This document shows positions 1 to 28,060 of a stretch of 28,060 bases of DNA, one piece after another. How positions within the stretch are numbered: position 1 is the stretch's first letter; every line of letters begins with the position of its first letter. The position numbers and the translations under genes were made by a program. The notes under the pieces are model-generated. The model had not been told where the DNA came from, ran no database searches, and was given only the letters and a program-made list of their open reading frames with translations. This DNA is from an uncultured Candidatus Saccharibacteria bacterium (GTDB taxonomy: Bacteria > Patescibacteriota > Minisyncoccia > Phycocordibacterales > UBA2100): contig CAYGFN010000001.1 in assembly GCA_964349145.1 (NCBI GenBank), positions 8,683 through 36,742 of the forward strand. The letters are read 5' to 3'.

Positions 1-528
1 TTACTTGCGACGCACCATCAGCATGATCACAATGATGAGAGCGAAGAGCGAGACCGCCATCAGCGGGTACGTAATGTATCCAAATTCAAAAAGCATACGC
101 TGCGCGCAGCTCGGTCCGCTTGCCGGGCATGGCAGCCCCGCACCGGGGAGCATTTGTAGGGCGTGATGATACAGCGCGAAGGCGGCTCCTGCGACGGAGA
201 GCGCAATCGAATAGCATGCGACCCCTGCGTCCCTCTTCCACAGCGCGACGGCAAAGAGAAGTACCTGCGGGTAGAGAAAGATGCGCTGCCACCAGCAGAG
301 AGCACACGGCGCAATGCCCAAAACCTCCGAATAATACAGCGTCAGCGCAGAGCCGATGAATGACAGCGCAAACGCTGCGACCACCCCCCACTTCACCACG
401 ACATCAGAAATGTCACGTAGCGCAGAAGATCGATTGCGGCCCCAGTACACGATTAAGAGCATCACGGTCACCATCTGGATTGCGATGGTGCCGAGTGCGA
501 GTATGTAGTTGGTAGTTTCGAGTGTCAT
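1..528 (-). CDS. dsbB: Disulfide bond formation protein B family membrane oxidoreductase
   Basis: Multiple TM helices; CxxC in PCALCWWQR and a second Cys pair (CPASGPSC). Start set at MTLETT (528), 1 nt after the stop of the upstream gene. Confidence 0.85.
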   Translation of the reverse strand: MTLETTNYILALGTIAIQMVTVMLLIVYWGRNRSSALRDISDVVVKWGVVAAFALSFIGSALTLYYSEVLGIAPCALCWWQRIFLYPQVLLFAVALWKRDAGVACYSIALSVAGAAFALYHHALQMLPGAGLPCPASGPSCAQRMLFEFGYITYPLMAVSLFALIIVIMLMVRRK

Positions 529-529
529 T

Positions 530-901
530 CTAGAGCGTGCACCCGCTTGCCGCGGCGAGCTGCGCACCGGTCAATTCGCCCACCTGACGCGTGCCGTCGG
601 CAAAAATCCACGTCGGGTAGTTCGTTACCTCTTTATCCTTGCACACCTGCAGCTGGCCCTTGCCATCCGGCGTCGAGCATTCGACGTAGGGAAGATCCTT
701 GGCGGCGTTGCCGAACATACGCTTCGTTGCTTGGCAATGTGGGCACCAAAATGCGCCGTAAAACGTCGCTCCCTTCTCCTTCAGACACTGCGCAAGAGGC
801 GCGAGCGCACTTGGTTTTGAGGCAAGATAGATTGCTCCTGCCATAGCGACAAGAAACACGAGCGCTGCGACGGTGAGCCATGTGCGTACTCCCTTTTTCA
901 T
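530..901 (-). CDS. Membrane-anchored thioredoxin-like oxidase (VKOR-associated Trx-like type)
   Basis: N-terminal TM helix, then FYGAFWCPHCQ...LPYVECS...YPTW; TACACT box 7 nt before the ATG. Confidence 0.8.
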   Translation of the reverse strand: MKKGVRTWLTVAALVFLVAMAGAIYLASKPSALAPLAQCLKEKGATFYGAFWCPHCQATKRMFGNAAKDLPYVECSTPDGKGQLQVCKDKEVTNYPTWIFADGTRQVGELTGAQLAAASGCTL

Positions 902-924
902 ATCGAGTAGTGTATCATCCTCCT

Positions 925-1416
925 ATGTTCAGACGCAATGACGAGCCCGTAGACCGCGACTTTCTGCTCCAAGTGGTTCAGCCTGCGCTCATCGGTCTTA
1001 TCGACGGCTCCGTATCTACGCTTGCCCCAATCTTTGCAGCCGCGTATGCGAGCGGCAATCCGCACGTGGTATTTCTCGTAGGCACTGCAGCAGCAGTTGG
1101 TGCTGGCATCTCCATGGCATTTGCTGAGGGCCTCTCGGATACGGGAGAACACACGGGTCGCGGCCACCCGTTCATACGAGGAGCGATTGTTGGCGTCACG
1201 ACATTTTTGGGCGGCATCTTGCACACGCTCCCCTTCTTGATTCCCGATATGAATCTCGCACTCTACTTCGCGTACGCGATTGTGGCGCTCGAGCTTGTGG
1301 CGATCGGATACATCCGATTCCACTATTTCCGCTTGAGCTTTTGGCTTTCGCTCGCGCAAGTCATTTTCGGCGGGGCATTAGTCCTCGCCGCAGGAATTCT
1401 CATCGGCTCCGCCTAA
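925..1416 (+). CDS. VIT1/CCC1 family membrane protein (iron/manganese transporter-like)
   Basis: GLIDGSVSTLAPIFAAA and GISMAFAEGLSD motifs, hydrophobic throughout; TATCAT 6 nt before ATG 925. Confidence 0.8.
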   Translation: MFRRNDEPVDRDFLLQVVQPALIGLIDGSVSTLAPIFAAAYASGNPHVVFLVGTAAAVGAGISMAFAEGLSDTGEHTGRGHPFIRGAIVGVTTFLGGILHTLPFLIPDMNLALYFAYAIVALELVAIGYIRFHYFRLSFWLSLAQVIFGGALVLAAGILIGSA

Positions 1417-1422
1417 CAAAAA

Positions 1423-1531
1423 GCCAGTGGACGGCATCCGCGTTGTTGCGGAGCCTCAACAATTCATTCACCGTACACTTGTACGGCTCTTGAATTGCTT
1501 TCTCCGCGCCTAGCGGCTGCCGCCCCTTGGC
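1423..1531 (+). repeat. Structured repeat, family C copy 1, between convergent genes
   Basis: Core GTTGCGGAGCCTCA-N9-TCACCGTAC-N4-GTACGGCTC-N9-TTTCTCCGCGCCT (1445-1511) inside an imperfect 19-bp outer stem; same core reversed within 17097-17216. Confidence 0.8.
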
Positions 1532-1537
1532 TTCTTG

Positions 1538-1975
1538 TTACGATGTTTTCTTCTTTTTTCTAGTGGAACGACAATTCGCAGCGTGACACTTGCATCCGAT
1601 GGGGCGGATGAATTCGTCGAAGTATTCGTCATCGTAGTCGATGAGGAGCTCCTCCCCCGCCTCGATATCGCGAACCGCGTAGATATTGATGTGTTTTGAG
1701 CCATCATCCTCTTCGTCTATTTCCGCCTCGACACTGGGATCGCACGAATGATTGATGTATTTAGCAGTATTGTCGTCCGTGTCGCCGTTGAGTGTGACTT
1801 TCTCGTCGACCTCGAAGAGATAGCGCCCGGGATGATCGTCAGCTTCCTCCGCCGTGAGCGGGACACCAGTGTATTCCAAAATAAAGGTCCCCTTCTTGAT
1901 GGGGGTCTTTGCGAACAGTCCCTTGCCGACACCTTCTTGCAAAGATTCTTTGATATCGAAGTCGTTGCTTTTCAT
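1538..1975 (-). CDS. SET-domain protein-lysine methyltransferase
   Basis: GKGLFA, KYINHSCDP, EELLIDY and post-SET CKCHAANC motifs. Confidence 0.9.
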   Translation of the reverse strand: MKSNDFDIKESLQEGVGKGLFAKTPIKKGTFILEYTGVPLTAEEADDHPGRYLFEVDEKVTLNGDTDDNTAKYINHSCDPSVEAEIDEEDDGSKHINIYAVRDIEAGEELLIDYDDEYFDEFIRPIGCKCHAANCRSTRKKKKTS

Positions 1976-1986
1976 CGCGTCGCGAG

Positions 1987-2054
1987 TATACCCCGTGAGA
2001 TATGTAACTACTAATTTCCCTAGGAAGAACGACTGGATTATCTCATGGGGTATA
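1987..2054 (+). repeat. Inverted-repeat element, family A copy 1 (36-nt interior)
   Basis: TATACCCCGTGAGATA (1987-2002) ... TATCTCATGGGGTATA (2039-2054), between the divergent SET gene and hisS. Confidence 0.9.
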
Positions 2055-2067
2055 GCATAATGCTGCC

Positions 2068-3327
2068 ATGTCCGAGCGAAAGAAAATATCCACCGAGAGC
2101 TACAAAGGGGTGCGTGACTTCTACCCTGAGGATCAGTTCGTGCAGCGATACATGTTTGAGCATATGGAGCGCGTCTGCGAGCTGTATGGCTACGAGGAGT
2201 ACAATGCCTCCGTACTTGAGCCTGCCGAGCTTTACCGCGCCAAGTCCTCTGATGAAATCGTCAACGACCAGACGTACACCTTTACCGATCGTGGCGATCG
2301 CGAGGTGACACTCCGCCCCGAAATGACGCCGACCTTTGCACGCCTCGTCGCAGCAAAATCGCGAGAAATTCCGATGCCTGCGCGATGGTACTCCATACAA
2401 AATTTCTTTCGCTACGAACGCCCACAACGAGGACGCGTGCGTGAATTCTGGCAGCTCAATGCGGACATCGTCGGAGCATCCGGCGTCGAAGCAGATGCAG
2501 AGGTGATTTCCATGGCACACGCGATTATGCGCAGCCTCGGAGCAGAAGAGCGTGATTTCGAGATTCGGGTCTCGGACCGCCGCATACTGGACTCGCTCTT
2601 TGAAGAAGTGAGTGTCGCGGAGGGAGACCGCGCCGAGGTCATGCGCCTCCTCGACCGACGAGAGAAAATTGATAATTTCGCTTCGCAACTTGAAGAGCTG
2701 GTCGGCAGCGAGAAATCCGGTGCACTCGTGAACAAAATTGATACCATCACATCGTCTGCATACCTTGAGGAACTTCGGATAATGCTCGAGCAGCTCGGCG
2801 TCCGGAATATGATTGTAGATACAAAAATTACGCGCGGATTTGACTACTACACGGGTATGGTATTCGAAGTATTTGATACCACGCCGGAAAATCGTCGCTC
2901 CATGTTTGGCGGGGGCCGCTACGATGACCTGCTGGGCCTTTTTGGTGGCGAGAAAATCCCCGCCGTCGGATTCGCCATGGGAGACGTCACGGCGCGAGAT
3001 TTTCTCGAGACACACAATTTGCTGCCCGAGTACGCTCCCGCTACCGAATTGATGCTCTGCATCGTTGACGAGGATGCGACGAGCCACGCCATGCGGCTCG
3101 CGCAAGACCTGCGCCGCGAAGACGTGACCGTGGCGGTGAATTTTTCCGGCAAGAAAATCGGCGATCAGATACGTCAGGCGGACAAGATGAAAGTCCCCTT
3201 CGTCATCGCAATCGGCGGCAAAGAGCGTGACAGCGGACGCTACACGATAAAAAATCTCTCCTCCGGGCAAGAAATGACCTTGCCGGCGGATCGCATTTCA
3301 GAGCACTTGTTTTCATCCCTCGGATAG
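2068..3327 (+). CDS. hisS: Histidine--tRNA ligase
   Basis: YKGVRDFYP, LRPEMTP, FRYERPQRGRVREFWQ, RGFDYYTG and GGGRYD motifs, plus a C-terminal anticodon-binding domain. Confidence 0.97.
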   Translation: MSERKKISTESYKGVRDFYPEDQFVQRYMFEHMERVCELYGYEEYNASVLEPAELYRAKSSDEIVNDQTYTFTDRGDREVTLRPEMTPTFARLVAAKSREIPMPARWYSIQNFFRYERPQRGRVREFWQLNADIVGASGVEADAEVISMAHAIMRSLGAEERDFEIRVSDRRILDSLFEEVSVAEGDRAEVMRLLDRREKIDNFASQLEELVGSEKSGALVNKIDTITSSAYLEELRIMLEQLGVRNMIVDTKITRGFDYYTGMVFEVFDTTPENRRSMFGGGRYDDLLGLFGGEKIPAVGFAMGDVTARDFLETHNLLPEYAPATELMLCIVDEDATSHAMRLAQDLRREDVTVAVNFSGKKIGDQIRQADKMKVPFVIAIGGKERDSGRYTIKNLSSGQEMTLPADRISEHLFSSLG

Positions 3328-3362
3328 GTTCTCCAAAAATGGTGCGTGATATACTCCCCTCG

Positions 3363-3932
3363 ATGCGCGTCGTGACATTTGATATTGAGACGGCCAACTG
3401 GCTCTCTGAAGGCTCCGGCATGTCGGATTTGAACATCGCAATCGCGTGTATCCACGACTCCGAGACCGATTCCTACTCGAGCTATCTCGAATCCGAGCTC
3501 CCGCAGCTCTGGCCCATCCTCGAGCGCACCGACATGCTCGTCGGCTACAATTCGAATCATTTCGACATCCCGCTCCTTAATAAATACTACCCCGGTGATC
3601 TCACCAAAATCAAAAGCCTCGACCTCCTCCTCGAGGTCAAAAACGTGCTGGGAAGGAGCCTGCGCCTTGATGCTATTGCCGAAGGCACGCTCGGCACCAA
3701 AAAGACTGGGAGCGGCGCACAGTCGCTCCAGTGGTGGCGCGCTGGCGAAATTGATAAAGTCCGGCAGTACTGCATCAAGGATGTGGAAATCACCAGGCGG
3801 ATTTTTGACTACGCGATGGAAAAAGGCGGCATCACATACAAAGAACTCGGCCGCTCACACGAGGTAAAGCTCGATACTTCGAACTGGCTCACCCCCGCAA
3901 ACAAGGGAATGACTTTTTCCCTCGGTTTCTAA
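3363..3932 (+). CDS. RNase H-like / DEDD exonuclease-fold protein (YprB/RNase_H_2-like)
   Basis: VTFDIET, LVGYNSNHFDIP, YCIKDVEIT motifs; TATACT 7 nt before ATG 3363. Confidence 0.8.
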   Translation: MRVVTFDIETANWLSEGSGMSDLNIAIACIHDSETDSYSSYLESELPQLWPILERTDMLVGYNSNHFDIPLLNKYYPGDLTKIKSLDLLLEVKNVLGRSLRLDAIAEGTLGTKKTGSGAQSLQWWRAGEIDKVRQYCIKDVEITRRIFDYAMEKGGITYKELGRSHEVKLDTSNWLTPANKGMTFSLGF

Positions 3933-3943
3933 ATCTAAATCGG

Positions 3944-4016
3944 TGCCTGGGATCAGATTTGCACTGATGACCCTTCCCTCTTCAGGGGAATGCTCTACTA
4001 ACTGAGCTACCCAGGC
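3944..4016 (-). tRNA. tRNA-Phe(GAA), CCA not encoded
   Basis: 73-nt cloverleaf GCCTGGG/CCCAGGC; anticodon arm TTCCC-CTGAAGA-GGGAA; atypical A18, G55, G37. Confidence 0.92.
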
Positions 4017-4108
4017 AAGTGAGGGAAAATGGGAAGGCTTGCCTTCACATTTTACCCGAGCGCCGCCTAGACACGAATGTACCCAGGCGAACGTCGACAA
4101 TATACCAT

Positions 4109-4417
4109 TTATTGAGCAGTGCTAGAAGCCGAAGGTGCGCCCTGCATGGTGTCCTTAAATCGCGAAAGTATCTGCATCCACTCGGCAAATTGCCCTTCGA
4201 GCTCCGTCTTCTTCCCCGACGCGCTGGTAACCGTCGTCTCGATTTGCTGGACAATTGGAGCGAGATACGTGAAGTACAACCAAATCGGGACGCCAAGTGC
4301 GAGTACGTACAAGAAAAGTCGCAACATGCCGCCCCAAAAAGCGTGCCGCTTCAGCGAATGCAGCATCGCATTGTTCTCCTTGGTGAGCCGGTAGATTTCC
4401 TTCAGCTGCGGATCCAT
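4109..4417 (-). CDS. Hypothetical single-TM protein
   Basis: Open frame with one TM segment (FLYVLALGVPIWLYF); TAGAAT 7 nt before ATG 4417. Confidence 0.7.
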   Translation of the reverse strand: MDPQLKEIYRLTKENNAMLHSLKRHAFWGGMLRLFLYVLALGVPIWLYFTYLAPIVQQIETTVTSASGKKTELEGQFAEWMQILSRFKDTMQGAPSASSTAQ

Positions 4418-4458
4418 GCCCGTCATTCTAACATTCACGTGCTACAGTATTTCCGTCC

Positions 4459-4530
4459 GCCCCCATAGCTCAATGGATAGAGCAGTCCCGTCCTAAGGGA
4501 GAGATGTGAGTTCGATTCTTGCTGGGGGCA
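4459..4530 (+). tRNA. tRNA-Arg(CCT)
   Basis: GCCCCCA/TGGGGGC acceptor stem, A20, anticodon loop GT-CCT-AA, TTCGA T-loop. Confidence 0.9.
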
Positions 4531-4767
4531 CTAGAGACCAAGCAATTGCTTGAGACGCTCCTCGTCGAAGCCGACGATGAGCTCGTTGTCGACCGTGATG
4601 ACAGGCACGCCCATCTGGCCGCTCCTTTGAATCATCTCCTGACGCTTTGCAAGATCGGACCCCACATTATGCTCCGTGTACGGCACATGATTGTCCGTAA
4701 AGAAATCTTTTGCAGCATGACAGAAGTGGCATGTCGGGGTTGAATAGATAGTGACGGTGTGTGCCAT
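4531..4767 (-). CDS. Glutaredoxin / NrdH-like redoxin
   Basis: YSTPTCHFCH, GQMGVPVI and IVGFD motifs; 78 aa from MAHTV. The ORF-track extension runs through tRNA-Gly and is spurious. Confidence 0.9.
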   Translation of the reverse strand: MAHTVTIYSTPTCHFCHAAKDFFTDNHVPYTEHNVGSDLAKRQEMIQRSGQMGVPVITVDNELIVGFDEERLKQLLGL

Positions 4768-4839
4768 AGCGTGTGTGCAAATGAATAAGGATTCGCAGTA
4801 TACCATTGCGCAGAATTCACCGACAAGGGGATATCTCGG

Positions 4840-4910
4840 TGCGGGTACCGGGAATCGAACCCGGGTCTCAACCTTGGGAAGGTCGCATTCTGCCACTAAA
4901 CCATACCCGC
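4840..4910 (-). tRNA. tRNA-Gly(CCC)
   Basis: GCGGGTA/TACCCGC acceptor stem, CGACC-TTCCCAA-GGTTG anticodon arm, GGTTCGATTCC T-arm; discriminator A. Confidence 0.93.
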
Positions 4911-4962
4911 TTACGGCATTAATCTACCACGAAGCCTGAATCTTGCAGCGAGCGGAGTGAGT

Positions 4963-5053
4963 GCGAGTATGTGGCGCGGAATCTCCCGCGGGCGAAGAGC
5001 CGAGGATTAAGGCTTTTCAGTGGGAAAAGCCGGGTTCCGCGCCGCATACTCGC
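4963..5053 (+). repeat. Structured repeat, family B copy 1
   Basis: 21-bp stem (4963-4983/5033-5053, two G-T pairs) enclosing a 49-nt core that is 47/49 identical to 12321-12369. Confidence 0.9.
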
Positions 5054-5066
5054 CGAACGAAGCCCC

Positions 5067-5441
5067 TTACCAGAAGATAAAGAATCGCTGCACCTTCTCG
5101 AGGAATGTGGGTGGCACTTCAACAGGCTCGGGGGTGGGTGGTTCCACGATGACAATAAGCCCCTCACCCTGCTTCCCGACGTCGTATTGTTCCCGAAGCG
5201 CCTCTTCCTGCCCGCGATCTGTTTTGAGCTTCTCGGTGTCACGACGAAGACGTTCGGCCTGCTCCTCAAGCTCGGATTGCTCGACTTCTGCATACTCACG
5301 AAGCGTCCGCGAGTCACGCTCCTTGCCGTAGACCTGCCACACGCCGATAGCCGCTCCGAGGACAACGAGCACTAGGACGAACGTCGCCGTACGCCTCAAA
5401 AAAAGGCGTACCGGATCATGCGTATTCCGGAAATTTGCCAT
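5067..5441 (-). CDS. Septum formation initiator family protein (FtsB/DivIC-like)
   Basis: N-terminal TM, coiled coil, then EEALREQYDVGKQGEGLIVIVE; TAGGAT 6 nt before the ATG. Confidence 0.75.
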   Translation of the reverse strand: MANFRNTHDPVRLFLRRTATFVLVLVVLGAAIGVWQVYGKERDSRTLREYAEVEQSELEEQAERLRRDTEKLKTDRGQEEALREQYDVGKQGEGLIVIVEPPTPEPVEVPPTFLEKVQRFFIFW

Positions 5442-5469
5442 TTCCGTATCCTATCATTACAATGCACCT

Positions 5470-5598
5470 ATGAGTTTTTTGTTTCATAAACGCACCAAGA
5501 AAGTCATCAACTTCTTTGCGGGTGGCATCGCCATCATCCTCATTTTGAGCATGGTGATTTTCTTCGCCCCGGGGATTCTGGAGCTTCTCTTGGCGTAG
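5470..5598 (+). CDS. 42-aa single-TM small protein, missing from the ORF track
   Basis: MSFLFHKRTKKVINFFAGGIAIILILSMVIFFAPGILELLLA*; TACAAT 6 nt before the ATG; fills the gap between the ftsB-like gene and lepA. Confidence 0.7.
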   Translation: MSFLFHKRTKKVINFFAGGIAIILILSMVIFFAPGILELLLA

Positions 5599-5607
5599 TA
5601 GCCACTC

Positions 5608-7392
5608 CTAAGTTTCTCGGATTACTTTGAGAAAGACGTCATTTGGGATGTCGACTTTTCCACGCGCGAGCATCTTTTTCTTGCCGCGCTTCTGCTTGTC
5701 GAGCAATTTATTCTTGCGCGATACGTCTCCGCCATAGAGATAGCCTGTCACGTCCTTGCGCATGGCGGATTTTCTTCGCGACGCAATAATCTTGCCATCC
5801 GCTTTTGCTTGAATCTTGAGCTCAAAAAGCTGTCTCGGAAGTAGCTTCTCGAGCTTCTCCACCATCGCTTCCGCCTCGTGCGCGACTCGTCGCTTGGATA
5901 CAATGCGCGCAAATGCAGGTACCGGATCTTCTGCGACAAGCACGTCGAGCCGCATCACATCGGCGTCCTTCATACCGGTGAGCGTGTACGAGAGTGATGC
6001 AAAGCCGCTCGAAATACTCTTGAGTTTGTCAAAAAAGCCGCGCATGAGTTCACGCAGAGGCATTTCCGCGTGCACCGCGGTCTTGCCATCAGGTAATGAT
6101 TCACTCTCTCCCACCACTGCTTCATGGTCGTACAGTATCTGTGCGATACCTCCCAAATATGCAGGCGGCGACATCACTACCACATCGGCCCAGAGCTCTT
6201 CGATTCGTTTTGCTTGCCCCGAATCGGGAAATCGTGCAGGCGCGTAGACATCCTCAATCTCCCCGCTTGGGTGAGTGATTCGATAGACTGTCGTCGGCAT
6301 GGTCACAACAAGCTCGAGATTAAATTCGCGCTTGAGCCGCTCGATGACGATTTCCAAATGGAGCATACCGAGGAATCCGCATCGAAATCCCTTGCCCATA
6401 ATTCCCGATGATTCTTCTTCGTACGAAAGTGATGAGTCCGAAAGGCGCAGTCGATCGAGCGATTGCCGCAATAGCGGGAGATCGTCCTGAGATTCCGGGT
6501 ACACGCTTGCCCAGATGACCGGAGTGGGTTGCTGGTATCCCGGCAATTCCGGTGCCGCGTTGCGCACCGAGACGACCGTATCGCCTACCGAGGCAATGCC
6601 CGGGCGCTTTACGCCCGTCACGATGTAGCCAATTTCTCCCTGCGCAAGTTCTTCGGCGGGTGTCTCATCCGGCATCATGCGCCCCACCTCGACTGCAATG
6701 AAATCCGCATTCGCGGCCGCAAAACGGAGCGCATCCCCTTTTTTAATCGAGCCACCAAAGACGCGCGTATACACAATGACTCCTCGATGGTCCGAATACC
6801 CGAAATCGAAAATGAGCGCCTGCGTTGCGGCTCCCGACGACGTCGGGGGTGGTACGCGCCGGACCACTTCATCGAGCAGATGCTCGACACCCTGTCCCGT
6901 TTTCCCTGATACCGGCAATACATCGGCCTCATCGCATCCGAGAAGGAGGGCGAGCTCGCTCGTGATGTCTGCCACTCGAGAAGCGGGAACGTCAATTTTG
7001 GACACCGCTGGCACGATGACGAGCCCCAATTCTTTCGCGACCGAGAGGACCGAGAGTGTCTGTGCTTCGATACCCTGAGTCGAGTCTACGAGCAAGACGA
7101 CGCCCTCGACCGCCTTGAGGGCGCGCGAGACTTCGTACGAGAAATCTACGTGCCCCGGCGTATCGATGAGATTAATGATGTAATCCGCTCCTCCCACCTT
7201 CCAGCTCATGCGCACGGGCTGCATTTTGATGGTGATACCTCGCTCGCGCTCGAGATCCATGCGATCAAGGACCTGCTCCTGCATGTTTCGCTTCTCAATG
7301 GTGTGAGTCAGCTCGAGCATGCGGTCGGCAAGAGTACTTTTACCATGGTCGATATGAGCAATAATGCTGAAATTTCTGATATTGGAAGACAT
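5608..7392 (-). CDS. lepA: Elongation factor 4 (LepA)
   Basis: MSSNIRNFSIIAHIDHGKSTLADR, ERERGITIK, LIDTPGHVDF, GFRCGFLGMLH, KLLDKQKRGKKKM. True start is 7392, not 7452. Confidence 0.97.
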   Translation of the reverse strand: MSSNIRNFSIIAHIDHGKSTLADRMLELTHTIEKRNMQEQVLDRMDLERERGITIKMQPVRMSWKVGGADYIINLIDTPGHVDFSYEVSRALKAVEGVVLLVDSTQGIEAQTLSVLSVAKELGLVIVPAVSKIDVPASRVADITSELALLLGCDEADVLPVSGKTGQGVEHLLDEVVRRVPPPTSSGAATQALIFDFGYSDHRGVIVYTRVFGGSIKKGDALRFAAANADFIAVEVGRMMPDETPAEELAQGEIGYIVTGVKRPGIASVGDTVVSVRNAAPELPGYQQPTPVIWASVYPESQDDLPLLRQSLDRLRLSDSSLSYEEESSGIMGKGFRCGFLGMLHLEIVIERLKREFNLELVVTMPTTVYRITHPSGEIEDVYAPARFPDSGQAKRIEELWADVVVMSPPAYLGGIAQILYDHEAVVGESESLPDGKTAVHAEMPLRELMRGFFDKLKSISSGFASLSYTLTGMKDADVMRLDVLVAEDPVPAFARIVSKRRVAHEAEAMVEKLEKLLPRQLFELKIQAKADGKIIASRRKSAMRKDVTGYLYGGDVSRKNKLLDKQKRGKKKMLARGKVDIPNDVFLKVIRET

Positions 7393-7393
7393 A

Positions 7394-7522
7394 TCATTTA
7401 CCCGCCTGCCCCGTTGGAAGCGTAGCTTTCCAACCGGGGTGATCAACCCCATTAGAGACGCGAAGCGCTCTAATGGGGCACGTGTGAGCGATTATGGAAA
7501 AGTTTCTGATGTTCTGAGACAT
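7394..7522 (-). pseudogene. 42-codon upstream ORF: duplicated lepA N-terminus with two in-frame 36-nt palindromic inserts
   Basis: MSQNIRNFSIIAH[TCPIRALRVSNG]VDH[PGWKATLPTGQA]GK*; TATAGT 8 nt before the ATG; the TGA ends 1 nt before the lepA ATG. Confidence 0.85.
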
Positions 7523-7532
7523 GGAGAGACAC

Positions 7533-7600
7533 TATACCCCGTGAGATAAAAGAACTCTAATTACCTGAACTGCGCGGGACGATGTATCTCATGGGGTATA
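7533..7600 (+). repeat. Inverted-repeat element, family A copy 2 (36-nt interior)
   Basis: TATACCCCGTGAGATA (7533-7548) ... TATCTCATGGGGTATA (7585-7600). Confidence 0.9.
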
Positions 7601-7613
7601 CCCCACTCATCGC

Positions 7614-9323
7614 CTACGCGCTCGTCGTCGTGCCGGGACCTTCTGCAGACGTCACAATCGTGACTTCTGGCAATGTCTTTGCACTCCAGATGCGCGCATG
7701 GAGAGACGCATACGTCTCGTTGAATTCACGACTTCCCAGTAAACGATAGGTGAATCCTGCGACCAATATGCCGCATACCCCGGCTGCAAATCCCTGCACA
7801 AAAATCGAAAGTGCGGTCGATGAGACGACAAACGAGCTTGCAAGTCCCAAAAAGATGTACGCGGCGAGGCCTGCGGCGCATGCTGCAAGCACACTGTCGA
7901 GCAGCGCCGACGCTATCTGGCGAAGCAAGCCCCTGAAGTGCCATTCGAAATGCAGGACAAGCACCACCGCACCCACGATAATTGCAATCGCATACGCACA
8001 CGCGAGGATAAGCACGTTGCTTCCCGAAATATCATCCACGCGCAAGAGCCGCTCTACGAAGCCAAGTATTCGCTGGTCAGTCGTTACGAACAACCCTACC
8101 GCTGCTACCCCGAGCGTGGTGAGAGCCACTCCTGCTGAAACCACGAGGGGTACAAGTGTTTTGCCCGCCGCATAGTATCCTCGCATCAGAAGGAGCGTAA
8201 GACCTTGTGCGGCGAGCGCGCTTGCAATCAGTGCAAACGCCGCAGCGGTAAGGCGAGTGTCGTTCCAACTGAATGCACCCGTCCCGAGAATCACGCGGAC
8301 AATGTGCGCACGGAGGACGAGGATGAGTGCGCTCGCCGGAATAGACCAGAAAAATACATAGCGCGCGGCGATAGCGACATGACGGACGAATTCCTCTGTC
8401 TCTCCTCGAGAGAGCGCACGCGCAAGCGTCGGGAATGCCGCGACCGAGTATGATGCCCCAATAACCGCAAGCGGCACTGCGGCAAGATTGAAGGCAAACA
8501 TAAAGACCGCAATCGATCCTGTGGCAAGCAATCCCGCGAATACCGTAAGTCCGAGGAAGGTCAATTGATTCATGGAGAGCGCAAGTGCTCGCGGTACCGA
8601 TATTGCTGCCGTCGTGAGGAGTGCGCGCGGGTCACGCAGCGTTGGCATTCGGCGAAAAAATCCATCGCCAATGAGAGACGGCACCTGAATCGCCGCATGG
8701 AGGGTGGCACCAATCACGACGCCCCATCCGAGACCCGCTATCCCCCACAGCGGATACAAAACAAGGACGCCGAAAATGATGCCCGCATTGTAGAGAAGCG
8801 GCGAGATAGCATAGAGCGCATAGCGCTCTCGTACCTGTGTCACGCCGGCGAGAATGTTTGAGAGGCCGAGAAGAATCGGCTGCAGGAGAAGAATACGAGT
8901 GATGAGAGTGAGATGTTCGCCTTGTCCCGCCGCGATGAGGACAGGAAAGAGCCTCTCAAGAATATGCGGAGCAAGAAGCGCAGCGCCCGCAGACACACAA
9001 ACGGCAAACGCGGAGAATCCTACGACAATCGTGTCAATGTAATCTTTTTGCTCGTCTCGATTTCTCCTGGTCAGTTCCGGAATAAGAATGTACACGGACA
9101 CGAGAGCACCCGTGGCCACGAAGATAAGGTCAGGTATGCGAAACCCCGCATAATAGACATCCAAGAGTGTTGATGCCCCAAACGCGTCAGCAAACATTCT
9201 GTCGCGAACGAGTGCGAGGAGCGACGAGAGGAGTGCCGCAACCGCCAAAATGGAGGCGGCAGCGTGCAAACCCCGTACCTCCGACGAAAGATAGCGAAGT
9301 GCGTTTCGAGCAAAGAGCGCCAT
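7614..9323 (-). CDS. murJ: Lipid II flippase MurJ/MviN
   Basis: SSLLALVRDRMFADAFGAS, DVYYAGFRIPDLIF, PLAVIGASYSVAAFPTLA, LMRGYYA; about 14 TM segments. Confidence 0.9.
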   Translation of the reverse strand: MALFARNALRYLSSEVRGLHAAASILAVAALLSSLLALVRDRMFADAFGASTLLDVYYAGFRIPDLIFVATGALVSVYILIPELTRRNRDEQKDYIDTIVVGFSAFAVCVSAGAALLAPHILERLFPVLIAAGQGEHLTLITRILLLQPILLGLSNILAGVTQVRERYALYAISPLLYNAGIIFGVLVLYPLWGIAGLGWGVVIGATLHAAIQVPSLIGDGFFRRMPTLRDPRALLTTAAISVPRALALSMNQLTFLGLTVFAGLLATGSIAVFMFAFNLAAVPLAVIGASYSVAAFPTLARALSRGETEEFVRHVAIAARYVFFWSIPASALILVLRAHIVRVILGTGAFSWNDTRLTAAAFALIASALAAQGLTLLLMRGYYAAGKTLVPLVVSAGVALTTLGVAAVGLFVTTDQRILGFVERLLRVDDISGSNVLILACAYAIAIIVGAVVLVLHFEWHFRGLLRQIASALLDSVLAACAAGLAAYIFLGLASSFVVSSTALSIFVQGFAAGVCGILVAGFTYRLLGSREFNETYASLHARIWSAKTLPEVTIVTSAEGPGTTTSA

Positions 9324-9324
9324 A

Positions 9325-11643
9325 CTAGCGCGTCGGCTTCGCGGGCTCTTCTCGCATCTGTCCGTTGAGTTGCGCTTCGGTAAGCTCGCGCCCTGCGGTT
9401 ATGTCCGCAATAAGTTGCGCAGCCACTTTCTGCGACGGATCAATCTCCTGTAATCGCTTAAAGGATTCGAGTGCGTCCGCTTTATTCCCTGCCCGATAGC
9501 GACTCAGCCCAAGTAAAAACTCCGCGTTTGCAAACTGCGGCTGAATGACAAGCGCTTGCTGCAGTGCAGCCACCGCTTCTGGATAACGCTTCGCTGCGTA
9601 TGAGATGACACCGAGGTTGTACCACGCCTGCGCATCTTCACGAGCATATTGCACAGCGCCCGTCGCTGCTTGGAATGCGTTCTCATAATCGGCTTTTCCC
9701 GCATATATCTGCGAAGCCAGATAGTAGGCCACTGCAAAATTCGCTTTGAGCTCTACCGCACGAGTGAGGAGTGCGAGCGCTCTGTCCGGATTCTTCTGCA
9801 AGATCTCGAGCTGAGCAAGATTCACATACGGTACCGGAAACGTCGGGTTCTCTGCAAGCGCTCGCTCGAAGGCGGCGCGCGCGCTGTCATATGCCCCCTC
9901 CACATTTGATCCCGCAAGCTGCGCGTAGAGAGACGCAAGGACCAGCCAATTTTGATAATTACCGCCATCGATTTCGACTGCCGCAAGGCCGTGCTTAATG
10001 GTCTCCTCAAGGGTGACCTTCAGCTTTGCTTTTGTGGCTTCGTCGTCAGGATTCTTCGACGCATTGAGCTCTTGGAGTGAGAGCAGTCCGAGCTGCACAG
10101 CTGAGGTGTGTGCGCGATCGCTTCCCGCGTGCACGCGAAGTGCAAACTTCATGTGGTTCGACGCAGATTCGATGTTTTTTGACTCGTTGTACACGAATAT
10201 TCCCTTGTTTACGATTGCTTCGGCTGTACCAATCCGCACGAGTGCACCCGAAGCGAATATCAGCGCAATACCTGAGAGAACTGCCGTCGAGAAAAATACG
10301 TGATGTACTGCCCCGCCCTTTGCCATGCTAAACGTACGCATCCGCACAAACGCAGGGACTGACAGCGCGACGAGGAGCCCCGCGAGAAAGAACATCAGTA
10401 TCACGATGGTGGTACCGGGAGATGAAACGGCGTACAGGGCGAAGAGATACAGGGTCGCGACAGAGAGCGGAAGCGCGATGGAGATTGCGGCAGTCTCGGT
10501 AGACGAAAACCAGAGCCTCACGACGAGCGCGGTCATCGCGAGCATAAATGCAATCCACGCAAAAAGCCCGAGTAGCCCGACGGTGATGAATGATGTGGCA
10601 ATCGGCGCGGCACCGACGCTGAAATCGACGTTCCAGAAATCTGTTTGATTCACATCAAGAGATTTATGAAGCCCCCATTCTCGATTGAACGTGTTGGGGC
10701 CGGCACCCACGAGGAGCGCGAGGGGGCGAGCAAGCGATTGCTGGCCAATCGCAAACGTGCCCGCAAACGAAGGTCGCACATCAGTCTGCACGACGCGGAT
10801 TTGGGCCGGTAGTACATTTACAACAAACGAGCCGAATACGAGTATGAAGAGTGTGACCAGTGCGCCCGAGAGGAGTGTGACGTTGCCGTCCCACCACCGC
10901 TCTCGTGCGGCAACCTTGGCTCGATACATGTGCACCGCACTCAATACAAGCAGTGCGCACATGATTGCGAAAAGTACGTCGAAGAAACTCGCAAGCAGGA
11001 GAAAGGCTCCGGCGAGTATTGCGCACGTCCACGCTACATACCGCCACCACGAAGCCGTGACCGCGGTGCCCAGCATCGCAAGACTAAGAAATCCCGCGAG
11101 GCCGGCAAACATCGAGAATTCATGCCAATTTCCAAGCAGGTTGCCTGTCTGACCAGCAAGGAGTCCACCGATTGACAGTGACGGGAATACAAAATGTACG
11201 ATTTCGACGACTAAGAGGACCAATCCTCCGACCAGTAGCGCCCGCATGGCGCTCACGACTTTGCCGGGGTGCATAGAAAACACGCTCGCTGAGAGCGCGA
11301 ACAGTGCAAACCCAACACAGACAAAAGCGAGCGTATCAATCTCGGCACCTGTCCCGACGAGCGACACGCCTTCGAATCCTGTCAGCGCCGAGGAGATGGC
11401 GTATGCAAGGGGCACGAGAATGGCAGCAAAAAGAGAACTTGCCCACGGAATTTTCACTCCCCCTTCAGTAAAGCGCGCGACAAGCCACAGTACGCCGGCC
11501 ACAAGCAGAATCGAGGCGACGATTAAGATCTTGGCTCGTCCGAGAACGATCCACGGAATCGGCATCGCGATGAATGGTATGAGCCCCATGAGTACGACGA
11601 GAATGAGGCGCACAAATCCATCCAAGCGTTCACTCGTATGCAT
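9325..11643 (-). CDS. Multi-TM protein (O-antigen ligase-like) with C-terminal TPR repeats
   Basis: About 12-13 TM segments, LLVGAGPNTF loop, TPR signatures (AWYNLGVISY, AEFLLGLSRY); TATTAT 7 nt before ATG 11643. Confidence 0.75.
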   Translation of the reverse strand: MHTSERLDGFVRLILVVLMGLIPFIAMPIPWIVLGRAKILIVASILLVAGVLWLVARFTEGGVKIPWASSLFAAILVPLAYAISSALTGFEGVSLVGTGAEIDTLAFVCVGFALFALSASVFSMHPGKVVSAMRALLVGGLVLLVVEIVHFVFPSLSIGGLLAGQTGNLLGNWHEFSMFAGLAGFLSLAMLGTAVTASWWRYVAWTCAILAGAFLLLASFFDVLFAIMCALLVLSAVHMYRAKVAARERWWDGNVTLLSGALVTLFILVFGSFVVNVLPAQIRVVQTDVRPSFAGTFAIGQQSLARPLALLVGAGPNTFNREWGLHKSLDVNQTDFWNVDFSVGAAPIATSFITVGLLGLFAWIAFMLAMTALVVRLWFSSTETAAISIALPLSVATLYLFALYAVSSPGTTIVILMFFLAGLLVALSVPAFVRMRTFSMAKGGAVHHVFFSTAVLSGIALIFASGALVRIGTAEAIVNKGIFVYNESKNIESASNHMKFALRVHAGSDRAHTSAVQLGLLSLQELNASKNPDDEATKAKLKVTLEETIKHGLAAVEIDGGNYQNWLVLASLYAQLAGSNVEGAYDSARAAFERALAENPTFPVPYVNLAQLEILQKNPDRALALLTRAVELKANFAVAYYLASQIYAGKADYENAFQAATGAVQYAREDAQAWYNLGVISYAAKRYPEAVAALQQALVIQPQFANAEFLLGLSRYRAGNKADALESFKRLQEIDPSQKVAAQLIADITAGRELTEAQLNGQMREEPAKPTR

Positions 11644-11726
11644 AGTGCCGATAATAGCACGGGCTCTCTCGCAAGAAGCAGGTGTGGATTTTGCGTGTAG
11701 GCCTTTACGAGACAGCCACAAATACG

Positions 11727-11732
11727 TATAAT
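11727..11732 (+). promoter_or_regulatory. -10 box of rnpB
   Basis: Perfect TATAAT 6-7 nt upstream of the predicted P1 helix. Confidence 0.7.
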
Positions 11733-11738
11733 GAAAGC

Positions 11739-12170
11739 CGCGTCAGACAGCCGCCCCGTGAGATAAGGCGTTCGAGATATTCTAGTTAAGTCGGGCATCA
11801 CTCACAGTCCCGCTTAGCATGGAAATCGGAATGTGTTATCTCATGGGGAGGAAAGTCCGGACACGCACCCGCCCTTTCTTAGAAAGAGCGGGTAGCAAGG
11901 TAGCGGGTAACACTCGTCGTGCGAGAGCATAGGGTTGCGAACAGAGACGCCAAGGCCGAGAGGCTGCGGGCTCCGCAAGGAGTAGCTCTGGTGGAAACAT
12001 CAGAGGTGCAACGGCAAAAAACCTACCTGCGTGCAAGACCGTGTTCGTCGGGAACCAATTGGACCTGACGAAAGAGTCGCTCGAGGTGTGTGGCAACACA
12101 CATCCCAGATACATGGCTGTCATAAGTGTCGCCGCAAGGCTCCCTTAACAGAATCCGGCTTATCGATGCG
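11739..12170 (+). ncRNA. rnpB: RNase P RNA with extended P3
   Basis: GAGGAAAGTCC (11848-) and ACAGAATCCGGCTTA P4 halves; P2 GACAGCC/GGCTGTC; P1 CGCGTC/GATGCG; GCAAG and CCCAGATACATG conserved segments. Confidence 0.93.
11754..11848 (+). repeat. Inverted-repeat element, family A copy 3 (71-nt interior), inside rnpB
   Basis: CCCCGTGAGATA (11754-11765) ... TATCTCATGGGG (11837-11848); lacks the outer TATA. Confidence 0.9.
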
Positions 12171-12177
12171 ACGAACG

Positions 12178-12203
12178 AGCGAAGCGTAAAAGCTTCGCTT
12201 TTT
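12178..12203 (+). terminator. Intrinsic terminator of rnpB
   Basis: AGCGAAGC-gtaaaa-GCTTCGCT followed by a T run. Confidence 0.7.
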
Positions 12204-12251
12204 CGTTTCCGAGTGAGGAGCATCGCTTTCGCGAAGCGAAAGTTGCGACGC

Positions 12252-12279
12252 GCAAAAGGACCCGAAAGGGTCCTTTTGC
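12252..12279. terminator. Bidirectional terminator hairpin between rnpB and nrdJ
   Basis: GCAAAAGGACCC-GAAA-GGGTCCTTTTGC, perfect 12-bp stem. Confidence 0.75.
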
Positions 12280-12300
12280 TTTCAGATACCAGAGCGAGTG

Positions 12301-12389
12301 TAATCCCGTATTTCAGAACCTCCCGCAGGCGAAGAGCCGAGGATTAAGGCTTTTCAGTGGGAAAGGCCGGGTTCTGAAATACGGGATTA
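12301..12389 (+). repeat. Structured repeat, family B copy 2
   Basis: Perfect 20-bp stem (12301-12320/12370-12389) around the 49-nt core shared with 4984-5032. Confidence 0.9.
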
Positions 12390-12402
12390 TCGAGCGAATC
12401 AC

Positions 12403-14760
12403 TTACACGATTTCGCAAGTGCCGCCGGCACAGGCCAATTCTTTCTTCTGCTCAGTCTCATCGGTGCGTTCGTAGATGACAAGCTTCGAGTAGTCAATTT
12501 TCGGGAATCGCGCAGCGAGTGCTTCGTACGTCTTCTTGTCGATGACTTCGTACGGCGCGAGGCGGTACACGTGATTCTCGCGCGGGAGGAATGAAAGACC
12601 GCCGATGATGTCCCAATTTGTGTACAGCCATGAGACGACCGCGACCCACTCTTCTTCGCCGACAGAAATAGTTGCCGAGGGGTTATGCTCCGTCCAATTG
12701 AGCTTCACCATCTTCCAGTACTCGAGCTGCTCGATGGCGGTCTGATCATTTTTGTACACCGACCCCTGCGGAGCTTTCACCGGGAATTCCAAGACATATG
12801 TGTTTGCCTCTCCCATGGTCTGTCCGACTTCCGGATAGAGTGGGATGCCCTGATCCTTGACCATCTTGAAGAGCGAGTCGGTCGCCGAAATACGGACGCG
12901 TCGGATGTAGTACTGCGCATGGCGCGGGTGCAGACCCGATGAGCAATCGAAGGTCTGCGAGACGGTGCCCGATGGCTTCACGCAGGTAATCGAGTTCGAC
13001 ATCGGGACGCCAAAGCGCTTGGCGTACGTCGCATTCGTCTTGATTGCCGCATCGCGCATCTTGCGCATGACCTTCGCGTCGCGCACGGTGGCGCAGTCCC
13101 ACTGGCCGGTAATCGAGACGCCGAGGAGACGCTCTTGCTCACAATTCTCGGTCCAGTCTTTAGAAATGTAATTGAATTTCGTGAGCGTGGACTGATACGT
13201 GCCGAGGAGCGTCGCGAGGCGCGTCTTCCGCATGAGCGACTTCTCGGTATCGTCCGCGCGGGCGATGACCTCCGAGAGATTGCAGAACTGCTTCGACTGC
13301 AAAATGATTTCGCCACATGGGTTGGTACCCACCTGACCGATGTAGCCCTTCATCTTGCCGCCGTGCTTTTTCTCGAGGAATTTGAATCGACGAGTCGGCA
13401 TAGTCTTTTCGAGAGCCCCGCGGTTGAAAATGCCGCGCTCTCCAGAGCCGGATTTCATAAGCGCCACCCACTCATCCATGAGCTCGGCGTTCGTCGGCTT
13501 GGTCTCGTAGACGGCTGAGTTGTTGGCCATTGCTCGGTGACCATCGGTGAGATAAAACTGGCCTTTTTTTGCATCTCGCAATTCGAGGTCATCCAGATCC
13601 GAGAGGCTGATCATCGCCGAGCGGCGTACGCCACCGGCGACCACGCACTCTCCGATTTTGCAGATAATGTCGTGCGCATCGATGGTGCGAAGGCGTCTCC
13701 CCTGGCGCTTCAGAATGCGCTCACGTGCAAAGACGAGCAGGCTTCTGAGCGGTTCGGGGCCTGAAGCTTTGCCGCCCATGGTCTGTAATCGCGCACCGGC
13801 GGGGCGAATGAGCGAGTAATCGAAATCGATATCCTTACCTGCGTACCATGTCTTCAGACCAAGTGTGAGCGCATCGCACCATCCCTCCTTGGAGTCAGCG
13901 ATAACGTGTGTCGACAATTTCTGCCCGATTTGTTTCTGAATTTGCGGGAGCTGCTCGATGTTTTGGCTCTCTACCGCAAAGCCGACACCGGTCCCCTGCA
14001 TGGAGAGGTACATGATTTCTGCAAAGTCTTCGAGCTTCACGGGCGCGGTGAATGAGCAGTTGTAGAAGCAGGTGTTGCACTTGCGAGCCGGTGCTCCGGC
14101 GAATTGCATCGCGCGCATCGACGGCATCACCTCTTGTTTCAAAATCGCTTCACGCACTTCCGTGTACTCTTTTTTCGTCAGCTTCTCACCGAGATTCTCT
14201 TTCATAAAGTCAACGTAGCGATCGACTGTCTCAATCCACGTCTCGCGGCGCTGCTCACTCTCTACCCACCTTGCATACGTGCGGAGGTAAATGAATTCGC
14301 CAAGCGGATTGTTCTTGAAATACTTCTTGCTCTCTTCGGAGAGTTTCTTGACGTGCTCGGGCACTTCTCCCTGCTCATCGCGGATTTTGGAGCGCTCCTC
14401 ACGATAGATGATGTAGTTCTTGGCGGTCGACACGTAGTCGGAGAGCATGAGCTGACGCTCCACCTCGTCTTGGCATCCCTCAACCGTCGGGAGAAAATTC
14501 TTGTAGGTCTTGGCGATGCGCATCATCTCGCCGGCAACCTTGTGCGCGACGACGACTGCCTCATCACGCGACCCCTCATTGGATGCAATCATCGCCTTTT
14601 CGATGACGCCTACGATCTTGTCGAATTCAAATGGAACAATCCGACCATCCCGCTTCTGGATATTGGAAAGATACTTCTTATAGATGCGGTTCGAAGATGC
14701 TTCTATCGGGGTTCCTAAAACGCCCGCTTTTTTGTCGCGAGAGGTGGTTGGTTGTGCCAT
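12403..14760 (-). CDS. nrdJ: Class II (adenosylcobalamin-dependent) ribonucleotide reductase with N-terminal ATP-cone
   Basis: ATP-cone IQKRDGRIVPFEFDKI; FIYLRTYAR, MPSMRAM, FYNCSF, GGVRRSAMISL, GTNPCGEI, TCVKPSGTVS; C-terminal CAGGTC; no beta subunit gene nearby. Confidence 0.9.
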   Translation of the reverse strand: MAQPTTSRDKKAGVLGTPIEASSNRIYKKYLSNIQKRDGRIVPFEFDKIVGVIEKAMIASNEGSRDEAVVVAHKVAGEMMRIAKTYKNFLPTVEGCQDEVERQLMLSDYVSTAKNYIIYREERSKIRDEQGEVPEHVKKLSEESKKYFKNNPLGEFIYLRTYARWVESEQRRETWIETVDRYVDFMKENLGEKLTKKEYTEVREAILKQEVMPSMRAMQFAGAPARKCNTCFYNCSFTAPVKLEDFAEIMYLSMQGTGVGFAVESQNIEQLPQIQKQIGQKLSTHVIADSKEGWCDALTLGLKTWYAGKDIDFDYSLIRPAGARLQTMGGKASGPEPLRSLLVFARERILKRQGRRLRTIDAHDIICKIGECVVAGGVRRSAMISLSDLDDLELRDAKKGQFYLTDGHRAMANNSAVYETKPTNAELMDEWVALMKSGSGERGIFNRGALEKTMPTRRFKFLEKKHGGKMKGYIGQVGTNPCGEIILQSKQFCNLSEVIARADDTEKSLMRKTRLATLLGTYQSTLTKFNYISKDWTENCEQERLLGVSITGQWDCATVRDAKVMRKMRDAAIKTNATYAKRFGVPMSNSITCVKPSGTVSQTFDCSSGLHPRHAQYYIRRVRISATDSLFKMVKDQGIPLYPEVGQTMGEANTYVLEFPVKAPQGSVYKNDQTAIEQLEYWKMVKLNWTEHNPSATISVGEEEWVAVVSWLYTNWDIIGGLSFLPRENHVYRLAPYEVIDKKTYEALAARFPKIDYSKLVIYERTDETEQKKELACAGGTCEIV

Positions 14761-14867
14761 GCGCAAGAACTAAAACTATTAATTTGGAGGTTCATTGTAC
14801 TCCTGTAAGCATCTCGGGAATCCGAGTTTTCGAAGTGGATAACTCCTCCTCCCCAATGATGGCTTAG

Positions 14868-15413
14868 CTACAGGGAAACAACGTCGCCGAGGGACACTCG
14901 GTGGGCTCGCACCCACCCCGATGAGAGCTCGAGGACGTACCTGGCAGGCAGCGCCGGCACAAACGCGTCTGCTGGATAGCTTGCTGGCATCGCACTTTCA
15001 ACGATGTGGACGATTTCTCCATTCTGCCCCATCCAAAGAATATCAATCGCAAAATGCATATCTTTCATCCAAAAGCTGTGATGTCCATCTGTATCAAAAA
15101 CGAACAGCATTCCCTCATCGTCGGCAAGGCCGAGCATGCCGCTGAGACCACGCGCGCGAGATTGCGGCGTATCTGCCACCTGCACGCGTATCGTTTCGCT
15201 CTTGAGCGTTACGGTGCGAGATGAATCGGGGCGCTCGTCCAGCGCCGTCGCACTCTCCAATGCGGCGCGCTCGATTGGTGGAGGGATAGTGGGAGTGACA
15301 GCGCTTATCGCCGCGGCGTATATCCCCCCGCCAATGAGAGCGACGACGCCTGCTGCACCGAGGTACGCAAAAATGCGTCGTGTATCCGGATTGCCCATCA
15401 AATGCTCAAACAT
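14868..15413 (-). CDS. DUF192 family protein with N-terminal TM
   Basis: VADTPQSRARGLSG, EGMLFVF, SFWMKDMHFAIDILW, YVLELSSG; TAGACT 8 nt before ATG 15413. Confidence 0.85.
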   Translation of the reverse strand: MFEHLMGNPDTRRIFAYLGAAGVVALIGGGIYAAAISAVTPTIPPPIERAALESATALDERPDSSRTVTLKSETIRVQVADTPQSRARGLSGMLGLADDEGMLFVFDTDGHHSFWMKDMHFAIDILWMGQNGEIVHIVESAMPASYPADAFVPALPARYVLELSSGWVRAHRVSLGDVVSL

Positions 15414-15439
15414 GTGGAGCAAGTCTACACGGCACTGCG

Positions 15440-15844
15440 CTAGATGAAAAGCACGGGAGCCGCGACCAGAAGCGCGGCCAACCAATACCCCGCATTAATT
15501 GCGAAAAGTCCAAACGGTTTTCCCTCCCATAAGACATTGCCTACAAGAACGGGCACGATTACACACAGCCACATAAGCGAGGCGAATACGACCCCGTGAG
15601 CAGGTGTCTCGACTCCGATTGCACGTCCGAGATACCCGAGCGCCACCGCAAGGAGAAGTGCGCCGAGAAGTCCTGCAAAAGACGTAAGAAAAATCCACCT
15701 CCTCCCGCTCTCTGCCATATCAGGTGTGATATTCGTCAGTCGCATCCACACACTGCCGAAGACTCGTGCGTGATACCACACGTGTCCGATGATAAACATG
15801 AGGAGCCCCGCCGCAACGGCAGGCATGAGCGTCACATACTCCAT
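15440..15844 (-). CDS. DUF1761 family membrane protein
   Basis: IGHVWYHARVFGSVWMRL and KPFGLFAINAGYW; TATCAT 7 nt before ATG 15844. Confidence 0.8.
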   Translation of the reverse strand: MEYVTLMPAVAAGLLMFIIGHVWYHARVFGSVWMRLTNITPDMAESGRRWIFLTSFAGLLGALLLAVALGYLGRAIGVETPAHGVVFASLMWLCVIVPVLVGNVLWEGKPFGLFAINAGYWLAALLVAAPVLFI

Positions 15845-15863
15845 GTGCATCATGATAGCAGGC

Positions 15864-17075
15864 TCAGGAAATGGTGCCCCATAAATCCCACACGGCTGCC
15901 GCGACGTTCGAAGGCTGGCCCTCGAGCGGCAGGTAGTGCAAATCAATGTACGGCAACGTGTTGGCCTCAATAATCCCCCACGTCTGCTGATCGGGGTCCT
16001 TCGTGGGGTCCTCGATGATTAAATCGATGCCAACCACGGGAATACCGAGTATCGTCGCTGCCCGTTCAAGATGCGCTCGCAACGCGGGATGTTCAGCACC
16101 GAGAAGTTCCCGTGTCGTGCCGCCAAATAGCCGTCCCGTGCGATGGGTCAGTGAGACTATGTCCCCATGCGGCACCACCGAGTCGAGCGTATACCCCGCT
16201 CGCTGGAGGAAGCGGACGTGTTCATCGCTGATTTCAATAGGCTGTACGCGCTCATGGCGCTCGCTATTCGCTCGTGCAACCAGCTCGCGGATGGATGCAA
16301 CCCCATCTCCCATGACGCGCGGAGGAAATCCCTGGAGAAATCCGACAAGCCTCCCGCCGACCACCGTGGCGCGACACACTCCTCCGGTCAGACAATCTTC
16401 GAGGGCGACATACCGGCAGAGCTGCTGCGCGACGCGAAATGCGCGCTCAGCATCTTCTGTCGTGCGGACGCCCACCGTCGTGTGTCGTCCACGAGACCCC
16501 GCTCGCGGCTTCACCACGAAGGGGCTCGCGAGTTGTGCAGCGGCGCGGCGCACCTCAGCAAGCGAGGTTACCGATACGGTACGCGGCACCGCGATACCCG
16601 CTTTGGAGAGCGCCTCTTTGAGCGCATGTTTATCGTCGATCCAGCCGACATCCGCAGATTCATATCGCGCCGGAATCGGTAGACTCTGAAAATAAAACCA
16701 CGAGCTATTGATGCGAGCACGGTAGATATCAACGTACGCACCAAGAAGTGTCATCTGTTCCATGCGAATCCCCCGTCGCTCCGCTTCTTCCCAGATAACC
16801 TGCGAACGATAGGTGGCGGCACGCTCCACCTCGCGGGAAAAGCGCGTAATCGGAAGTACCGCAAAGAAACCGTACACAAGCGCGTCCACGTGAGGCGCGA
16901 GAAGTGATACCTGCGCGTCAAACCACCGTCGAATACCCTGCTTCCCGTCTGGTGAGCGCGATGACCATACGGCAAATGTATGAGTAAGATACGTACTCAG
17001 GTGATTGACGGGGCTATTGCCACACTCGATGCATGAACCTACATGCTCTTTATATTCGTGCGGTGCCCCTTCCAT
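15864..17075 (-). CDS. ATP-grasp ligase resembling the cyanophycin synthetase / GshF ATP-grasp domain
   Basis: DDKHALKEAL, VVKPRAGSRGRHTTV, CRATVVGG, VGIDLII, IIEANTLP; N-terminal CIECG. Confidence 0.75.
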   Translation of the reverse strand: MEGAPHEYKEHVGSCIECGNSPVNHLSTYLTHTFAVWSSRSPDGKQGIRRWFDAQVSLLAPHVDALVYGFFAVLPITRFSREVERAATYRSQVIWEEAERRGIRMEQMTLLGAYVDIYRARINSSWFYFQSLPIPARYESADVGWIDDKHALKEALSKAGIAVPRTVSVTSLAEVRRAAAQLASPFVVKPRAGSRGRHTTVGVRTTEDAERAFRVAQQLCRYVALEDCLTGGVCRATVVGGRLVGFLQGFPPRVMGDGVASIRELVARANSERHERVQPIEISDEHVRFLQRAGYTLDSVVPHGDIVSLTHRTGRLFGGTTRELLGAEHPALRAHLERAATILGIPVVGIDLIIEDPTKDPDQQTWGIIEANTLPYIDLHYLPLEGQPSNVAAAVWDLWGTIS

Positions 17076-17096
17076 GCCTCCATCCTACCGCAAGAG

Positions 17097-17216
17097 AGCC
17101 GGGAAAAAATCGGTGCGCACGAGGCGCGGAAAAAGTGTGGCGCGAGCCGTACAAAAGTACGGTGAGTGCGGCGCTGAGGCTCCGCAACGAAATGCCCAGC
17201 GGATTTTTTCTCGGCT
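17097..17216 (-). repeat. Structured repeat, family C copy 2
   Basis: Reverse complement carries the same core with identical N9/N4/N9 spacing as 1445-1511, in a different outer stem (AGCCGGGAAAAAATC/GATTTTTTCTCGGCT). Confidence 0.8.
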
Positions 17217-17248
17217 AAAAAGAAAAGCCCCGCGAAGGGGCTTCTCTT
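17217..17248 (-). terminator. Intrinsic terminator
   Basis: Minus strand AGAAGCCCCTTCGCGGGGCTTTTC followed by a T run. Confidence 0.7.
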
Positions 17249-17358
17249 AGTGACCGCCGAGTGACATGTAGAGGCACTTAGCTCGTAACTGTCCTATTAG
17301 TATCTCACGTATAGGCAACGCGAATGAGACGTGTGGGGATACCACTATCTCTCGTCAG

Positions 17359-18753
17359 CTAGGGCAAATCGATTTGAGGCTCGCTCTCGGCTCGCATCGG
17401 CACATCAAATATTGAATGCGGTACGTCCTCTCCCGCGAGATGTCGCGAAATTTTGCGGCCTCCGTATACCGAGGGCAGAATGCCGACGCCGTTGCATCCG
17501 AGATTGTAGAGTAAAACCGGATTTTGCGGCTCGCTTCCGATGAGGCGCATGCCATTTTTTGTATACCCCATCAGTCCATGCCACGTGAATACGTAGTCGA
17601 TCTTTCTGTTTGGCTCCGCATCGTAGACGTGATGTACAAATGAATCGATTTTGTCCGCCATTTCATCAGGGTAGTCGCTCTCAAACGAGTACGGCGCCGT
17701 CTCTTCTATATCAATATCCGGCCCGCCGATTGAAATCAGATTGTGCTCGGCGCCCTTCTCATACTCGTATGGCCGGCGTGTTAGATAGAAGTACGAATTA
17801 TCCGCACCCGCCGAGGGGTCAGCATAATAGCTAATTGCTATCGGTAATTTGTTCATGCGCTCGAGATAGCCCGACATGTAGCCGATCTTCCCTGAGAGCA
17901 GGTGATGGTACTTGGCATCGATGTCGAGTCCCGTGTCATTGAGAATATGTATGCTCTCGAACCCGTTCGTGCACAAAACGATACGACCTGCGGTCACGAC
18001 GTGTGTGTCCGCATCGACGAGCGCATGGTCACTTTTGAGCACAATCTTATGGACCGGCGTGTGTTCGTAGAGTGCAAATCGATTCTGATATTTCTCCTGC
18101 AAGAAGGTCACCACTTCCTGACAAAAAAGTGCGCTGTTGACGCAGCCCTTCTGCGAAGAAACCACCGCAATATAATCAGTCACGTGAGTCTCCAACATGC
18201 TGAGCACATCGCTATGCGGGATGACATCGTAAAGTCCCGCGTACTCCGCCGGAATATCGCTTGATATGTTTGCATGATCCGATATGTGCACGACAGCAAA
18301 CCGAACACCCGCCTCGCGTTTTGCATGATTGTTTTTCAAATGCCAGATAACTTGCTCCAAGCTGGTAAGCCCGCCGTGGCCAATAAAGCGCGAGAATGGA
18401 ATATCAAGGCCGGCATCCGAATACATTTCGTCGAGCAATTCCCACGCATCATCGATGGCTTTTTGGCCAGCCGCCGCGAGCTCGGCACCAAACTCCTCGA
18501 CCATGCTCGCAAATCCTCGCTCAAAATAGCTCACCACTTGTCCGGCATTATGACCCGTTGCGCCGTGAGCCAATCGATGGCGCTCGACGAGCGCAACGCT
18601 TTTATCGGTATATTTGAGAGTGAAATATGCGGTCGCTGTGCCCGCGATTCCCGCACCTATGATGGCGACGTCTACCGCTGTGTCGCGTGAGAGCCGCTCC
18701 GCTTCGCGCGTATTATCCAGCTGATGCAGCCACGGAGAATGATTCTTTCGCAT
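17359..18753 (-). CDS. FAD-dependent oxidoreductase, DAO/PuuB-like
   Basis: IIGAGIAG Rossmann motif, HGATGHNAG, TWHGLMGYT, LGCNGVG; TATAAT 7 nt before ATG 18753. Confidence 0.85.
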   Translation of the reverse strand: MRKNHSPWLHQLDNTREAERLSRDTAVDVAIIGAGIAGTATAYFTLKYTDKSVALVERHRLAHGATGHNAGQVVSYFERGFASMVEEFGAELAAAGQKAIDDAWELLDEMYSDAGLDIPFSRFIGHGGLTSLEQVIWHLKNNHAKREAGVRFAVVHISDHANISSDIPAEYAGLYDVIPHSDVLSMLETHVTDYIAVVSSQKGCVNSALFCQEVVTFLQEKYQNRFALYEHTPVHKIVLKSDHALVDADTHVVTAGRIVLCTNGFESIHILNDTGLDIDAKYHHLLSGKIGYMSGYLERMNKLPIAISYYADPSAGADNSYFYLTRRPYEYEKGAEHNLISIGGPDIDIEETAPYSFESDYPDEMADKIDSFVHHVYDAEPNRKIDYVFTWHGLMGYTKNGMRLIGSEPQNPVLLYNLGCNGVGILPSVYGGRKISRHLAGEDVPHSIFDVPMRAESEPQIDLP

Positions 18754-18762
18754 CGGGCAGAT

Positions 18763-18864
18763 TATACCCCGTAAGATATCTATTCGAGAACATTGATCTA
18801 TCAAGATCAAACTGCTTTGCGCGAGTGTGGTACTTGGCGCGGCGTCCTTATCTCATGGGGTATA
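18763..18864 (+). repeat. Inverted-repeat element, family A copy 4 (70-nt interior)
   Basis: TATACCCCGTAAGATA (18763-18778) ... TATCTCATGGGGTATA (18849-18864). Confidence 0.88.
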
Positions 18865-18875
18865 CCGCAGCCACG

Positions 18876-21800
18876 CTACTGCGATCCGACTCCCTGTTGC
18901 TCTGAGGTCCAGATCACAGTATCGGCATTATTCACGTGGATGGTGACCGCCGCGGATGTCTTCGTGTTCCCGTTTGTATCAATCGCCGTCGCACTCACCG
19001 TATGTGCCCCATCTGCGACGGAGGTGCTCCCCCACTCAACGACATAGGGGCCGCTGGGGAAAACCGGTCCGACGACTACGCCATCAATCCTGAATTGCAC
19101 ACTCCTGAGTCCAATGTTATCGGAAGCTGAAGCGGACAACGTTACCACTCCTGAGACCGCCGCATCCGCGGCAGGTGCCGTGATTGAAACCGTCGGCAGT
19201 GTCGTATCGGTACTTGCTGGCGTCGGAGGAATGTTGATTGTCTTCGCATTGGTCAGCGTGCCGGTCATGATAGCGGGATCACAGACAACGGGACCGGTGT
19301 AGCCGCTCATTCGCGGAAGCGTCCCTCGCGTGCCGGATTGCATACCAGCAGAATTAATATTCTTCGCATAGCCGCTGATCCAGTGCGTCCCTTTCGTCAA
19401 TCCGGTGAAGATCACGCGAAATCCTTTGGTCGGCGTAAAGCCTTTCGTGAACGTGCCATCCGCATTCACCGCGGCACCGCAGGCCAATGCTATGTCATGC
19501 GAATTGTTGTTGCGGATGACATCGGCCTTCACCTGGCCGAGCTTGGTCGAGCCTTCGTAGAGCTCAATCTCAAGATCCGTGCCCAGATTATCGAGATCGC
19601 ATGCCCATCCGCTGATGGAGCAGTTCTGATTATCTTGGTTCGGCTGACCGATGTTTCCGATGGGAGTGTGGTTATTGTGTGCAGGAACCGTTGTCACGAT
19701 GACTTTTTTGCTGCAGGTACCCGTCCCCGCCGCGTTGGTGACGCTAAGCGTATAGGTATAGGTGCCTGCCGTCGCGGGCGGCGTGAGTGTGCGGGTTCCT
19801 GTAGGGAGTGCAATCGCACCGGAGAGTAGTGTCGCCCCCTGCTTCAGAGTTGCCGAAGTCGGCGCGCTGGTTGAAGTCCACGAAAGCGTAATCGGAGTGC
19901 TCGCCGTCGCCGTTGCAGGAGCGATCAGGGCGCAGGTGGGCGTTGTGGTCGCGGGATTCGAAACGCGTATCGCACGCGATGATGCGGTTCGAATATTACC
20001 GTTGACATCGCTTACGGTCGCCGAGAGCGTGTGCGTGCCATTCGGTATTGAGAGGCTGTTCCATACGATTTGGTACGGGGCCACACGGTCTCTGCTCCCG
20101 ACATTTGCTCCGTCGATCTGGAAGATGACGCGGCTCACGTCGACGTTGTCCGATGCGTCTGCGGAAAGTACGACGGCGTTCCCGGAGACGACCGCATTGA
20201 CCGCTGGCGCAGTGATAGAGATGCTCGGAAGAATGGAATCAGGAGTTATCACGTATCGGAATGTGCTGACAGGTGACGGCTGCACCCCGCCACCGGTAAC
20301 CACGGCAAAGACGCTCGCAAGCATACTCCGCACCGATTCGTACACGGCAGCGACAAACGATTTTGAGGCCGAGACGGGCGTCGCTGACGGACACGCGATT
20401 GCCTTGAGCGTTACCGTTTCGGTAATCGTAATCGGCGCAGTATAGACGAGTCCGGTCGTACACGTAGGCGCCGTACCATCAAATGTATAGTGAATAGATC
20501 CTGCGCCAGGAGCACTCAAGGTGATGCGCATCGGTCGATCGTAGGTCCCCGGGGACACAGACACGACGGGGACAGGGAGCGGTGTCGCAACTTGATTCGA
20601 GACTTGTACCACTGTAGTCACAGACGTGCGCGCGTTGCCACTCGTATCGCGCGCTGTCGCAGTAATCGAGTGCGAGCCATTTGCGACGGCCGAACTATTC
20701 CACTGTACCGTGTACGGCTGCGCAGTATCGGGAGCGCCGACATTCTTGCCGTCAACTAAGAATTGCACACTCGCGATCGCCCTATTATCCGACGCCATCG
20801 CTGAGAGAGTCACTGCTGAGCCGGATACCGTCGCACCGGTGGTTGGCGTCGTGATGGCGACCGTGGGCAGCGTCGTATCGACGCTAGCGGTATTCGCTAC
20901 GGTCACCGTGCGCGTACTCGTTGCGCGATTCCCTGCCGCGTCGCGCGCGACGACGTTCAGCGTGCGTGCGCCGTTCGGGACGAGCGTCGTGTTCCATGGG
21001 TATGAATAGGGCAAGGATGTGTCAGTGCCCATCGTCACACTCCCATTTTTGAATTCAACGGCGGTCACAGCGACATTGTCGCTTGCGGTAGCGGCGAGTG
21101 TGACCAGTCCGCTCACCGTGGCATTTGGAGCGGGAGCAGAGAAGGATACGGTCGGCGATGCCCCATCTACCCCTACCGGCACGGGGAAAATGATCGGCTG
21201 ATCAGCGCCCACGCCTGCAGGATAGCTGCACGCGGCATATGCGCTCGTCGTCTTCGAAGGATTGGTGCTGCTGCGGAAATCGAGCGCAAGTGTGTCACTT
21301 CCCTTCTTGATGCAGATAAGGCCGCTGTTCCATGCGGAGCGGATGAAGGGCGAATTATAGCCGAGTGCAGGTGAGAGGTTGAGTGTTGTCCCATTAATTT
21401 TTCCAAGCTGAGCCGTACCGTAAAACGTAAGAGTAGAAAAGGTCAATACGCCGTTATCGTTCGATAGCGGCTGTGCCCGGACCGCACGTTTGAATTTTTC
21501 GAAGTCATTGCCGTAATCCTTCGCTTCGTTGACGACTATGATGACCGGAGAGTCAGCTCTCAGCGTAATGAATCGCAAGTTTGATACGGGCGATCCTTCT
21601 GCGTGTGTCCATCCCGCGGAAGGCGTCCATTCGTAACCGCCGGAAACCACACGAACAGCAGCATACGCATTCCCTTCCTTTACGAAAATCCATTTCGGCT
21701 CCTCCCACACTTCATCGAGCGTCGGACTGAAATAGAGCTTGAGAAACACTGGGAGGTGCAGCGGCGAATTGGGTGGAGCTGGTGCCCATACCTGTGTGAT

Positions 21801-23213
21801 AAGCACATTTCGATCTTGAAGCGCCACGAACGGATCGAATGCATGAAAGGAGTCCCCGGGGGATTCGAATGCAGGTTCTACACCAACACCAATCTTTGCG
21901 TACATGTCGCCACTGAATACGACGCCCTCCCACCGATGTCCGGAATTGATGTAATCCCAGTCAGTGTTCACGCCGGCAGATCCCAGCACGTAACTCGGCG
22001 TCGTAAAGCCATACCGCACATTACTCCTCGTTGTCTCAAGAACATCCCAATGGTCGCCATTTTCGTTTGCATTTCCCGGTCCTGGCCATCGTTTAGCATA
22101 TGCGTATGTTCCGCGAGTGGCGGTATCCGCGGCCAATTTCACGACCGCGGCTGGCGGATAGTAGTTGCTCGTGGTTCGAGTGATATTGCCAAGCGGCGCG
22201 AATGTGCGCCCCGGGGAATTGAACATGAGGTCATACGAGCGGTCACTGAAGGAGTAGAAGCGATCATTGTTCTTAGTACGCGCCTTCGGGCCGCCGCGTG
22301 TCGTGTACAAGGTCTCCTCGGCCATATTGGCGTAGGCCAAGTCGAGAAACATCTCTGCCTTCTTGCGCAGCACCGGATCCTCTGCGAAATCGCGGATATT
22401 TGAATACGCGCCGATTGTTTCGTCTTCGTAAACAGGAGACGCTGCTTCGACGAAGAGACCGCGCTTCCCACGCTCGTCAATCCACGTAGAGATGTAATTG
22501 CGCCGTGCTGTGTATTGCTGCGCGAGCGTAGATCCGTCTGCGTAGCGTTGGGATGCGTAGGTCGGATTGTCTTTCAAAAATTGTGCCGCTAGAAAGCACC
22601 CTGTTGTTTTCGCTGCATGATGGTTTTCCGATCCGTATGATTCCCAGACGTTTTTATTCGCGGCCGCGAGCGTGCAAAATTGCTTCGCGACTGCCCACAT
22701 ACCCTGCTCCATTTTGGCTTGCGCTTGTGGAGTGATCTTGCCTGGCATATAGGGGCTTCCGCTCTTGAAGAGAGCATAGAGGCGCATGTAATCGACGGAG
22801 AACAGTCCAAAACCAAAATCCTCATGCGCGGGCCACACGTAGTGGCTCGAGGCAAAATAGCGATTGACGTCAGATGTACGCTGATTGAGCATAAAAGCGG
22901 CTATCCCGAAGCTTGTCCAACTAATGGGCCTGAGCGCCGTATCGGAGGTACCGGCGTCAGAACATTGGGCATCGCCGCATTTCAAGTCGCTGCCATTATC
23001 CACCATGACGAGGAGCGATTGGCGAAGGCGCTCTAGATAATCGCTCGGGAGATTCTGCATATAAGCCGGTGCCCAGGCGGCGCCGACAACAGCTGCAGAT
23101 TGAGAGTTCAACGGCACACTCGGACGAGTAGCCGTGAACATATGGAGGGCCCATAGTATCCCGCCGAGCAGCAGCAGGGACACAATGGCTTGCCGAGTGG
23201 TGAGTTTGGGCAT
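18876..23213 (-). CDS. Large exported/surface protein with an N-terminal helical enzyme-like domain and bacterial Ig-like repeats
   Basis: N-terminal TM/signal; four PTVxITxP...ASDN...VxF Ig-like repeats; one chitobiase/Fn3-like segment (VSPGTY...IHYTFDGTAP); Thr/Ala-rich. Confidence 0.8.
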   Translation of the reverse strand: MPKLTTRQAIVSLLLLGGILWALHMFTATRPSVPLNSQSAAVVGAAWAPAYMQNLPSDYLERLRQSLLVMVDNGSDLKCGDAQCSDAGTSDTALRPISWTSFGIAAFMLNQRTSDVNRYFASSHYVWPAHEDFGFGLFSVDYMRLYALFKSGSPYMPGKITPQAQAKMEQGMWAVAKQFCTLAAANKNVWESYGSENHHAAKTTGCFLAAQFLKDNPTYASQRYADGSTLAQQYTARRNYISTWIDERGKRGLFVEAASPVYEDETIGAYSNIRDFAEDPVLRKKAEMFLDLAYANMAEETLYTTRGGPKARTKNNDRFYSFSDRSYDLMFNSPGRTFAPLGNITRTTSNYYPPAAVVKLAADTATRGTYAYAKRWPGPGNANENGDHWDVLETTRSNVRYGFTTPSYVLGSAGVNTDWDYINSGHRWEGVVFSGDMYAKIGVGVEPAFESPGDSFHAFDPFVALQDRNVLITQVWAPAPPNSPLHLPVFLKLYFSPTLDEVWEEPKWIFVKEGNAYAAVRVVSGGYEWTPSAGWTHAEGSPVSNLRFITLRADSPVIIVVNEAKDYGNDFEKFKRAVRAQPLSNDNGVLTFSTLTFYGTAQLGKINGTTLNLSPALGYNSPFIRSAWNSGLICIKKGSDTLALDFRSSTNPSKTTSAYAACSYPAGVGADQPIIFPVPVGVDGASPTVSFSAPAPNATVSGLVTLAATASDNVAVTAVEFKNGSVTMGTDTSLPYSYPWNTTLVPNGARTLNVVARDAAGNRATSTRTVTVANTASVDTTLPTVAITTPTTGATVSGSAVTLSAMASDNRAIASVQFLVDGKNVGAPDTAQPYTVQWNSSAVANGSHSITATARDTSGNARTSVTTVVQVSNQVATPLPVPVVSVSPGTYDRPMRITLSAPGAGSIHYTFDGTAPTCTTGLVYTAPITITETVTLKAIACPSATPVSASKSFVAAVYESVRSMLASVFAVVTGGGVQPSPVSTFRYVITPDSILPSISITAPAVNAVVSGNAVVLSADASDNVDVSRVIFQIDGANVGSRDRVAPYQIVWNSLSIPNGTHTLSATVSDVNGNIRTASSRAIRVSNPATTTPTCALIAPATATASTPITLSWTSTSAPTSATLKQGATLLSGAIALPTGTRTLTPPATAGTYTYTLSVTNAAGTGTCSKKVIVTTVPAHNNHTPIGNIGQPNQDNQNCSISGWACDLDNLGTDLEIELYEGSTKLGQVKADVIRNNNSHDIALACGAAVNADGTFTKGFTPTKGFRVIFTGLTKGTHWISGYAKNINSAGMQSGTRGTLPRMSGYTGPVVCDPAIMTGTLTNAKTINIPPTPASTDTTLPTVSITAPAADAAVSGVVTLSASASDNIGLRSVQFRIDGVVVGPVFPSGPYVVEWGSTSVADGAHTVSATAIDTNGNTKTSAAVTIHVNNADTVIWTSEQQGVGSQ

Positions 23214-23303
23214 GAAAAAAGGATGAACATCATCCGCTACTCCATGACTGTAACATTGAACTCCTCGTCCAAATCTTCGAATGTGGACAGGTACACCTTA
23301 TTT

Positions 23304-23391
23304 TGGCGGAGGCGGAGAGATTCGAACTCTCGGTGCCTTGCGACACTCGTCCTTTCCAGGGACGTGCACTAGACCACTATGCGACGCCTCC
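23304..23391 (-). tRNA. tRNA-Ser(GGA), CCA encoded
   Basis: 88-nt class II cloverleaf GGAGGCG/CGCCTCC, anticodon loop CT-GGA-AA, long variable arm GTGTC-GCAA-GGCAC. Confidence 0.93.
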
Positions 23392-23634
23392 TCCTGAACC
23401 AAACTCTCGTTTGATTTGCTCTCTCTTATAACCTTTCTTATACTCGCGCTCAACACGAACTGATTCAAGCTCGGAACTCACTTCGATACTCTTGAGCAAA
23501 TCGAATGGTCGACGAGACTTCGTAGACGGCACGGCGCCGCGATTGTGCTCAGAGATTCGCCTTTCCAAATCATTTGTACGACCTACGTACAAATTGCCAT
23601 CCTTTTGACTCCGCAGTATGTAAACGAAAAACAT
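23377..23634 (-). CDS. Small stand-alone GIY-YIG nuclease
   Basis: FVYILRS...LYVGRTNDLERRISEHNRG...STKSRRPF; the last codons overlap the first 15 nt of tRNA-Ser. Confidence 0.9.
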   Translation of the reverse strand: MFFVYILRSQKDGNLYVGRTNDLERRISEHNRGAVPSTKSRRPFDLLKSIEVSSELESVRVEREYKKGYKREQIKREFGSGGGVA

Positions 23635-23642
23635 ACAGCTTT

Positions 23643-23689
23643 ACTAGACCCCTGCCTGCCTGCAGGCAGGACTATGCGACGCCTCCTCC
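23643..23689 (-). mobile_element. Duplicated 5' fragment of tRNA-Ser interrupted by a 20-nt palindrome-containing insert
   Basis: Exact copy of 23368-23394 (27 nt) with CCTGCCTGCCTGCAGGCAGG (23651-23670) inserted. Confidence 0.85.
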
Positions 23690-23694
23690 CACGC

Positions 23695-24210
23695 CTACTG
23701 CGTGGTCCCGCCATCGGCGGTGACGTGCTCAGAATTTATAGCACGTGCACGGCGACGGCGCTCGCGCGCATCACGGAAGTGAGCGCGCTGTTCGATAAGG
23801 CGCGCGAGCATGCGCCTCTCGAGCTCTGCTGCTTTCTGAGAAGCAATCCATCCGAGTGTCGCGAGCACCACGTTGATGGCGAGGACTCCGAAGAACGCGA
23901 TATAAAATTGCATCGTCCACGCAGGGGGAATCCCGATCGCGTGCGTAAGTAGAAAACTCCCCATCCCGACGACAACATCCATAAAGCGATTCTGTGGCGT
24001 CTCATGGATTTTCACCATCGCCTCCCACATTTCGTATGCCACAAAGCAGAGGAAGGCGATTACGGCAGTCGGGATAAACGGAAACCCGAAAATTTGAAAA
24101 CCGATTGCAACCGAGACGCCGGAGAGGAAGTGCACGACGCTCCAGAGATCAAGCCACTTCCCTTCGCGCCAGATGTCTGTCCGCACAAATCCGTTACGCG
24201 GACTATCCAT
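23695..24210 (-). CDS. Hypothetical membrane protein
   Basis: About 4 TM segments; WSVVHFLSG and YEMWE motifs; starts 1 nt after the htpX stop. Confidence 0.75.
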   Translation of the reverse strand: MDSPRNGFVRTDIWREGKWLDLWSVVHFLSGVSVAIGFQIFGFPFIPTAVIAFLCFVAYEMWEAMVKIHETPQNRFMDVVVGMGSFLLTHAIGIPPAWTMQFYIAFFGVLAINVVLATLGWIASQKAAELERRMLARLIEQRAHFRDARERRRRARAINSEHVTADGGTTQ

Positions 24211-24211
24211 A

Positions 24212-25105
24212 TTAGATGTGCATGCCCTGCAGCGCTGCGATGCGCTCTTCCACGGGTGGGTGCGTCGCGAAAAGTTTGCGCATGAGCGAGCCCTTGTTGC
24301 TCGGACCAAATGGATTCGAGATGTAGAGGTGCGCCGTGGCGCTCGTCGCGTGCTGCACGGGCGCTCCGTGGCTCGCAATCTTGTTCAGCGCGTTCGCCAA
24401 TCCCTCCGGGTAGCGCGTAAGAAGAGCGCCCGAGGCGTCGGCGAGGAATTCTCGCTTTCTTGAAATCGCGAGGTGTATGAGCTGCGCTGCTATCGGAGCG
24501 AGGATGAGACCAATGAATCCGACCACGAGGATAATGGGATTGACGTTGCGGTCTCGCCCCTCGCCGCCAAAAAGGCTCACGCGGAAAAGCATGTCTGCGA
24601 TGACCGAAAGGAATCCCGCGAGCACCACCGCGACCGTCATGACGAGAATATCGCGATTGCCGATGTGCGAGAGCTCGTGCGCGATGACCCCTTCGAGCTC
24701 TGCTCGGTCGAGCCTCGCGAGGAGGCCAGTCGTCACGGCAATCACCGAATGCTCGGGGTTTCTGCCTGTCGCAAATGCGTTTGGTGCGTCATCTTGGATG
24801 ATGTATACGCGCGGTTTCGGGAGCCCTGCCGTAATCGCAAGATTCTCAACGATGCGATGCAGTTCGAGATACTGCGTGGGATCTGCTTCTCGTGCGTGAG
24901 CTGATGAGAGTGCGATTCTATCCGAAAACCAAAACGCCGTGACGTTCATGCCAATGGAGAATGCGACCGCTACCCAGAGATACACGGGAGAGCCCATGTA
25001 GAGCGACACGAACCATCCGACCGCAATCACCACGAGGAAGAACCCCGTCATAAGTATCCAGGTCTTGGTTATGTTCTTGCCTTGCTGTGTGTAGAGTGAT
25101 GCCAT
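24212..25105 (-). CDS. htpX: Zinc metalloprotease HtpX (M48)
   Basis: APNAFATGRNP, GVIAHELSHI, ISRKREFLADASGA, ATHPPVEERI. Confidence 0.95.
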   Translation of the reverse strand: MASLYTQQGKNITKTWILMTGFFLVVIAVGWFVSLYMGSPVYLWVAVAFSIGMNVTAFWFSDRIALSSAHAREADPTQYLELHRIVENLAITAGLPKPRVYIIQDDAPNAFATGRNPEHSVIAVTTGLLARLDRAELEGVIAHELSHIGNRDILVMTVAVVLAGFLSVIADMLFRVSLFGGEGRDRNVNPIILVVGFIGLILAPIAAQLIHLAISRKREFLADASGALLTRYPEGLANALNKIASHGAPVQHATSATAHLYISNPFGPSNKGSLMRKLFATHPPVEERIAALQGMHI

Positions 25106-25114
25106 GGGGTTCAG

Positions 25115-25215
25115 TATACCCCGTGAGATATTCCGTCGGAATACCTCAAAATTCGCGTATTCTCGTCACGTTTCATTCTAGTTGCAACGCTATACTTTAT
25201 ATCTCATGGGGTATA
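25115..25215 (+). repeat. Inverted-repeat element, family A copy 5 (69-nt interior)
   Basis: TATACCCCGTGAGATA (25115-25130) ... TATCTCATGGGGTATA (25200-25215). Confidence 0.9.
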
Positions 25216-25225
25216 CAAAACTTCG

Positions 25226-25564
25226 CTATTTTCCGTAGCCGCCGAATCCTACCCACCCCGTGTCGAACACTGCATCGACTCTATATGTGCCGCGAGTAAA
25301 TACCGTGCCATTTTCGAGCAGATGCGTGACTTCGAGAATTCTTATAGTGGCGACCGGTTCTGAGAGTTGTTCATTCCCCTCGGTCTGAAGCAGCGGGGTC
25401 TTGCCGCCGATATTGTAGAGGCGCTGGTCACTCTTTAAAAAGGGGTACGCCTTTCCCACTTCCAGCTTTTCGGGAATGCACTCCGCTTCTTTGCGGCGAC
25501 CAGCCTTGAATTCCGCTTGGGAGCGGAGCGCAAGGTCGGGATTGAATTCAACTTTTATTCCCAT
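25226..25564 (-). CDS. Hypothetical protein
   Basis: Frame from MGIKVEFNPDLALR, starting 1 nt after the upstream stop; the ORF-track extension overlaps the upstream gene. Confidence 0.7.
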   Translation of the reverse strand: MGIKVEFNPDLALRSQAEFKAGRRKEAECIPEKLEVGKAYPFLKSDQRLYNIGGKTPLLQTEGNEQLSEPVATIRILEVTHLLENGTVFTRGTYRVDAVFDTGWVGFGGYGK

Positions 25565-25565
25565 A

Positions 25566-26321
25566 TTAGTGCCAGTCGGCCATCTTTTGTTCGACTTCGG
25601 AGGCTTTAAACGAAGCGTCTCGATTCCAATATTTCGGATCATTTCTTTGATGATATGCAAGTCGATTGTTAGCTTGCGCGATAAAGATGCGACGACGCTG
25701 CGTATCACATTCAACGGCAGTATCACCACTGCCTGTCCCTTTCGGTCCGGCTATCACGACTGGATCAACGCCAAGCACTTCTTGAGACACTCTTGCTACC
25801 AGCTTCACTGAAGCAACATAAGTTTCCGGGGACGTATCGTATCCGCCAAAAATGACTACGTCGATGGTGCCGGATTCGGAACGATCTTTTAGCGCGCGCA
25901 GAGTCACTCTCAAGTCATGCTCATACGCTTCTGATTGACTTCTGACCGCTAACTTGTCACCGATATTGGTTTCGCGCGCGTGCGCATCTTGATGAGTTAG
26001 AATGGAAATATTTTTATTGCCTTCGGTTCCGACTGCAAACAAGCCGATACAGTCGTAGTATTCGCTTGAGAACTTGTCACTTTCGTCTAGTTCAGATATC
26101 ACGTAAGACTCTTTGCCGCCATGTTTTTGCCCCAATCTCTTCCACTCTTTTTCGTTACCGTAATAGTCGACAGGCGTGGGTCTCGCCATAAGATCGAGAT
26201 TCTCTTCCTCAACTGGGAAGTATTTCTCATCACTTATGCACGCGGTAATGAGCCCGCGATTGAGCGACTCTTGTGACTGCAGTGCGATTTCTTGTGAACG
26301 ACGCTCGGCTCGTTCGCGCAT
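25566..26321 (-). CDS. Hypothetical protein, possible CheD-like Cys-His deamidase fold
   Basis: YDCIGLFAVG...ISILTHQD...VVIFGG pattern; starts 3 nt after the lemA stop. Confidence 0.55.
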   Translation of the reverse strand: MRERAERRSQEIALQSQESLNRGLITACISDEKYFPVEEENLDLMARPTPVDYYGNEKEWKRLGQKHGGKESYVISELDESDKFSSEYYDCIGLFAVGTEGNKNISILTHQDAHARETNIGDKLAVRSQSEAYEHDLRVTLRALKDRSESGTIDVVIFGGYDTSPETYVASVKLVARVSQEVLGVDPVVIAGPKGTGSGDTAVECDTQRRRIFIAQANNRLAYHQRNDPKYWNRDASFKASEVEQKMADWH

Positions 26322-26324
26322 AGG

Positions 26325-26882
26325 CTAGAAACTGACTGCGACAGGATTCTTGGCAGCCTGTTCACCTTCTGCGAGCTCGAAGAATTCGCTCTCTTTAAAT
26401 CCGAAACCCTTCGCGATGAGATTCGATGGGAAAGATTGCACCTTCGTGTTCAATTCCTGCACCACTGAATTGTAGAAGCGGCGGGCAGCCTGAATCTTAT
26501 TTTCTGTGTCCGAGAGTTCACGCTGCAACTCTACGAAGCTCGCGTTGGCTTTGAGATCCGGATACGCTTCCGATACAGCAAAGAGTGATTTGAGTGCTCC
26601 GGCAAGCATGTTTTCTGCCTGTGTGTGCTCCCCCACTGTCTGTGCACCCATCGCTGCAGTGCGCGCATCGGTCACCTTCTGAAGCGTGCCTGCTTCATGC
26701 GCGGCATATCCCTTGACCGTCTCTACGAGATTCGGGATGAGGTCGAAACGACGCTTAAACTGGACTTCGATATCCGACCATGCCTCTTTGACACGGTTAA
26801 CGAGCGTGATGAAACGGTTGTAGGCGCCGATTACGTAGAGAACGAGGACAGCTGCTACTCCTAAAAGAATGTATGTAGTCAT
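26325..26882 (-). CDS. lemA: LemA family protein
   Basis: AWSDIEVQFKRRFDLIPNLVETVKGYAAHE, EAYPDLKAN, ENKIQAARRFYN. Confidence 0.95.
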   Translation of the reverse strand: MTTYILLGVAAVLVLYVIGAYNRFITLVNRVKEAWSDIEVQFKRRFDLIPNLVETVKGYAAHEAGTLQKVTDARTAAMGAQTVGEHTQAENMLAGALKSLFAVSEAYPDLKANASFVELQRELSDTENKIQAARRFYNSVVQELNTKVQSFPSNLIAKGFGFKESEFFELAEGEQAAKNPVAVSF

Positions 26883-26892
26883 ATGCGAGAAG

Positions 26893-26993
26893 TATACCCC
26901 GTGAGATATAAAAATCTACCTTCACAATCCTTTCATGTAGCATGTCAAATACCGACCGATGTCAGCAATCGAACGCATGTCTCATGGGGATAC
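26893..26993 (+). repeat. Inverted-repeat element, family A copy 6 (69-nt interior, degenerate right arm)
   Basis: TATACCCCGTGAGATA (26893-26908) ... TGTCTCATGGGGATAC (26978-26993). Confidence 0.85.
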
Positions 26994-27015
26994 CCCTTCT
27001 TCATAAAAGCGAAAT

Positions 27016-27042
27016 GGCTCGTCAGACAGTGTCCGACGAGCC
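27016..27042 (-). terminator. Hairpin, probable terminator of the 27066 gene
   Basis: GGCTCGTCAGAC-agt-GTCCGACGAGCC 12-bp stem; only a weak T tract. Confidence 0.45.
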
Positions 27043-27065
27043 CCAGTGTGGTGAACTTGCTTCCC

Positions 27066-27287
27066 TCAGCCGATCTTCAAGCCGAGACCGAAGTGCAGGA
27101 TCCCGAACAGGATCATCGGCACGACGGCGCCCGTCGGCCAGAATGTCGCCGGCACGAATTGATTGTCCCGGTCGGCTTTCGACCTCCGGAGGGCATAGAA
27201 CGCCCAGAGGAGGGTAATGCCGAGACCGGCGAGAGCGAGACCCAGCAGGACGCCGGGGTCGTTGCTCATGAGCATCTCTTTCAGCAT
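27066..27287 (-). CDS. Small two-TM hypothetical protein
   Basis: Two hydrophobic helices; upstream TTGACG-17nt-CATTAT on the minus strand; exact start uncertain (27287, 27275 or 27269). Confidence 0.6.
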   Translation of the reverse strand: MLKEMLMSNDPGVLLGLALAGLGITLLWAFYALRRSKADRDNQFVPATFWPTGAVVPMILFGILHFGLGLKIG

Positions 27288-27433
27288 TCGTTTACCCCGT
27301 TATCGCGAGCGACCAATTCGCTCGACAGCAGTCGCAATAATGACACGTTTATGACTTCACGTCAACGTCGGAGGCGCCAAAAGAAAAACGCCGCACCTCT
27401 GGAAGGAGCCGCAGCAGGTGCTGGCGGTTTTCT

Positions 27434-27937
27434 TCAGGTGCTGCGGCGGGCGACGATCAGGAACGATCCGAGGTCTTTGAGAATCTCTGTACCGGGCTGC
27501 GGTTCGATGATGTGGACGCGCGTACGCGGACTGATCGCCCAGCGGTGTGCAGTAACCGCGAAGGCGAACATAAATTTCGATTCGCCGCTCTTGAAGGTTA
27601 CGCCTTCAAAGGCAGCGAAGCTGTTGCCGTCAACGTAATCCGGCATCTTGGCAATCTTCGGGCCCCAGTGCTCCTTGAAAAAGCCCTGGAGCTGATCTTG
27701 CTTCTGATATAGCTCGCGCCAGACGAACGAGTCCAGCGGCAAGCCAGCGTAGCGGATCCCGTAGGCGTTTTCGCGCGTCCGGATGTTGAGCGGTTCGAAC
27801 CGGACTGCAGTCAGATCGATTTCGCGGTGGTCACAGAGCTCAGCGAGCAACGGGTTCACCTCGTCAATATCGACTACCTCTGTTCCAAACAGCTCCCGAT
27901 AGCGCACGGAGCTGTGGTGGTTGATTCCAATGATCAT
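27434..27937 (-). CDS. Hypothetical protein
   Basis: 167-aa open frame with GGAG upstream, its own promoter and a downstream GC hairpin (about 27377-27434). Confidence 0.65.
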   Translation of the reverse strand: MIIGINHHSSVRYRELFGTEVVDIDEVNPLLAELCDHREIDLTAVRFEPLNIRTRENAYGIRYAGLPLDSFVWRELYQKQDQLQGFFKEHWGPKIAKMPDYVDGNSFAAFEGVTFKSGESKFMFAFAVTAHRWAISPRTRVHIIEPQPGTEILKDLGSFLIVARRST

Positions 27938-27968
27938 CTTCTATGTCTCCCTGAATGAACAGGAGAAG

Positions 27969-27996
27969 ATTGTACTATAAATGACTATAAAGTCAA
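27969..27996 (-). promoter_or_regulatory. Sigma70-type promoter with an overlapping palindrome
   Basis: TTGACT-16nt-TACAAT; TGACT-ATAA-AGTCA palindrome at 27982-27995 covers the -35 box. Confidence 0.55.
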
Positions 27997-27998
27997 TA

Positions 27999-28029
27999 GC
28001 AAAAAGGCTCCGTTTGGAGCCCTTTTTGC
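27999..28029. terminator. Bidirectional terminator hairpin
   Basis: GCAAAAAGGCTCC-GTTT-GGAGCCCTTTTTGC. Confidence 0.7.
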
Positions 28030-28060
28030 ATGAATGCTTTTTTTCTACATCCCCATATCC

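Follow-up and report, generated by a model that had tools for sequence, protein, structure and literature searches.

A mobile inverted-repeat element with 4-bp target duplications in the -10 boxes of apparently leaderless promoters, and its association with a minimal GIY-YIG nuclease gene

Introduction

Short inverted repeats of one family, hereafter designated family A, stand immediately upstream of start codons in the window analyzed here, a 28,060-nt stretch of DNA from an ultra-small bacterium (Patescibacteria/Parcubacteria), where they abut the TATA of a -10 box. This raises the question of whether the repeats bring these promoters with them or came to lie in promoters that already existed, and by what means. 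The genome under study (G000, an 831-kb assembly) was compared with those of its congeners, including G020 (1.06 Mb, 5 contigs) and the closest relative, G005, the assemblies being metagenome bins.

Family A copies in the window

As an earlier note on this sequence had described, all five intergenic copies are associated with a TATAnT hexamer located 7-9 nt before an ATG on the minus strand. The identities of the genes beside them were confirmed with Pfam. The features of interest are the following:

909-918, both strands: two overlapping, divergent -10 boxes without an insertion, TACACT 7 nt before an ATG (minus) and TATCAT 6 nt before an ATG (plus)
1991-2050, minus strand: copy 1, 60 nt; target duplication TATA at 1987-1990 and 2051-2054
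1985-1990, minus strand: copy 1 promoter, TATACT, 9 nt before the ATG at 1975 of a SET-domain gene
2056-2061, divergent at copy 1: CATAAT, 6 nt before the ATG at 2068 of hisS
7537-7596, minus strand: copy 2, 60 nt; target duplication TATA at 7533-7536 and 7597-7600
7536-7531, minus strand: copy 2 promoter, TATAGT, 8 nt before the ATG at 7522 of a duplicated lepA 5' end
11735-12178, plus strand: RNase P RNA gene (RF00010, 95.3 bits)
11754-11848, plus strand: 95-nt family A copy without TATA, forming helix P3 of the RNase P RNA
18767-18860, minus strand: copy 3, 94 nt; target duplication TATA at 18763-18766 and 18861-18864
18766-18761, minus strand: copy 3 promoter, TATAAT, 7 nt before the ATG at 18753 of a DAO/FAD oxidoreductase gene
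25119-25211, minus strand: copy 4, 93 nt; target duplication TATA at 25115-25118 and 25212-25215
25118-25113, minus strand: copy 4 promoter, TATACT, 7 nt before the ATG at 25105 of an M48/HtpX gene
26897-26989, minus strand: copy 5, 93 nt; right arm (TGTCTCATGGGG) degenerate; left TATA at 26893-26896, right one shrunk to ATA at 26990-26992
26896-26891, minus strand: copy 5 promoter, TATACT, 8 nt before the ATG at 26882 of a LemA gene

The element proper reads CCCC[A/G]TGAGATA ... TATCTCA[C/T]GGGG, its ends being 12-nt inverted repeats with at most one mismatch over the 12 nt in 42 pairs of G000 and 43 pairs of G020. Gene-less copies are 58-60 nt or 90-102 nt long and number about 40 per 0.8-1.1-Mb genome (G000, G020). 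Only 3 related pairs were found among 81 copy interiors, which are otherwise mutually unrelated. Across 81 congeners, the number of family A arms ranges from 0 to 79, and a search of 16 other families of the order revealed no real copies.

Target duplication and empty sites

The family A repeats are small mobile elements, and their insertion duplicates 4 bp of the target. Identical 4-bp flanks were found in 35 of the 42 paired copies of G000; they are TATA in 30, and those with another sequence are direct, not inverted, repeats (among them TCAA/TCAA twice, TGTA/TGTA, and TCTA/TCTA). The same pattern occurs in G020, with identical 4-bp flanks, non-palindromic ones included, in 24/43 copies. In tandem arrays, neighboring units have one TATA in common.

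None of the five window sites is occupied in the syntenic region of G005, where each retains one TATA inside an intact leaderless promoter whose hexamer lies 6-9 nt from the ATG. The lepA site (copy 2) was also found precisely empty within the G000 population, on a 625-nt metagenome contig (run X1) with both flanks identical and position 7532 joined to 7597; exactly the element and one TATA are missing. The G005 sites and this contig settle the choice between a TA and a TATA duplication, left to an alignment of empty sites by the earlier note, in favor of 4 bp, and they bear out its proposal of a mobile element that targets TATA in promoters and duplicates it. Removing copy 1 with one TATA had been predicted to restore two back-to-back -10 boxes, which is exactly what G005 carries, and the empty divergent promoter at 909-918, put forward as a parallel, is indeed present and displays the native promoter architecture. 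The view that the arms supply the TATA has to be abandoned, however, as the TATA is the duplicated target, and the hexamers predate the insertion and survive it. At the site orthologous to that of copy 1, independent, repeated insertions were found in G090, and a decayed relic in G076.

Leaderless promoters and target preference

Upstream of the first ATG, TANNNT boxes of G000 peak at 6-9 nt (100, 33, 23, and 21 ORFs, versus about 8 as background). With a -10 box at this 6-9-nt distance in about 28% of the ORFs, leaderless starts are a frequent feature of the genome; Shine-Dalgarno sequences give a weak signal, and many mRNAs appear to be leaderless. The 159 native promoters analyzed display an extended -10 (62% have a G at -14) and lack a -35 signal, the usual form being nGnTATAnT ending 6-9 nt before the ATG. 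This sequence-based evidence suggests that, in this Parcubacteria genus, a promoter consists of an extended -10 box set immediately at the start codon. We infer leaderless transcription from the copy-adjacent hexamers as well. At copy 2, the conserved N-terminus of LepA begins 8 nt past TATAGT, and the ATG at 7522, the original lepA start, now opens a 42-codon upstream ORF.

The genome-wide distance of arms to start codons, proposed as a check by the earlier note, turned out to be strongly biased. A start of the 7-9 nt type on one flank was found in 25/35 TATA-flanked copies of G000, versus 152/1322 free TATA sites (11%; odds ratio 19, p = 9e-16), and the difference persisted when only non-coding TATA sites were considered (24/35 versus 46/390, odds ratio 16). 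Similar results were obtained with G020, an independent congener, where 17/25 TATA-flanked copies had this arrangement versus 225/2713 free sites (odds ratio 23, or 8 for non-coding TATA sites only). The preferred target is 5'-(G)TATA(C)-3', which is also the commonest promoter form; a preceding G and/or a following C was found for 29/30 TATA targets in G000 and 15/15 in G020. By a crude count (24/70), the element occupies roughly one third of the TATA-type leaderless promoters of this reduced genome. Orientation is biased toward the gene in G000 (21:5), with the opposite bias in G020 (7:13).

A nuclease gene with family A ends

The sole coding member of family A is a 275-278-nt unit in which the same ends bracket the gene of an 80-aa single-domain GIY-YIG nuclease, tying these dispersed repeats to a minimal nuclease gene. 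This ORF is bracketed exactly by family A ends at five different loci in G000, G096, G009, G020, and G090. The protein matches the Pfam GIY-YIG domain over residues 1-66 (E = 1e-13), and its nearest solved relative is UPF0213 BH0048. While the five orthologues are only 64-73% identical, all of them keep the Tyr, Arg, His, Asn, and Glu of the motif, and the ends are conserved 12/12. The left end of the cassette (TGaGATAAT, 6-8 nt, ATG) probably acts as the leaderless promoter of the nuclease gene itself. A variant of this ORF-plus-ends architecture, in which the right repeat encodes the C-terminus of the protein, is conserved across many phyla. Copy interiors displayed no significant match with those of the nuclease cassettes.

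The five nuclease-positive genomes are the four with the highest copy number and one with 25 arms. They carry 25-79 arms, versus a median of 2 in the 76 others (Mann-Whitney p = 1e-4, a value overstated since relatives are not independent).

Proposed mechanism

Based on these data, family A is, in all likelihood, a nuclease-linked mobile element that lands in the -10-box TATA of leaderless promoters and duplicates these 4 bp. Insertion inside the -10 box would divide the promoter, but the duplication would leave a full TATAnT hexamer on the gene side, the terminal GGGG of the element would provide the G at -14/-13, and all sequence upstream of -12 would be swapped for element DNA. Because the target is (G)TATA(C) and the usual promoter nGnTATAnT, GTATACT combines the best target with the most frequent form of promoter. 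With a duplicated TATAnT and a G supplied by GGGG, the core promoter would probably still work after insertion. The claim that the -35 region is replaced thus holds as far as geometry is concerned but matters little, as native leaderless promoters have no -35 signal and the G of the extended -10 is kept by the GGGG end. More generally, as the -10 box is rebuilt by the duplication, a selfish element may spread densely through core promoters and still leave them intact.

We infer that the GIY-YIG nuclease is the mobilizing enzyme and probably recognizes the paired ends as a hairpin stem, as the Ssn nucleases (see below) do with their repeats. We know of no nuclease that yields target duplications on its own. 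Should this enzyme mobilize family A, transposition would follow a mechanism outside the known enzyme classes, and our literature search found no description of a transposon encoding nothing but an 80-residue GIY-YIG nuclease. It is possible, although less likely than not, that family A represents a new class of transposon with an 80-residue Ssn-like GIY-YIG nuclease as its only enzyme. This protein would read the two ends, paired into the stem of a hairpin, and transfer the unit, along with its gene-less derivatives, into melted or AT-rich -10 boxes and structural-RNA helices, generating 4-bp duplications without a DDE, HUH, serine, or tyrosine recombinase. Transit would include a single-stranded loop stage, which would account for scrambled interiors with ends and lengths kept.

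Alternative explanations

Part of the enrichment at -10 boxes may result from sequence preference and the loss of harmful insertions. Taken further, insertion might be aimed at the short (G)TATA(C) alone, the concentration at -10 boxes following from the promoter consensus and the purging of genic insertions, with promoters as such unrecognized; this has a real, if lesser, chance of being correct. The target logo matches the promoter consensus, occupancy goes up with the number of G/C flanks, GTATAC sites within coding sequences are never occupied (0 of 114 in G000, 0 of 160 in G020), and occupied GTATAC sites of G020 are no more promoter-like than free ones (3/35 versus 5/44). Within the GTATAC class of G000, however, promoter sites are preferred (9/20 occupied versus 2/37 other non-coding sites), and one-sided sites favor promoters in both genomes (promoter-like versus other: 11/80 versus 7/135 in G000, 6/80 versus 1/183 in G020). 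A very different reading makes the inverted repeats the operators or fixed promoter module of a regulon, non-mobile and with arms kept by regulator binding. Perfectly conserved 12-nt arms around variable interiors, directly upstream of the -10 boxes of many genes, would fit such a role, but it is hardly credible given the non-palindromic direct duplications around many copies, the empty sites of G005, the presence/absence polymorphism within the population, the tandem arrays, the copies outside promoters, and the relic in G076. One copy even lies inside the RNase P RNA, where the P3 of G005, at the matching place, is minimal (CCCC-GCAA-GGGG). The shared regulator or cruciform control envisaged by the earlier note likewise found no support, the six adjacent genes being functionally unrelated.

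As to the enzyme, family A might be made up of standard MITEs that depend on a conventional transposase (DDE type) acting in trans and missed by the assemblies, the GIY-YIG gene being a passenger or an independent selfish gene with the same ends. DDE transposition, for instance in the IS5 and IS701 groups, typically leaves duplications of 4 bp, repeated insertion sequences tend to drop out of metagenome bins, and no close homologue of the family A nuclease was found in seven congeners with 20-33 arms. Our search covered three transposase families, in bins where a transposase could be unassembled: among the five high-copy genomes, PF01609 (DDE_Tnp_1) had no match and PF00665 (rve) matched in G009 only, while Y1_Tnp homologues were present in 5/5 genomes searched. 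No pair of family A ends more than 400 nt apart was found in G000 or in the 5-contig G020, the ORF-plus-ends layout is kept in five congeners and, in variant form, across many phyla, and the left end seems to double as the promoter of the nuclease gene; a missed transposase is, on balance, unlikely. The Y1 genes could suggest that the copies are REPIN-like REP doublets mobilized by a RAYT (Y1/HUH) transposase, the more so as REPINs also combine conserved arms with a looser spacer. Yet a single 12-nt arm of family A is not palindromic, its insertions produce target duplications while HUH transposition makes none, and every Y1 gene lies at least 2.3 kb from the nearest arm, making this origin highly improbable. 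The mobile element linked to its GIY-YIG nuclease remains our preferred explanation.

Comparison with known systems

Family A resembles MITEs in its terminal inverted repeats, target duplications with empty sites, and small non-coding multicopy units. Its interiors, in contrast to those of ordinary deletion-derived MITEs, are unrelated to one another and to the cassette, and the partner with the same ends encodes a GIY-YIG nuclease only. Insertion sequences that form hybrid promoters, such as the 4-bp-duplicating IS5 and IS701 groups, share with family A the terminal inverted repeats, short target duplication, insertion upstream of genes, and promoter effects. They code for DDE transposases and, as a rule, contribute an outward-facing -35, whereas family A, for which no transposase was found among the families searched, keeps the host -10 and donates no -35. 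REP/REPIN-RAYT systems also comprise dispersed inverted-repeat doublets with a variable spacer and a single small nuclease-type gene, but REP units are palindromic, make no target duplication, and are linked to a Y1 (HUH) enzyme, none of which is true of family A.

The Correia repeat-enclosed elements (CREE/NEMIS) of Neisseria were invoked in the earlier note, and the analogy is valid for the outcome, not for the anatomy. Both are short, gene-less, multicopy inverted-repeat elements lying beside genes, with duplicated TA-containing targets and a -10 box at the junction of element and flank, so that the promoter of the adjacent gene can be shaped. The family A cassette has the same ends as the gene-less copies, and to our knowledge no protein-coding partner of Correia elements has been described. 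Correia elements duplicate TA, carry a TATA(G/A)T-type box inside their 26-bp repeat, and have a common conserved core with an IHF site (PMC2649163, PMC2229807). Family A, in contrast, duplicates 4 bp, its interiors are unrelated, and its hexamer belongs to the target, where it already served as the promoter.

Among published systems, the nearest is that of the Ssn nucleases, site-specific ssDNA nucleases (CDD family cd10448) associated with NTS/SRM hairpin repeats (Chenal et al. 2025, PMC11893778). Both systems combine a small single-domain GIY-YIG protein (about 80-95 aa) with a repeat that lies beside its gene, presumably the cognate one in family A, and in both this repeat occurs in tens to hundreds of dispersed copies whose number follows gene presence. 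An NTS/SRM forms a full hairpin of about 30 nt and occurs singly, whereas family A consists of two 12-nt half-sites pairing across 35-250 nt, and the halves of a single inverted repeat, not two complete hairpins, enclose its gene. Target duplications, empty sites, and promoter targeting are unreported for Ssn. Its authors noted that the gene-plus-repeat architecture resembles an insertion sequence (PMC11893778). The target duplications and empty sites of family A support their suggestion that such gene-plus-repeat units are mobile elements.

Inverted-repeat copies in the window

A repeat search and direct reading of the window revealed five intergenic copies (copies 1 to 5) of the short inverted-repeat element designated family A. 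In all five, the plus-strand left arm is preceded by TATA and, when read on the minus strand, the same TATA opens a TATAnT hexamer followed, after 7-9 nt, by the ATG of a long ORF. These hexamer-spacer-ATG arrangements are present as described in the earlier note and are highly non-random; the unoccupied divergent promoter it had placed at 909-918 is also present. Pfam assigned the genes behind the copies to SET, DAO/FAD oxidoreductase, M48/HtpX and LemA and the gene divergent from SET to HisRS; the ATG behind copy 2 is the original lepA start.

Family A copies in the window
Copy 1, minus strand: TATACT, 9 nt, ATG at 1975
Copy 2, minus strand: TATAGT, 8 nt, ATG at 7522
Copy 3, minus strand: TATAAT, 7 nt, ATG at 18753
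Copy 4, minus strand: TATACT, 7 nt, ATG at 25105
Copy 5, minus strand: TATACT, 8 nt, ATG at 26882
Sixth copy, 11754-11848, plus strand: forms helix P3 of RNase P RNA

Element anatomy and target-site duplication

A scan of the whole source assembly, G000 (831 kb, 100 contigs, 55% G+C), identified 42 paired copies of the family A arms. Each end has a conserved part of 12 nt, CCCC[A/G]TGAGATA on one side and its complement on the other. In 35 of these 42 copies, 30 of them with TATA, the two flanking 4-nt sequences are identical. The other identical flanks are direct and not inverted (TCAA/TCAA twice, TGTA/TGTA, TCTA/TCTA and CATG/CATG), and further pairs in congeners include TACA, TAAA, TAGA and TATG. 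Identical, direct 4-nt flanks of this kind are what a 4-bp duplication of the target site leaves behind. Tandem copies have a single TATA in common between neighbours.

Copy lengths in G000 are quantised, with 16 copies of 58-60 nt, 25 of 90-99 nt and one of 275 nt, and those in the congener G020 are mainly 93-102 nt. The two ends differ by one base (A-type versus G-type), a difference inherited in 37 of the 42 G000 copies. The G-type end faces the gene in a ratio of 21:5 in G000 versus 7:13 in G020, indicating that orientation toward the gene is not a general property. Interiors are essentially unique, only three related pairs being found among 81 copies from the two genomes, and in G000 they are richer in A+T than the genome (45% versus 55% G+C). 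Their comparison with the nuclease cassette described below and with the rest of both genomes gave no match, and their origin as captured genome fragments or nuclease-gene remnants was therefore rejected. Hairpin interiors fold no better than shuffled sequences (mean z about 0), except for the RNase P copy, which folds better than shuffles on the transcribed strand (z = -4.3). No Rfam family matched the element or nine cassette loci. Despite these unique interiors, the ends are intact and the lengths are kept. The copies may represent old lineages that move conservatively, with element-level selection acting on ends and length; it is also possible that movement involves a mutagenic, single-stranded loop stage.

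Empty sites and evidence of mobility

When the five closest congeners were searched at the DNA level, G005, the closest relative, proved syntenic with the window (LepA 90% identical). At all five positions occupied by copies 1 to 5, this genome has a single TATA and no element. At the copy 1 site the alignment pieces abut, overlapping by TATA, and the back-to-back promoter pair predicted earlier as the empty form of copy 1 is the sequence found there. The copy 2 site reads TATAGT, 8 nt and ATG, followed by the canonical LepA N-terminus, and the copy 3, 4 and 5 sites each read TATACT, followed by ATG after 6, 8 and 8 nt, respectively. Because these empty sites carry the hexamers, the -10 boxes predate the element: the arms, which in the earlier note supply the TATA, do not create these boxes but split and preserve them. 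The 251-aa gene between htpX and lemA was too poorly conserved for an orthologue search to yield empty sites.

Mobility is also documented within a single population. A 625-nt contig from X1, one of the four metagenome runs containing window DNA, matches the window exactly in both flanks, with position 7532 joined directly to 7597, so that the 60-nt element and one TATA are missing. In the other three runs, contigs continue through copy 2, and this site is thus polymorphic within one population. The core of the earlier proposal was right: the element is mobile and inserts at promoter TATA sites, duplicating its target. The choice between TA and TATA is settled by the G005 sites and the X1 contig in favour of a 4-bp TATA duplication.

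The copy 1 site has a varied history among congeners. G076, which has almost no family A copies, carries a decayed relic that lacks its end and still has 14 nt of interior in common with the G000 copy. The orthologous site in G090 (C4, about 48290-48750) holds at least four copies in tandem, which share single TATAs; the array, interrupted by an assembly gap, is an independent hit. Beside its empty copy 3 site, G005 (C5, about 54240-54430) carries another type of repeat, about 60 nt long (gagttacacccggacatatctctg...) and present in three tandem copies, which was not seen in G000.

Promoter context and target preference

Among 630 crude ORFs of G000, TANNNT begins 12-15 nt upstream of the first ATG in 100, 33, 23 and 21 cases, with a background of about 8 at other offsets, and Shine-Dalgarno-like words peak at only 21 versus about 8. 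As a hexamer-to-ATG gap of 6-9 nt leaves no room for a leader, we infer from these sequence patterns that leaderless mRNAs are probably a common architecture in G000. In 159 native promoters lacking the element, the -35 region scores the same as shuffled sequence, and G at -14 (62%) and T at -15 (43%) correspond to an extended -10. In occupied promoters, the GGGG of the element takes up positions -16 to -13, and both the hexamer and the -14 G are kept, which is the likely reason why insertions are tolerated before genes such as lepA and htpX. An outward -35 box in the element was considered and rejected as an explanation, since the excess is slight and limited to the 16 short copies (score 2.59 versus 1.97 +/- 0.18 in shuffles), with none in long copies, and native promoters also lack a -35. 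Control of the adjacent genes by a common regulator or by cruciform extrusion is speculation.

Across G000, a leaderless-type start lies beside 25 of the 35 copies flanked by TATA, on one flank, whereas 152 of 1322 TATA sites free of the element have one (odds ratio 19, p = 9e-16). G020, fetched whole as an independent replicate (1.06 Mb, 5 contigs), gave 17/25 versus 225/2713 (odds ratio 23, p = 4e-13). With controls limited to non-coding TATA sites, the odds ratios were 16 in G000 and 8 in G020; 24 of 70 non-coding TATA-type -10 boxes are occupied in G000, versus 11 of 355 other non-coding TATA sites. The target itself extends beyond TATA, with G before and/or C after it in 29/30 (G000) and 15/15 (G020) reconstructed TATA targets. 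The commonest target form is GTATAC and the commonest promoter form GTATACT. Every insertion restores GTATAC on either side of the new copy, and this accounts for the tandem arrays. When only the GTATAC class is considered, promoter sites are favoured in G000 (9/20 versus 2/37) and not in G020 (3/35 versus 5/44), and no occupied GTATAC was found inside coding sequence in either genome. The enrichment may reflect promoter recognition, a sequence preference combined with the purging of harmful insertions, or both.

A GIY-YIG nuclease cassette with family A ends

The longest G000 copy contains a complete gene.

Contig 5 of G000, 645-919: 275-nt cassette copy, complete 80-aa ORF with a GIY-YIG domain

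This ORF has its start 8 nt beyond the left end and its stop immediately at the right end. Cassettes of 277-278 nt also occur in G096, G009, G020 and G090, at five different loci in the five genomes; their proteins are just 64-73% identical, whereas both ends are conserved at 12/12 positions. In all five, the left end plus two bases forms TGaGATAAT, 6-8 nt before the ATG, which identifies this end as the gene's own extended -10 promoter. The cassette genomes include the four with the highest arm counts among 81 congeners (79, 71, 55 and 41) and one with 25, versus a median of 2 in the remaining congeners.

Transposases were also considered as partners. Searches for DDE_Tnp_1 (PF01609) and rve (PF00665) yielded nothing relevant to family A, Y1_Tnp (PF01797) genes are present with the nearest arm at least 2.3 kb away, and no longer pairs of family A ends occur in G000 or G020. 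As none is associated with family A, these DDE and Y1 candidates were rejected. The Y1_Tnp (IS200/RAYT-like) homologues, of 230-280 aa, were found in all five genomes searched, including G000 (C5:15838-16161 and C12:3159-3440) and six G020 loci.

A scan of one genome per species detected 25 cassettes with family A ends. Related cassettes with variant ends of the CCCCGTTAGAGA type, in which the right repeat encodes the C-terminal LSLTG of the protein, were found in Verrucomicrobiota, Planctomycetota, Bacteroidota, Desulfobacterota-like and other bins. This distribution marks the gene and its bracketing repeat as an old and widespread unit. Related cassettes with bracketing repeats also occur outside the CPR in Dehalococcoidia, Scalindua and Cecembia (L173, L184-L186), where, judged by eye, they appear to interrupt genes resembling four-helix-bundle (23S rRNA IVS-type) genes at a conserved position. 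G000 has seven small GIY-YIG genes, and across the genus many such genes lie between inverted repeats of other kinds. A second one in the window (85 aa, 23377-23634, minus strand) has no family A ends and overlaps a tRNA-Ser locus (23304-23391).

Similarity to known systems

Like family A, the Correia elements of Neisseria are gene-less inverted-repeat elements with a -10 box at the flank junction, but their target duplication is TA, their box lies within the repeat and their copies have a conserved core in common (PMC2649163, PMC2229807). The published biochemistry closest to the family A nuclease is that of the Ssn family, 94-aa, single-domain GIY-YIG proteins that bind their cognate hairpin repeat solely when the DNA is single-stranded and cleave a few nt upstream of the repeat (PMC11893778). 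The ssn genes are repeat-flanked, with the repeat dispersed in hundreds of copies, an arrangement likened by the authors to an insertion sequence; in contrast to family A, target duplications and empty sites are not reported (PMC11893778). Literature searches on GIY-YIG with MITEs, RNase P, UPF0213 and leaderless CPR promoters found nothing on the family A element.

RNase P, lepA and other repeats

The RNase P RNA gene of the window (11735-12178, plus strand) scores 95.3 bits and so narrowly misses the Rfam cut-off of 100. A family A element of 95 nt without TATA (11754-11848) makes up its helix P3; in G005 the P3 at this position is minimal, consisting only of CCCC-GCAA-GGGG. Of the 25 cassette-bearing species, 10 (e.g., L148, L150, L153 and L162) have the whole 80-aa GIY-YIG gene inside P3, directly before AGGAAAGTCC. 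Relative to its syntenic flanks, the RNase P RNA gene has the opposite orientation in all five relatives, including G005 (C5:47115-47451), so that a segment of about 0.4 kb is inverted in G000 relative to them.

At the 5' end of lepA (7522-7354, minus strand), the first 13 codons (MSQNIRNFSIIAH) are duplicated. The duplicates are separated by two hairpins with UNCG-type loops, the first of which has ends of the CCCCATTAGAG type, and the upstream ORF ends in a TGA that lies 1 nt ahead of the true start of lepA, the ATG at 7392. The same arrangement is found in G084; lepA of G005 is plain. A repeat family other than family A is represented by a 59-nt core, 95% identical between 12301-12389 and 4979-5037, which at the former position is held by a perfect 20-bp stem.

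Follow-up and report, generated by a model that had tools for sequence, protein, structure and literature searches.

Classical bacterial MITEs, among them the Correia elements of Neisseria, RUP and ERIC, have a shared interior and descend from an insertion sequence of the DDE type. IS1380- and piggyBac-like enzymes duplicate 4 bp of an AT-rich palindrome and act on CC(C) termini, those of piggyBac being CCCTAGAAAGATA with TTAA flanks. IS200-type chemistry is marked by strand bias and leaves no target duplication. For the repeats analysed here, termed family A, we found no published description, and the closest system is that of the Ssn nucleases and their hairpin repeats. Ssn enzymes cut ssDNA beside their own hairpin repeats in a strand-specific manner, and Chenal et al. 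(2025, Nat Commun, PMC11893778), who remark on the IS-like NTS-ssnA-NTS layout, read the system as a modulator of transformation and not as a transposon.

Family A was studied in a window of 28,060 nt (the whole stretch of DNA that was analysed) belonging to an 831-kb genome (G000), and its hosts are ultra-small Kaiserbacteria (CPR) bacteria. The arms that bound each copy, CCCCGTGAGATA and TATCTCATGGGG, gave 13 matches at up to 2 mismatches compared with 1.7 expected, and none of 100 shuffles reached 13 or more. A sequence-only reading of the window had listed six copies with interiors of 36, 36, 71, 70, 69 and 69 nt, all of which were borne out, together with an arm asymmetry (G on the left, T on the right) seen on the + strand in 6/6 window copies. 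Its start coordinates stand for one copy; for the other five they take in the flanking TATA. The same reading held that interior lengths are quantised and all copies share one orientation. The former proved correct genome-wide, with classes of 6-12, ~35 and ~71 nt, but both orientations occur at random across the genome, the contig that holds the window included (C1:3650), and the uniformity of the six window copies is local chance. A comparison of orientation with GC skew gave only a weak bias (26 vs 14, in one 5-contig relative).

The genome carries ~45 dispersed copies. Their arms of 12-13 nt form terminal inverted repeats that are near-invariant across ~90 copies from two genomes. Interiors measure 34-39 and 66-75 nt in G000, 35-36 and 69-78 nt in its relative G020, and 6-12, 33-38 and 68-77 nt in ~80 other Kaiserbacteria contigs. 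The two longer classes are tight (35.0 +/- 1.0 and 71.1 +/- 2.5 nt), the mean of the long class differing between genomes (69.6 vs 72.0 nt), and tandem copies give a geometry of a 28-bp palindrome with a 35-nt spacer. The interiors had been described as resisting alignment, and they are indeed unrelated in sequence: only 1/2278 long pairs from G000 and G020 is clearly related, and in a larger set related pairs number at most 13/3240 (0.4%). With near-invariant arms, unrelated interiors and discrete lengths, family A is, as had been proposed, not an ordinary MITE or REP family with a conserved interior.

Two features had been overlooked, the first being that the arms are flanked by 4-nt direct repeats, mostly TATA and also TCAA, TGAA, TACA and TAGA. 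Perfect 4-nt direct repeats accompany 62/90 elements compared with 31 +/- 2.5 expected for shuffled partners. Among the 45 pairs with at least one non-TATA flank, 17 are perfect, direct and non-palindromic (TCAA, TGAA, TACA, TAGA, TTGA and others), and a further four have a 5-nt TCATA repeat. These flanks are target-site duplications. The second is the target itself, with the logo RG/TATA/CY (RGTATACY), in most cases the -10 hexamer of a leaderless gene. Since the hexamer is duplicated on insertion, the gene is left with a TATAnT 6-8 nt ahead of its ATG; arm and start codon are most often 12-14 nt apart, and the gene-side hexamer is TATACT or TATAAT. The motif TAnAnT lies 5-8 nt before the start codon of 247 genes, compared with 62-84 at other spacings, and 25 of the 247 are occupied by family A.

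Three window copies illustrate this arrangement. Copy 1 (1987..2054, + strand; element 1991-2050) consists of an element with a 36-nt interior between two TATA flanks, in the divergent promoter region of a SET-domain gene and hisS. The AGTATA at 1985-1990 gives a minus-strand TATACT, the start codon of the SET gene (CAT, 1973-1975) follows 9 nt on, and strain-level contigs are filled, the element showing no differences. Copy 4 (18763..18864, + strand; element 18767-18860) has TATA, a 70-nt interior and TATA, with CCCCGTAAGATA as its left arm. It lies between the stop of a 1445-aa Ig-domain gene and the start of an FAD oxidoreductase gene, with a minus-strand TATAAT followed 7 nt later by ATG (CAT, 18751-18753), and its filled form was seen in four strain-level contigs. 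Copy 5 (25115..25215, + strand; element 25119-25211), which has a 69-nt interior between TATA flanks, sits directly upstream of an M48 peptidase gene (24212-25105, minus strand), with a minus-strand TATACT and ATG 7 nt later; strain-level contigs are identical there.

Filled and empty sites were found both between species and within one population. Copy 6 (26893..26992, + strand; element 26897-26989) lies directly upstream of lemA (26325-26882, minus strand) and has TATA, a 69-nt interior and the right arm TGTCTCATGGGG, followed by ATA, the duplication minus one base. In the closest relative (G005) this promoter is empty and reads conserved upstream flank, TATACT, 8 nt and ATG; it is empty in 28 other species also, and in G014 this TATA holds a mini element that arrived independently. 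Copy 2 (7533..7600, + strand; element 7537-7596, a 36-nt interior between TATA flanks) is polymorphic in the population: contigs of runs X1, X2 and X4 and one ENA contig have the filled form, and in one 625-nt contig of run X3, from a sister metagenome, position 7532 is joined to 7597 with 0 mismatches. The gap of 64 nt is one TATA plus the element, and the flanks are otherwise identical. In both comparisons the inserted unit was the arms and interior whole, which speaks against the capture of cargo between fixed arms that the sequence-only reading had put forward. G020 is also occupied at only 8/38 assessable sites, often by another size class.

Copy 3 (11754..11848, + strand; 71-nt interior) has no TATA flanks and lies within the RNase P RNA gene (rnpB, ~11739-12176). 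P1 (CGCGTC, 11739-44) and P2 (GACAGCC, 11746-52) precede its left arm and GAGGAAAGTCC directly follows its right arm. Relatives have TATAAT followed by CTGCGTTAGGCAGYCGC, a short P3 and GAGGAAAGTCCGG at this locus; in 29 of them P1 and P2 stand directly before P3 and GAGGAAAGTCC directly after, and in G000 copy 3 takes the place of P3, keeping the class A order of P1, P2 and P4 (CR-I) around it. The interior is predicted to fold as a long hairpin (-53.9 kcal/mol). Copy 3 is a transcribed copy that acts as the P3 helix of RNase P RNA. The family A copies in rnpB are without duplication. Such insertions confuse annotation, and here rnpB is missed by Rfam at its gathering score (RF00010, 83 bits, under the 100-bit threshold). 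With about one leaderless promoter in ten occupied in a 0.8-Mb genome, and with a copy inside RNase P RNA, family A elements shape gene starts in streamlined CPR genomes.

The statement that no mobilising enzyme is present holds for the window, where none lies between family A arms, but it missed a cassette with the same arms elsewhere in the genome. At G000:C5:645-919, family A arms with TATA flanks enclose a gene for an 80-aa GIY-YIG nuclease, and the same arms accompany a GIY-YIG ORF at G020:C1:9740-10016, in rnpB of G009 and at L149 and L168 (at least five genomes in total). No other gene was ever found between family A arms. The protein matches PF01541 (E 1e-13, residues 1-66 of 80) and conserves the catalytic Tyr, Tyr-x-Gly, Arg, His and Glu. 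NCBIfam gave only a sub-threshold match to group I intron endonucleases, and the best solved relative in the PDB is UPF0213 BH0048 (E 0.0015). Differences at the three codon positions number 23/14/48, and across at least five genomes purifying selection acts on the gene. The G020 rnpB copy derives from the GIY-YIG ORF by an internal deletion that keeps the frame, and its interior is the only gene-less one for which nhmmer and tblastn found homology to the cassette; the lack of homology in all the others is unlike typical pairs of a MITE and its autonomous element. Other small GIY-YIG genes have their own distinct arms and matching gene-less derivatives. Among 25 genomes covered by both the arm and the GIY-YIG searches, all 10 with at least 5 arms have small GIY-YIG genes and the five without such a gene have 0-1 arms. 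The nuclease gene of the family A type was not found in G016, G021, G017 and G014, despite their many family A elements.

Taken together, family A most probably consists of gene-less, hairpin-ended, MITE-like mobile elements for which the 80-aa GIY-YIG nuclease is the candidate mover. It is somewhat less certain, though still rather likely from the association of gene and arms, that the arm hairpin is recognised by this nuclease, which would mobilise its own cassette as well as the gene-less copies. It is a single-domain enzyme and would resemble the Ssn nucleases, which are specific for ssDNA hairpins. The arms alone may be needed for mobility, the interior acting as a spacer that would evolve freely or be exchanged within still-mobile lengths of ~9, 35 and 71 nt. 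The copies are too dissimilar for plain copying and decay inside a single genome: at most 0.4% of pairs are related, although the duplications are intact. Strand-specific ssDNA cleavage would be consistent with the arm asymmetry, in which one strand has a wobble pair and the other a C-A mismatch. Against the nuclease, GIY-YIG enzymes are hydrolases of DNA with no known joining activity, which by itself does not account for a 4-bp duplication.

Other explanations were weighed against this one. Host-selected regulatory DNA (binding sites, promoter modules at leaderless promoters or RNA stem-loops, none of them selfish) would be in keeping with near-perfectly conserved arms around scrambled interiors, a position exactly at -10 boxes, the G-U-compatible arm asymmetry and the functional RNA helix at copy 3. 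Such DNA seems unlikely, however, to have direct-repeat flanks, to come and go both among species and within a single population where the promoter is otherwise conserved (lemA is without any element in 29/30 species), to show no orientation bias relative to the neighbouring gene start (24 vs 25) and to range from 0 to ~38 copies within one genus; nor do the interiors have RNA structure beyond that of shuffles (mean z about 0). Exaptation of single copies, as in P3 of rnpB, is possible. An ordinary MITE family that depends on a DDE transposase in trans, such as an IS1380- or piggyBac-like enzyme, is slightly less probable again. It agrees with the small size of the elements, their inverted repeats at the termini and the duplication of 4 bp, and the piggyBac end CCCTAGAAAGATA with TTAA resembles CCCCGTGAGATA with TATA; yet no long element with family A arms holds a transposase, and in five high-copy genomes PF13701 (IS1380), PF01609 (IS4/IS5) and PF13358 (IS630) were unmatched. 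The integrase core (rve) was matched only in G021 and G009 and not in G000. PF13843 (piggyBac) was likewise unmatched in the five, a result made uninformative by control genomes that were also silent, and absence of a DDE gene is not proven because the MAGs are 82-96% complete.

The ruler-type integrase of the sequence-only reading would capture fixed lengths of foreign or random DNA between constant ends, much as in CRISPR adaptation. This is very improbable, even with tight length classes, sequence-free interiors and the palindrome-and-spacer geometry of the tandem copies on its side. Cas1 (PF01867) was not found in five genomes, the repeats are inverted and not direct, the class mean is unequal between genomes, and the interiors match nothing else within two genomes and have no source there. 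The few related pairs, found at different loci, look like copy-and-diverge and indicate copying of whole units, against such capture. Least credible of all are REP doublets moved by an IS200-like tyrosine (HUH) transposase. RAYT-like Y1 transposase genes do occur in 5/5 high-copy genomes (2-7 each), but also in 4/5 genomes without family A, and every Y1 gene inspected has its own different hairpin and never family A arms. The lack of duplication and the strand bias of IS200 chemistry are both unlike family A. REPINs too are described as having conserved arms and a looser spacer (PMC3116915).

Extending the preferred reading, in which the 80-aa nuclease mobilises hairpin-ended elements, family A and its sister families might together form a transposon class run by an 80-residue, Ssn-like, hairpin-specific ssDNA nuclease that targets melted promoters and whose interiors report a physical ruler. 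We regard this as doubtful and offer it tentatively. Under it, the elements would favour -10 boxes and leaderless start codons because open promoter complexes leave these melted, and interiors of ~35 and 71 nt would reflect a ruler in the transposition complex and not ancestry, for which one or two HU-type protein bends or the fusion of tandem units are candidates. If true, it would be the smallest self-contained mobile element known. Should the nuclease move the elements, transposition with target duplication would be achieved by a GIY-YIG hydrolase and host repair in a unit of <300 bp, a chemistry that to our knowledge is not among the known transposase classes. Invariant arms with scrambled, fixed-length interiors are a natural experiment on the minimal needs of a transposon. 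Ssn-type enzymes attract interest as tools for ssDNA, and a new specificity may lie behind each arm family.

Family A resembles MITEs in being short and gene-less, with terminal inverted repeats and target duplications, and in being intergenic, often near promoters, with copy number varying among relatives. Unlike MITEs, it has interiors that fall into length classes without being related, and the GIY-YIG nuclease gene is the only one ever seen between its arms. With piggyBac and IS1380 it has in common the duplication of a 4-bp AT-rich palindrome and termini beginning CCC, and its empty allele may be like their precise excision or a never-occupied site; unlike them, its elements are 33-100 bp and no such transposase was found (the piggyBac search being uninformative). 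REPIN-RAYT systems (PMC3116915, PMC3337134) are similarly described as having hairpin-forming inverted doublets whose spacer is less conserved than the arms, and as including a small gene for a nuclease or transposase with these repeats on either side, but the enzyme has an HUH tyrosine fold in place of GIY-YIG, and REPINs lack a target duplication. The IVS of Coxiella 23S rRNA (PMC4990558) is described as a stem-bounded insert at a helix tip of an essential RNA, sometimes with a small ORF, as are copy 3 and the rnpB copies of G009 and G020, whereas most family A elements lie in promoters with target duplications. Ssn, with its NTS/SRM repeats, shares with family A a GIY-YIG protein of one domain and ~80-95 aa, hairpin-forming repeats on both sides of its gene, the scattering of these repeats in many intergenic copies, and the pairing of different nuclease lineages with different repeat sequences. 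Unlike the separate hairpins of Ssn, the arms of family A form one long-range inverted repeat around a gene or spacer, and family A is set apart from Ssn by its 4-bp target duplications, its filled and empty sites and its -10 box target.

The two 12-nt arms of family A, short and mostly TATA-flanked inverted-repeat elements that carry no gene, match the window 13 times when up to 2 mismatches are allowed; chance predicts 1.7 matches, and 13 was attained in none of 100 shuffles. The six paired copies and interior lengths claimed by the sequence-only reading were reproduced, with copies 1 (1991-2050) and 2 (7537-7596) having interiors of 36 nt, copy 3 (11754-11848, without TATA flanks) 71 nt, copy 4 (18767-18860) 70 nt, and copies 5 (25119-25211) and 6 (26897-26989) 69 nt each; TATA is present on both sides in five of the six, and for these five that reading's start coordinates count the flanking TATA as part of the element. 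The reported arm asymmetry, a left G opposite a right T that makes a G-T/G-U wobble in the + strand, occurs in all six copies. The window's own genome, G000 (831 kb, 100 contigs, 91% complete), contains about 45 paired elements and unpaired arms are almost absent. The motif is found in 17 of 24 genomes of the genus, at 0 to about 38 copies per genome, and outside the taxonomic family only a single match with 1 mismatch was seen among 16 other families sampled from the order. A 16-mer of family A also occurs in contigs of the CPR groups Candidatus Kaiserbacteria, Paceibacterota or Parcubacteria.

Interior lengths fall into discrete classes, as proposed from the window, in G000 and in its relatives. 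They cluster at 34-39 and 66-75 nt in G000, and at 69-78 nt (about 40 copies) and 35-36 nt (3 copies) in G020, a relative assembled in 5 contigs, which also has a few hairpins with 6-14-nt loops. Roughly 80 contigs of additional genomes have interiors of 6-12, 33-38 or 68-77 nt, and sizes in between are nearly absent; pooled class means are 35.0 +/- 1.0 and 71.1 +/- 2.5 nt. The interior sequences do not align, in agreement with the earlier claim: 1 of 2278 long pairs is clearly related and 3 of 171 short pairs are, and a larger set gave at most 13 related pairs in 3240, some of them one locus fetched twice. At 45% GC against 55% for the genome, the interiors are richer in AT.

Several origins for these interiors can be set aside. 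Structured RNA is ruled out by a mean z of about 0 against shuffled controls, the RNase P copy excepted, and small ORFs by the absence of any signal for ORFs or for a mod-3 length rule. Conserved positions and central arm remnants were likewise not found in the interiors. Capture of interiors from the host's own genome, as the sequence-only reading would have allowed, was not borne out by a search of two genomes, which gave 0 interior matches elsewhere. Deletion remnants of a nuclease ORF have a sole qualifying case, the G020 copy in the RNase P RNA gene (rnpB). Decay in situ is excluded because the target duplications are intact, and hypermutable loops are not seen at strain level, where copies 1, 5 and 6 are unchanged in contigs that have as many as 24 SNPs elsewhere.

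Several lines of evidence mark the elements as mobile DNA, the first being their flanks. Perfect 4-nt direct repeats flank 62 of 90 elements, where 31 +/- 2.5 are expected when partners are shuffled. They include the non-palindromic repeats TCAA, TGAA, TACA, TAGA, TTGA, TGTA and TAAA, and a variant-arm subfamily has a 5-nt TCATA repeat. The target reconstructed from the flanks is RG-TATA-CY. Tandem copies have one TATA in common, as expected if the arm end plus TATA imitates the target. On the gene side the hexamer adjoining the arm is TATACT (29), TATAAT (7) or TATAGT (4), and the arm lies 12-14 nt from the start codon in 43 of 91 cases; this hexamer is the -10 box of a leaderless gene. Leaderless design predominates in G000, with TAnAnT located 5-8 nt before the start in 247 ORFs compared to 62-84 at control spacings, and 25 of these 247 genes have a family A arm.

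The comparison of filled and empty orthologous sites proposed earlier was possible at lemA. In G005, the closest relative, the site is empty and consists of a conserved upstream flank, TATACT, 8 nt and ATG; in G000 the flanks are the same, and copy 6 lies within the TATA. The site is empty in 28 further species, and in G014 the identical TATA contains a mini element with a loop of 8 nt, independent of copy 6. Relatives have TGnTATAAT 5-7 nt before the lemA ATG. A reading in which the arms merely supply the -10 box is ruled out, since TATAnT is already present in the empty sites. Copy 2 is polymorphic in four metagenome runs from one study in which G000 is present: a 625-nt contig of run X3 joins 7532 to 7597 with 0 mismatches, lacking copy 2 and one TATA (exactly 64 nt), and contigs of runs X1, X2 and X4 and an ENA contig have the filled form. 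A protein scan for same-species metagenome contigs gave a best match 77% identical, unusable for strain comparison, and divergence was too great for empty sites to be sought by intergenic alignment of G000 and G020. Vertical inheritance of sites is ruled out: of 38 assessable G000 sites, only 8 have an element beside the G020 orthologue, roughly as many as occupancy by itself predicts. These co-occupied sites often differ in size class (36 versus 71 nt, 67 versus 36 nt, and a 36+36 nt tandem in G000 versus a single 72 nt in G020).

The last of these loci, with the 2:1 ratio of the classes and the many tandem short copies, suggests that the long class may have arisen by fusion of tandems. A rigid universal ruler, as the fixed lengths had implied, is disfavoured because the class mean varies between genomes (69.6 versus 72.0 nt, p 1e-4). 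We prefer an explanation in which movement would be mostly conservative with rare duplication, element lineages would be sampled from a very large population, and selection would be confined to the arms and to a length compatible with mobility. The claim of a fixed orientation holds for the six window copies, all on the + strand, but not genome-wide, where two orientations coexist even on the window's own contig. The arm facing the adjacent gene start is the G-arm in 24 cases, the T-arm in 25, both in 15 and neither in 13, and orientation against GC skew in G020 splits 26 to 14, with the window tendency opposite. A rule based on replichore or gene direction is ruled out by these splits, which leaves local chance as the explanation of the single orientation in the window.

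Copy 3 lies in rnpB. Rfam recognises a class A RNase P RNA here at only 83 bits and places P1 and P2 within the interior, a placement ruled out by comparison with 29 relatives, where the order is TATAAT, P1, P2, a short P3 hairpin and GAGGAAAGTCCGG. In the window TATAAT is at 11727-32, P1 (CGCGTC) at 11739-44 pairs with 12165-70, and P2 (GACAGCC) at 11746-52 pairs with 12115-21. Copy 3, lacking TATA flanks, replaces P3; its interior folds by itself to a long hairpin. Family A elements are also found in P3 in three relatives (G017, G020 and G009). In two relatives, G041 and G045 (rnpB loci L013 and L014), another insert, of about 110 nt, stands in place of P3, and this helix seems to receive insertions generally in the genus. 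A second insert in the window rnpB, at 11868-11892, is a mini hairpin, CCCGCCCTTTC-TTA-GAAAGAGCGGG, with the arms that surround another GIY-YIG gene (G000:C2:25673-25970).

A candidate enzyme is encoded between family A arms with TATA flanks at G000:C5:645-919. The enclosed 251 nt encode an 80-aa GIY-YIG domain protein (G000:C5:660-899; PF01541, E 1e-13), with a start codon 8 nt past one arm and a stop adjoining the other. This A-type cassette also occurs with family A arms in G020 (67% aa identity), G009 and two other genomes. Differences between the G000 and G020 genes at first, second and third codon positions (23, 14 and 48) and the retained catalytic residues indicate that the nuclease is under purifying selection. 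In G009 the cassette is located in rnpB P3, and the G020 element at this place is an in-frame internal deletion of it with 7 N-terminal and 14 C-terminal codons left. Among 25 genomes covered by both searches, small GIY-YIG genes are absent from 5, which have 0-1 family A arms, and present in all 10 that have at least 5 arms, kin not being independent; the A-type gene itself is absent from four high-copy genomes. Almost all other small GIY-YIG genes in the genus are enclosed by an inverted repeat of 12-16 nt, particular to each, with direct flanks of 4 nt. Pairs of these arms that surround no gene are found too, and here as well one length class is about 70 nt.

GIY-YIG elements of type B, with arms TCCCGTTAGAGAT and a TGAA duplication (G000:C18:12727-13005, L205, L209, L210, L212 and L228), are placed exactly on ATGAA start codons, the genes concerned being alaS-, xth- and tatD-like. 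Their nuclease ORF begins at the captured ATG, runs across the arm and ends in a TGA that overlaps the restored ATG of the host gene. The window has a small GIY-YIG gene (PF01541-type) on the minus strand (23407-23634), 42% identical to the family A nuclease and directly adjoining tRNA-Ser (23304-23391), the 5' end of which is repeated as a 19-nt copy on the far side of the gene (window 23304-23700). This is a different, tRNA-targeting cassette type.

Enzyme searches spoke against DDE, Cas1, TnpB and Y1 enzymes as partners. Five high-copy genomes gave no IS1380, IS4/IS5 or IS630 transposase, no Cas1 match and no TnpB above threshold (one sub-threshold match, in G009), and rve in only two; piggyBac was also negative, uninformatively, as control genomes gave none either. 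RAYT-like Y1 genes are present, each bordered by a different hairpin, and occur also in genomes without family A. These IS200-type genes (225-275 aa, 2-7 per genome, each with its own REP-like hairpin; G000:C5:15838-16161, G000:C12:3159-3440 and several in G020) make up a repeat/enzyme system of their own in these tiny genomes. Upstream of lepA, on the minus strand at 7400-7525, a short ORF from 7522 repeats the lepA N-terminus. Within it are two palindromes, each about 32 nt long and one of them bearing family B arms (CCCCATTAGAG..TCTCTAATGGGG); they have the look of in-frame insertions of mini elements. Elsewhere in Kaiserbacteria, in two genomes (L158:738-1500, L171:28-790), a 240-aa glycosyltransferase-like gene lies between an unpaired family A arm and a mini element, which may be a composite arrangement or chance.

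MITEs and REPINs have some features in common with family A but do not match it in interior homology or enzyme, and no published account of inverted-repeat transposons with a GIY-YIG enzyme emerged from literature searches. Among published systems the Ssn family comes closest, single-domain GIY-YIG nucleases that make strand-specific cuts in ssDNA beside their own hairpin repeats, and whose genes are bracketed by those repeats in a layout that the authors remarked was IS-like (PMC11893778). Target duplications, empty sites and promoter targeting, absent from the Ssn description (PMC11893778), are present in family A, as are gene-less derivatives with free interiors, which that description likewise does not include.

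Follow-up and report, generated by a model that had tools for sequence, protein, structure and literature searches.

The window, that is, the whole stretch of 28,060 nucleotides that was analysed, carries two copies of a structured intergenic element on its plus strand, 7.3 kb apart in surroundings of lepA, murJ and RNase P RNA. The 3' end of each copy faces the stop codon of a minus-strand ORF, which for copy 2 is that of a ribonucleotide reductase (RNR) gene. The parts of the two copies are listed below.

4948..5067, + strand: copy 1, entire element (covariance model R1, 127.7 bits, E 1e-37; RNA fold -62.3 kcal/mol, z -6.6)
4957..4962, + strand: copy 1, 5' foot, GUGAGU variant (MFE structure)
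4963..4983, + strand: copy 1, 5' arm of helix P1 (inverted repeat I3)
4984..5032, + strand: copy 1, three-way-junction core with P2 (4985-5005), joining strand (5006-5010) and P3 (5011-5031) (pattern match; consensus structure)
5033..5053, + strand: copy 1, 3' arm of P1 (inverted repeat I3)
5054..5058, + strand: copy 1, 3' foot, CGAAC (MFE structure); 8 nt further on, TTA 5067-5069, the stop of minus-strand ORF 5067-5441
12285..12404, + strand: copy 2, entire element (covariance model R1, 131.8 bits, E 6e-39; RNA fold -55.1 kcal/mol, z -7.6)
12294..12300, + strand: copy 2, 5' foot, GC-GA-G, bulged U, G (MFE structure; family consensus AAGCGAG(Y)G)
12301..12320, + strand: copy 2, 5' arm of P1 (inverted repeat I2)
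12321..12369, + strand: copy 2, three-way-junction core with P2 (12322-12342), joining strand (12343-12347) and P3 (12348-12368) (pattern match; consensus structure)
12370..12389, + strand: copy 2, 3' arm of P1 (inverted repeat I2)
12390..12395, + strand: copy 2, 3' foot, U-C-GA-GC (MFE structure); TTA 12403-12405 ends the minus-strand ribonucleotide reductase gene 12403-14766

The near-identical core of 49 nt described in the initial annotation was recovered by an exact pattern match at 4984-5032 and 12321-12369 on the plus strand, with 2 differences and a chance expectation of 0 matches. In copy 1, 4963-4983 pairs with 5033-5053 over 21 bp (19 Watson-Crick and 2 G.U), and in copy 2, 12301-12320 pairs with 12370-12389 in 20/20 Watson-Crick pairs. 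As had been stated, the inner GAAYC/GGTTC is common to both stems and the remainder is unrelated yet paired, and the flanks are similar (gagcggagtg and gagcgagtg before, cgaacgaa and cgagcgaa after). The two internal hairpins that were annotated, GGC-GAAGA-GCC and GGCTTTTC-AGTGG-GAAARGCC, are present, and both covary across the family. In copy 2, P2 consists of the hairpin GGC GAAGA GCC, a CC/GG base below it, a G.A pair and a bulged A, and P3 is GGCUUUUC AGUGG GAAAGGCC. The P3 loop CAGUGGG is common to both window copies and absent from all other copies among the 92 of the family. Two Watson-Crick pairs, a tandem G.A/A.G and a further pair hold the 5' foot of copy 1 to 5054-5058, one U being bulged; where the family mostly has C-G, this foot has U-A, one of the states between which the two columns covary (columns 11/283: CG 61, UA 11, AU 7). 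On the plus strand, 0 of 200 shuffles folded as well as either copy. The distance of 13 nt between the end of the 3' arm and the TTA (TAA on the minus strand) of the minus-strand ORF holds for both copies and is not a rule of the family, in which the 3' end of the element lies mostly within a few bases of a gene boundary. Two terminator-like hairpins precede copy 2 on its own strand.

The match to an Rfam or REP family on which the initial annotation had made the novelty of the element depend was looked for, with a negative result. A scan of the window against Rfam 15 at gathering scores returned 4 tRNAs only, and a permissive scan of both copies (E up to 10) gave miRNA and YrlB matches at chance level (11-17 bits). 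The element had no match in phage and plasmid collections, nor did the core pattern in viral contigs, and a literature search found no description of such repeats in Patescibacteria. A pattern search of a contig database yielded seven true copies, which pointed to the host group; the pattern is loose, and most of its matches were chance. Several known identities were rejected. A retron or other element linked to a reverse transcriptase was discarded in the absence of RVT_1 from the genome, and a K-turn with an L7Ae partner on the ground that L7Ae was not found and the P2 loop geometry is unlike that of a K-turn. Co-occurrence, proximity and flanking hairpins were all unsupportive of a link with RAYT. 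A MITE is at odds with the free sequence of the arms, with the empty sites in G005 and G011, which have no GAGCG target, and with the lack of an ORF-bearing version in the host genome. The arms, considered as guides, match the genome no better than chance. Short foot-hairpins were ruled out as simple deletion products in 3 of 4 cases, the polarity of their A/T tract being opposite.

The element is about 115 bases long, and its helix spans about 28 positions per arm, a length kept with or without the foot. From the base upwards it consists of the tandem G.A foot, about 10 bp of free sequence, a U/A tract, an inner stem and a conserved three-way junction with a CGCAG/CGAG motif and a C-AGCA-G loop. 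The inner stem is typical of the subfamily, and the junction sequence is near-constant across species. The conserved foot reads AAGCGAGYG ... CCGAGCG; about half of the copies are without its strict form and carry longer stems instead. The outer stem, annotated as free in sequence, is so over about 10 bp, while family-wide the base (GYGGC), the UUUU/AAAA tract and the inner stem are semi-conserved. Among the 92 copies, 94.1% of pair cells are paired as against 59.8% when shuffled, and 37 of 38 pairs have changed on both sides, these pair counts being taken on a model-fitted alignment, which favours structure; slid controls pair at 43-54% only, and the covariation score is 0.854 vs 0.202. No stem is common to any two of the 92 copies, save for L023/L100 and L026/L092, which are identical in sequence and apparently stem from the same genome present in two collections. 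Flanks are paired in the further copies as well. The near-total covariation of the stem bears out the description of a structured single-strand element and, as judged from the alignment, places the family among structured RNAs or single-strand elements in the generic sense.

G.U pairs outnumber A.C pairs 116 to 30 (p = 4e-13), an excess that persists (16 to 6) among copies antisense to both neighbours; the plus strand of the window is therefore the strand that appears to be under selection. Of 92 copies, 77 fold more stably as plus strand than as minus strand, with a mean advantage of 5.5 kcal/mol, and the tandem G.A of the GCGAG/CGAGC foot forms on this strand only. In 24 of 27 cases within the genus, the foldable and the C-rich (lagging) strand coincide, a bias which hints that a constraint may act at the DNA level too.

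Two strains that are 8% apart in the adjacent RNR gene (47/600 bases) differ at 1 of 151 bases of the element, where a G.U pair results, and so give no support to the suggested rewriting of the stem by template switching or the like. In paralogs and orthologs, stems differ by compensated pair changes while cores are identical; in the orthologous pair C82/L020, P2 was retained via a compensated GAC/GTC to GCC/GGC change. Selection of the stem on structure alone, the other origin that had been suggested, fits these compensated changes and the G.U excess. The comparisons indicate that stems are not rewritten and drift by compensated substitutions. Homogenisation of cores within a genome is weak (mean identity 0.70 vs 0.65). 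Cores are up to 100% identical between species, and the near-identity of the two window cores is uninformative on recency because identical cores occur in different species.

The host genome (831 kb) holds 12-15 copies. The family was found in 26 of 36 genomes of the same genus, where copy number ranges from 0 to 15, in 4 of 24 other families of the order and, in a phylum-wide sample of 150 genomes, in 2. The 3' end of the element is flush with the stop or start of the neighbouring gene. Many copies are antisense to both neighbours, one of these lying within the khpA-trmD operon. In relatives, the slot after the RNR gene is occupied by ordinary terminators or other long-stem repeats. Copies have been gained, lost and replaced, presence and absence differing at orthologous sites; where G002 has an intact type II copy, G003 has a type I copy placed on what is left of a type II copy, different core subtypes occupy one site in different species, and truncated remnants adjoin full copies. 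The empty sites in G005 and G011 show no target duplication. No conserved promoter was found upstream of the copies, where the information content is about 0 until AGCGAG. A tRNA gene is present in 4 of 46 loci, two of which are the same orthologous site, and the elements are not enriched near tRNA genes. Canonical terminators stand beside elements in 2 of 41 loci. T-rich bases follow the 3' foot in copies that face a convergent gene, the stop of that gene being among them; by eye, they are missing before co-directional genes. With stop codons accounted for, a U-tract is absent after the helix, so that the element does not qualify as an intrinsic terminator of the classical type; nor are the elements called in a scan with a terminator consensus.

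The explanation that we tentatively favour is that of a long-lived structured module kept by selection, most likely as plus-strand RNA, and acting in cis at gene boundaries of Patescibacteria (Kaiserbacteria-type). On this reading the stems of different copies are unrelated because only pairing is constrained there, copies drifting through G.U intermediates to unrelated sequences. Since the copies have no promoter of their own, any RNA would form from transcripts that cross the gene boundary. In cis, the module may block read-through or antisense transcription or, alternatively, serve as a processing or 3'-end signal, and the conserved junction would be the knob for a protein. New copies would be rare and would come about when a copy is duplicated or replaced at sites of like kind. 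Among 61 genomes of the order, none had the RNA-binding domain of Rho above the cut-off. The position of copy 2 behind the two terminator-like hairpins, the antisense placement of many copies, the lack of a U-tract and the strand bias within the genus speak against this explanation, and a barrier role leaves the strong sequence conservation of the junction unexplained.

Sharp boundaries, the absence of a promoter, the turnover at orthologous sites and an orientation biased relative to GC skew would also suit a mobile, non-autonomous DNA repeat of REP/REPIN or MITE type, a folded single-stranded DNA moved or copied by a trans enzyme such as Y1 (HUH, IS200-like) that recognises foot and junction, with no gain to the host. 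The differences in presence and absence, the type I copy of G003 on type II remains, the truncated remnants and the exchange of core subtypes at one site all agree with such mobility. Y1_Tnp genes number 2 in the host genome and up to 14 in relatives, and an element lies within 1.5 kb of 3 of 31 Y1 loci, where about 0.3 were expected. We nevertheless regard a mobile repeat as rather unlikely, given that no two distinct copies have the same stem, an outcome that copy-and-paste would not produce, and that copies persist and evolve in place with compensated changes. Counts of Y1 genes and elements are unlinked (7 elements and 0 Y1 in G012, 6 and 0 in G055, 0 and 9 in G030), no foot hairpins flank Y1 genes, and the khpA-trmD operon accounts for the one Y1 adjacency that was looked at closely, in G034. 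The host genome yielded neither an autonomous version with an ORF between the arms nor a reverse transcriptase (RVT_1), and it is the leading-strand template that folds better, the strand exposed at the fork being the other one.

The split between a conserved part (U/A tract, inner stem, junction) and a strictly paired, unconstrained part of about 10 bp is exactly that expected between a mature RNA and its processing stem, and the element could in principle be the gene of a small trans-acting RNA whose outer stem is cut by RNase III, as in rRNA precursors, to release a tRNA-sized product of about 70 nt (RNP part, decoy or ribozyme). The constant helix length, an RNase III encoded in the genome, cores conserved up to 100% across species and several copies per genome, like tRNA genes, are in line with this. 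A shared promoter is lacking, however, a range of 0 to 15 copies within one genus is odd for an essential RNA, elements are not enriched near tRNA genes, and no Rfam ribozyme or RNA family matched even at E up to 10; such a gene appears quite unlikely. Active rewriting of the stem, or its use as a stored guide in which template switching or spacer-like capture supplies each copy with a fresh paired 20-mer by which the element or a partner protein is led to a target, is highly improbable. Perfectly paired stems and the P3 loop unique to the two window copies, whose stems are unrelated, would fit it, but a short gene-conversion tract within the 49-nt core can explain the common loop, and since identical cores occur across species, resemblance between cores is no sign of recent copying. 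Between strains the stems stay stable, the surplus of G.U intermediates speaks for compensation step by step, and truly free sequence is limited to about 10 bp; arm matches elsewhere in the genome are at chance level, the longest being a single 15-mer, and the core pattern is without a match in viral contigs.

A bolder proposal, which we consider unlikely, is that the conserved part of about 70 nt (inner stem and three-way junction) is a functional RNA of tRNA size and of a new class in Paceibacteria-type CPR. It would be either cut from a processing stem of free sequence or recognised where it stands by a protein of its own, marking boundaries and thereby doing part of the work of Rho, which was not found in the order. 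If true in either version, it would be a new RNA-protein system and not a passive repeat. That a 0.8 Mb genome keeps at least 15 copies under purifying selection argues for a function, and if the module marks transcript boundaries in a lineage in which Rho was not found, it would bear on the control of read-through and antisense transcription in minimal genomes. CPR/Patescibacteria make up a large share of bacterial diversity, and their non-coding RNAs and repeats are hardly known. With 92 copies, 37 of 38 double-changed pairs and a conserved junction, the family is a natural covariation data set of unusual clarity, and the material is sufficient for an Rfam entry and for structure modelling. 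In annotation, knowledge of the family avoids spurious ORFs across the hairpins and explains synteny breaks and replaced terminators.

Among known systems, REP/BIME/REPIN with RAYT (Y1 HUH) of Enterobacteria and Pseudomonas are alike in being extragenic palindromic repeats dispersed at gene ends, with Y1-family genes in the genome and with numbers and positions that vary between relatives. A motif at the hairpin foot may be a further likeness: the element has a conserved foot, AAGCGAGYG ... CCGAGCG, of another sequence than in REPs and in its strict form missing from about half of the copies. REPs measure 20-40 nt and have a stem conserved within the genome, whereas the element of about 115 nt has a conserved tip and a stem unique to each copy. 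The GTAG motif of REPs is absent, and the Y1 genes here neither flank the elements nor co-vary with them. On these sequence comparisons the element constitutes an uncatalogued repeat family in which a conserved tip on a free stem forms the layout opposite to that of REPs. ERIC/IRU, Correia (NEMIS) and BOX are structured intergenic repeats or MITEs whose RNA hairpins are co-transcribed with neighbouring genes. They share with the element a length of 100-150 nt, imperfect palindromes without ORF, conservation across species and compensated changes; they differ in having conserved terminal inverted repeats (for Correia also target-site duplications), where the element has free arms and no duplication at empty sites, and they show no sequence or Rfam similarity to it.

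Integron attC sites also conserve structure with free sequence, directly follow an ORF stop, have one functional folded strand and can have a branched, variable terminal structure. Their R''/R' boxes (RYYYAAC / GTTRRRY) are absent from the element, which is bounded by AAGCGAG ... CGAGCG, and their cassette arrays contrast with solitary elements that lie kilobases from each other amid housekeeping genes; attC sites conserve the outer boxes and vary at the tip, whereas the element does the opposite. RNase III processing stems of rRNA and intrinsic terminators are alike in that a long helix, strictly paired but free in sequence, surrounds a conserved RNA, and in that the element takes the slot which holds terminators in relatives; no U-tract follows the helix of the element, and the putative RNA that it encloses measures only about 50-70 nt. 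TIGR-Tas systems occur as tandem arrays beside a Nop-domain Tas gene, with two non-complementary spacers of 8-12 nt (PMC12045711). They resemble the element in their occurrence in CPR bacteria, in variable palindromic stems with conserved motifs and in G.A-type (box C/D-like) pairs, and differ from it, by the published description, in that the elements are solitary, have complementary arms and are without box C/D motifs (PMC12045711). In Ssn GIY-YIG nucleases with hairpin repeats, by the published description, the stem sequence is recognised and the loop is free, which is the opposite of the element.

The structured repeat termed family B, about 115 bases long, is present twice in the window, at 4948-5067 (copy 1) and 12285-12404 (copy 2). 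The near-identical 49-nt core reported in the initial annotation was recovered at both places, with two differences between the copies and a chance expectation of none, and it is indeed enclosed by different yet fully paired stems of 20-21 bp (P1). The features are as follows:

4984-5032, + strand, family B core of copy 1, 49 nt, pattern match
12321-12369, + strand, family B core of copy 2, 49 nt, pattern match
4963-4983 / 5033-5053, + strand, P1 arms of copy 1, 21 pairs, two of them G.U
12301-12320 / 12370-12389, + strand, P1 arms of copy 2, 20/20 Watson-Crick pairs

The flanks are similar, as had been observed, with gagcggagtg or gagcgagtg before the core-stem unit and cgaacgaa or cgagcgaa after it, and in each copy 13 nt separate the 3' arm from the TTA of a minus-strand ORF (5067-5441 and 12403-14766, the latter being the ribonucleotide reductase gene, RNR). 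The RNA folding energies of the + strand are -62.3 kcal/mol for copy 1 and -55.1 kcal/mol for copy 2 (z-scores -6.6 and -7.6). Copy 1 has a tRNA-Gly gene (-) on one side and a conserved 124-aa ORF (-) on the other; a tRNA-Arg gene (+) is 417 nt upstream. Copy 2 begins 107 nt 3' of the RNase P RNA (11735-12178, +), is convergent with the RNR gene and is preceded by two terminator-like hairpins. The RNase P RNA is of bacterial class A and was absent from the default Rfam scan because its score, 95.3 bits, lies just below the gathering score of 100; its orientation with respect to its TPR and RNR neighbours is inverted relative to the related genomes G005, G003 and G012.

The host genome (831 kb, 55% G+C, fragmentary, completeness 90.8%) is bacterial and encodes LepA, MurJ, HisRS and a class II RNR. 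Seven copies recovered by blastn served to build a first covariance model, which detected 12 family B copies in this genome; a second one, based on 92 copies, detected 15, and a regex scan added one more on contig C56. Family B occurs in 26 of 36 genomes of the same genus, with 1-8 copies each, in 4 of the 24 other families of the order and, under stricter filters, in only 2 of 150 genomes of an even phylum-wide sample. GenBank MAGs with true copies are titled Candidatus Kaiserbacteria, Nomurabacteria, Paceibacterota and Saccharibacteria. Metagenome contigs point to groundwater or sediment as the setting in which such organisms live. Phage records, plasmid records and viral contigs gave no match. 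No Rfam family matched in the scan, and a literature search found no description of such repeats. As a structured repeat, family B is real, uncatalogued and restricted to a lineage.

Outermost on the + strand lies a foot with the consensus AAGCGAG(Y)G ... C-CGAGCG, composed of two Watson-Crick pairs, tandem sheared G.A/A.G pairs, one further pair and one bulged base; the foot itself covaries, for example from GCGAG/CGAGC to GUGAG/CGAAC in copy 1. Next inward follow a semi-conserved stem base (GYGGC/GCCRC), a free segment of about 10 bp with 4-6 pair types at each pair, then a U/A tract (UUUU paired with AAAA), and a subfamily-typical inner stem of 4-6 bp. The core is a three-way junction. Its hairpin P2 has a variable loop and an almost invariant CGCAG ... 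CGAG, read as C-G pairs flanking a G.A pair plus a bulged A; the joining strand after P2 is purine-rich (GAGGAUURAG or GAGAGUGAG), and the loop of hairpin P3, C-AGCA-G, is nearly invariant. In about half of the copies the strict foot is absent and a longer plain stem takes its place, the helix spanning about 28-29 positions per arm in either case. The cores fall into at least two subtypes, distinguished by a U-rich or a G+C-rich P3, and the window's genome has both. Short forms, in which the GCGAG/CGAGC foot closes a plain 9-11-bp hairpin that lacks the junction, were found at four loci:

Window's genome, contig C13, ~18731, - strand, short form
L065, tRNA-Gly site of G005, short form
L038, upstream of the element, short form
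L207, ~323, - strand, short form

In three of the four the polarity of the A/T tract is opposite to that of the long form, so that these are not simple deletion products. On contig C48 of the window's genome (~3021, +), a GCGAG ... GAGC foot closes a 12-bp stem whose interior, some 100 nt long, is unrelated; this points to the foot as a module that different repeat families have in common.

The proposal of a structured single-strand element with a covarying stem holds. Standard pairs fill 94.1% of pair cells over the 92 copies, compared with 59.8% after shuffling and 43-54% with slid partners, and 37 of 38 pairs have changed on both sides; this alignment was fitted to the model and thus favours structure, and a gapless inverted-repeat analysis is independent of the model. 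In P1, G.U outnumbers A.C by 116 to 30 (p = 4e-13), and the counts are 16 to 6 where the copy is antisense to the genes on both sides. In 77 of 92 copies the + strand gives the stabler fold, and the G.A pairs of the foot can form on the + strand only, since the complement would form C.U. From these three lines of evidence, selection acts on one defined strand, the + strand of the window. Such one-strand selection is compatible with RNA and also with folded ssDNA. The G.U excess and the compensated changes beside conserved cores likewise bear out the earlier alternative of a stem selected on structure alone.

The 3' end of the element usually lies a few bases from the stop codon (23 convergent cases) or start codon (13 co-directional cases) of the neighbouring gene, and the spacing on the 5' side is variable. 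Canonical terminators adjoin the element in only 2 of 41 loci. Family B is not enriched near tRNA genes. A copy in L207 (G034:C5, 2849-2968, +) is antisense between khpA (KH domain) and trmD, part of a conserved ribosome-biogenesis operon, so the family is also found inside operons. Within the genus the foldable strand is the C-rich strand for 11 of 12 copies in the window's genome and for 13 of 15 copies from three relatives with nearly complete genomes; in G055, from another family of the order, this applies to only 2 of 5 regions, one of the three remaining regions carrying two copies. The bias could plausibly reflect survivorship, the more stable hairpin being tolerated on the leading-strand template.

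Occupancy differs between genomes. The tRNA-Gly/lepA site holds the element in the window's genome and G012 (type I core), in G003 and G001 (type II core), and in G010 and G016; G005 has just the two feet there, around a 10-bp palindrome. The window's genome, G001 and G025 carry the element at the 3' end of RNR, and G005 and G011 lack it there; 6 of 80 metagenomic relatives have it at this site, in every case directly abutting the stop codon and in convergent orientation to RNR. Among 66 distinct regions downstream of RNR, 5 contain family B, at least 3 contain other long-stem structured repeats and 15 contain canonical terminators. Long-stem repeats of other families, with conserved interiors, directly follow the RNR stop in L302, L303, L305, L309, L317, L322, L335 and L330; one type is about 150 nt long with a 15-bp stem, and another resembles the window repeat 17097-17216. 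A full-length type I copy in G003 overlies the 5' half of a type II copy, which G002 has in intact form at the same site, and the two have a common 3' boundary. Truncated remnants adjoin full copies. Given the site differences, the G003 replacement and the remnants, copies turn over, slowly, as a unit with sharp ends.

The suggestion that stems are rewritten, for example by template switching, found no support. Identical cores occur in different species (such as G001 and G012), and near-identical cores are therefore no sign of recent copying; cores average 0.70 identity inside a genome and 0.65 between genomes, and purifying selection on the core is strong. In a pair of metagenomic strains, 47 of 600 positions differ in the adjacent RNR gene and 1 of 151 in the element, where the sole difference creates a G.U pair; in this strain pair the stem is more stable in the short term than the adjacent coding DNA. 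In G012 the paralogs L066 and L229 share the same core and differ by four compensated pair changes within the free segment. In the orthologs on C82 (window's genome) and L020 (G005) the inner stem is kept, P2 has a compensated change and the free segments are wholly different, the coding DNA of the two species being heavily diverged. Some of this evidence speaks against rewriting, and the G.U excess is the expected trace of stepwise compensatory evolution and not of one-step templated conversion. The P3 loop CAGUGGG, common to both window copies and absent from all others, would be explained by a short gene-conversion tract within the 49-nt core. The P1 arms have no targets beyond chance in the window's genome. 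A rewritten or guide stem is very improbable. The metagenome contig L310 aligns well with L319 and L321 across the RNR gene and the element, and homology fades about 30-100 nt past the 5' end of the element, which is therefore at or near a synteny break.

The leading, tentative reading of family B is an RNA module of long standing that would act in cis where transcripts end or begin. The Rho RNA-binding domain (PF07497) scored above cut-off in none of the 61 genomes of the order, most of them >90% complete, and in the control genomes it was detected; the order seems to be without Rho. A REP-like ssDNA mobile element is unlikely. A processed small RNA is distinctly unlikely. RNase III is encoded in the window's genome. 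Upstream of AGCGAG no sequence is conserved among copies, which consequently have no common promoter of their own. These readings overlap in part, and dispersal as a repeat is compatible with the function as an RNA module.

Neither a reverse transcriptase nor L7Ae was found among candidate partners in the window's genome. IS200-like Y1_Tnp proteins, each about 230 aa long, number 0-14 per ~0.8-Mb genome in the genus, and two are encoded in the window's genome:

C5:15595-16290, - strand, Y1_Tnp gene
C12:2928-3614, - strand, Y1_Tnp gene

A link between these proteins and family B is not supported: their counts do not track the element and flanking foot hairpins are absent; an adjacency in G034 is accounted for by the khpA-trmD operon with the element antisense inside. 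The Y1_Tnp paralogs are divergent (30-55% identity, relatives L185-L213), an unusual expansion. An 85-aa single-domain GIY-YIG ORF (MFFVYILRSQKDGNLYVGRTNDLERR...) at 23377-23634 (-) in the window adjoins a tRNA-Ser gene.

Follow-up and report, generated by a model that had tools for sequence, protein, structure and literature searches.

A displaced, hairpin-split lepA start in a Candidatus Saccharibacteria genome as the probable scar and repair of a mobile-element event

Integrative elements insert into the ends of tRNA genes and carry a replacement end with them, and the palindromic elements of Rickettsia, 100-150 nt long, are inserted in frame and tolerated inside working proteins. The T-even phage homing endonuclease SegB is found in a tRNA cluster. 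T-even phages also harbor other free-standing homing endonuclease genes, such as mobE (PMC2790892). In fungal mitochondria, mobile endonuclease ORFs (mORFs) form 'gene hybrids', as seen in atp6 of Allomyces and in atp6, atp9, cox2 and nad3 of Glomus (PMC3630166; a related model is given in PMC7315562); the inserted and native ends of Glomus atp6 are 63.5% identical in nucleotides vs 91% in amino acids (PMC3630166). Finally, the Ssn proteins are single-domain GIY-YIG nucleases of single-stranded DNA that come with hairpin repeats (NTS/SRM), and they have been proposed to be linked to the recombination of transforming DNA and to the raised diversity of genes adjacent to the repeats (PMC11893778).

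Here we describe the start of lepA in an uncultured Candidatus Saccharibacteria bacterium, whose genome (G000) is an 831-kb metagenome bin of 100 contigs. The locus lies in the window, by which we mean the whole stretch of 28,060 nt that was analysed, and all of its features discussed below are read on the minus strand. No bacterial description of such a layout was found in our literature searches.

The lepA locus and its uninterrupted allele

Intact lepA (EF4; 7392-5608) encodes a 594-amino-acid protein with Pfam matches to GTP_EFTU, GTP_EFTU_D2, EFG_III, EFG_C and LepA_C, 92% identical to LepA of the sister species G005. Its upstream neighbor is murJ (9323-7614; Pfam MurJ), and between the two genes lies a relic ORF of 42 codons plus TGA (7522-7394), in which old lepA codons 1-18 are split by two hairpins, H1 and H2, within the sequence coding for the GTP-binding P-loop. 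Read directly, a TATAGT -10 box (7536-7531) stands 8 nt 5' of the relic ATG. It is followed by ancestral lepA codons 1-13, MSQNIRNFSIIAH (7522-7484), which were recognized by comparison with G005 and with an uninterrupted allele described below; by H1 (7482-7447), a 36-nt insert with arms CCCCATTAGAG and CTCTAATGGGG that is absent from that allele; and by TTGATCAC (7446-7439), which is identical to the uninterrupted allele and encodes VDH in frame, what is left of the ancestral codons for I-D-H. H2 (7438-7403), also 36 nt and delimited by direct reading and allele comparison, ends in the 3'-terminal tag ACGGGGCAGGCG. At the coupling junction (7402-7393), direct reading gives GGTAAA (the relic G-K), TGA (7396-7394) and a single T, so that the junction reads TGA-T-ATG with the lepA ATG at 7392. 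The first 63 nt of the working gene (7392-7330) are a respelled version of lepA codons 1-21, which we call the patch.

A preliminary description, made from the sequence alone, had seen in this region a recoded lepA N-terminus upstream of the intact gene and coupled to it, with the -10 box belonging to the upstream ORF, and had noted that the two copies diverge at synonymous positions. Direct reading bears out this layout, and the differences between relic and working N-terminus are almost all synonymous. Its two 36-nt in-frame inserts also stand, except that the allele comparison places H1 one base away from the span first given (7483-7448). A pattern encoding IRNFSIIA occurs twice in the host genome, and the reversed control of this pattern had zero matches in 116 genomes.

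The preliminary description had itself raised an assembly chimera of two strains, joined at a conserved gene start. Strain mixing could give silent-site divergence, and the genome is a fragmented metagenome bin. However, independent contigs from runs X1, X2 and X3 each extend from the relic ORF through both hairpins into the lepA start, all with 0 differences; a contig from a fourth run (X4), likewise with 0 differences, covers 7409-7800 and ends within H2. This agreement argues against a chimera, and the same architecture is present in further assemblies, including genomes of 1 to 10 contigs. We therefore give the chimera next to no weight.

Run X3 also contains an uninterrupted allele, seen as one short, low-depth contig (109 nt, from the same study as the other runs) that links 7483 to 7329 through just 23 bases and encodes IDHGKSTL. 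Its depth is 3.1, vs 3.6 for the relic-hairpin-patch module in the same run; a metagenome scan for this allele gave zero exact matches. The two alleles differ solely across 7482-7330, where 153 nt stand in place of 23 nt, and their flanks match, with at most one differing base per flanking piece of the short contig. The module is thus presence/absence polymorphic within one population. The N-terminus of the uninterrupted allele is exactly that of the relic, which is nearly unchanged from it, and lepA of G005 starts MSQNIRNFSIIAHIDHGK, undivided and straight after the same promoter type. The upstream copy is, as had been proposed, the ancestral start. murJ also stands before lepA in G005, G001 and G089, and in many other genomes of the genus, where it was recognized by a conserved C-terminal motif; this conserved neighbor shows where the promoter stood ancestrally.

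The working 5' end of lepA is a discrete, divergent replacement of old codons 1-21, in keeping with the earlier suggestion that a divergent intact 5' end had been brought in. Patch and ancestral allele are identical at 34 of 51 bases with 0 amino-acid changes over 17 codons, and the patch matches random orthologues from the genus at a mean of 36 of 51 bases. In a windowed comparison with G005, third positions are saturated (0.45) and no patch border is visible; its right border, at codon 21/22, is therefore taken from the comparison of the two alleles. We infer that the patch derives from another lepA lineage. lepA of other community members matches it at 41 of 43 bases (record 30 of run X4), and of 105 other lepA starts, taken from genus genomes and four outgroups, the best matched it at just 45 of 51 bases, so that no donor was found. 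The left and right copies in one genome often agree at variable residues 2-4 (MS-, MA-, MSSH), which a foreign origin of the patch would not predict and which counts against it.

These shared residues would fit an in-situ tandem duplication of the first ~57 nt of lepA, followed by synonymous drift, with hairpins arriving later in the dead upstream copy as one of the rare neutral sites that a compact genome offers. So would the nearly identical tandem N-terminal copies of two other genomes, G126 and G061, and the abundance of small palindromes in the compact host genome. Yet the flanks of the two alleles match while 17 of 51 patch bases differ without a single amino-acid change, so that the copies had no time to drift apart gradually; the relic is still almost the same as the ancestral allele; and the unrelated genome G089 has H1 and H2 at identical positions. 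We consider a duplication in situ unlikely.

Hairpins, nuclease genes and recurrence across the genus

The arms of H1 pair perfectly across 11 bp, and they match the arms that frame a GIY-YIG ORF elsewhere in the host genome (contig C18). That ORF, of 94 amino acids, lies between arms CCCGTTAGAGAT and ATCTCTAACGGG, begins at the ATG of its host gene and ends in a TGA overlapping the restored ATG of the same gene. H1 and a copy in tsaE have these arms without an ORF. Miniature inverted-repeat elements have conserved arms, numerous copies and a target-site duplication; in the host genome only two H1-type copies occur, and the lepA copy has no flank repeat. H1-like hairpins are present in at least 119 DNA stretches across many phyla, vs ~4 expected by our own estimate, and most of these are flanked by 4-nt direct repeats. 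By its arms, H1 is a miniature, lacking the gene, of a GIY-YIG nuclease element that is framed by hairpin arms in the host genome. H2, whose stem was read directly and has one bulge, is identical to its G089 counterpart at 35 of 36 bases; the whole H1-VDH-H2 block is ~95% identical between the two genomes, with third positions of lepA saturated at 0.47. Related copies with compensating stem changes precede fusA (C98) and another gene (C4), and H2 belongs to a second family of hairpins, located at gene starts. Judged by their sequences, both hairpins behave as mobile DNA.

Other GIY-YIG ORFs of the host genome are similarly framed, those on C3 and C2 by inverted repeats of their own and that on C5 by family-A arms. 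Within the window, the tRNA-Ser locus (23697-23304), identified by a tRNA scan and a Pfam match, consists of a relic 5' end interrupted by a palindrome of 20 nt, an 85-amino-acid GIY-YIG ORF (23634-23377; Pfam PF01541, E = 1e-15, with weak NCBIfam matches) and an intact tRNA-Ser. tRNA-Gln on C78 also has a nuclease-containing version of the layout. No nuclease ORF lies between lepA copies in the genomes read, and tblastn with a GIY-YIG protein had no match upstream of lepA in 109 loci; tblastn with the murJ tail was too insensitive to help.

A further kind of hairpin element, type B, carries a 9-15-nt segment complementary to its own target. An assignment of type B to IS200/IS605-like or omega/bridge-RNA-like elements was rejected, as the copies read have no conserved target tetranucleotide, adjacent-motif consensus or ORF.

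The preliminary description had proposed a comparison of lepA 5' regions across relatives, and this revealed relics of the lepA start at the same P-loop-coding site in at least 18 of 106 genomes of the genus: 11 with two or three tandem N-termini and 7 more with decayed relics. Two unrelated insert types occupy this one site, and some relics are stacked. The carriers are dispersed in the LepA tree, and every carrier that was checked has a close relative without the structure. For example, G089 and its sister G001 have identical flanks, but G089 is longer by ~130 nt, and its respelled patch ends past codon 20-21, the same right border as in the host genome. Events of this kind recur at lepA and at other genes across the genus.

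Two pairs of other carriers have tracts that look like co-conversion. Third-position identity between G062 and G069 is 0.73 in codons 1-30 vs a gene-wide mean of 0.39, and none of 3003 control pairs equalled the margin by which codons 1-30 exceed codons 91-430. Between G120 and G129, identity is 1.00 over 90 codons and 0.43-0.87 later (gene-wide 0.71). No significant co-conversion was seen between G000 and G089, where the flanking lepA codon difference was 0.08. These two genomes share their hairpins without raised flank identity, and simple homing of a single cassette therefore does not explain both.

Proposed translation of the relic and origin of the locus

The TATAGT box belongs to the motif TATCTCAYGGGGTATA, which has 62 occurrences in the 831-kb host genome, and the relic ORF is preceded by a promoter of leaderless type. 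A simple sigma-70 scan found no second promoter within 7300-7700. The H1/H2 region has a folding energy of -52 kcal/mol (z = -3.3 against shuffles). All 12 relic ORFs, from 11 genomes, are open through the insert and are 31-69 codons long, and in each the stop lies -11 to +12 nt from the next ATG; shuffled interiors reproduce an open ORF with a near stop in ~2-8% of trials at most loci. This consistency argues for translational coupling and lends comparative support to the earlier reading of the relic as a translated leader. We suggest that transcription would start from the old promoter and that ribosomes would load at the 5' end, read the relic ORF while unwinding H1 and H2, terminate at its TGA and reinitiate one base on, at the lepA ATG. 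There is also an in-frame ATG at 7452, within H1, which could alternatively yield a LepA of 614 amino acids; this counts against reinitiation.

An open ORF that always ends beside a start codon could also be a dedicated regulatory leader, in which the uORF and the two hairpins form a selected attenuator or leader peptide controlling lepA translation. The hairpins are much better conserved than adjacent synonymous sites, and the H2-like copies at fusA and the other gene lie in their leaders, as this explanation would have it. Its fit is poor, however, given a patchy and polymorphic distribution: of the 106 genomes in the genus, ~88 lack the structure, among them the nearest relatives of every carrier that was checked, and it is polymorphic inside one population. 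Moreover, one site is shared by two unrelated insert types, the peptide is merely the old LepA N-terminus, and Rfam searches, of the window at gathering threshold and of six loci by E-value, gave no family match for it, returning only tRNAs and a spurious AsrC match in the lepA coding sequence. We regard a regulatory leader, which the preliminary description had offered as its alternative, as quite improbable.

The 36-nt length of both inserts and the retention of VDH and GK in frame might suggest instead that the upstream copy still makes LepA by bypassing or splicing of the inserts, both starts being functional. Here, though, a stop follows GK, after which a second, complete start supplies 21 codons; inserts in other carriers are 39, 53, 70 or ~140 nt long and are read in differing frames; and direct reading of the insert borders found no matched take-off and landing codons. 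This explanation is hardly credible.

We therefore believe that the lepA locus is probably the scar and repair of a mobile-element event. The old promoter, start codon and codons 1-18 are still in place as a relic, which two small hairpin elements split inside the P-loop-coding sequence, and the 63-nt patch behind them supplies a new start and codons 1-21, joined in frame to the remaining lepA. The hairpins may have come before the replacement and caused it, as the preliminary description supposed. In the mechanism we propose, the patch may have entered by hairpin-linked recombination, either through nuclease-driven homing with co-conversion or through one-sided recombination of transforming DNA cut beside a hairpin. 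The logic would parallel that of fungal mitochondria, where endonuclease ORFs bring a foreign gene end and displace the native one. A broader idea, which we put forward only as a speculation with the odds against it, is that the locus reflects an undescribed DNA-moving system: hairpin elements, some with a GIY-YIG gene and some of type B, would settle close to where conserved genes and tRNAs begin or end and replace that gene end by a respelled copy that rescues the gene. Such a system might work by 'cut and rescue' or be guided by nucleic acid, and be active during DNA uptake in these ultra-small bacteria.

Significance and comparison with known systems

If this explanation is true, gene ends are replaced in an endonuclease-borne manner on bacterial chromosomes as well as in fungal mitochondria, and here the replacement acts at 5' ends, turning the displaced start into a uORF on which the gene depends. 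The explanation would account for short, sharp-bordered 'respelled' codon patches in conserved genes, by which phylogeny and strain typing can be misled, and for a possible false 614-amino-acid lepA start from gene callers at this locus. It would also give the hairpin-associated GIY-YIG nucleases, described only recently, an outcome that can be seen in genomes. Relics recur at one P-loop-coding site in 18 of 106 species, the inserts are of two types, some relics are stacked and the polymorphism is a living one; in this, lepA offers a test bed in which to ask how small selfish elements enter the sequence of an essential gene without host death.

Like the Rickettsia palindromic elements, the short palindromes described here are translated in frame, as in the H1-like copy in tsaE and a 20-nt palindrome encoding LPAGRQ, but the Rickettsia elements come without replacement of a gene end. 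Elements that integrate into tRNA genes do rebuild their target from element sequence, leave the displaced end as a direct repeat and form stacked relics. In contrast to these, our loci lack both an integrase and an element of kilobase size, protein genes are also targeted, at their 5' ends, and the repeats, instead of being identical, are respelled. A nuclease gene beside a conserved target, co-conversion of flanks and presence/absence polymorphism are all shared with the T-even phage homing genes, which, however, leave no duplicated, displaced gene end; cleavage by the local GIY-YIG proteins is putative.

The closest known cases are the Ssn nuclease/hairpin elements and the mORF 'gene hybrids' that endonuclease ORFs form in fungal mitochondria. 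As with Ssn, small single-domain GIY-YIG genes, placed here by Pfam PF01541, are framed by hairpin repeats of 20-50 nt that also occur genome-wide without the gene. The Ssn repeats are rarely found within genes, though, whereas the hairpins of the lepA locus interrupt coding sequence and adjoin gene ends that have been displaced, and gene-end replacement has not been described for Ssn. With the mORF gene hybrids, the lepA locus shares a duplicated gene end of which one copy is fused in frame while the native end is displaced as a relic, mostly synonymous differences between inserted and native ends, as from a foreign orthologue, a donor that is hard to name, and presence/absence polymorphism with sharp borders (the X3 alleles, G089 vs G001, and the LepA tree). 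The mORFs act at 3' ends of mitochondrial genes, in units of at least 1 kb; the lepA case concerns the 5' end of a gene on a bacterial chromosome and a unit of ~150 nt, with hairpins only and no endonuclease ORF, although tRNA-Ser and the tRNA-Gln of C78 do have one. Finally, and unlike in the mORFs, the lepA relic keeps its promoter and start codon, and would thereby have become a uORF coupled to the very gene whose start it once was.

A displaced lepA start and its uninterrupted allele

The lepA region lies on the minus strand of a genome (G000) of 831 kb, 55% G+C and 100 contigs. Past the murJ stop at 7614, the motif TATCTCAYGGGGTATA, present 62 times in the genome, stands as an inverted pair, and its TATAGT (7536-7531) is 8 nt ahead of an ATG at 7522. 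From there a relic ORF of 42 codons, encoding MSQNIRNFSIIAH, 12 residues, VDH, another 12 residues and GK, runs to a TGA at 7396-7394. One base later, at 7392, lepA starts; it begins MSSNIRNFSIIAHIDHGKST and encodes 594 amino acids with all LepA domains present. The two inserts in the relic ORF, H1 and then H2, are each 36 nt long and hairpin-forming, the 11-bp arms of H1 pair perfectly, and the leader has a folding energy of -52 kcal/mol (z = -3.3). Read directly from the sequence, this layout of relic ORF, two hairpins and intact lepA stands as the preliminary description gave it.

The structure is not an artefact of chimeric assembly. When positions 7150-7800 of the window were compared with contigs from four sequencing runs of one study, no differences were seen over the stretches covered: 7196-7800 in run X1 (record 2), 7232-7800 in X2 (record 14), 7279-7517 in X3 (record 20) and 7409-7800 in X4 (record 31, which ends within H2). 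Run X3 also contains a second allele, a 109-nt contig with a depth of 3.1 versus 3.6 for the main form, so that the locus is polymorphic, with interrupted and uninterrupted alleles in the same run. This contig agrees with 7517-7483 and 7329-7279 and has 23 different bases in between, which read, on the minus strand, ...CAC-A-TTGATCAC-GGC-AAA-TCG-ACG-TTG-GCC.... It encodes an undivided lepA with the N-terminus of the upstream copy, and the upstream copy is therefore the ancestral start, as had been proposed. The comparison gives the derived allele 153 nt (7482-7330) where the ancestral one has 23, and makes codons 1-21 of the working lepA (7392-7330) a replacement patch; together with the synonymous respelling, these borders bear out the earlier view of the working 5' end as a divergent replacement. 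The 36-nt length given for the first insert was correct, and its position was off by one base.

Patch and ancestral allele encode identical residues over the 17 codons IRNF...STL and agree at 34 of 51 bases; with the other lepA genes in the comparison, the patch agrees at 36 of 51 on average. In the relic, TTGATCAC and GGTAAA are ancestral sequence save for one base. Contigs of other community members (X4 record 30) agree with the patch at 41 of 43 bases, which suggests, without proving it, that the patch is of foreign origin.

Proposed translation through the relic

A simple scan found no second promoter at lepA. Each of the 12 relic ORFs, which come from 11 genomes, is free of stops for 31-69 codons across the insert, in frames that vary among genomes, and ends between -11 and +12 nt from the following ATG; in 10 of the 12 the stop lies 1-6 nt ahead of that ATG. 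At most loci, about 2-8% of shuffled interiors were both open and ended near the ATG. We infer that the relic ORF would be translated leaderlessly, followed by termination-reinitiation at lepA. A weaker alternative is that lepA starts at the in-frame ATG at 7452 inside H1, giving a 614-aa ORF; this ATG falls in the 3' arm of H1, and the frame from it into lepA is open (7392-7452, minus strand), as it is in the relative G089. Gene callers may therefore report a LepA of 614 aa whose first 20 residues are a spurious extension. Genome-wide, TATCTCAYGGGGTATA (62 sites, among them 7533-7600 and 1987-2054 of the window) places a -10 box 7-9 nt ahead of start codons, which implies many leaderless mRNAs.

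Recurrence and turnover among relatives

We scanned 116 genomes of the genus for DNA encoding IRNFSIIA, using as a control the reversed pattern, which had no match in these genomes. Tandem copies 88-290 nt apart were found in 11 genomes, with three copies each in G020 and G126, and decayed lepA relics in 7 further ones; duplicated starts with inserts thus recur in related genomes. An older relic lies farther upstream of lepA in G105, G075 and G076, so events stack. In the nearest species, G005 (LepA 92% identical), lepA starts without an insert: murJ is followed by GGGTATAGT and then by ATG TCT CAA AAC..., encoding MSQNIRNFSIIAHIDHGK.

Two insert types were distinguished. In type A (G000, G089, G049, G105, G020 copy 1 and G084), a hairpin with a ACGGGGCAGG end follows the AH codons; behind it lie the relic codons for IDH, and the next ATG is no more than a few bases further on. 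Type B (G061, G062, G069, G083, G010, G126, G020 copy 2, G119, G120 and G129) is an element roughly 140 nt long that contains covarying hairpins and is placed after 'AHI' and one G. Carriers are scattered on the LepA tree, and every carrier checked has an insert-free close relative (G000/G005, G089/G001, G069/G116, G010/G011, G119/G113 and G126/G051). The lepA finding is real, the first reading of it is supported, and lepA is one case of recurrent, element-linked gene-end replacement.

Between the carrier G089 and its sister G001, identity is 90-100% across the murJ end and the promoter as far as ATGGCC, after which G089 has about 130 nt more. Within working codons 1-20, 12 of 17 codons differ, all synonymously, and from about codon 21 on identity is roughly 90% (alignment read by eye). 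G000 and G089 are distant (lepA 72% identical, third positions 0.47). Because their H1-VDH-H2 block is nonetheless about 95% identical while the flanking lepA codons show no unusual likeness, the hairpins are either independently mobile or strongly conserved. In G062/G069, third positions are 0.73 identical over codons 1-30, compared with 0.39 as the mean of the whole gene, and the margin by which codons 1-30 exceed codons 91-430 was reached in none of 3003 control pairs; in G120/G129 third-position identity is 1.00 across 90 codons, 0.43-0.87 in later windows and 0.71 gene-wide. These tracts look co-conversion-like. Patch and relic turn over together with host sequence.

Type B is also a dispersed repeat, present in 94 of the 116 genomes, with two hairpins on GGGAAA/TTTCCC stems followed by CCCCTTTC. 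It lies between relic and intact gene end at lepA (loci L057, L058, L061, L062, L013, L065 and L008), at a glycosyltransferase with 9 of 10 N-terminal codons respelled, and at many tRNA 3' ends; sites in G000 are on contigs C48 (minus strand, ~1230-1500), C12 (~2950-3230), C22 (~9250-9460) and C69 (~3290-3444). No linked protein gene was seen at its copies. In 8 of 11 copies, the 9-15 nt directly after the core are complementary to the last bases ahead of the insertion point, a segment that looks guide-like.

Other features were noted at lepA loci. In-frame inserts of ~28-32 codons occur within lepA near residue 65 in G001 (including short tandem repeats), G022, G027, G037 and G039, and at locus L022. 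At L069 (G070), an ORF stops ~10 nt upstream of the lepA ATG, and its C-terminus, by eye, looks like a LAGLIDADG-type endonuclease.

Hairpin elements and comparison with known systems

G000 has seven small GIY-YIG nuclease genes, that of the window matching PF01541 at E = 1e-15. On C18, a 94-aa GIY-YIG ORF begins at an ATG-AAT belonging to the host gene, runs through the arm CCCGTTAGAGAT (encoding P-V-R-D) and terminates within the arm ATCTCTAACGGG, its TGA overlapping the restored host ATG. H1 has C18-type arms round a 10-nt loop in the same frame (P-I-R) and is a miniature of such a hairpin-framed element that lacks the gene; tsaE contains another in-frame copy of the H1 type. The ORFs of C3 and C2 are nested inside their own inverted repeats, and that of C5 is flanked by family-A arms. 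The TATCTCAYGGGGTATA arms resemble those of H1, and two arms of this kind stand on either side of the C5 ORF.

The tRNA-Ser unit of the window (23697-23304, minus strand) is the full design, nuclease gene included: a 5' relic with its D-loop split by the 20-nt palindrome CCTGCCTGCAGGCAGGCAGG, an 85-aa GIY-YIG ORF and an intact tRNA-Ser, which the last codons of the ORF overlap. A tRNA-Gln on C78 has an equal design. At fusA (C98) and at a C4 gene, an H2-type hairpin separates a leaderless start from the real one, and these hairpins show compensating changes in their stems. The fusA leader (C98 120-230, plus strand) has the lepA logic with just two relic codons: the relic is ATG-GCA, an H2-like hairpin comes next, and a short ORF stops 8 nt before the real ATG-GCT.

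H1-like hairpins were found in at least 119 stretches of species-representative genomes, from many bacterial phyla and some archaea, with about 4 expected by chance on our own estimate; most are flanked by direct repeats of 4 nt. Loci L125-L204 hold hairpins of the form CCCCRTTAGAG...CTCTAAYGGGG (28-58 nt) in Saccharibacteria, Omnitrophota, Planctomycetota, Nitrospirota, Desulfobacteria and some archaea, mostly with flank repeats on both sides (TTTA, TTGA, TAAA, TCAA), and a search of these loci for GIY-YIG homologues like the local ones found none. Separately, the 20-nt perfect palindrome CCTGCCTGCCGGCAGGCAGG occurs in at least 25 places in G000 (e.g. C79 ~2178, C14 ~2441, C9 ~1791), many of them in frame in coding sequence and encoding LPAGRQ, as in apparent atpD and gyrB.

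Our literature searches found no bacterial description of the relic, hairpin and replaced-end layout. In layout, the local hairpin-framed single-domain GIY-YIG genes resemble the Ssn system of nucleases and SRM hairpins, whose nucleases act on single-stranded DNA, cutting it beside the hairpin, and modulate transformation (PMC11893778). This biology suggests a possible route, by analogy: transforming DNA cut next to a hairpin would keep one-sided homology only, and its other side would join illegitimately, leaving a relic and a donor-derived gene end. The lepA layout is also like that of fungal mitochondrial mobile endonuclease ORFs, in which a foreign gene end is fused to the resident gene and the native end is displaced, with mostly synonymous differences (PMC3630166; PMC7315562). 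Unlike in those systems, lepA is a gene of a bacterial chromosome and is affected at its 5' end, no nuclease gene is present there, and the relic has become a putatively coupled upstream ORF.

Follow-up and report, generated by a model that had tools for sequence, protein, structure and literature searches.

Helix P3 of the single RNase P RNA of this genome is made of the 12-nt terminal inverted repeats (arms) of a hairpin-bounded mobile element. A selfish element has turned into a structural part of a core ribozyme. The explanation that we favor, and that we consider probable, is that an element carrying a GIY-YIG gene resides in P3, that the copy described here is an ORF-less derivative of it, and that about 40 dispersed copies of the same family populate the genome. 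Positions refer to the window, i.e. the whole stretch of DNA that was analyzed (28,060 nt). The genome under study is called G000 and its sister species, whose LepA is 92% identical, G005. The host genome (831 kb, 100 contigs, 55% GC) belongs to the small-genome type known from CPR/Patescibacteria.

The RNase P RNA gene and its helix P3

A permissive Infernal scan of positions 11600-12350 revealed a class-A RNase P RNA (RF00010, model positions 1-367, 94.9 bits, E=1.5e-29; see the table). This score is lower than the curated gathering score of RF00010, which is 100 bits, and the gene is therefore overlooked by a standard scan: at gathering scores, the Rfam scan of the window returned four tRNAs and did not report rnpB. 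The shortfall can be attributed to a 75-nt insertion in P3 together with other helix changes, and RF00010 matches are also sub-threshold in 9 of the 29 relatives' genomes having a match. The full-length model alignment includes the CR-I motif GAGGAAAGUCC and the P4 region, and GAGGAAAGUCCGG is found exactly in rnpB. Since rnpA is encoded in the genome (PF00825, 64 bits) and no protein-only RNase P of the PIN_5/HARP type was found in it (91% complete), this rnpB should be the working gene. Infernal gave no group I or group II intron family at E up to 10 in the interval 11600-12350. The P3 region was found in no RNA run; the one transcribed look-alike contig belongs to a relative and spans only 11957-12159.

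P2 (GACAGCC, 11746-11752) is followed by one G and then by the left arm, and the last G of the right arm is at the same time the first G of GAGGAAAGTCC (11848-11858) and the first base of the universal GAGGAAAGUCC. The initial annotation had located P2, the arms and the 71-nt interior, and these coordinates proved correct on re-reading of the sequence. It had also called for an Infernal check of the placement of P3, and Infernal set P3 exactly on the arms: its 9-bp P3 consists of CCCCGUGAG and CUCAUGGGG, the remainder being the 75-nt insertion in the P3 loop. The arms of P3 are identical to those of the dispersed family at 24 of 24 nt, including an asymmetric G/T position. As had been proposed, this position forms a G-U pair in the rnpB sense; on the opposite strand it is an A.C mismatch. 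The remark that this copy has no flanking TATA was equally accurate, as its flanks are GCCG and AGGA; they show no duplication and are the sole wholly unrelated flank pair among the 40 copies. The P3 copy takes the place of the entire native hairpin.

Features of the RNase P RNA gene and of the dispersed hairpin family in the window
Feature	Position	Strand	Remark
Dispersed copy 1, 36-nt interior, TATA duplication	1987..2054	+	Absent from G005, which has one TATA
Dispersed copy 2, 36-nt interior, TATA duplication	7533..7600	+	G005 site empty, single TATA
Promoter-like site, TTTACG-17-TATAAT	11704..11732	+	10/12 matches; second hexamer ends 2 nt before the Infernal start at 11735
RNase P RNA gene, bacterial class A	11735..12178	+	RF00010; sole match found in the genome
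Left arm CCCCGTGAGATA, 5' strand of P3	11754..11765	+	
Interior, 71 nt, ORF-less	11766..11836	+	Predicted long irregular hairpin prolonging P3
Right arm TATCTCATGGGG, 3' strand of P3	11837..11848	+	
Second rnpB helix, between P5 and P7: arms CCCGCCCTTTCT / AGAAAGAGCGGG of another hairpin family	11868..11892	+	Almost no interior
Intrinsic-terminator-like hairpin at the end of rnpB	12177..12200	+	
Dispersed copy (window copy 4), 70-nt interior, TATA duplication	18763..18864	+	Single TATA at the G005 counterpart
Dispersed copy, 69-nt interior, TATA duplication	25115..25215	+	
Dispersed copy, 69-nt interior	26893..26993	+	Right arm with one change; right flank ATAC

One would wonder whether such an arrangement could result from a chimeric assembly at a repeat or from a sequence coincidence. 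Repeats do break assemblies, and the contig of one relative (G086) ends inside its P3 element. However, the whole element is bridged without any difference by contigs from two separate sequencing runs of one study, and the same arm/CR-I junction is present in six other genomes of the genus; the assembly is thus sound. Moreover, the junction recurs in 26 species-level genomes, and the match of 24/24 nt has to be set against 0.09 arm matches expected per window. Chance and misassembly are refuted by these data, and we give an artefact practically no credence.

A mobile hairpin family and its GIY-YIG gene

With at most one mismatch allowed, the window contains 11 occurrences of the arm 12-mer where 0.09 would be expected, and 0 of 100 shuffles reached the observed count. 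In its R-degenerate form the 12-mer occurs 79 times in the genome, and these occurrences pair into about 40 elements. Identical 4-nt flanks border 33 of the 40 copies (28 TATA, CATG, TACA, TCAA twice and TAGA), and the flank consensus, (A/G)G-TATA ... TATA-C(C/T), suggests that the target resembles GTATAC. The interiors fall into two length classes, 34-36 nt (with one of 39) and 66-75 nt, and are mostly unrelated among copies, the G/T asymmetry of the arms being retained in 35 of the 40. Compared with G005, window copies 1, 2 and 4 constitute textbook filled and empty sites, and the family is mobile. The set of MITE-like traits, i.e. terminal inverted repeats, target duplication and empty sites, was found in the dispersed copies and not in the P3 copy.

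A CRISPR-like reading, with a 28-nt palindromic repeat and 35-nt spacers, was discarded. Outside an isolated copy only half-palindromes are present; an interior stands between two arms, the TATA being duplicated, and what the empty sites lack is the complete unit. Copy orientation showed no tie with local GC skew, taken as a sign of replication-strand bias (Mann-Whitney p=0.68).

A full-length copy lies at the locus G000:C5 and consists of an arm, 8 nt, an ATG, 80 codons, a TAA and an arm. Its ORF (G000:C5, 660-899, - strand) is a bare GIY-YIG domain (Pfam GIY-YIG, E=1e-13), and the nearest solved structure to the protein is that of the UPF0213 protein 1ZG2 (E=0.0015). The full-length element measures about 280 bp and encodes only this GIY-YIG protein of 80-82 aa, so that the partner of the miniature copies brings a nuclease domain and nothing else; this domain has no known function as a transposase. 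The 12 proteins from P3-resident ORFs that were compared are 58-69% identical to the G000:C5 protein. The miniature interiors of G000 have no similarity above shuffles to the full-length interior; loss of the ORF by internal deletion is thus seen directly only in G032 and L102.

At least two further arm families exist in the genome, each with its own GIY-YIG ORF, which makes at least three arm families in total. The arms CCCGCCCTTTCT and AGAAAGAGCGGG of the second rnpB helix recur at G000:C2, where the 271-nt interior between them contains a GIY-YIG ORF, and at C6, where the interior measures 67 nt. Relatives display a different native hairpin at the position of this helix.

Distribution of the P3-resident element

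In 17 relatives from the genus and 12 from the order, P3 is nearly always a plain hairpin of 4-11 bp with a GNRA-type loop. An element P3 with the exact junction is found in 7 of the 116 genomes of the genus, and all seven are rich in the family (23-79 arms). The interior of the P3 element is an intact 80-aa GIY-YIG ORF in G009 and, in G032, a remnant consisting of a 78-nt fusion of the start and end of the ORF, while G000, G017, G119 and G076 have homologous non-coding hairpins of about 70 nt; that of G086, at the contig end mentioned above, was not recovered.

The state of P3 changed at least four times, by gain or loss, on the LepA tree as well as on the rnpB tree, the latter being weakly resolved save for three branches. 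The sister species G005 has the P3 CCCC-GCAA-GGGG and the next relative, G072, an ordinary 7-bp P3. On the rnpB tree, two pairs are obtained with full support: G119 (element) with G010 (plain), and G017 (element) with G080 (plain). Since the members of these pairs differ in P3, the element does replace the native helix, and the native-looking 8-9-bp P3 of G010 and G080 makes repeated replacement likelier than many losses. No clustering of element-bearing rnpB cores, as large co-conversion tracts would give, was seen on the poorly resolved rnpB tree. Further rnpB helices are replaced by elements whose arms are the same or compensated: in G009 the helix between P5 and P7, in G017 the P12 region, and in both G076 and G065 the P15-17 region. 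Compensation in these elements changes GAGATA/TATCTC into GGGATA/TATCCC; their interiors are related without being identical, and none of them shows a duplication.

Beyond the genus, the exact 22-nt junction brings the count to 26 species-level genomes, 6 of which are the genus genomes already counted. Nearly all are CPR by title (Parcubacteria/Paceibacterota, Ca. Doudnabacteria, Kaiserbacteria, Nomurabacteria and Minisyncoccia, with three bins bearing odd labels in addition), a breadth judged from inconsistent NCBI titles, a GC content of 35-59% and divergent P2. An intact GIY-YIG ORF of 80-82 aa, in the rnpB sense, is present in 13 of the 26 species (G009 and 12 others); among the rest, some species retain a remnant of the ORF (38-103 nt) and some a stub (8-18 nt). 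RF00010 was confirmed at 5 of the 6 junction loci scanned, and at the Kaiserbacteria locus P3 falls on the arms. The arms occur nowhere but in P3 in 5 of the 10 genomes tested from outside the genus. Such sole-copy genomes, together with the presence of the P3 form in 26 species, make it likelier that the dispersed family derives from the P3-resident element than the reverse. Altogether, P3 is the home of the element, and the dispersed, TATA-flanked family is probably a secondary, lineage-specific expansion.

The opposite direction deserves consideration. A TATA-type copy or its arms could have entered P3 in this lineage, for instance by recombination, the P3 copy being a recent offshoot. Both arms and the G/T asymmetry are common to the P3 copy and to 35 of the 40 dispersed copies, whereas the ORF-bearing P3 copies have perfect G-C arms, unlike the P3 copy of G000, which may indicate some transfer from the dispersed copies to P3. 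The richness in family arms of all seven element-P3 genomes of the genus points the same way, as does the case of G005, which has only 5 arms and no element in P3. On the other hand, the P3 copy is bordered by neither TATA nor any other duplication, and its interior is unrelated to all other copies of the genome, forming instead an rnpB-only lineage with G017, G119 and G076. In addition, the high-copy genomes G092 and G102 keep a plain P3, and the part of their rnpB that was read contains no element bounded by the arms; G065, also with a plain P3, carries a family-A-armed element in P15-17. Finally, the P3-resident form exists in genomes without any dispersed copy. We consequently judge a recent entry from the dispersed family to be improbable. 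The simple insertion model of the initial annotation, in which a dispersed copy lands in P3, fails on the genomes where the P3 arms are the only copy, a finding of the kind that the annotation itself had set as its refutation. Its description of P3 as a dispersed repeat copy is right for the arms, which are shared, and not for the 71-nt interior.

Another hypothesis lies in a native origin of the helix. The arms would be the ancestral P3 stem of CPR, in whose loop a GIY-YIG gene settled, helix and gene having then become mobile together. Supporting this idea, neither the remains of a second, native P3 nor a target duplication can be seen in any P3-resident copy, the outer CCCC/GGGG suits the C-rich/G-rich P3 consensus of RF00010, the last G belongs to GAGGAAAGUCC, and the P3 copy is the only one in several genomes. 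However, the same or compensated arms occur at P12, P15-17 and P5-P7, where they cannot be native, the other arm families with their own GIY-YIG genes behave likewise, and the P3 stems of most relatives are unrelated. We hold a native origin to be slightly less probable still than a recent entry from the dispersed copies.

The initial annotation had left a choice between an element that replaced P3 and a family that derives from the P3 of rnpB. Our data partly support both branches, on different levels. Replacement agrees with the plain P3 of most genus relatives, with the 7 of 116 genomes having an element P3 and with the two sister pairs that differ. The source branch agrees with the sole-copy P3 genomes (5/10) and the 26 species, except that the occupant of P3 is a mobile GIY-YIG element and not an ordinary native helix.

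The P3 interior, a proposed mechanism and known systems

The arms and interior of the P3 copy fold with a predicted energy of -49.2 kcal/mol (z=-8.6) on the + strand, against -27.6 on the - strand, the predicted rod having about 39 bp. All 8 ORF-less rnpB-resident copies fold as rods of 32-39 bp; all 8 are 7-22 kcal/mol more stable in the rnpB sense and contain 4-6 G-U pairs each. In the alignment of these copies, 93.5% of the cells pair and six pairs show a compensatory change. The covariation score is 0.29 versus 0.18 in shuffles, of which 0 of 500 reach the observed value, and it is also above every slid control. Compensatory changes in the arms convert A-U to G-C at pair 8 and C-G to A-U at pair 1. 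G017, G119 and G076 have P3 interiors homologous to the 71-nt interior, for which no relative was found in the rest of G000; a narrow pattern, built on the conserved beginning of such interiors, matches only rnpB genes in the 116 genus genomes. The P3 copy shares with the dispersed copies the arms and one A-U pair only. No shared RNA fold was detected among the dispersed interiors and, with the arms set aside, they have no consistent strand preference. The sense-specific pairing and the covariation in rnpB, together with the lack of such folding in dispersed interiors, argue for selection on the transcript.

A different fate of the hairpin would be that of an intervening sequence, cut from the transcript, for instance by RNase III, and leaving a ribozyme split in P3 or with a short P3, the interior playing no role in the ribozyme. 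The predicted stem of at least 13 bp and the rod of about 39 bp resemble an RNase III substrate, RNase III is encoded, and, according to PMC11270868, which cites Brown et al. 2015 on this point, the transcripts of CPR rRNA genes lack the insertions. Against this, the sense-specific pairing, the G-U pairs and the compensatory changes in the 8 ORF-less copies suggest selection at the RNA level, from which processing could equally profit. Excision strikes us as unlikely, although it is the most serious of the competing proposals.

We return to the P3-resident element. In bacterial RNase P RNA, P3 is a peripheral helix of variable length. In CPR, the full-length element usually resides between P2 and GAGGAAAGUCC, where it replaces the native P3 with its arms as the stem. 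The copy described here would be an ORF-less derivative, whose 71-nt interior may have been shaped into a rod that pairs well only in the rnpB sense. It would be transcribed within the ribozyme and, most likely, be retained as an extension of a peripheral helix, an addition that P3 could tolerate because, as we propose, this helix points away from the catalytic core; alternatively, the encoded RNase III could trim the long stem, as in rRNA intervening sequences. Spread between rnpB alleles could be guided by the conserved flanks P2 and CR-I, either through repair triggered by the nuclease or through recombination after DNA uptake, and this would explain the identical junctions, the absence of duplications and the patchy distribution. 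The dispersed copies insert at (G)TATA(C) with a 4-bp duplication, probably served in trans by the intact nuclease gene at G000:C5, whose activity is putative. We infer the retention of the interior in mature RNA, the role of the nuclease, the invasion of P3 by homing or gene conversion, and the direction from P3 to the dispersed copies.

A more ambitious version, which we advance tentatively and whose chances we put somewhat short of even, is that of a helix-replacing homing element specialized on RNase P RNA. Such an element would land beside CR-I, use its own ends as the P3 stem, be expressed from the ribozyme transcript and move between the rnpB alleles of CPR species. After loss of its ORF it would be reshaped into an RNA expansion segment and, in some lineages, it would escape to TATA sites as a MITE-like family that also gives -10 boxes to leaderless genes.

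A parallel can be drawn with the genes for 16S and 23S rRNA of CPR, which contain non-intron insertions encoding GIY-YIG proteins (Tsurumaki et al. 2024, PMC11270868, and Brown et al. 2015 as cited there). The host group is the same, a small GIY-YIG ORF lies in the gene of a structural RNA, in most cases where a stem-loop has its top or its base, and neither system resembles a group I or group II intron. On the other hand, that study concerns rRNA and does not mention RNase P RNA, and it reports for its insertions no inverted-repeat arms, no helix-forming ORF-less derivatives and no dispersed TATA-flanked copies.

The Ssn nucleases (Chenal et al. 2025, PMC11893778; cd10448) cleave ssDNA site-specifically beside a hairpin and are associated with the hairpin repeats SRM/NTS. 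Judging here from the sequence, the two systems have in common a small single-domain GIY-YIG gene flanked by a genome-dispersed cognate repeat, and paralogues with different repeats. The SRM repeat is a short hairpin beside the gene, whereas in our case the gene or a variable interior is framed by two arms, and the whole makes a single large hairpin. Target duplications and empty sites also set the copies described here apart from Ssn repeats, as does their part in forming the helices of an essential RNA.

As in MITEs and in REP/REPIN-RAYT systems, tens of short inverted-repeat copies with target duplications include miniature non-coding forms and a rare coding form that shares their ends; conservation is lower in the interior than at the ends, again as in REPINs. 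Unlike in MITE and RAYT systems, however, the only gene codes for an 80-aa GIY-YIG nuclease and not for a DDE or Y1 transposase, and, unlike in MITEs and REPINs, most interiors are mutually unrelated and the rnpB copies lack a duplication and replace a whole hairpin.

STRR repeats have been described inside rnpB of heterocyst-forming cyanobacteria, to go by the title of Vioque 1997 as cited in PMC2858038. On this basis, the two cases seem alike in the presence of a genome-wide repeat within a peripheral helix of a functional bacterial RNase P RNA. They seem to differ in that the cyanobacterial repeats are short and tandem, whereas the element described here is a hairpin with terminal inverted repeats that also has a nuclease-coding form. 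The STRR repeats are reportedly located in P12. Full-text literature searches combining RNase P RNA with GIY-YIG, or RNase P RNA with CPR and insertion, returned no description of the present arrangement.

Mobile DNA can thus become a load-bearing helix of a highly conserved ribozyme, which provides a concrete route to expansion segments. The natural series from intact ORF to remnant, stub and reshaped rod lends itself to the study of how RNase P tolerates or processes large inserts in P3. The 80-aa nuclease with its 12-bp cognate hairpin, along with at least two more pairs of arms and nucleases, offers candidates for new sequence- or structure-specific nucleases.

CPR rnpB genes that fall below the Rfam thresholds and carry large helix extensions have been reported (Lui et al. 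2021, PMC8172020). The gene described here is likewise sub-threshold (94.9 vs 100 bits); unlike in the present case, that study ties the extensions to no mobile or repeated elements. As rnpB genes of this kind are missed in standard annotation, completeness checks of CPR genomes are distorted.

Hairpin families in and near rnpB

The element that forms P3 is not the only hairpin family found in this RNase P RNA gene. The helix between P5 and P7 consists of the arms CCCGCCCTTTCT/AGAAAGAGCGGG of another family, which elsewhere in the same genome (G000) flank either a GIY-YIG ORF, with an interior of 271 nt, or an interior of 67 nt. The same two arms form the P9-region hairpin in the rnpB of a further genome of the genus, G009. 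We also found a hairpin module containing AATTTTGCCTGCCGCAGGCAGTTGCAAAATCGAGCG repeatedly within the genus, at five loci of relatives. Since this module recurs at different places of the gene, rnpB gathers several unrelated hairpin families. Just downstream of the gene lies a perfect inverted repeat, and the core that it surrounds recurs with 95% identity near window positions 4979-5037.

Features of the window, of genome G000 and of its relatives (C, contig; L, locus of a relative)
Feature	Location	Strand
222-nt interval from lepA to the next gene: family copy 2 and duplicated lepA 5' end	window 7393-7614	
Helix between P5 and P7 of rnpB: arms CCCGCCCTTTCT/AGAAAGAGCGGG of another hairpin family	window 11868-11892	
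Further CCCGCCCTTTCT/AGAAAGAGCGGG family sites in G000	C2:25739-25939; C6:19725-19815; C11; C29	
AATTTTGCCTGCCGCAGGCAGTTGCAAAATCGAGCG module, 3' region of rnpB	G080 (L073), G009 (L046), G017 (L047), G076 (L048)	
AATTTTGCCTGCCGCAGGCAGTTGCAAAATCGAGCG module, after P5 of rnpB	G065 (L074)	
Perfect 20-nt inverted repeat around 49-nt core, just downstream of rnpB	window 12301-12389	
Sites examined for start-codon arrangement	window 1975-2068, 7520-7600, 18745-18864, 25105-25215, 26882-26993	
GIY-YIG ORF adjoining tRNA-Ser (23307-23391, -)	window 23377-23634	-
Second tRNA-associated GIY-YIG ORF	G000:C78:105-302	

Record 2 of run X1, a sequencing run of the source sample, aligns at window positions 11826-11866, with unaligned ends on both sides. 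It has the same junction of right arm and CR-I, but its interior and its next helix are different. The sample thus contains a second organism carrying such an rnpB. In genome G017, two distinct rnpB matches were obtained, one with a plain P3 (C21) and one with the element as P3 (C90), so that this bin may be a mixture of two organisms.

Dispersed copies and start codons

Counted by eye across the genome, about 17 of 40 copies of the P3 family adjoin an outward-reading gene whose start codon is 9-11 nt away from the G-arm side. In these copies the duplicated TATA makes a -10 box resembling TATACT/TATAGT, 6-9 nt upstream of the ATG, and a Shine-Dalgarno sequence is lacking. This arrangement suggests promoters that give rise to leaderless mRNAs. 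In the sister species G005, the single TATA of the empty sites already occupies the -10-like position.

Rearrangements around rnpB, lepA and tRNA genes

The 222-nt interval separating lepA from its neighbouring gene matches just 28 nt in G005. Relative to positions 19015-19795 of the corresponding contig of this species (C5, L075), the rnpB segment at window positions 11593-12403 is inverted with respect to its flanking genes. The genes lepA and rnpB lie on opposite strands in G000 and on one strand in G005 and in all other genomes of the genus where both were located. A small ORF adjoins rnpB in G005 and is absent from G000.

The tRNA-associated GIY-YIG ORFs precede tRNA genes and are flanked by direct duplications of the tRNA 5' part (GGAGGAGGCGTCGCATAGT; CCGGATCGTC), the downstream tRNA staying intact.

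Follow-up and report, generated by a model that had tools for sequence, protein, structure and literature searches.

A GIY-YIG nuclease gene with GC-rich hairpins, inserted as a very probably mobile cassette at the 5' end of a tRNA-Ser(GGA) gene of an uncultured Candidatus Saccharibacteria bacterium

The stretch of DNA analysed here (the window) comprises 28,060 nucleotides from an uncultured Candidatus Saccharibacteria bacterium. Within 23304-23740 it carries, on the minus strand, a small GIY-YIG nuclease gene placed between an intact tRNA-Ser(GGA) gene and a second, interrupted copy of the 5' end of that tRNA (the stub). Listed from upstream to downstream on the minus strand, the features are the following.

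23734-23740, minus strand: TATAAAT box, conserved with an empty allele of the locus (alignment)
23690-23723, minus strand: double-hairpin module of 34 nt, without counterpart in the empty allele (alignment with G005)
23671-23689, minus strand: stub piece 1, GGAGGAGGCGTCGCATAGT, copy of tRNA positions -3 to +16, an exact 19-nt repeat
23651-23670, minus strand: 20-nt GC-rich hairpin inserted inside the stub, a one-base variant of the dispersed palindrome CCTGCCTGCCGGCAGGCAGG
23643-23650, minus strand: stub piece 2, GGTCTAGT, copy of tRNA positions 17-24 with 0 mismatches
23635-23642, minus strand: spacer of 8 nt between the stub and the ATG
23377-23634, minus strand: 85-codon single-domain GIY-YIG nuclease gene (ORF list; Pfam PF01541, E=1e-15)
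23368-23394, minus strand: functional downstream copy of the 27-nt repeat, tRNA positions -3 to +24
23304-23391, minus strand: tRNA-Ser(GGA), intact, the only copy in the genome (ARAGORN; Rfam tRNA, 57.5 bits, full length)

A preliminary description of this DNA had listed a duplicated, palindrome-interrupted tRNA 5' end beside a GIY-YIG ORF, and every item of it was found at the positions given there. With the insert left out, the two stub pieces together reproduce the 27 nt of 23394-23368. Within the stub the 20-nt hairpin separates tRNA position 16 from 17, immediately ahead of the D-loop GG, and lies 16 nt upstream of the nuclease ATG. The perfect 16-bp palindrome at 23655-23670 gave two overlapping matches at this one site, against 0.01 in shuffled versions of the window, and the predicted DNA fold of 23635-23730 has an energy of -23.6 kcal/mol (z -3.1). 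At its other end, the nuclease ORF runs into the tRNA: its last 17 nt lie within tRNA-Ser(GGA), whose D-loop TAG serves as the stop codon (23379-23377). The downstream tRNA-Ser is intact, as had been described, according to both the ARAGORN call and the full-length Rfam match, and a similarity search of the genome's own contigs returned a single close match to it. The neighbouring genes encode an M48 peptidase, a membrane protein and a 1445-aa surface protein. The double hairpin, absent from the preliminary description, is placed between the TATAAAT box and the stub, and the upstream membrane-protein ORF takes its final 9 codons and its stop from it. A consensus promoter scan of 23200-23900 found nothing. 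Judging from the sequence, the TATAAAT box is likely the -10 element of the native tRNA promoter, so that the native promoter region would now stand upstream of the stub and it is plausible that the nuclease gene borrows it.

For comparison, 27 tRNA-Ser(GGA) loci of the same genus were fetched. Twenty-four of them are empty: they lack the nuclease gene, and a promoter-like TATA box stands 7-12 nt upstream of tRNA +1. The locus of G005 (L039) is syntenic with that of the window (M48 peptidase (HtpX), membrane protein, tRNA) and its promoter-tRNA junction is uninterrupted. The alignment extends across the upstream gene as far as ...TATAAATCCTGGGCAC, after which the tRNA of G005 follows directly; the TATAAAT box of G005 stands 12 nt before +1. 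Relative to this allele the window displays 329 extra bases (23723-23395) between the promoter region and tRNA +1, made up of the double hairpin, the split stub, the spacer and the ORF; the extra DNA starts with the double hairpin and ends with a gene abutting a complete tRNA. In the same alignment, stub piece 1 occupies the native position behind the promoter region. Since the syntenic site is empty in G005, these 329 nt were inserted in the window, which bears out the earlier view of the cassette as an insertion; the search for empty single-tRNA alleles that had been proposed is answered by G005 and by the 24 of 27 empty loci. The arrangement is identical, with no differences, in contigs from four public runs (one study). 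These presented the filled allele only, with no same-strain empty allele or excised form, and the other joints in them derive from tRNA-Ser loci of other organisms. We consider it very probable that a mobile cassette inserted at tRNA-Ser(GGA) here; its mobility is well supported, and its way of moving is what we infer below. Separately, in the empty allele of G005 the membrane-protein ORF reads into the tRNA, up to the same D-loop TAG as that used as stop by the nuclease ORF of the window.

Integrase-borne islands and introns are well known for inserting at tRNA genes, and the position in the D-loop region together with the duplicated tRNA end gives the locus a superficial resemblance to them. 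That it is a tRNA intron, an integrase-borne island or an artefact of assembly is, however, scarcely credible. The tRNA is uninterrupted, and an Rfam scan of 22800-24200 returned the tRNA and sub-threshold noise but no intron family. No tyrosine or serine recombinase gene was found among the neighbours of the duplicated tRNA end (ORF list, Pfam), and the inserted DNA amounts to only 329 nt; the statement that no integrase or intron core is evident thus stands for the flanks as well as for the Rfam scan. An assembly artefact was rejected because the four runs are identical and the layout is present in dozens of independent assemblies.

The nuclease has 85 residues, of which the Pfam GIY-YIG match covers 1-71. 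Apart from the related T5orf172 and MUG113, which match the same stretch, searches of Pfam and NCBIfam disclosed no further domain family, and the match to TIGR01453 (25 bits) was far under the 56-bit cut-off. All residues conserved in its subclade are retained. The subclade's own stop codon has been lost in the window gene, with the result that the ORF reads 17 nt into the tRNA, a common state elsewhere in the family. Among published systems the nearest is the Ssn family (cd10448; PMC11893778, Chenal et al. 2025), site-specific ssDNA nucleases of 94 aa that consist of a GIY-YIG domain only and whose genes are framed by hairpin repeats. They cut only ssDNA, a few bases upstream of the cognate hairpin (NTS/SRM), and curb transformation; in Neisseria, SsnA/NTS restricts or shapes incoming ssDNA (PMC11893778). 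The window resembles this system in having a catalytic-domain-only protein (about 90 aa there), in the gene lying beside GC-rich hairpin repeats of 20-50 nt dispersed in many copies, and in a gene-plus-hairpin layout that recalls an insertion sequence. It differs in that the 3' partner is a tRNA gene rather than a second hairpin, and in that the 5' hairpin lies inside a duplicated tRNA stub. It differs in profile scores as well: the family profile was best against the UPF0213 structures 1zg2 and 1ywl (78 and 60 bits), followed by SLX1, against 55 and 51 bits for two GIY-YIG proteins from NTS-pattern loci. Those two came from a pattern scan in which 2 of 120 NTS loci had a GIY-YIG gene, with the NTS repeat 50 nt upstream in one; one NTS-adjacent protein shared 33% identity over 69 aa with the window protein (pairwise E 2e-10). 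A search of an N. lactamica genome for SsnA returned only a YhbQ-like protein. On these similarities we regard the nuclease as probably of the Ssn/UPF0213 kind. Since it has no DNA-binding domain and its nearest characterised kin cut only ssDNA beside hairpins, cleavage of the duplex tRNA gene in the classical manner appears, by analogy, doubtful.

The same kinship raises the possibility that nuclease and hairpins form an Ssn-like system serving the host, restricting or shaping incoming ssDNA, and that the position at a tRNA merely gives strong expression. The published function of Ssn (PMC11893778) speaks for it, as do the 19 hairpin copies in the own genome and a nuclease that looks intact and is conserved within its subclade. 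We nevertheless hold this to be quite unlikely, because the genes are patchy (0-8 copies per genome) and the locus is empty in most relatives, decayed copies exist, several unrelated lineages sit on the same tRNA, and the presence of the hairpin is poorly correlated with that of the nuclease.

The preliminary description had proposed to look for the same architecture in related genomes, and it does recur. The own genome (0.83 Mb) carries seven such GIY-YIG genes. A second complete cassette is found there at tRNA-Gln(UUG) (G000:C78:60-380 joined to the end of C16), with a 34-nt hairpin after tRNA position 12 and an assembly break inside the tRNA. In 41 genomes of the genus and order there were 117 matches (0-8 per genome), and 25 of these genes end between -22 and +16 nt from the 5' end of a same-strand tRNA, where simple arithmetic predicts about 0.1 such adjacencies by chance. 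The tRNAs concerned are Ser, Gln, Glu, Ala, Thr, Tyr and Leu, and most of the 25 copies display either a stub split by a GC-rich hairpin or a double hairpin after the stub. When metagenomes were scanned with the window protein, 21 of 83 matches were of this tRNA-5' type; commoner among them was a mirror 3' type, in which an intact tRNA is followed by the ORF and then by a hairpin-broken copy of the tRNA 3' part. The seven closest metagenomic relatives (57-75% identity) all lie at tRNA-Ser(GGA) or Ser(GCT), all with the 20-nt palindrome exactly between tRNA positions 16 and 17, and their stub pieces match the local tRNA although those tRNAs differ. A new isoacceptor with both stub pieces matching needs a fresh duplication, which simple homology-driven copying does not give. 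The roles suggested earlier for the palindrome, protection from re-cleavage or marking of the element end, are conjectural; in other cassettes the hairpins stand elsewhere in the tRNA copy as well (6/7, 10, 12, 14, 16, 20, 36). Between stub and tRNA no kind of ORF other than GIY-YIG was found, in more than 40 loci.

A tree was built with 104 proteins, and the metagenomic relatives were added afterwards. The tRNA-5' copies form one clade (SH-aLRT 87) and the tRNA-3' copies another (97); the copies that lie between inverted repeats fall into three groups, each near-monophyletic. The clade of the window (96) spans Ser(GGA) and Ser(GCT) once the metagenomic relatives are included. A single origin of the Ser(GGA)-linked genes was rejected (AU p 0.004, for a group partly defined after the first tree), so that tRNA-Ser(GGA) has been colonised separately by at least three nuclease lineages, and one lineage has changed its tRNA. 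The hairpins of the lineages that colonised Ser(GGA) stand at 12/13, 14/15 and 16/17. Turnover is visible in decayed copies, one with a premature stop (G012) and one with an N-terminal deletion (G031). In the own genome (G000:C11:7960-8122), a tRNA-Leu(CAG) 5' stub split by the 20-nt palindrome and with no ORF lies only 27 nt from the intact tRNA; its structure suggests that it is probably a cassette minus its gene.

The stub alleles are informative in a few loci. In G011, the part of the stub to the left of the hairpin shares its allele with the syntenic relative G010, and the part to the right, like the functional tRNA, is a different allele; L314 likewise has a left-stub allele differing from the right part and the functional tRNA, and L132 carries a foreign allele over all 41 nt of its stub. 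These patterns fit a cassette that would bring its own tRNA sequence and leave the resident 5' end behind. In most stubs, that of the window included, both pieces equal the corresponding part of their tRNA, so this asymmetry is no general rule. A test for consistently greater divergence of piece 1 than of piece 2 from the local tRNA, which would point to a junction of resident sequence on the left with incoming sequence on the right, found it only in L047, L314, L111 and L313. Stubs match the local tRNA almost perfectly despite 25-43% protein divergence, which means either that the insertions are recent or that conversion or selection keeps the copies alike. The right end of the stub ranges from 23 to about 38 among close relatives, and reaches a near-complete tRNA copy elsewhere; on account of this variability, a target-site duplication of fixed length produced by a staggered cut was rejected.

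These data bear on whether the nuclease takes any part in transfer. Being framed by conserved tRNA sequence, the cassette could spread by ordinary homologous recombination after DNA uptake as a passive hitch-hiker, its nuclease persisting for other reasons. The tRNA arms on both sides would allow it, ComEC and DprA are present, the chimeric stubs are compatible with plain recombination, and the 85-aa protein has no DNA-binding domain. Against this, the DNA between stub and tRNA encodes nothing but GIY-YIG genes across those more than 40 loci, the type of context tracks the nuclease clade, and passive spread would hardly yield switches of isoacceptor accompanied by new local duplications. We therefore judge passive spread unlikely.

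The hairpin of the window belongs to a wider family. As a query, the one-base variant found here is single-copy in the own genome, whereas the perfect 20-nt palindrome CCTGCCTGCCGGCAGGCAGG from which it differs is multi-copy, with 19 copies at up to 1 mismatch, 0-9 copies in relatives and 0 for a reversed-pattern control. In viral contigs it occupies 45 sites; at 44 of these no GIY-YIG gene lies close by, and the full layout is present at one. The 20-nt palindrome is thus a dispersed element in its own right, and the 'lone nuclease gene' of the preliminary description has to be amended, given that the cassette also carries hairpin modules and that one of these belongs to a separately dispersed family. 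The palindrome also occurs in genomes without the nuclease subclade of the window (G016, G008); among the 41 genomes its presence showed no clear association with that of GIY-YIG genes (14/1 vs 20/6) and no tight link to any nuclease subclade. Because it exists in subclade-less genomes and stands mostly alone in viral contigs, the pairing of nuclease and hairpin is not established. The double hairpin at 23690-23723 is of the same family as two 36-nt inserts in the cassette of G011, and no other copy of its motif was found in the own genome. That the hairpin prevents loss by repeat recombination was considered and rejected, since an exact 19-nt repeat persists.

Single copies of the palindrome were observed in diverse surroundings. 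In viral contigs it lies in the variable loop of an otherwise complete-looking tRNA-Met (L300:2239-2330 and L277 near 8616). In the own genome it is found inside atpD and rarA-like frames (G000:C79:2179-2198 and C34:5893-5916), where the frame is kept and about 7-8 residues are added.

Structured repeats beside tRNA genes are common in this genome: 15 of its 40 tRNA genes are accompanied by a repeat, 9-17 nt long, of one of their own ends (5' or 3'), and the DNA in between consists of structured, ORF-less inserts of 60-175 nt that fall into families. One could propose on this basis that palindromes and other structured elements duplicate tRNA ends and that the nuclease gene is trapped cargo, a reading with which the same logic at lepA, where there is no nuclease gene, and the precise insertion of the palindrome in many contexts also agree. 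The cargo, however, is always a GIY-YIG gene of one clade, and the ORF-less forms may equally well be deletion derivatives or elements mobilised in trans; we find such hairpin-driven rearrangement very unlikely as an account of the cassette. A further reading takes the nuclease and the 20-nt palindrome as the autonomous and non-autonomous members of a new system akin to transposition, in which a GIY-YIG enzyme that hydrolyses ssDNA would, with host repair, write cassettes into tRNA ends with variable terminal duplications and also scatter the bare palindrome, even in frame into essential genes such as atpD. We regard it as improbable.

The reading that we favour, if only by a modest degree of belief, is that the 5' end of tRNA-Ser(GGA) holds a cassette which is, or recently was, mobile and which consists of an Ssn/UPF0213-kind nuclease gene plus GC-rich hairpins. 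Under this proposal the nuclease gene and the tRNA would be co-transcribed from the displaced tRNA promoter, and RNase P would free the tRNA from the joint transcript. Spread would take place via break-and-copy or transformation-type recombination; ComEC and DprA are present. The portable homology would be the conserved tRNA sequence itself, with the stub as left arm and the full tRNA as right arm, so that the essential tRNA would never be lost. By analogy with Ssn, the nuclease might act on ssDNA beside its hairpin and thereby drive or bias copying; the duplex tRNA gene would not be cut in the manner of classical homing endonucleases. That the nuclease promotes its own spread seems to us an evenly balanced matter, and that it does so by cutting empty tRNA genes rather unlikely. 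If the enzyme depends on a hairpin in the way of Ssn enzymes, it would find no site in a naive tRNA gene, and initiation at empty alleles would be left unexplained. The fresh duplication needed when the cassette changes its tRNA also counts against this reading.

Several other systems share part of this picture. SegB is a free-standing GIY-YIG homing endonuclease in the tRNA gene cluster of T-even phages (PMC13096335). Like the Seg and Mob nucleases of those phages, the family described here has its gene among or beside tRNA genes, an invasion-decay cycle, and a presence/absence polymorphism at a conserved site, the empty alleles being those of G005 and the 24 of 27 loci. The 85-aa protein, however, lacks a second (DNA-binding) domain. 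Seg proteins have DNA-binding domains and cut duplex DNA, and they are not known to leave hairpin-broken duplicates of the end of the target gene. Fungal mitochondrial mORFs, such as that at atp6 of Allomyces, replace the end of the host gene while the old end stays as a duplicate; GC-rich double-hairpin elements lie nearby, and the mORFs are fused in frame to the 3' end of organelle protein genes. The likeness lies in a GIY-YIG ORF with its own copy of a host gene end, a resident end reduced to a pseudo-fragment, and GC-rich hairpins. The stub plus complete tRNA of the window, and the foreign-allele stubs or junctions of G011, L314 and L132, make the cassette an analogue of these elements. 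It differs from them in that the 5' end (elsewhere the 3' end) of a bacterial tRNA is duplicated, in the hairpin lying within the stub, and in the lack of an in-frame fusion. REP/REPIN-RAYT systems and the Rickettsia palindromic elements also present short palindromes scattered in a small genome and framing a single enzyme gene, and the Rickettsia elements in addition lie in frame in protein genes, as the palindrome in atpD does here. RAYTs, however, are Y1 (HUH) transposases that cut and rejoin, whereas a GIY-YIG enzyme only hydrolyses, and neither REP/REPIN-RAYT nor the Rickettsia elements are known to duplicate tRNA ends. No description of a tRNA-linked nuclease-hairpin layout was found in the literature, and the word tRNA has 0 occurrences in the Ssn paper (PMC11893778). 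The cassette thus appears to be a recurrent and undescribed kind of selfish DNA living on tRNA genes.

If this is correct, a 0.3-kb element with little beyond an 85-residue nuclease gene and hairpins would represent a new minimal strategy of selfish DNA, because it rebuilds the tRNA that it enters. Ssn-type ssDNA nucleases would gain a second biology, that of mobile elements, and the tRNA-end duplicates and GC-rich palindromes that pepper ultra-small genomes (as at the 15 of 40 tRNA genes here) would be explained. The nuclease-hairpin pairs would also be candidate reagents for site-specific ssDNA cutting.

Other structured repeats were observed in the window and its genome. At lepA (7392-7522, minus strand), the real start is at 7392, and 7522-7490 hold a diverged copy of the initial 33 nt, which two hairpins separate from the start; a MITE-like element lies just upstream, and there is no nuclease gene. 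The tRNA-Phe gene (3942-4016; insert region 4017-4088, minus strand) has a 9-nt copy of its 5' end 72 nt upstream, and its 63-nt structured insert is related to the one before tRNA-Thr(GGU). About 38 inverted pairs of TATACCCCRTGAGATA, each enclosing 62-64 or 94-103 bp, make up a MITE-like family in the 0.83-Mb genome; in the window they lie at 1989-2052, 7535-7598, 18765-18862 and 25117-25213, with a solo arm at 26895-26907. Arms of this family also bracket the GIY-YIG paralog on contig C5, and a second arm family brackets the C18 paralog and four short pairs. Within the TATACCCCRTGAGATA pairs, one arm always carries a G and the other the matching T, so that each pair has a fixed G-T mismatch.
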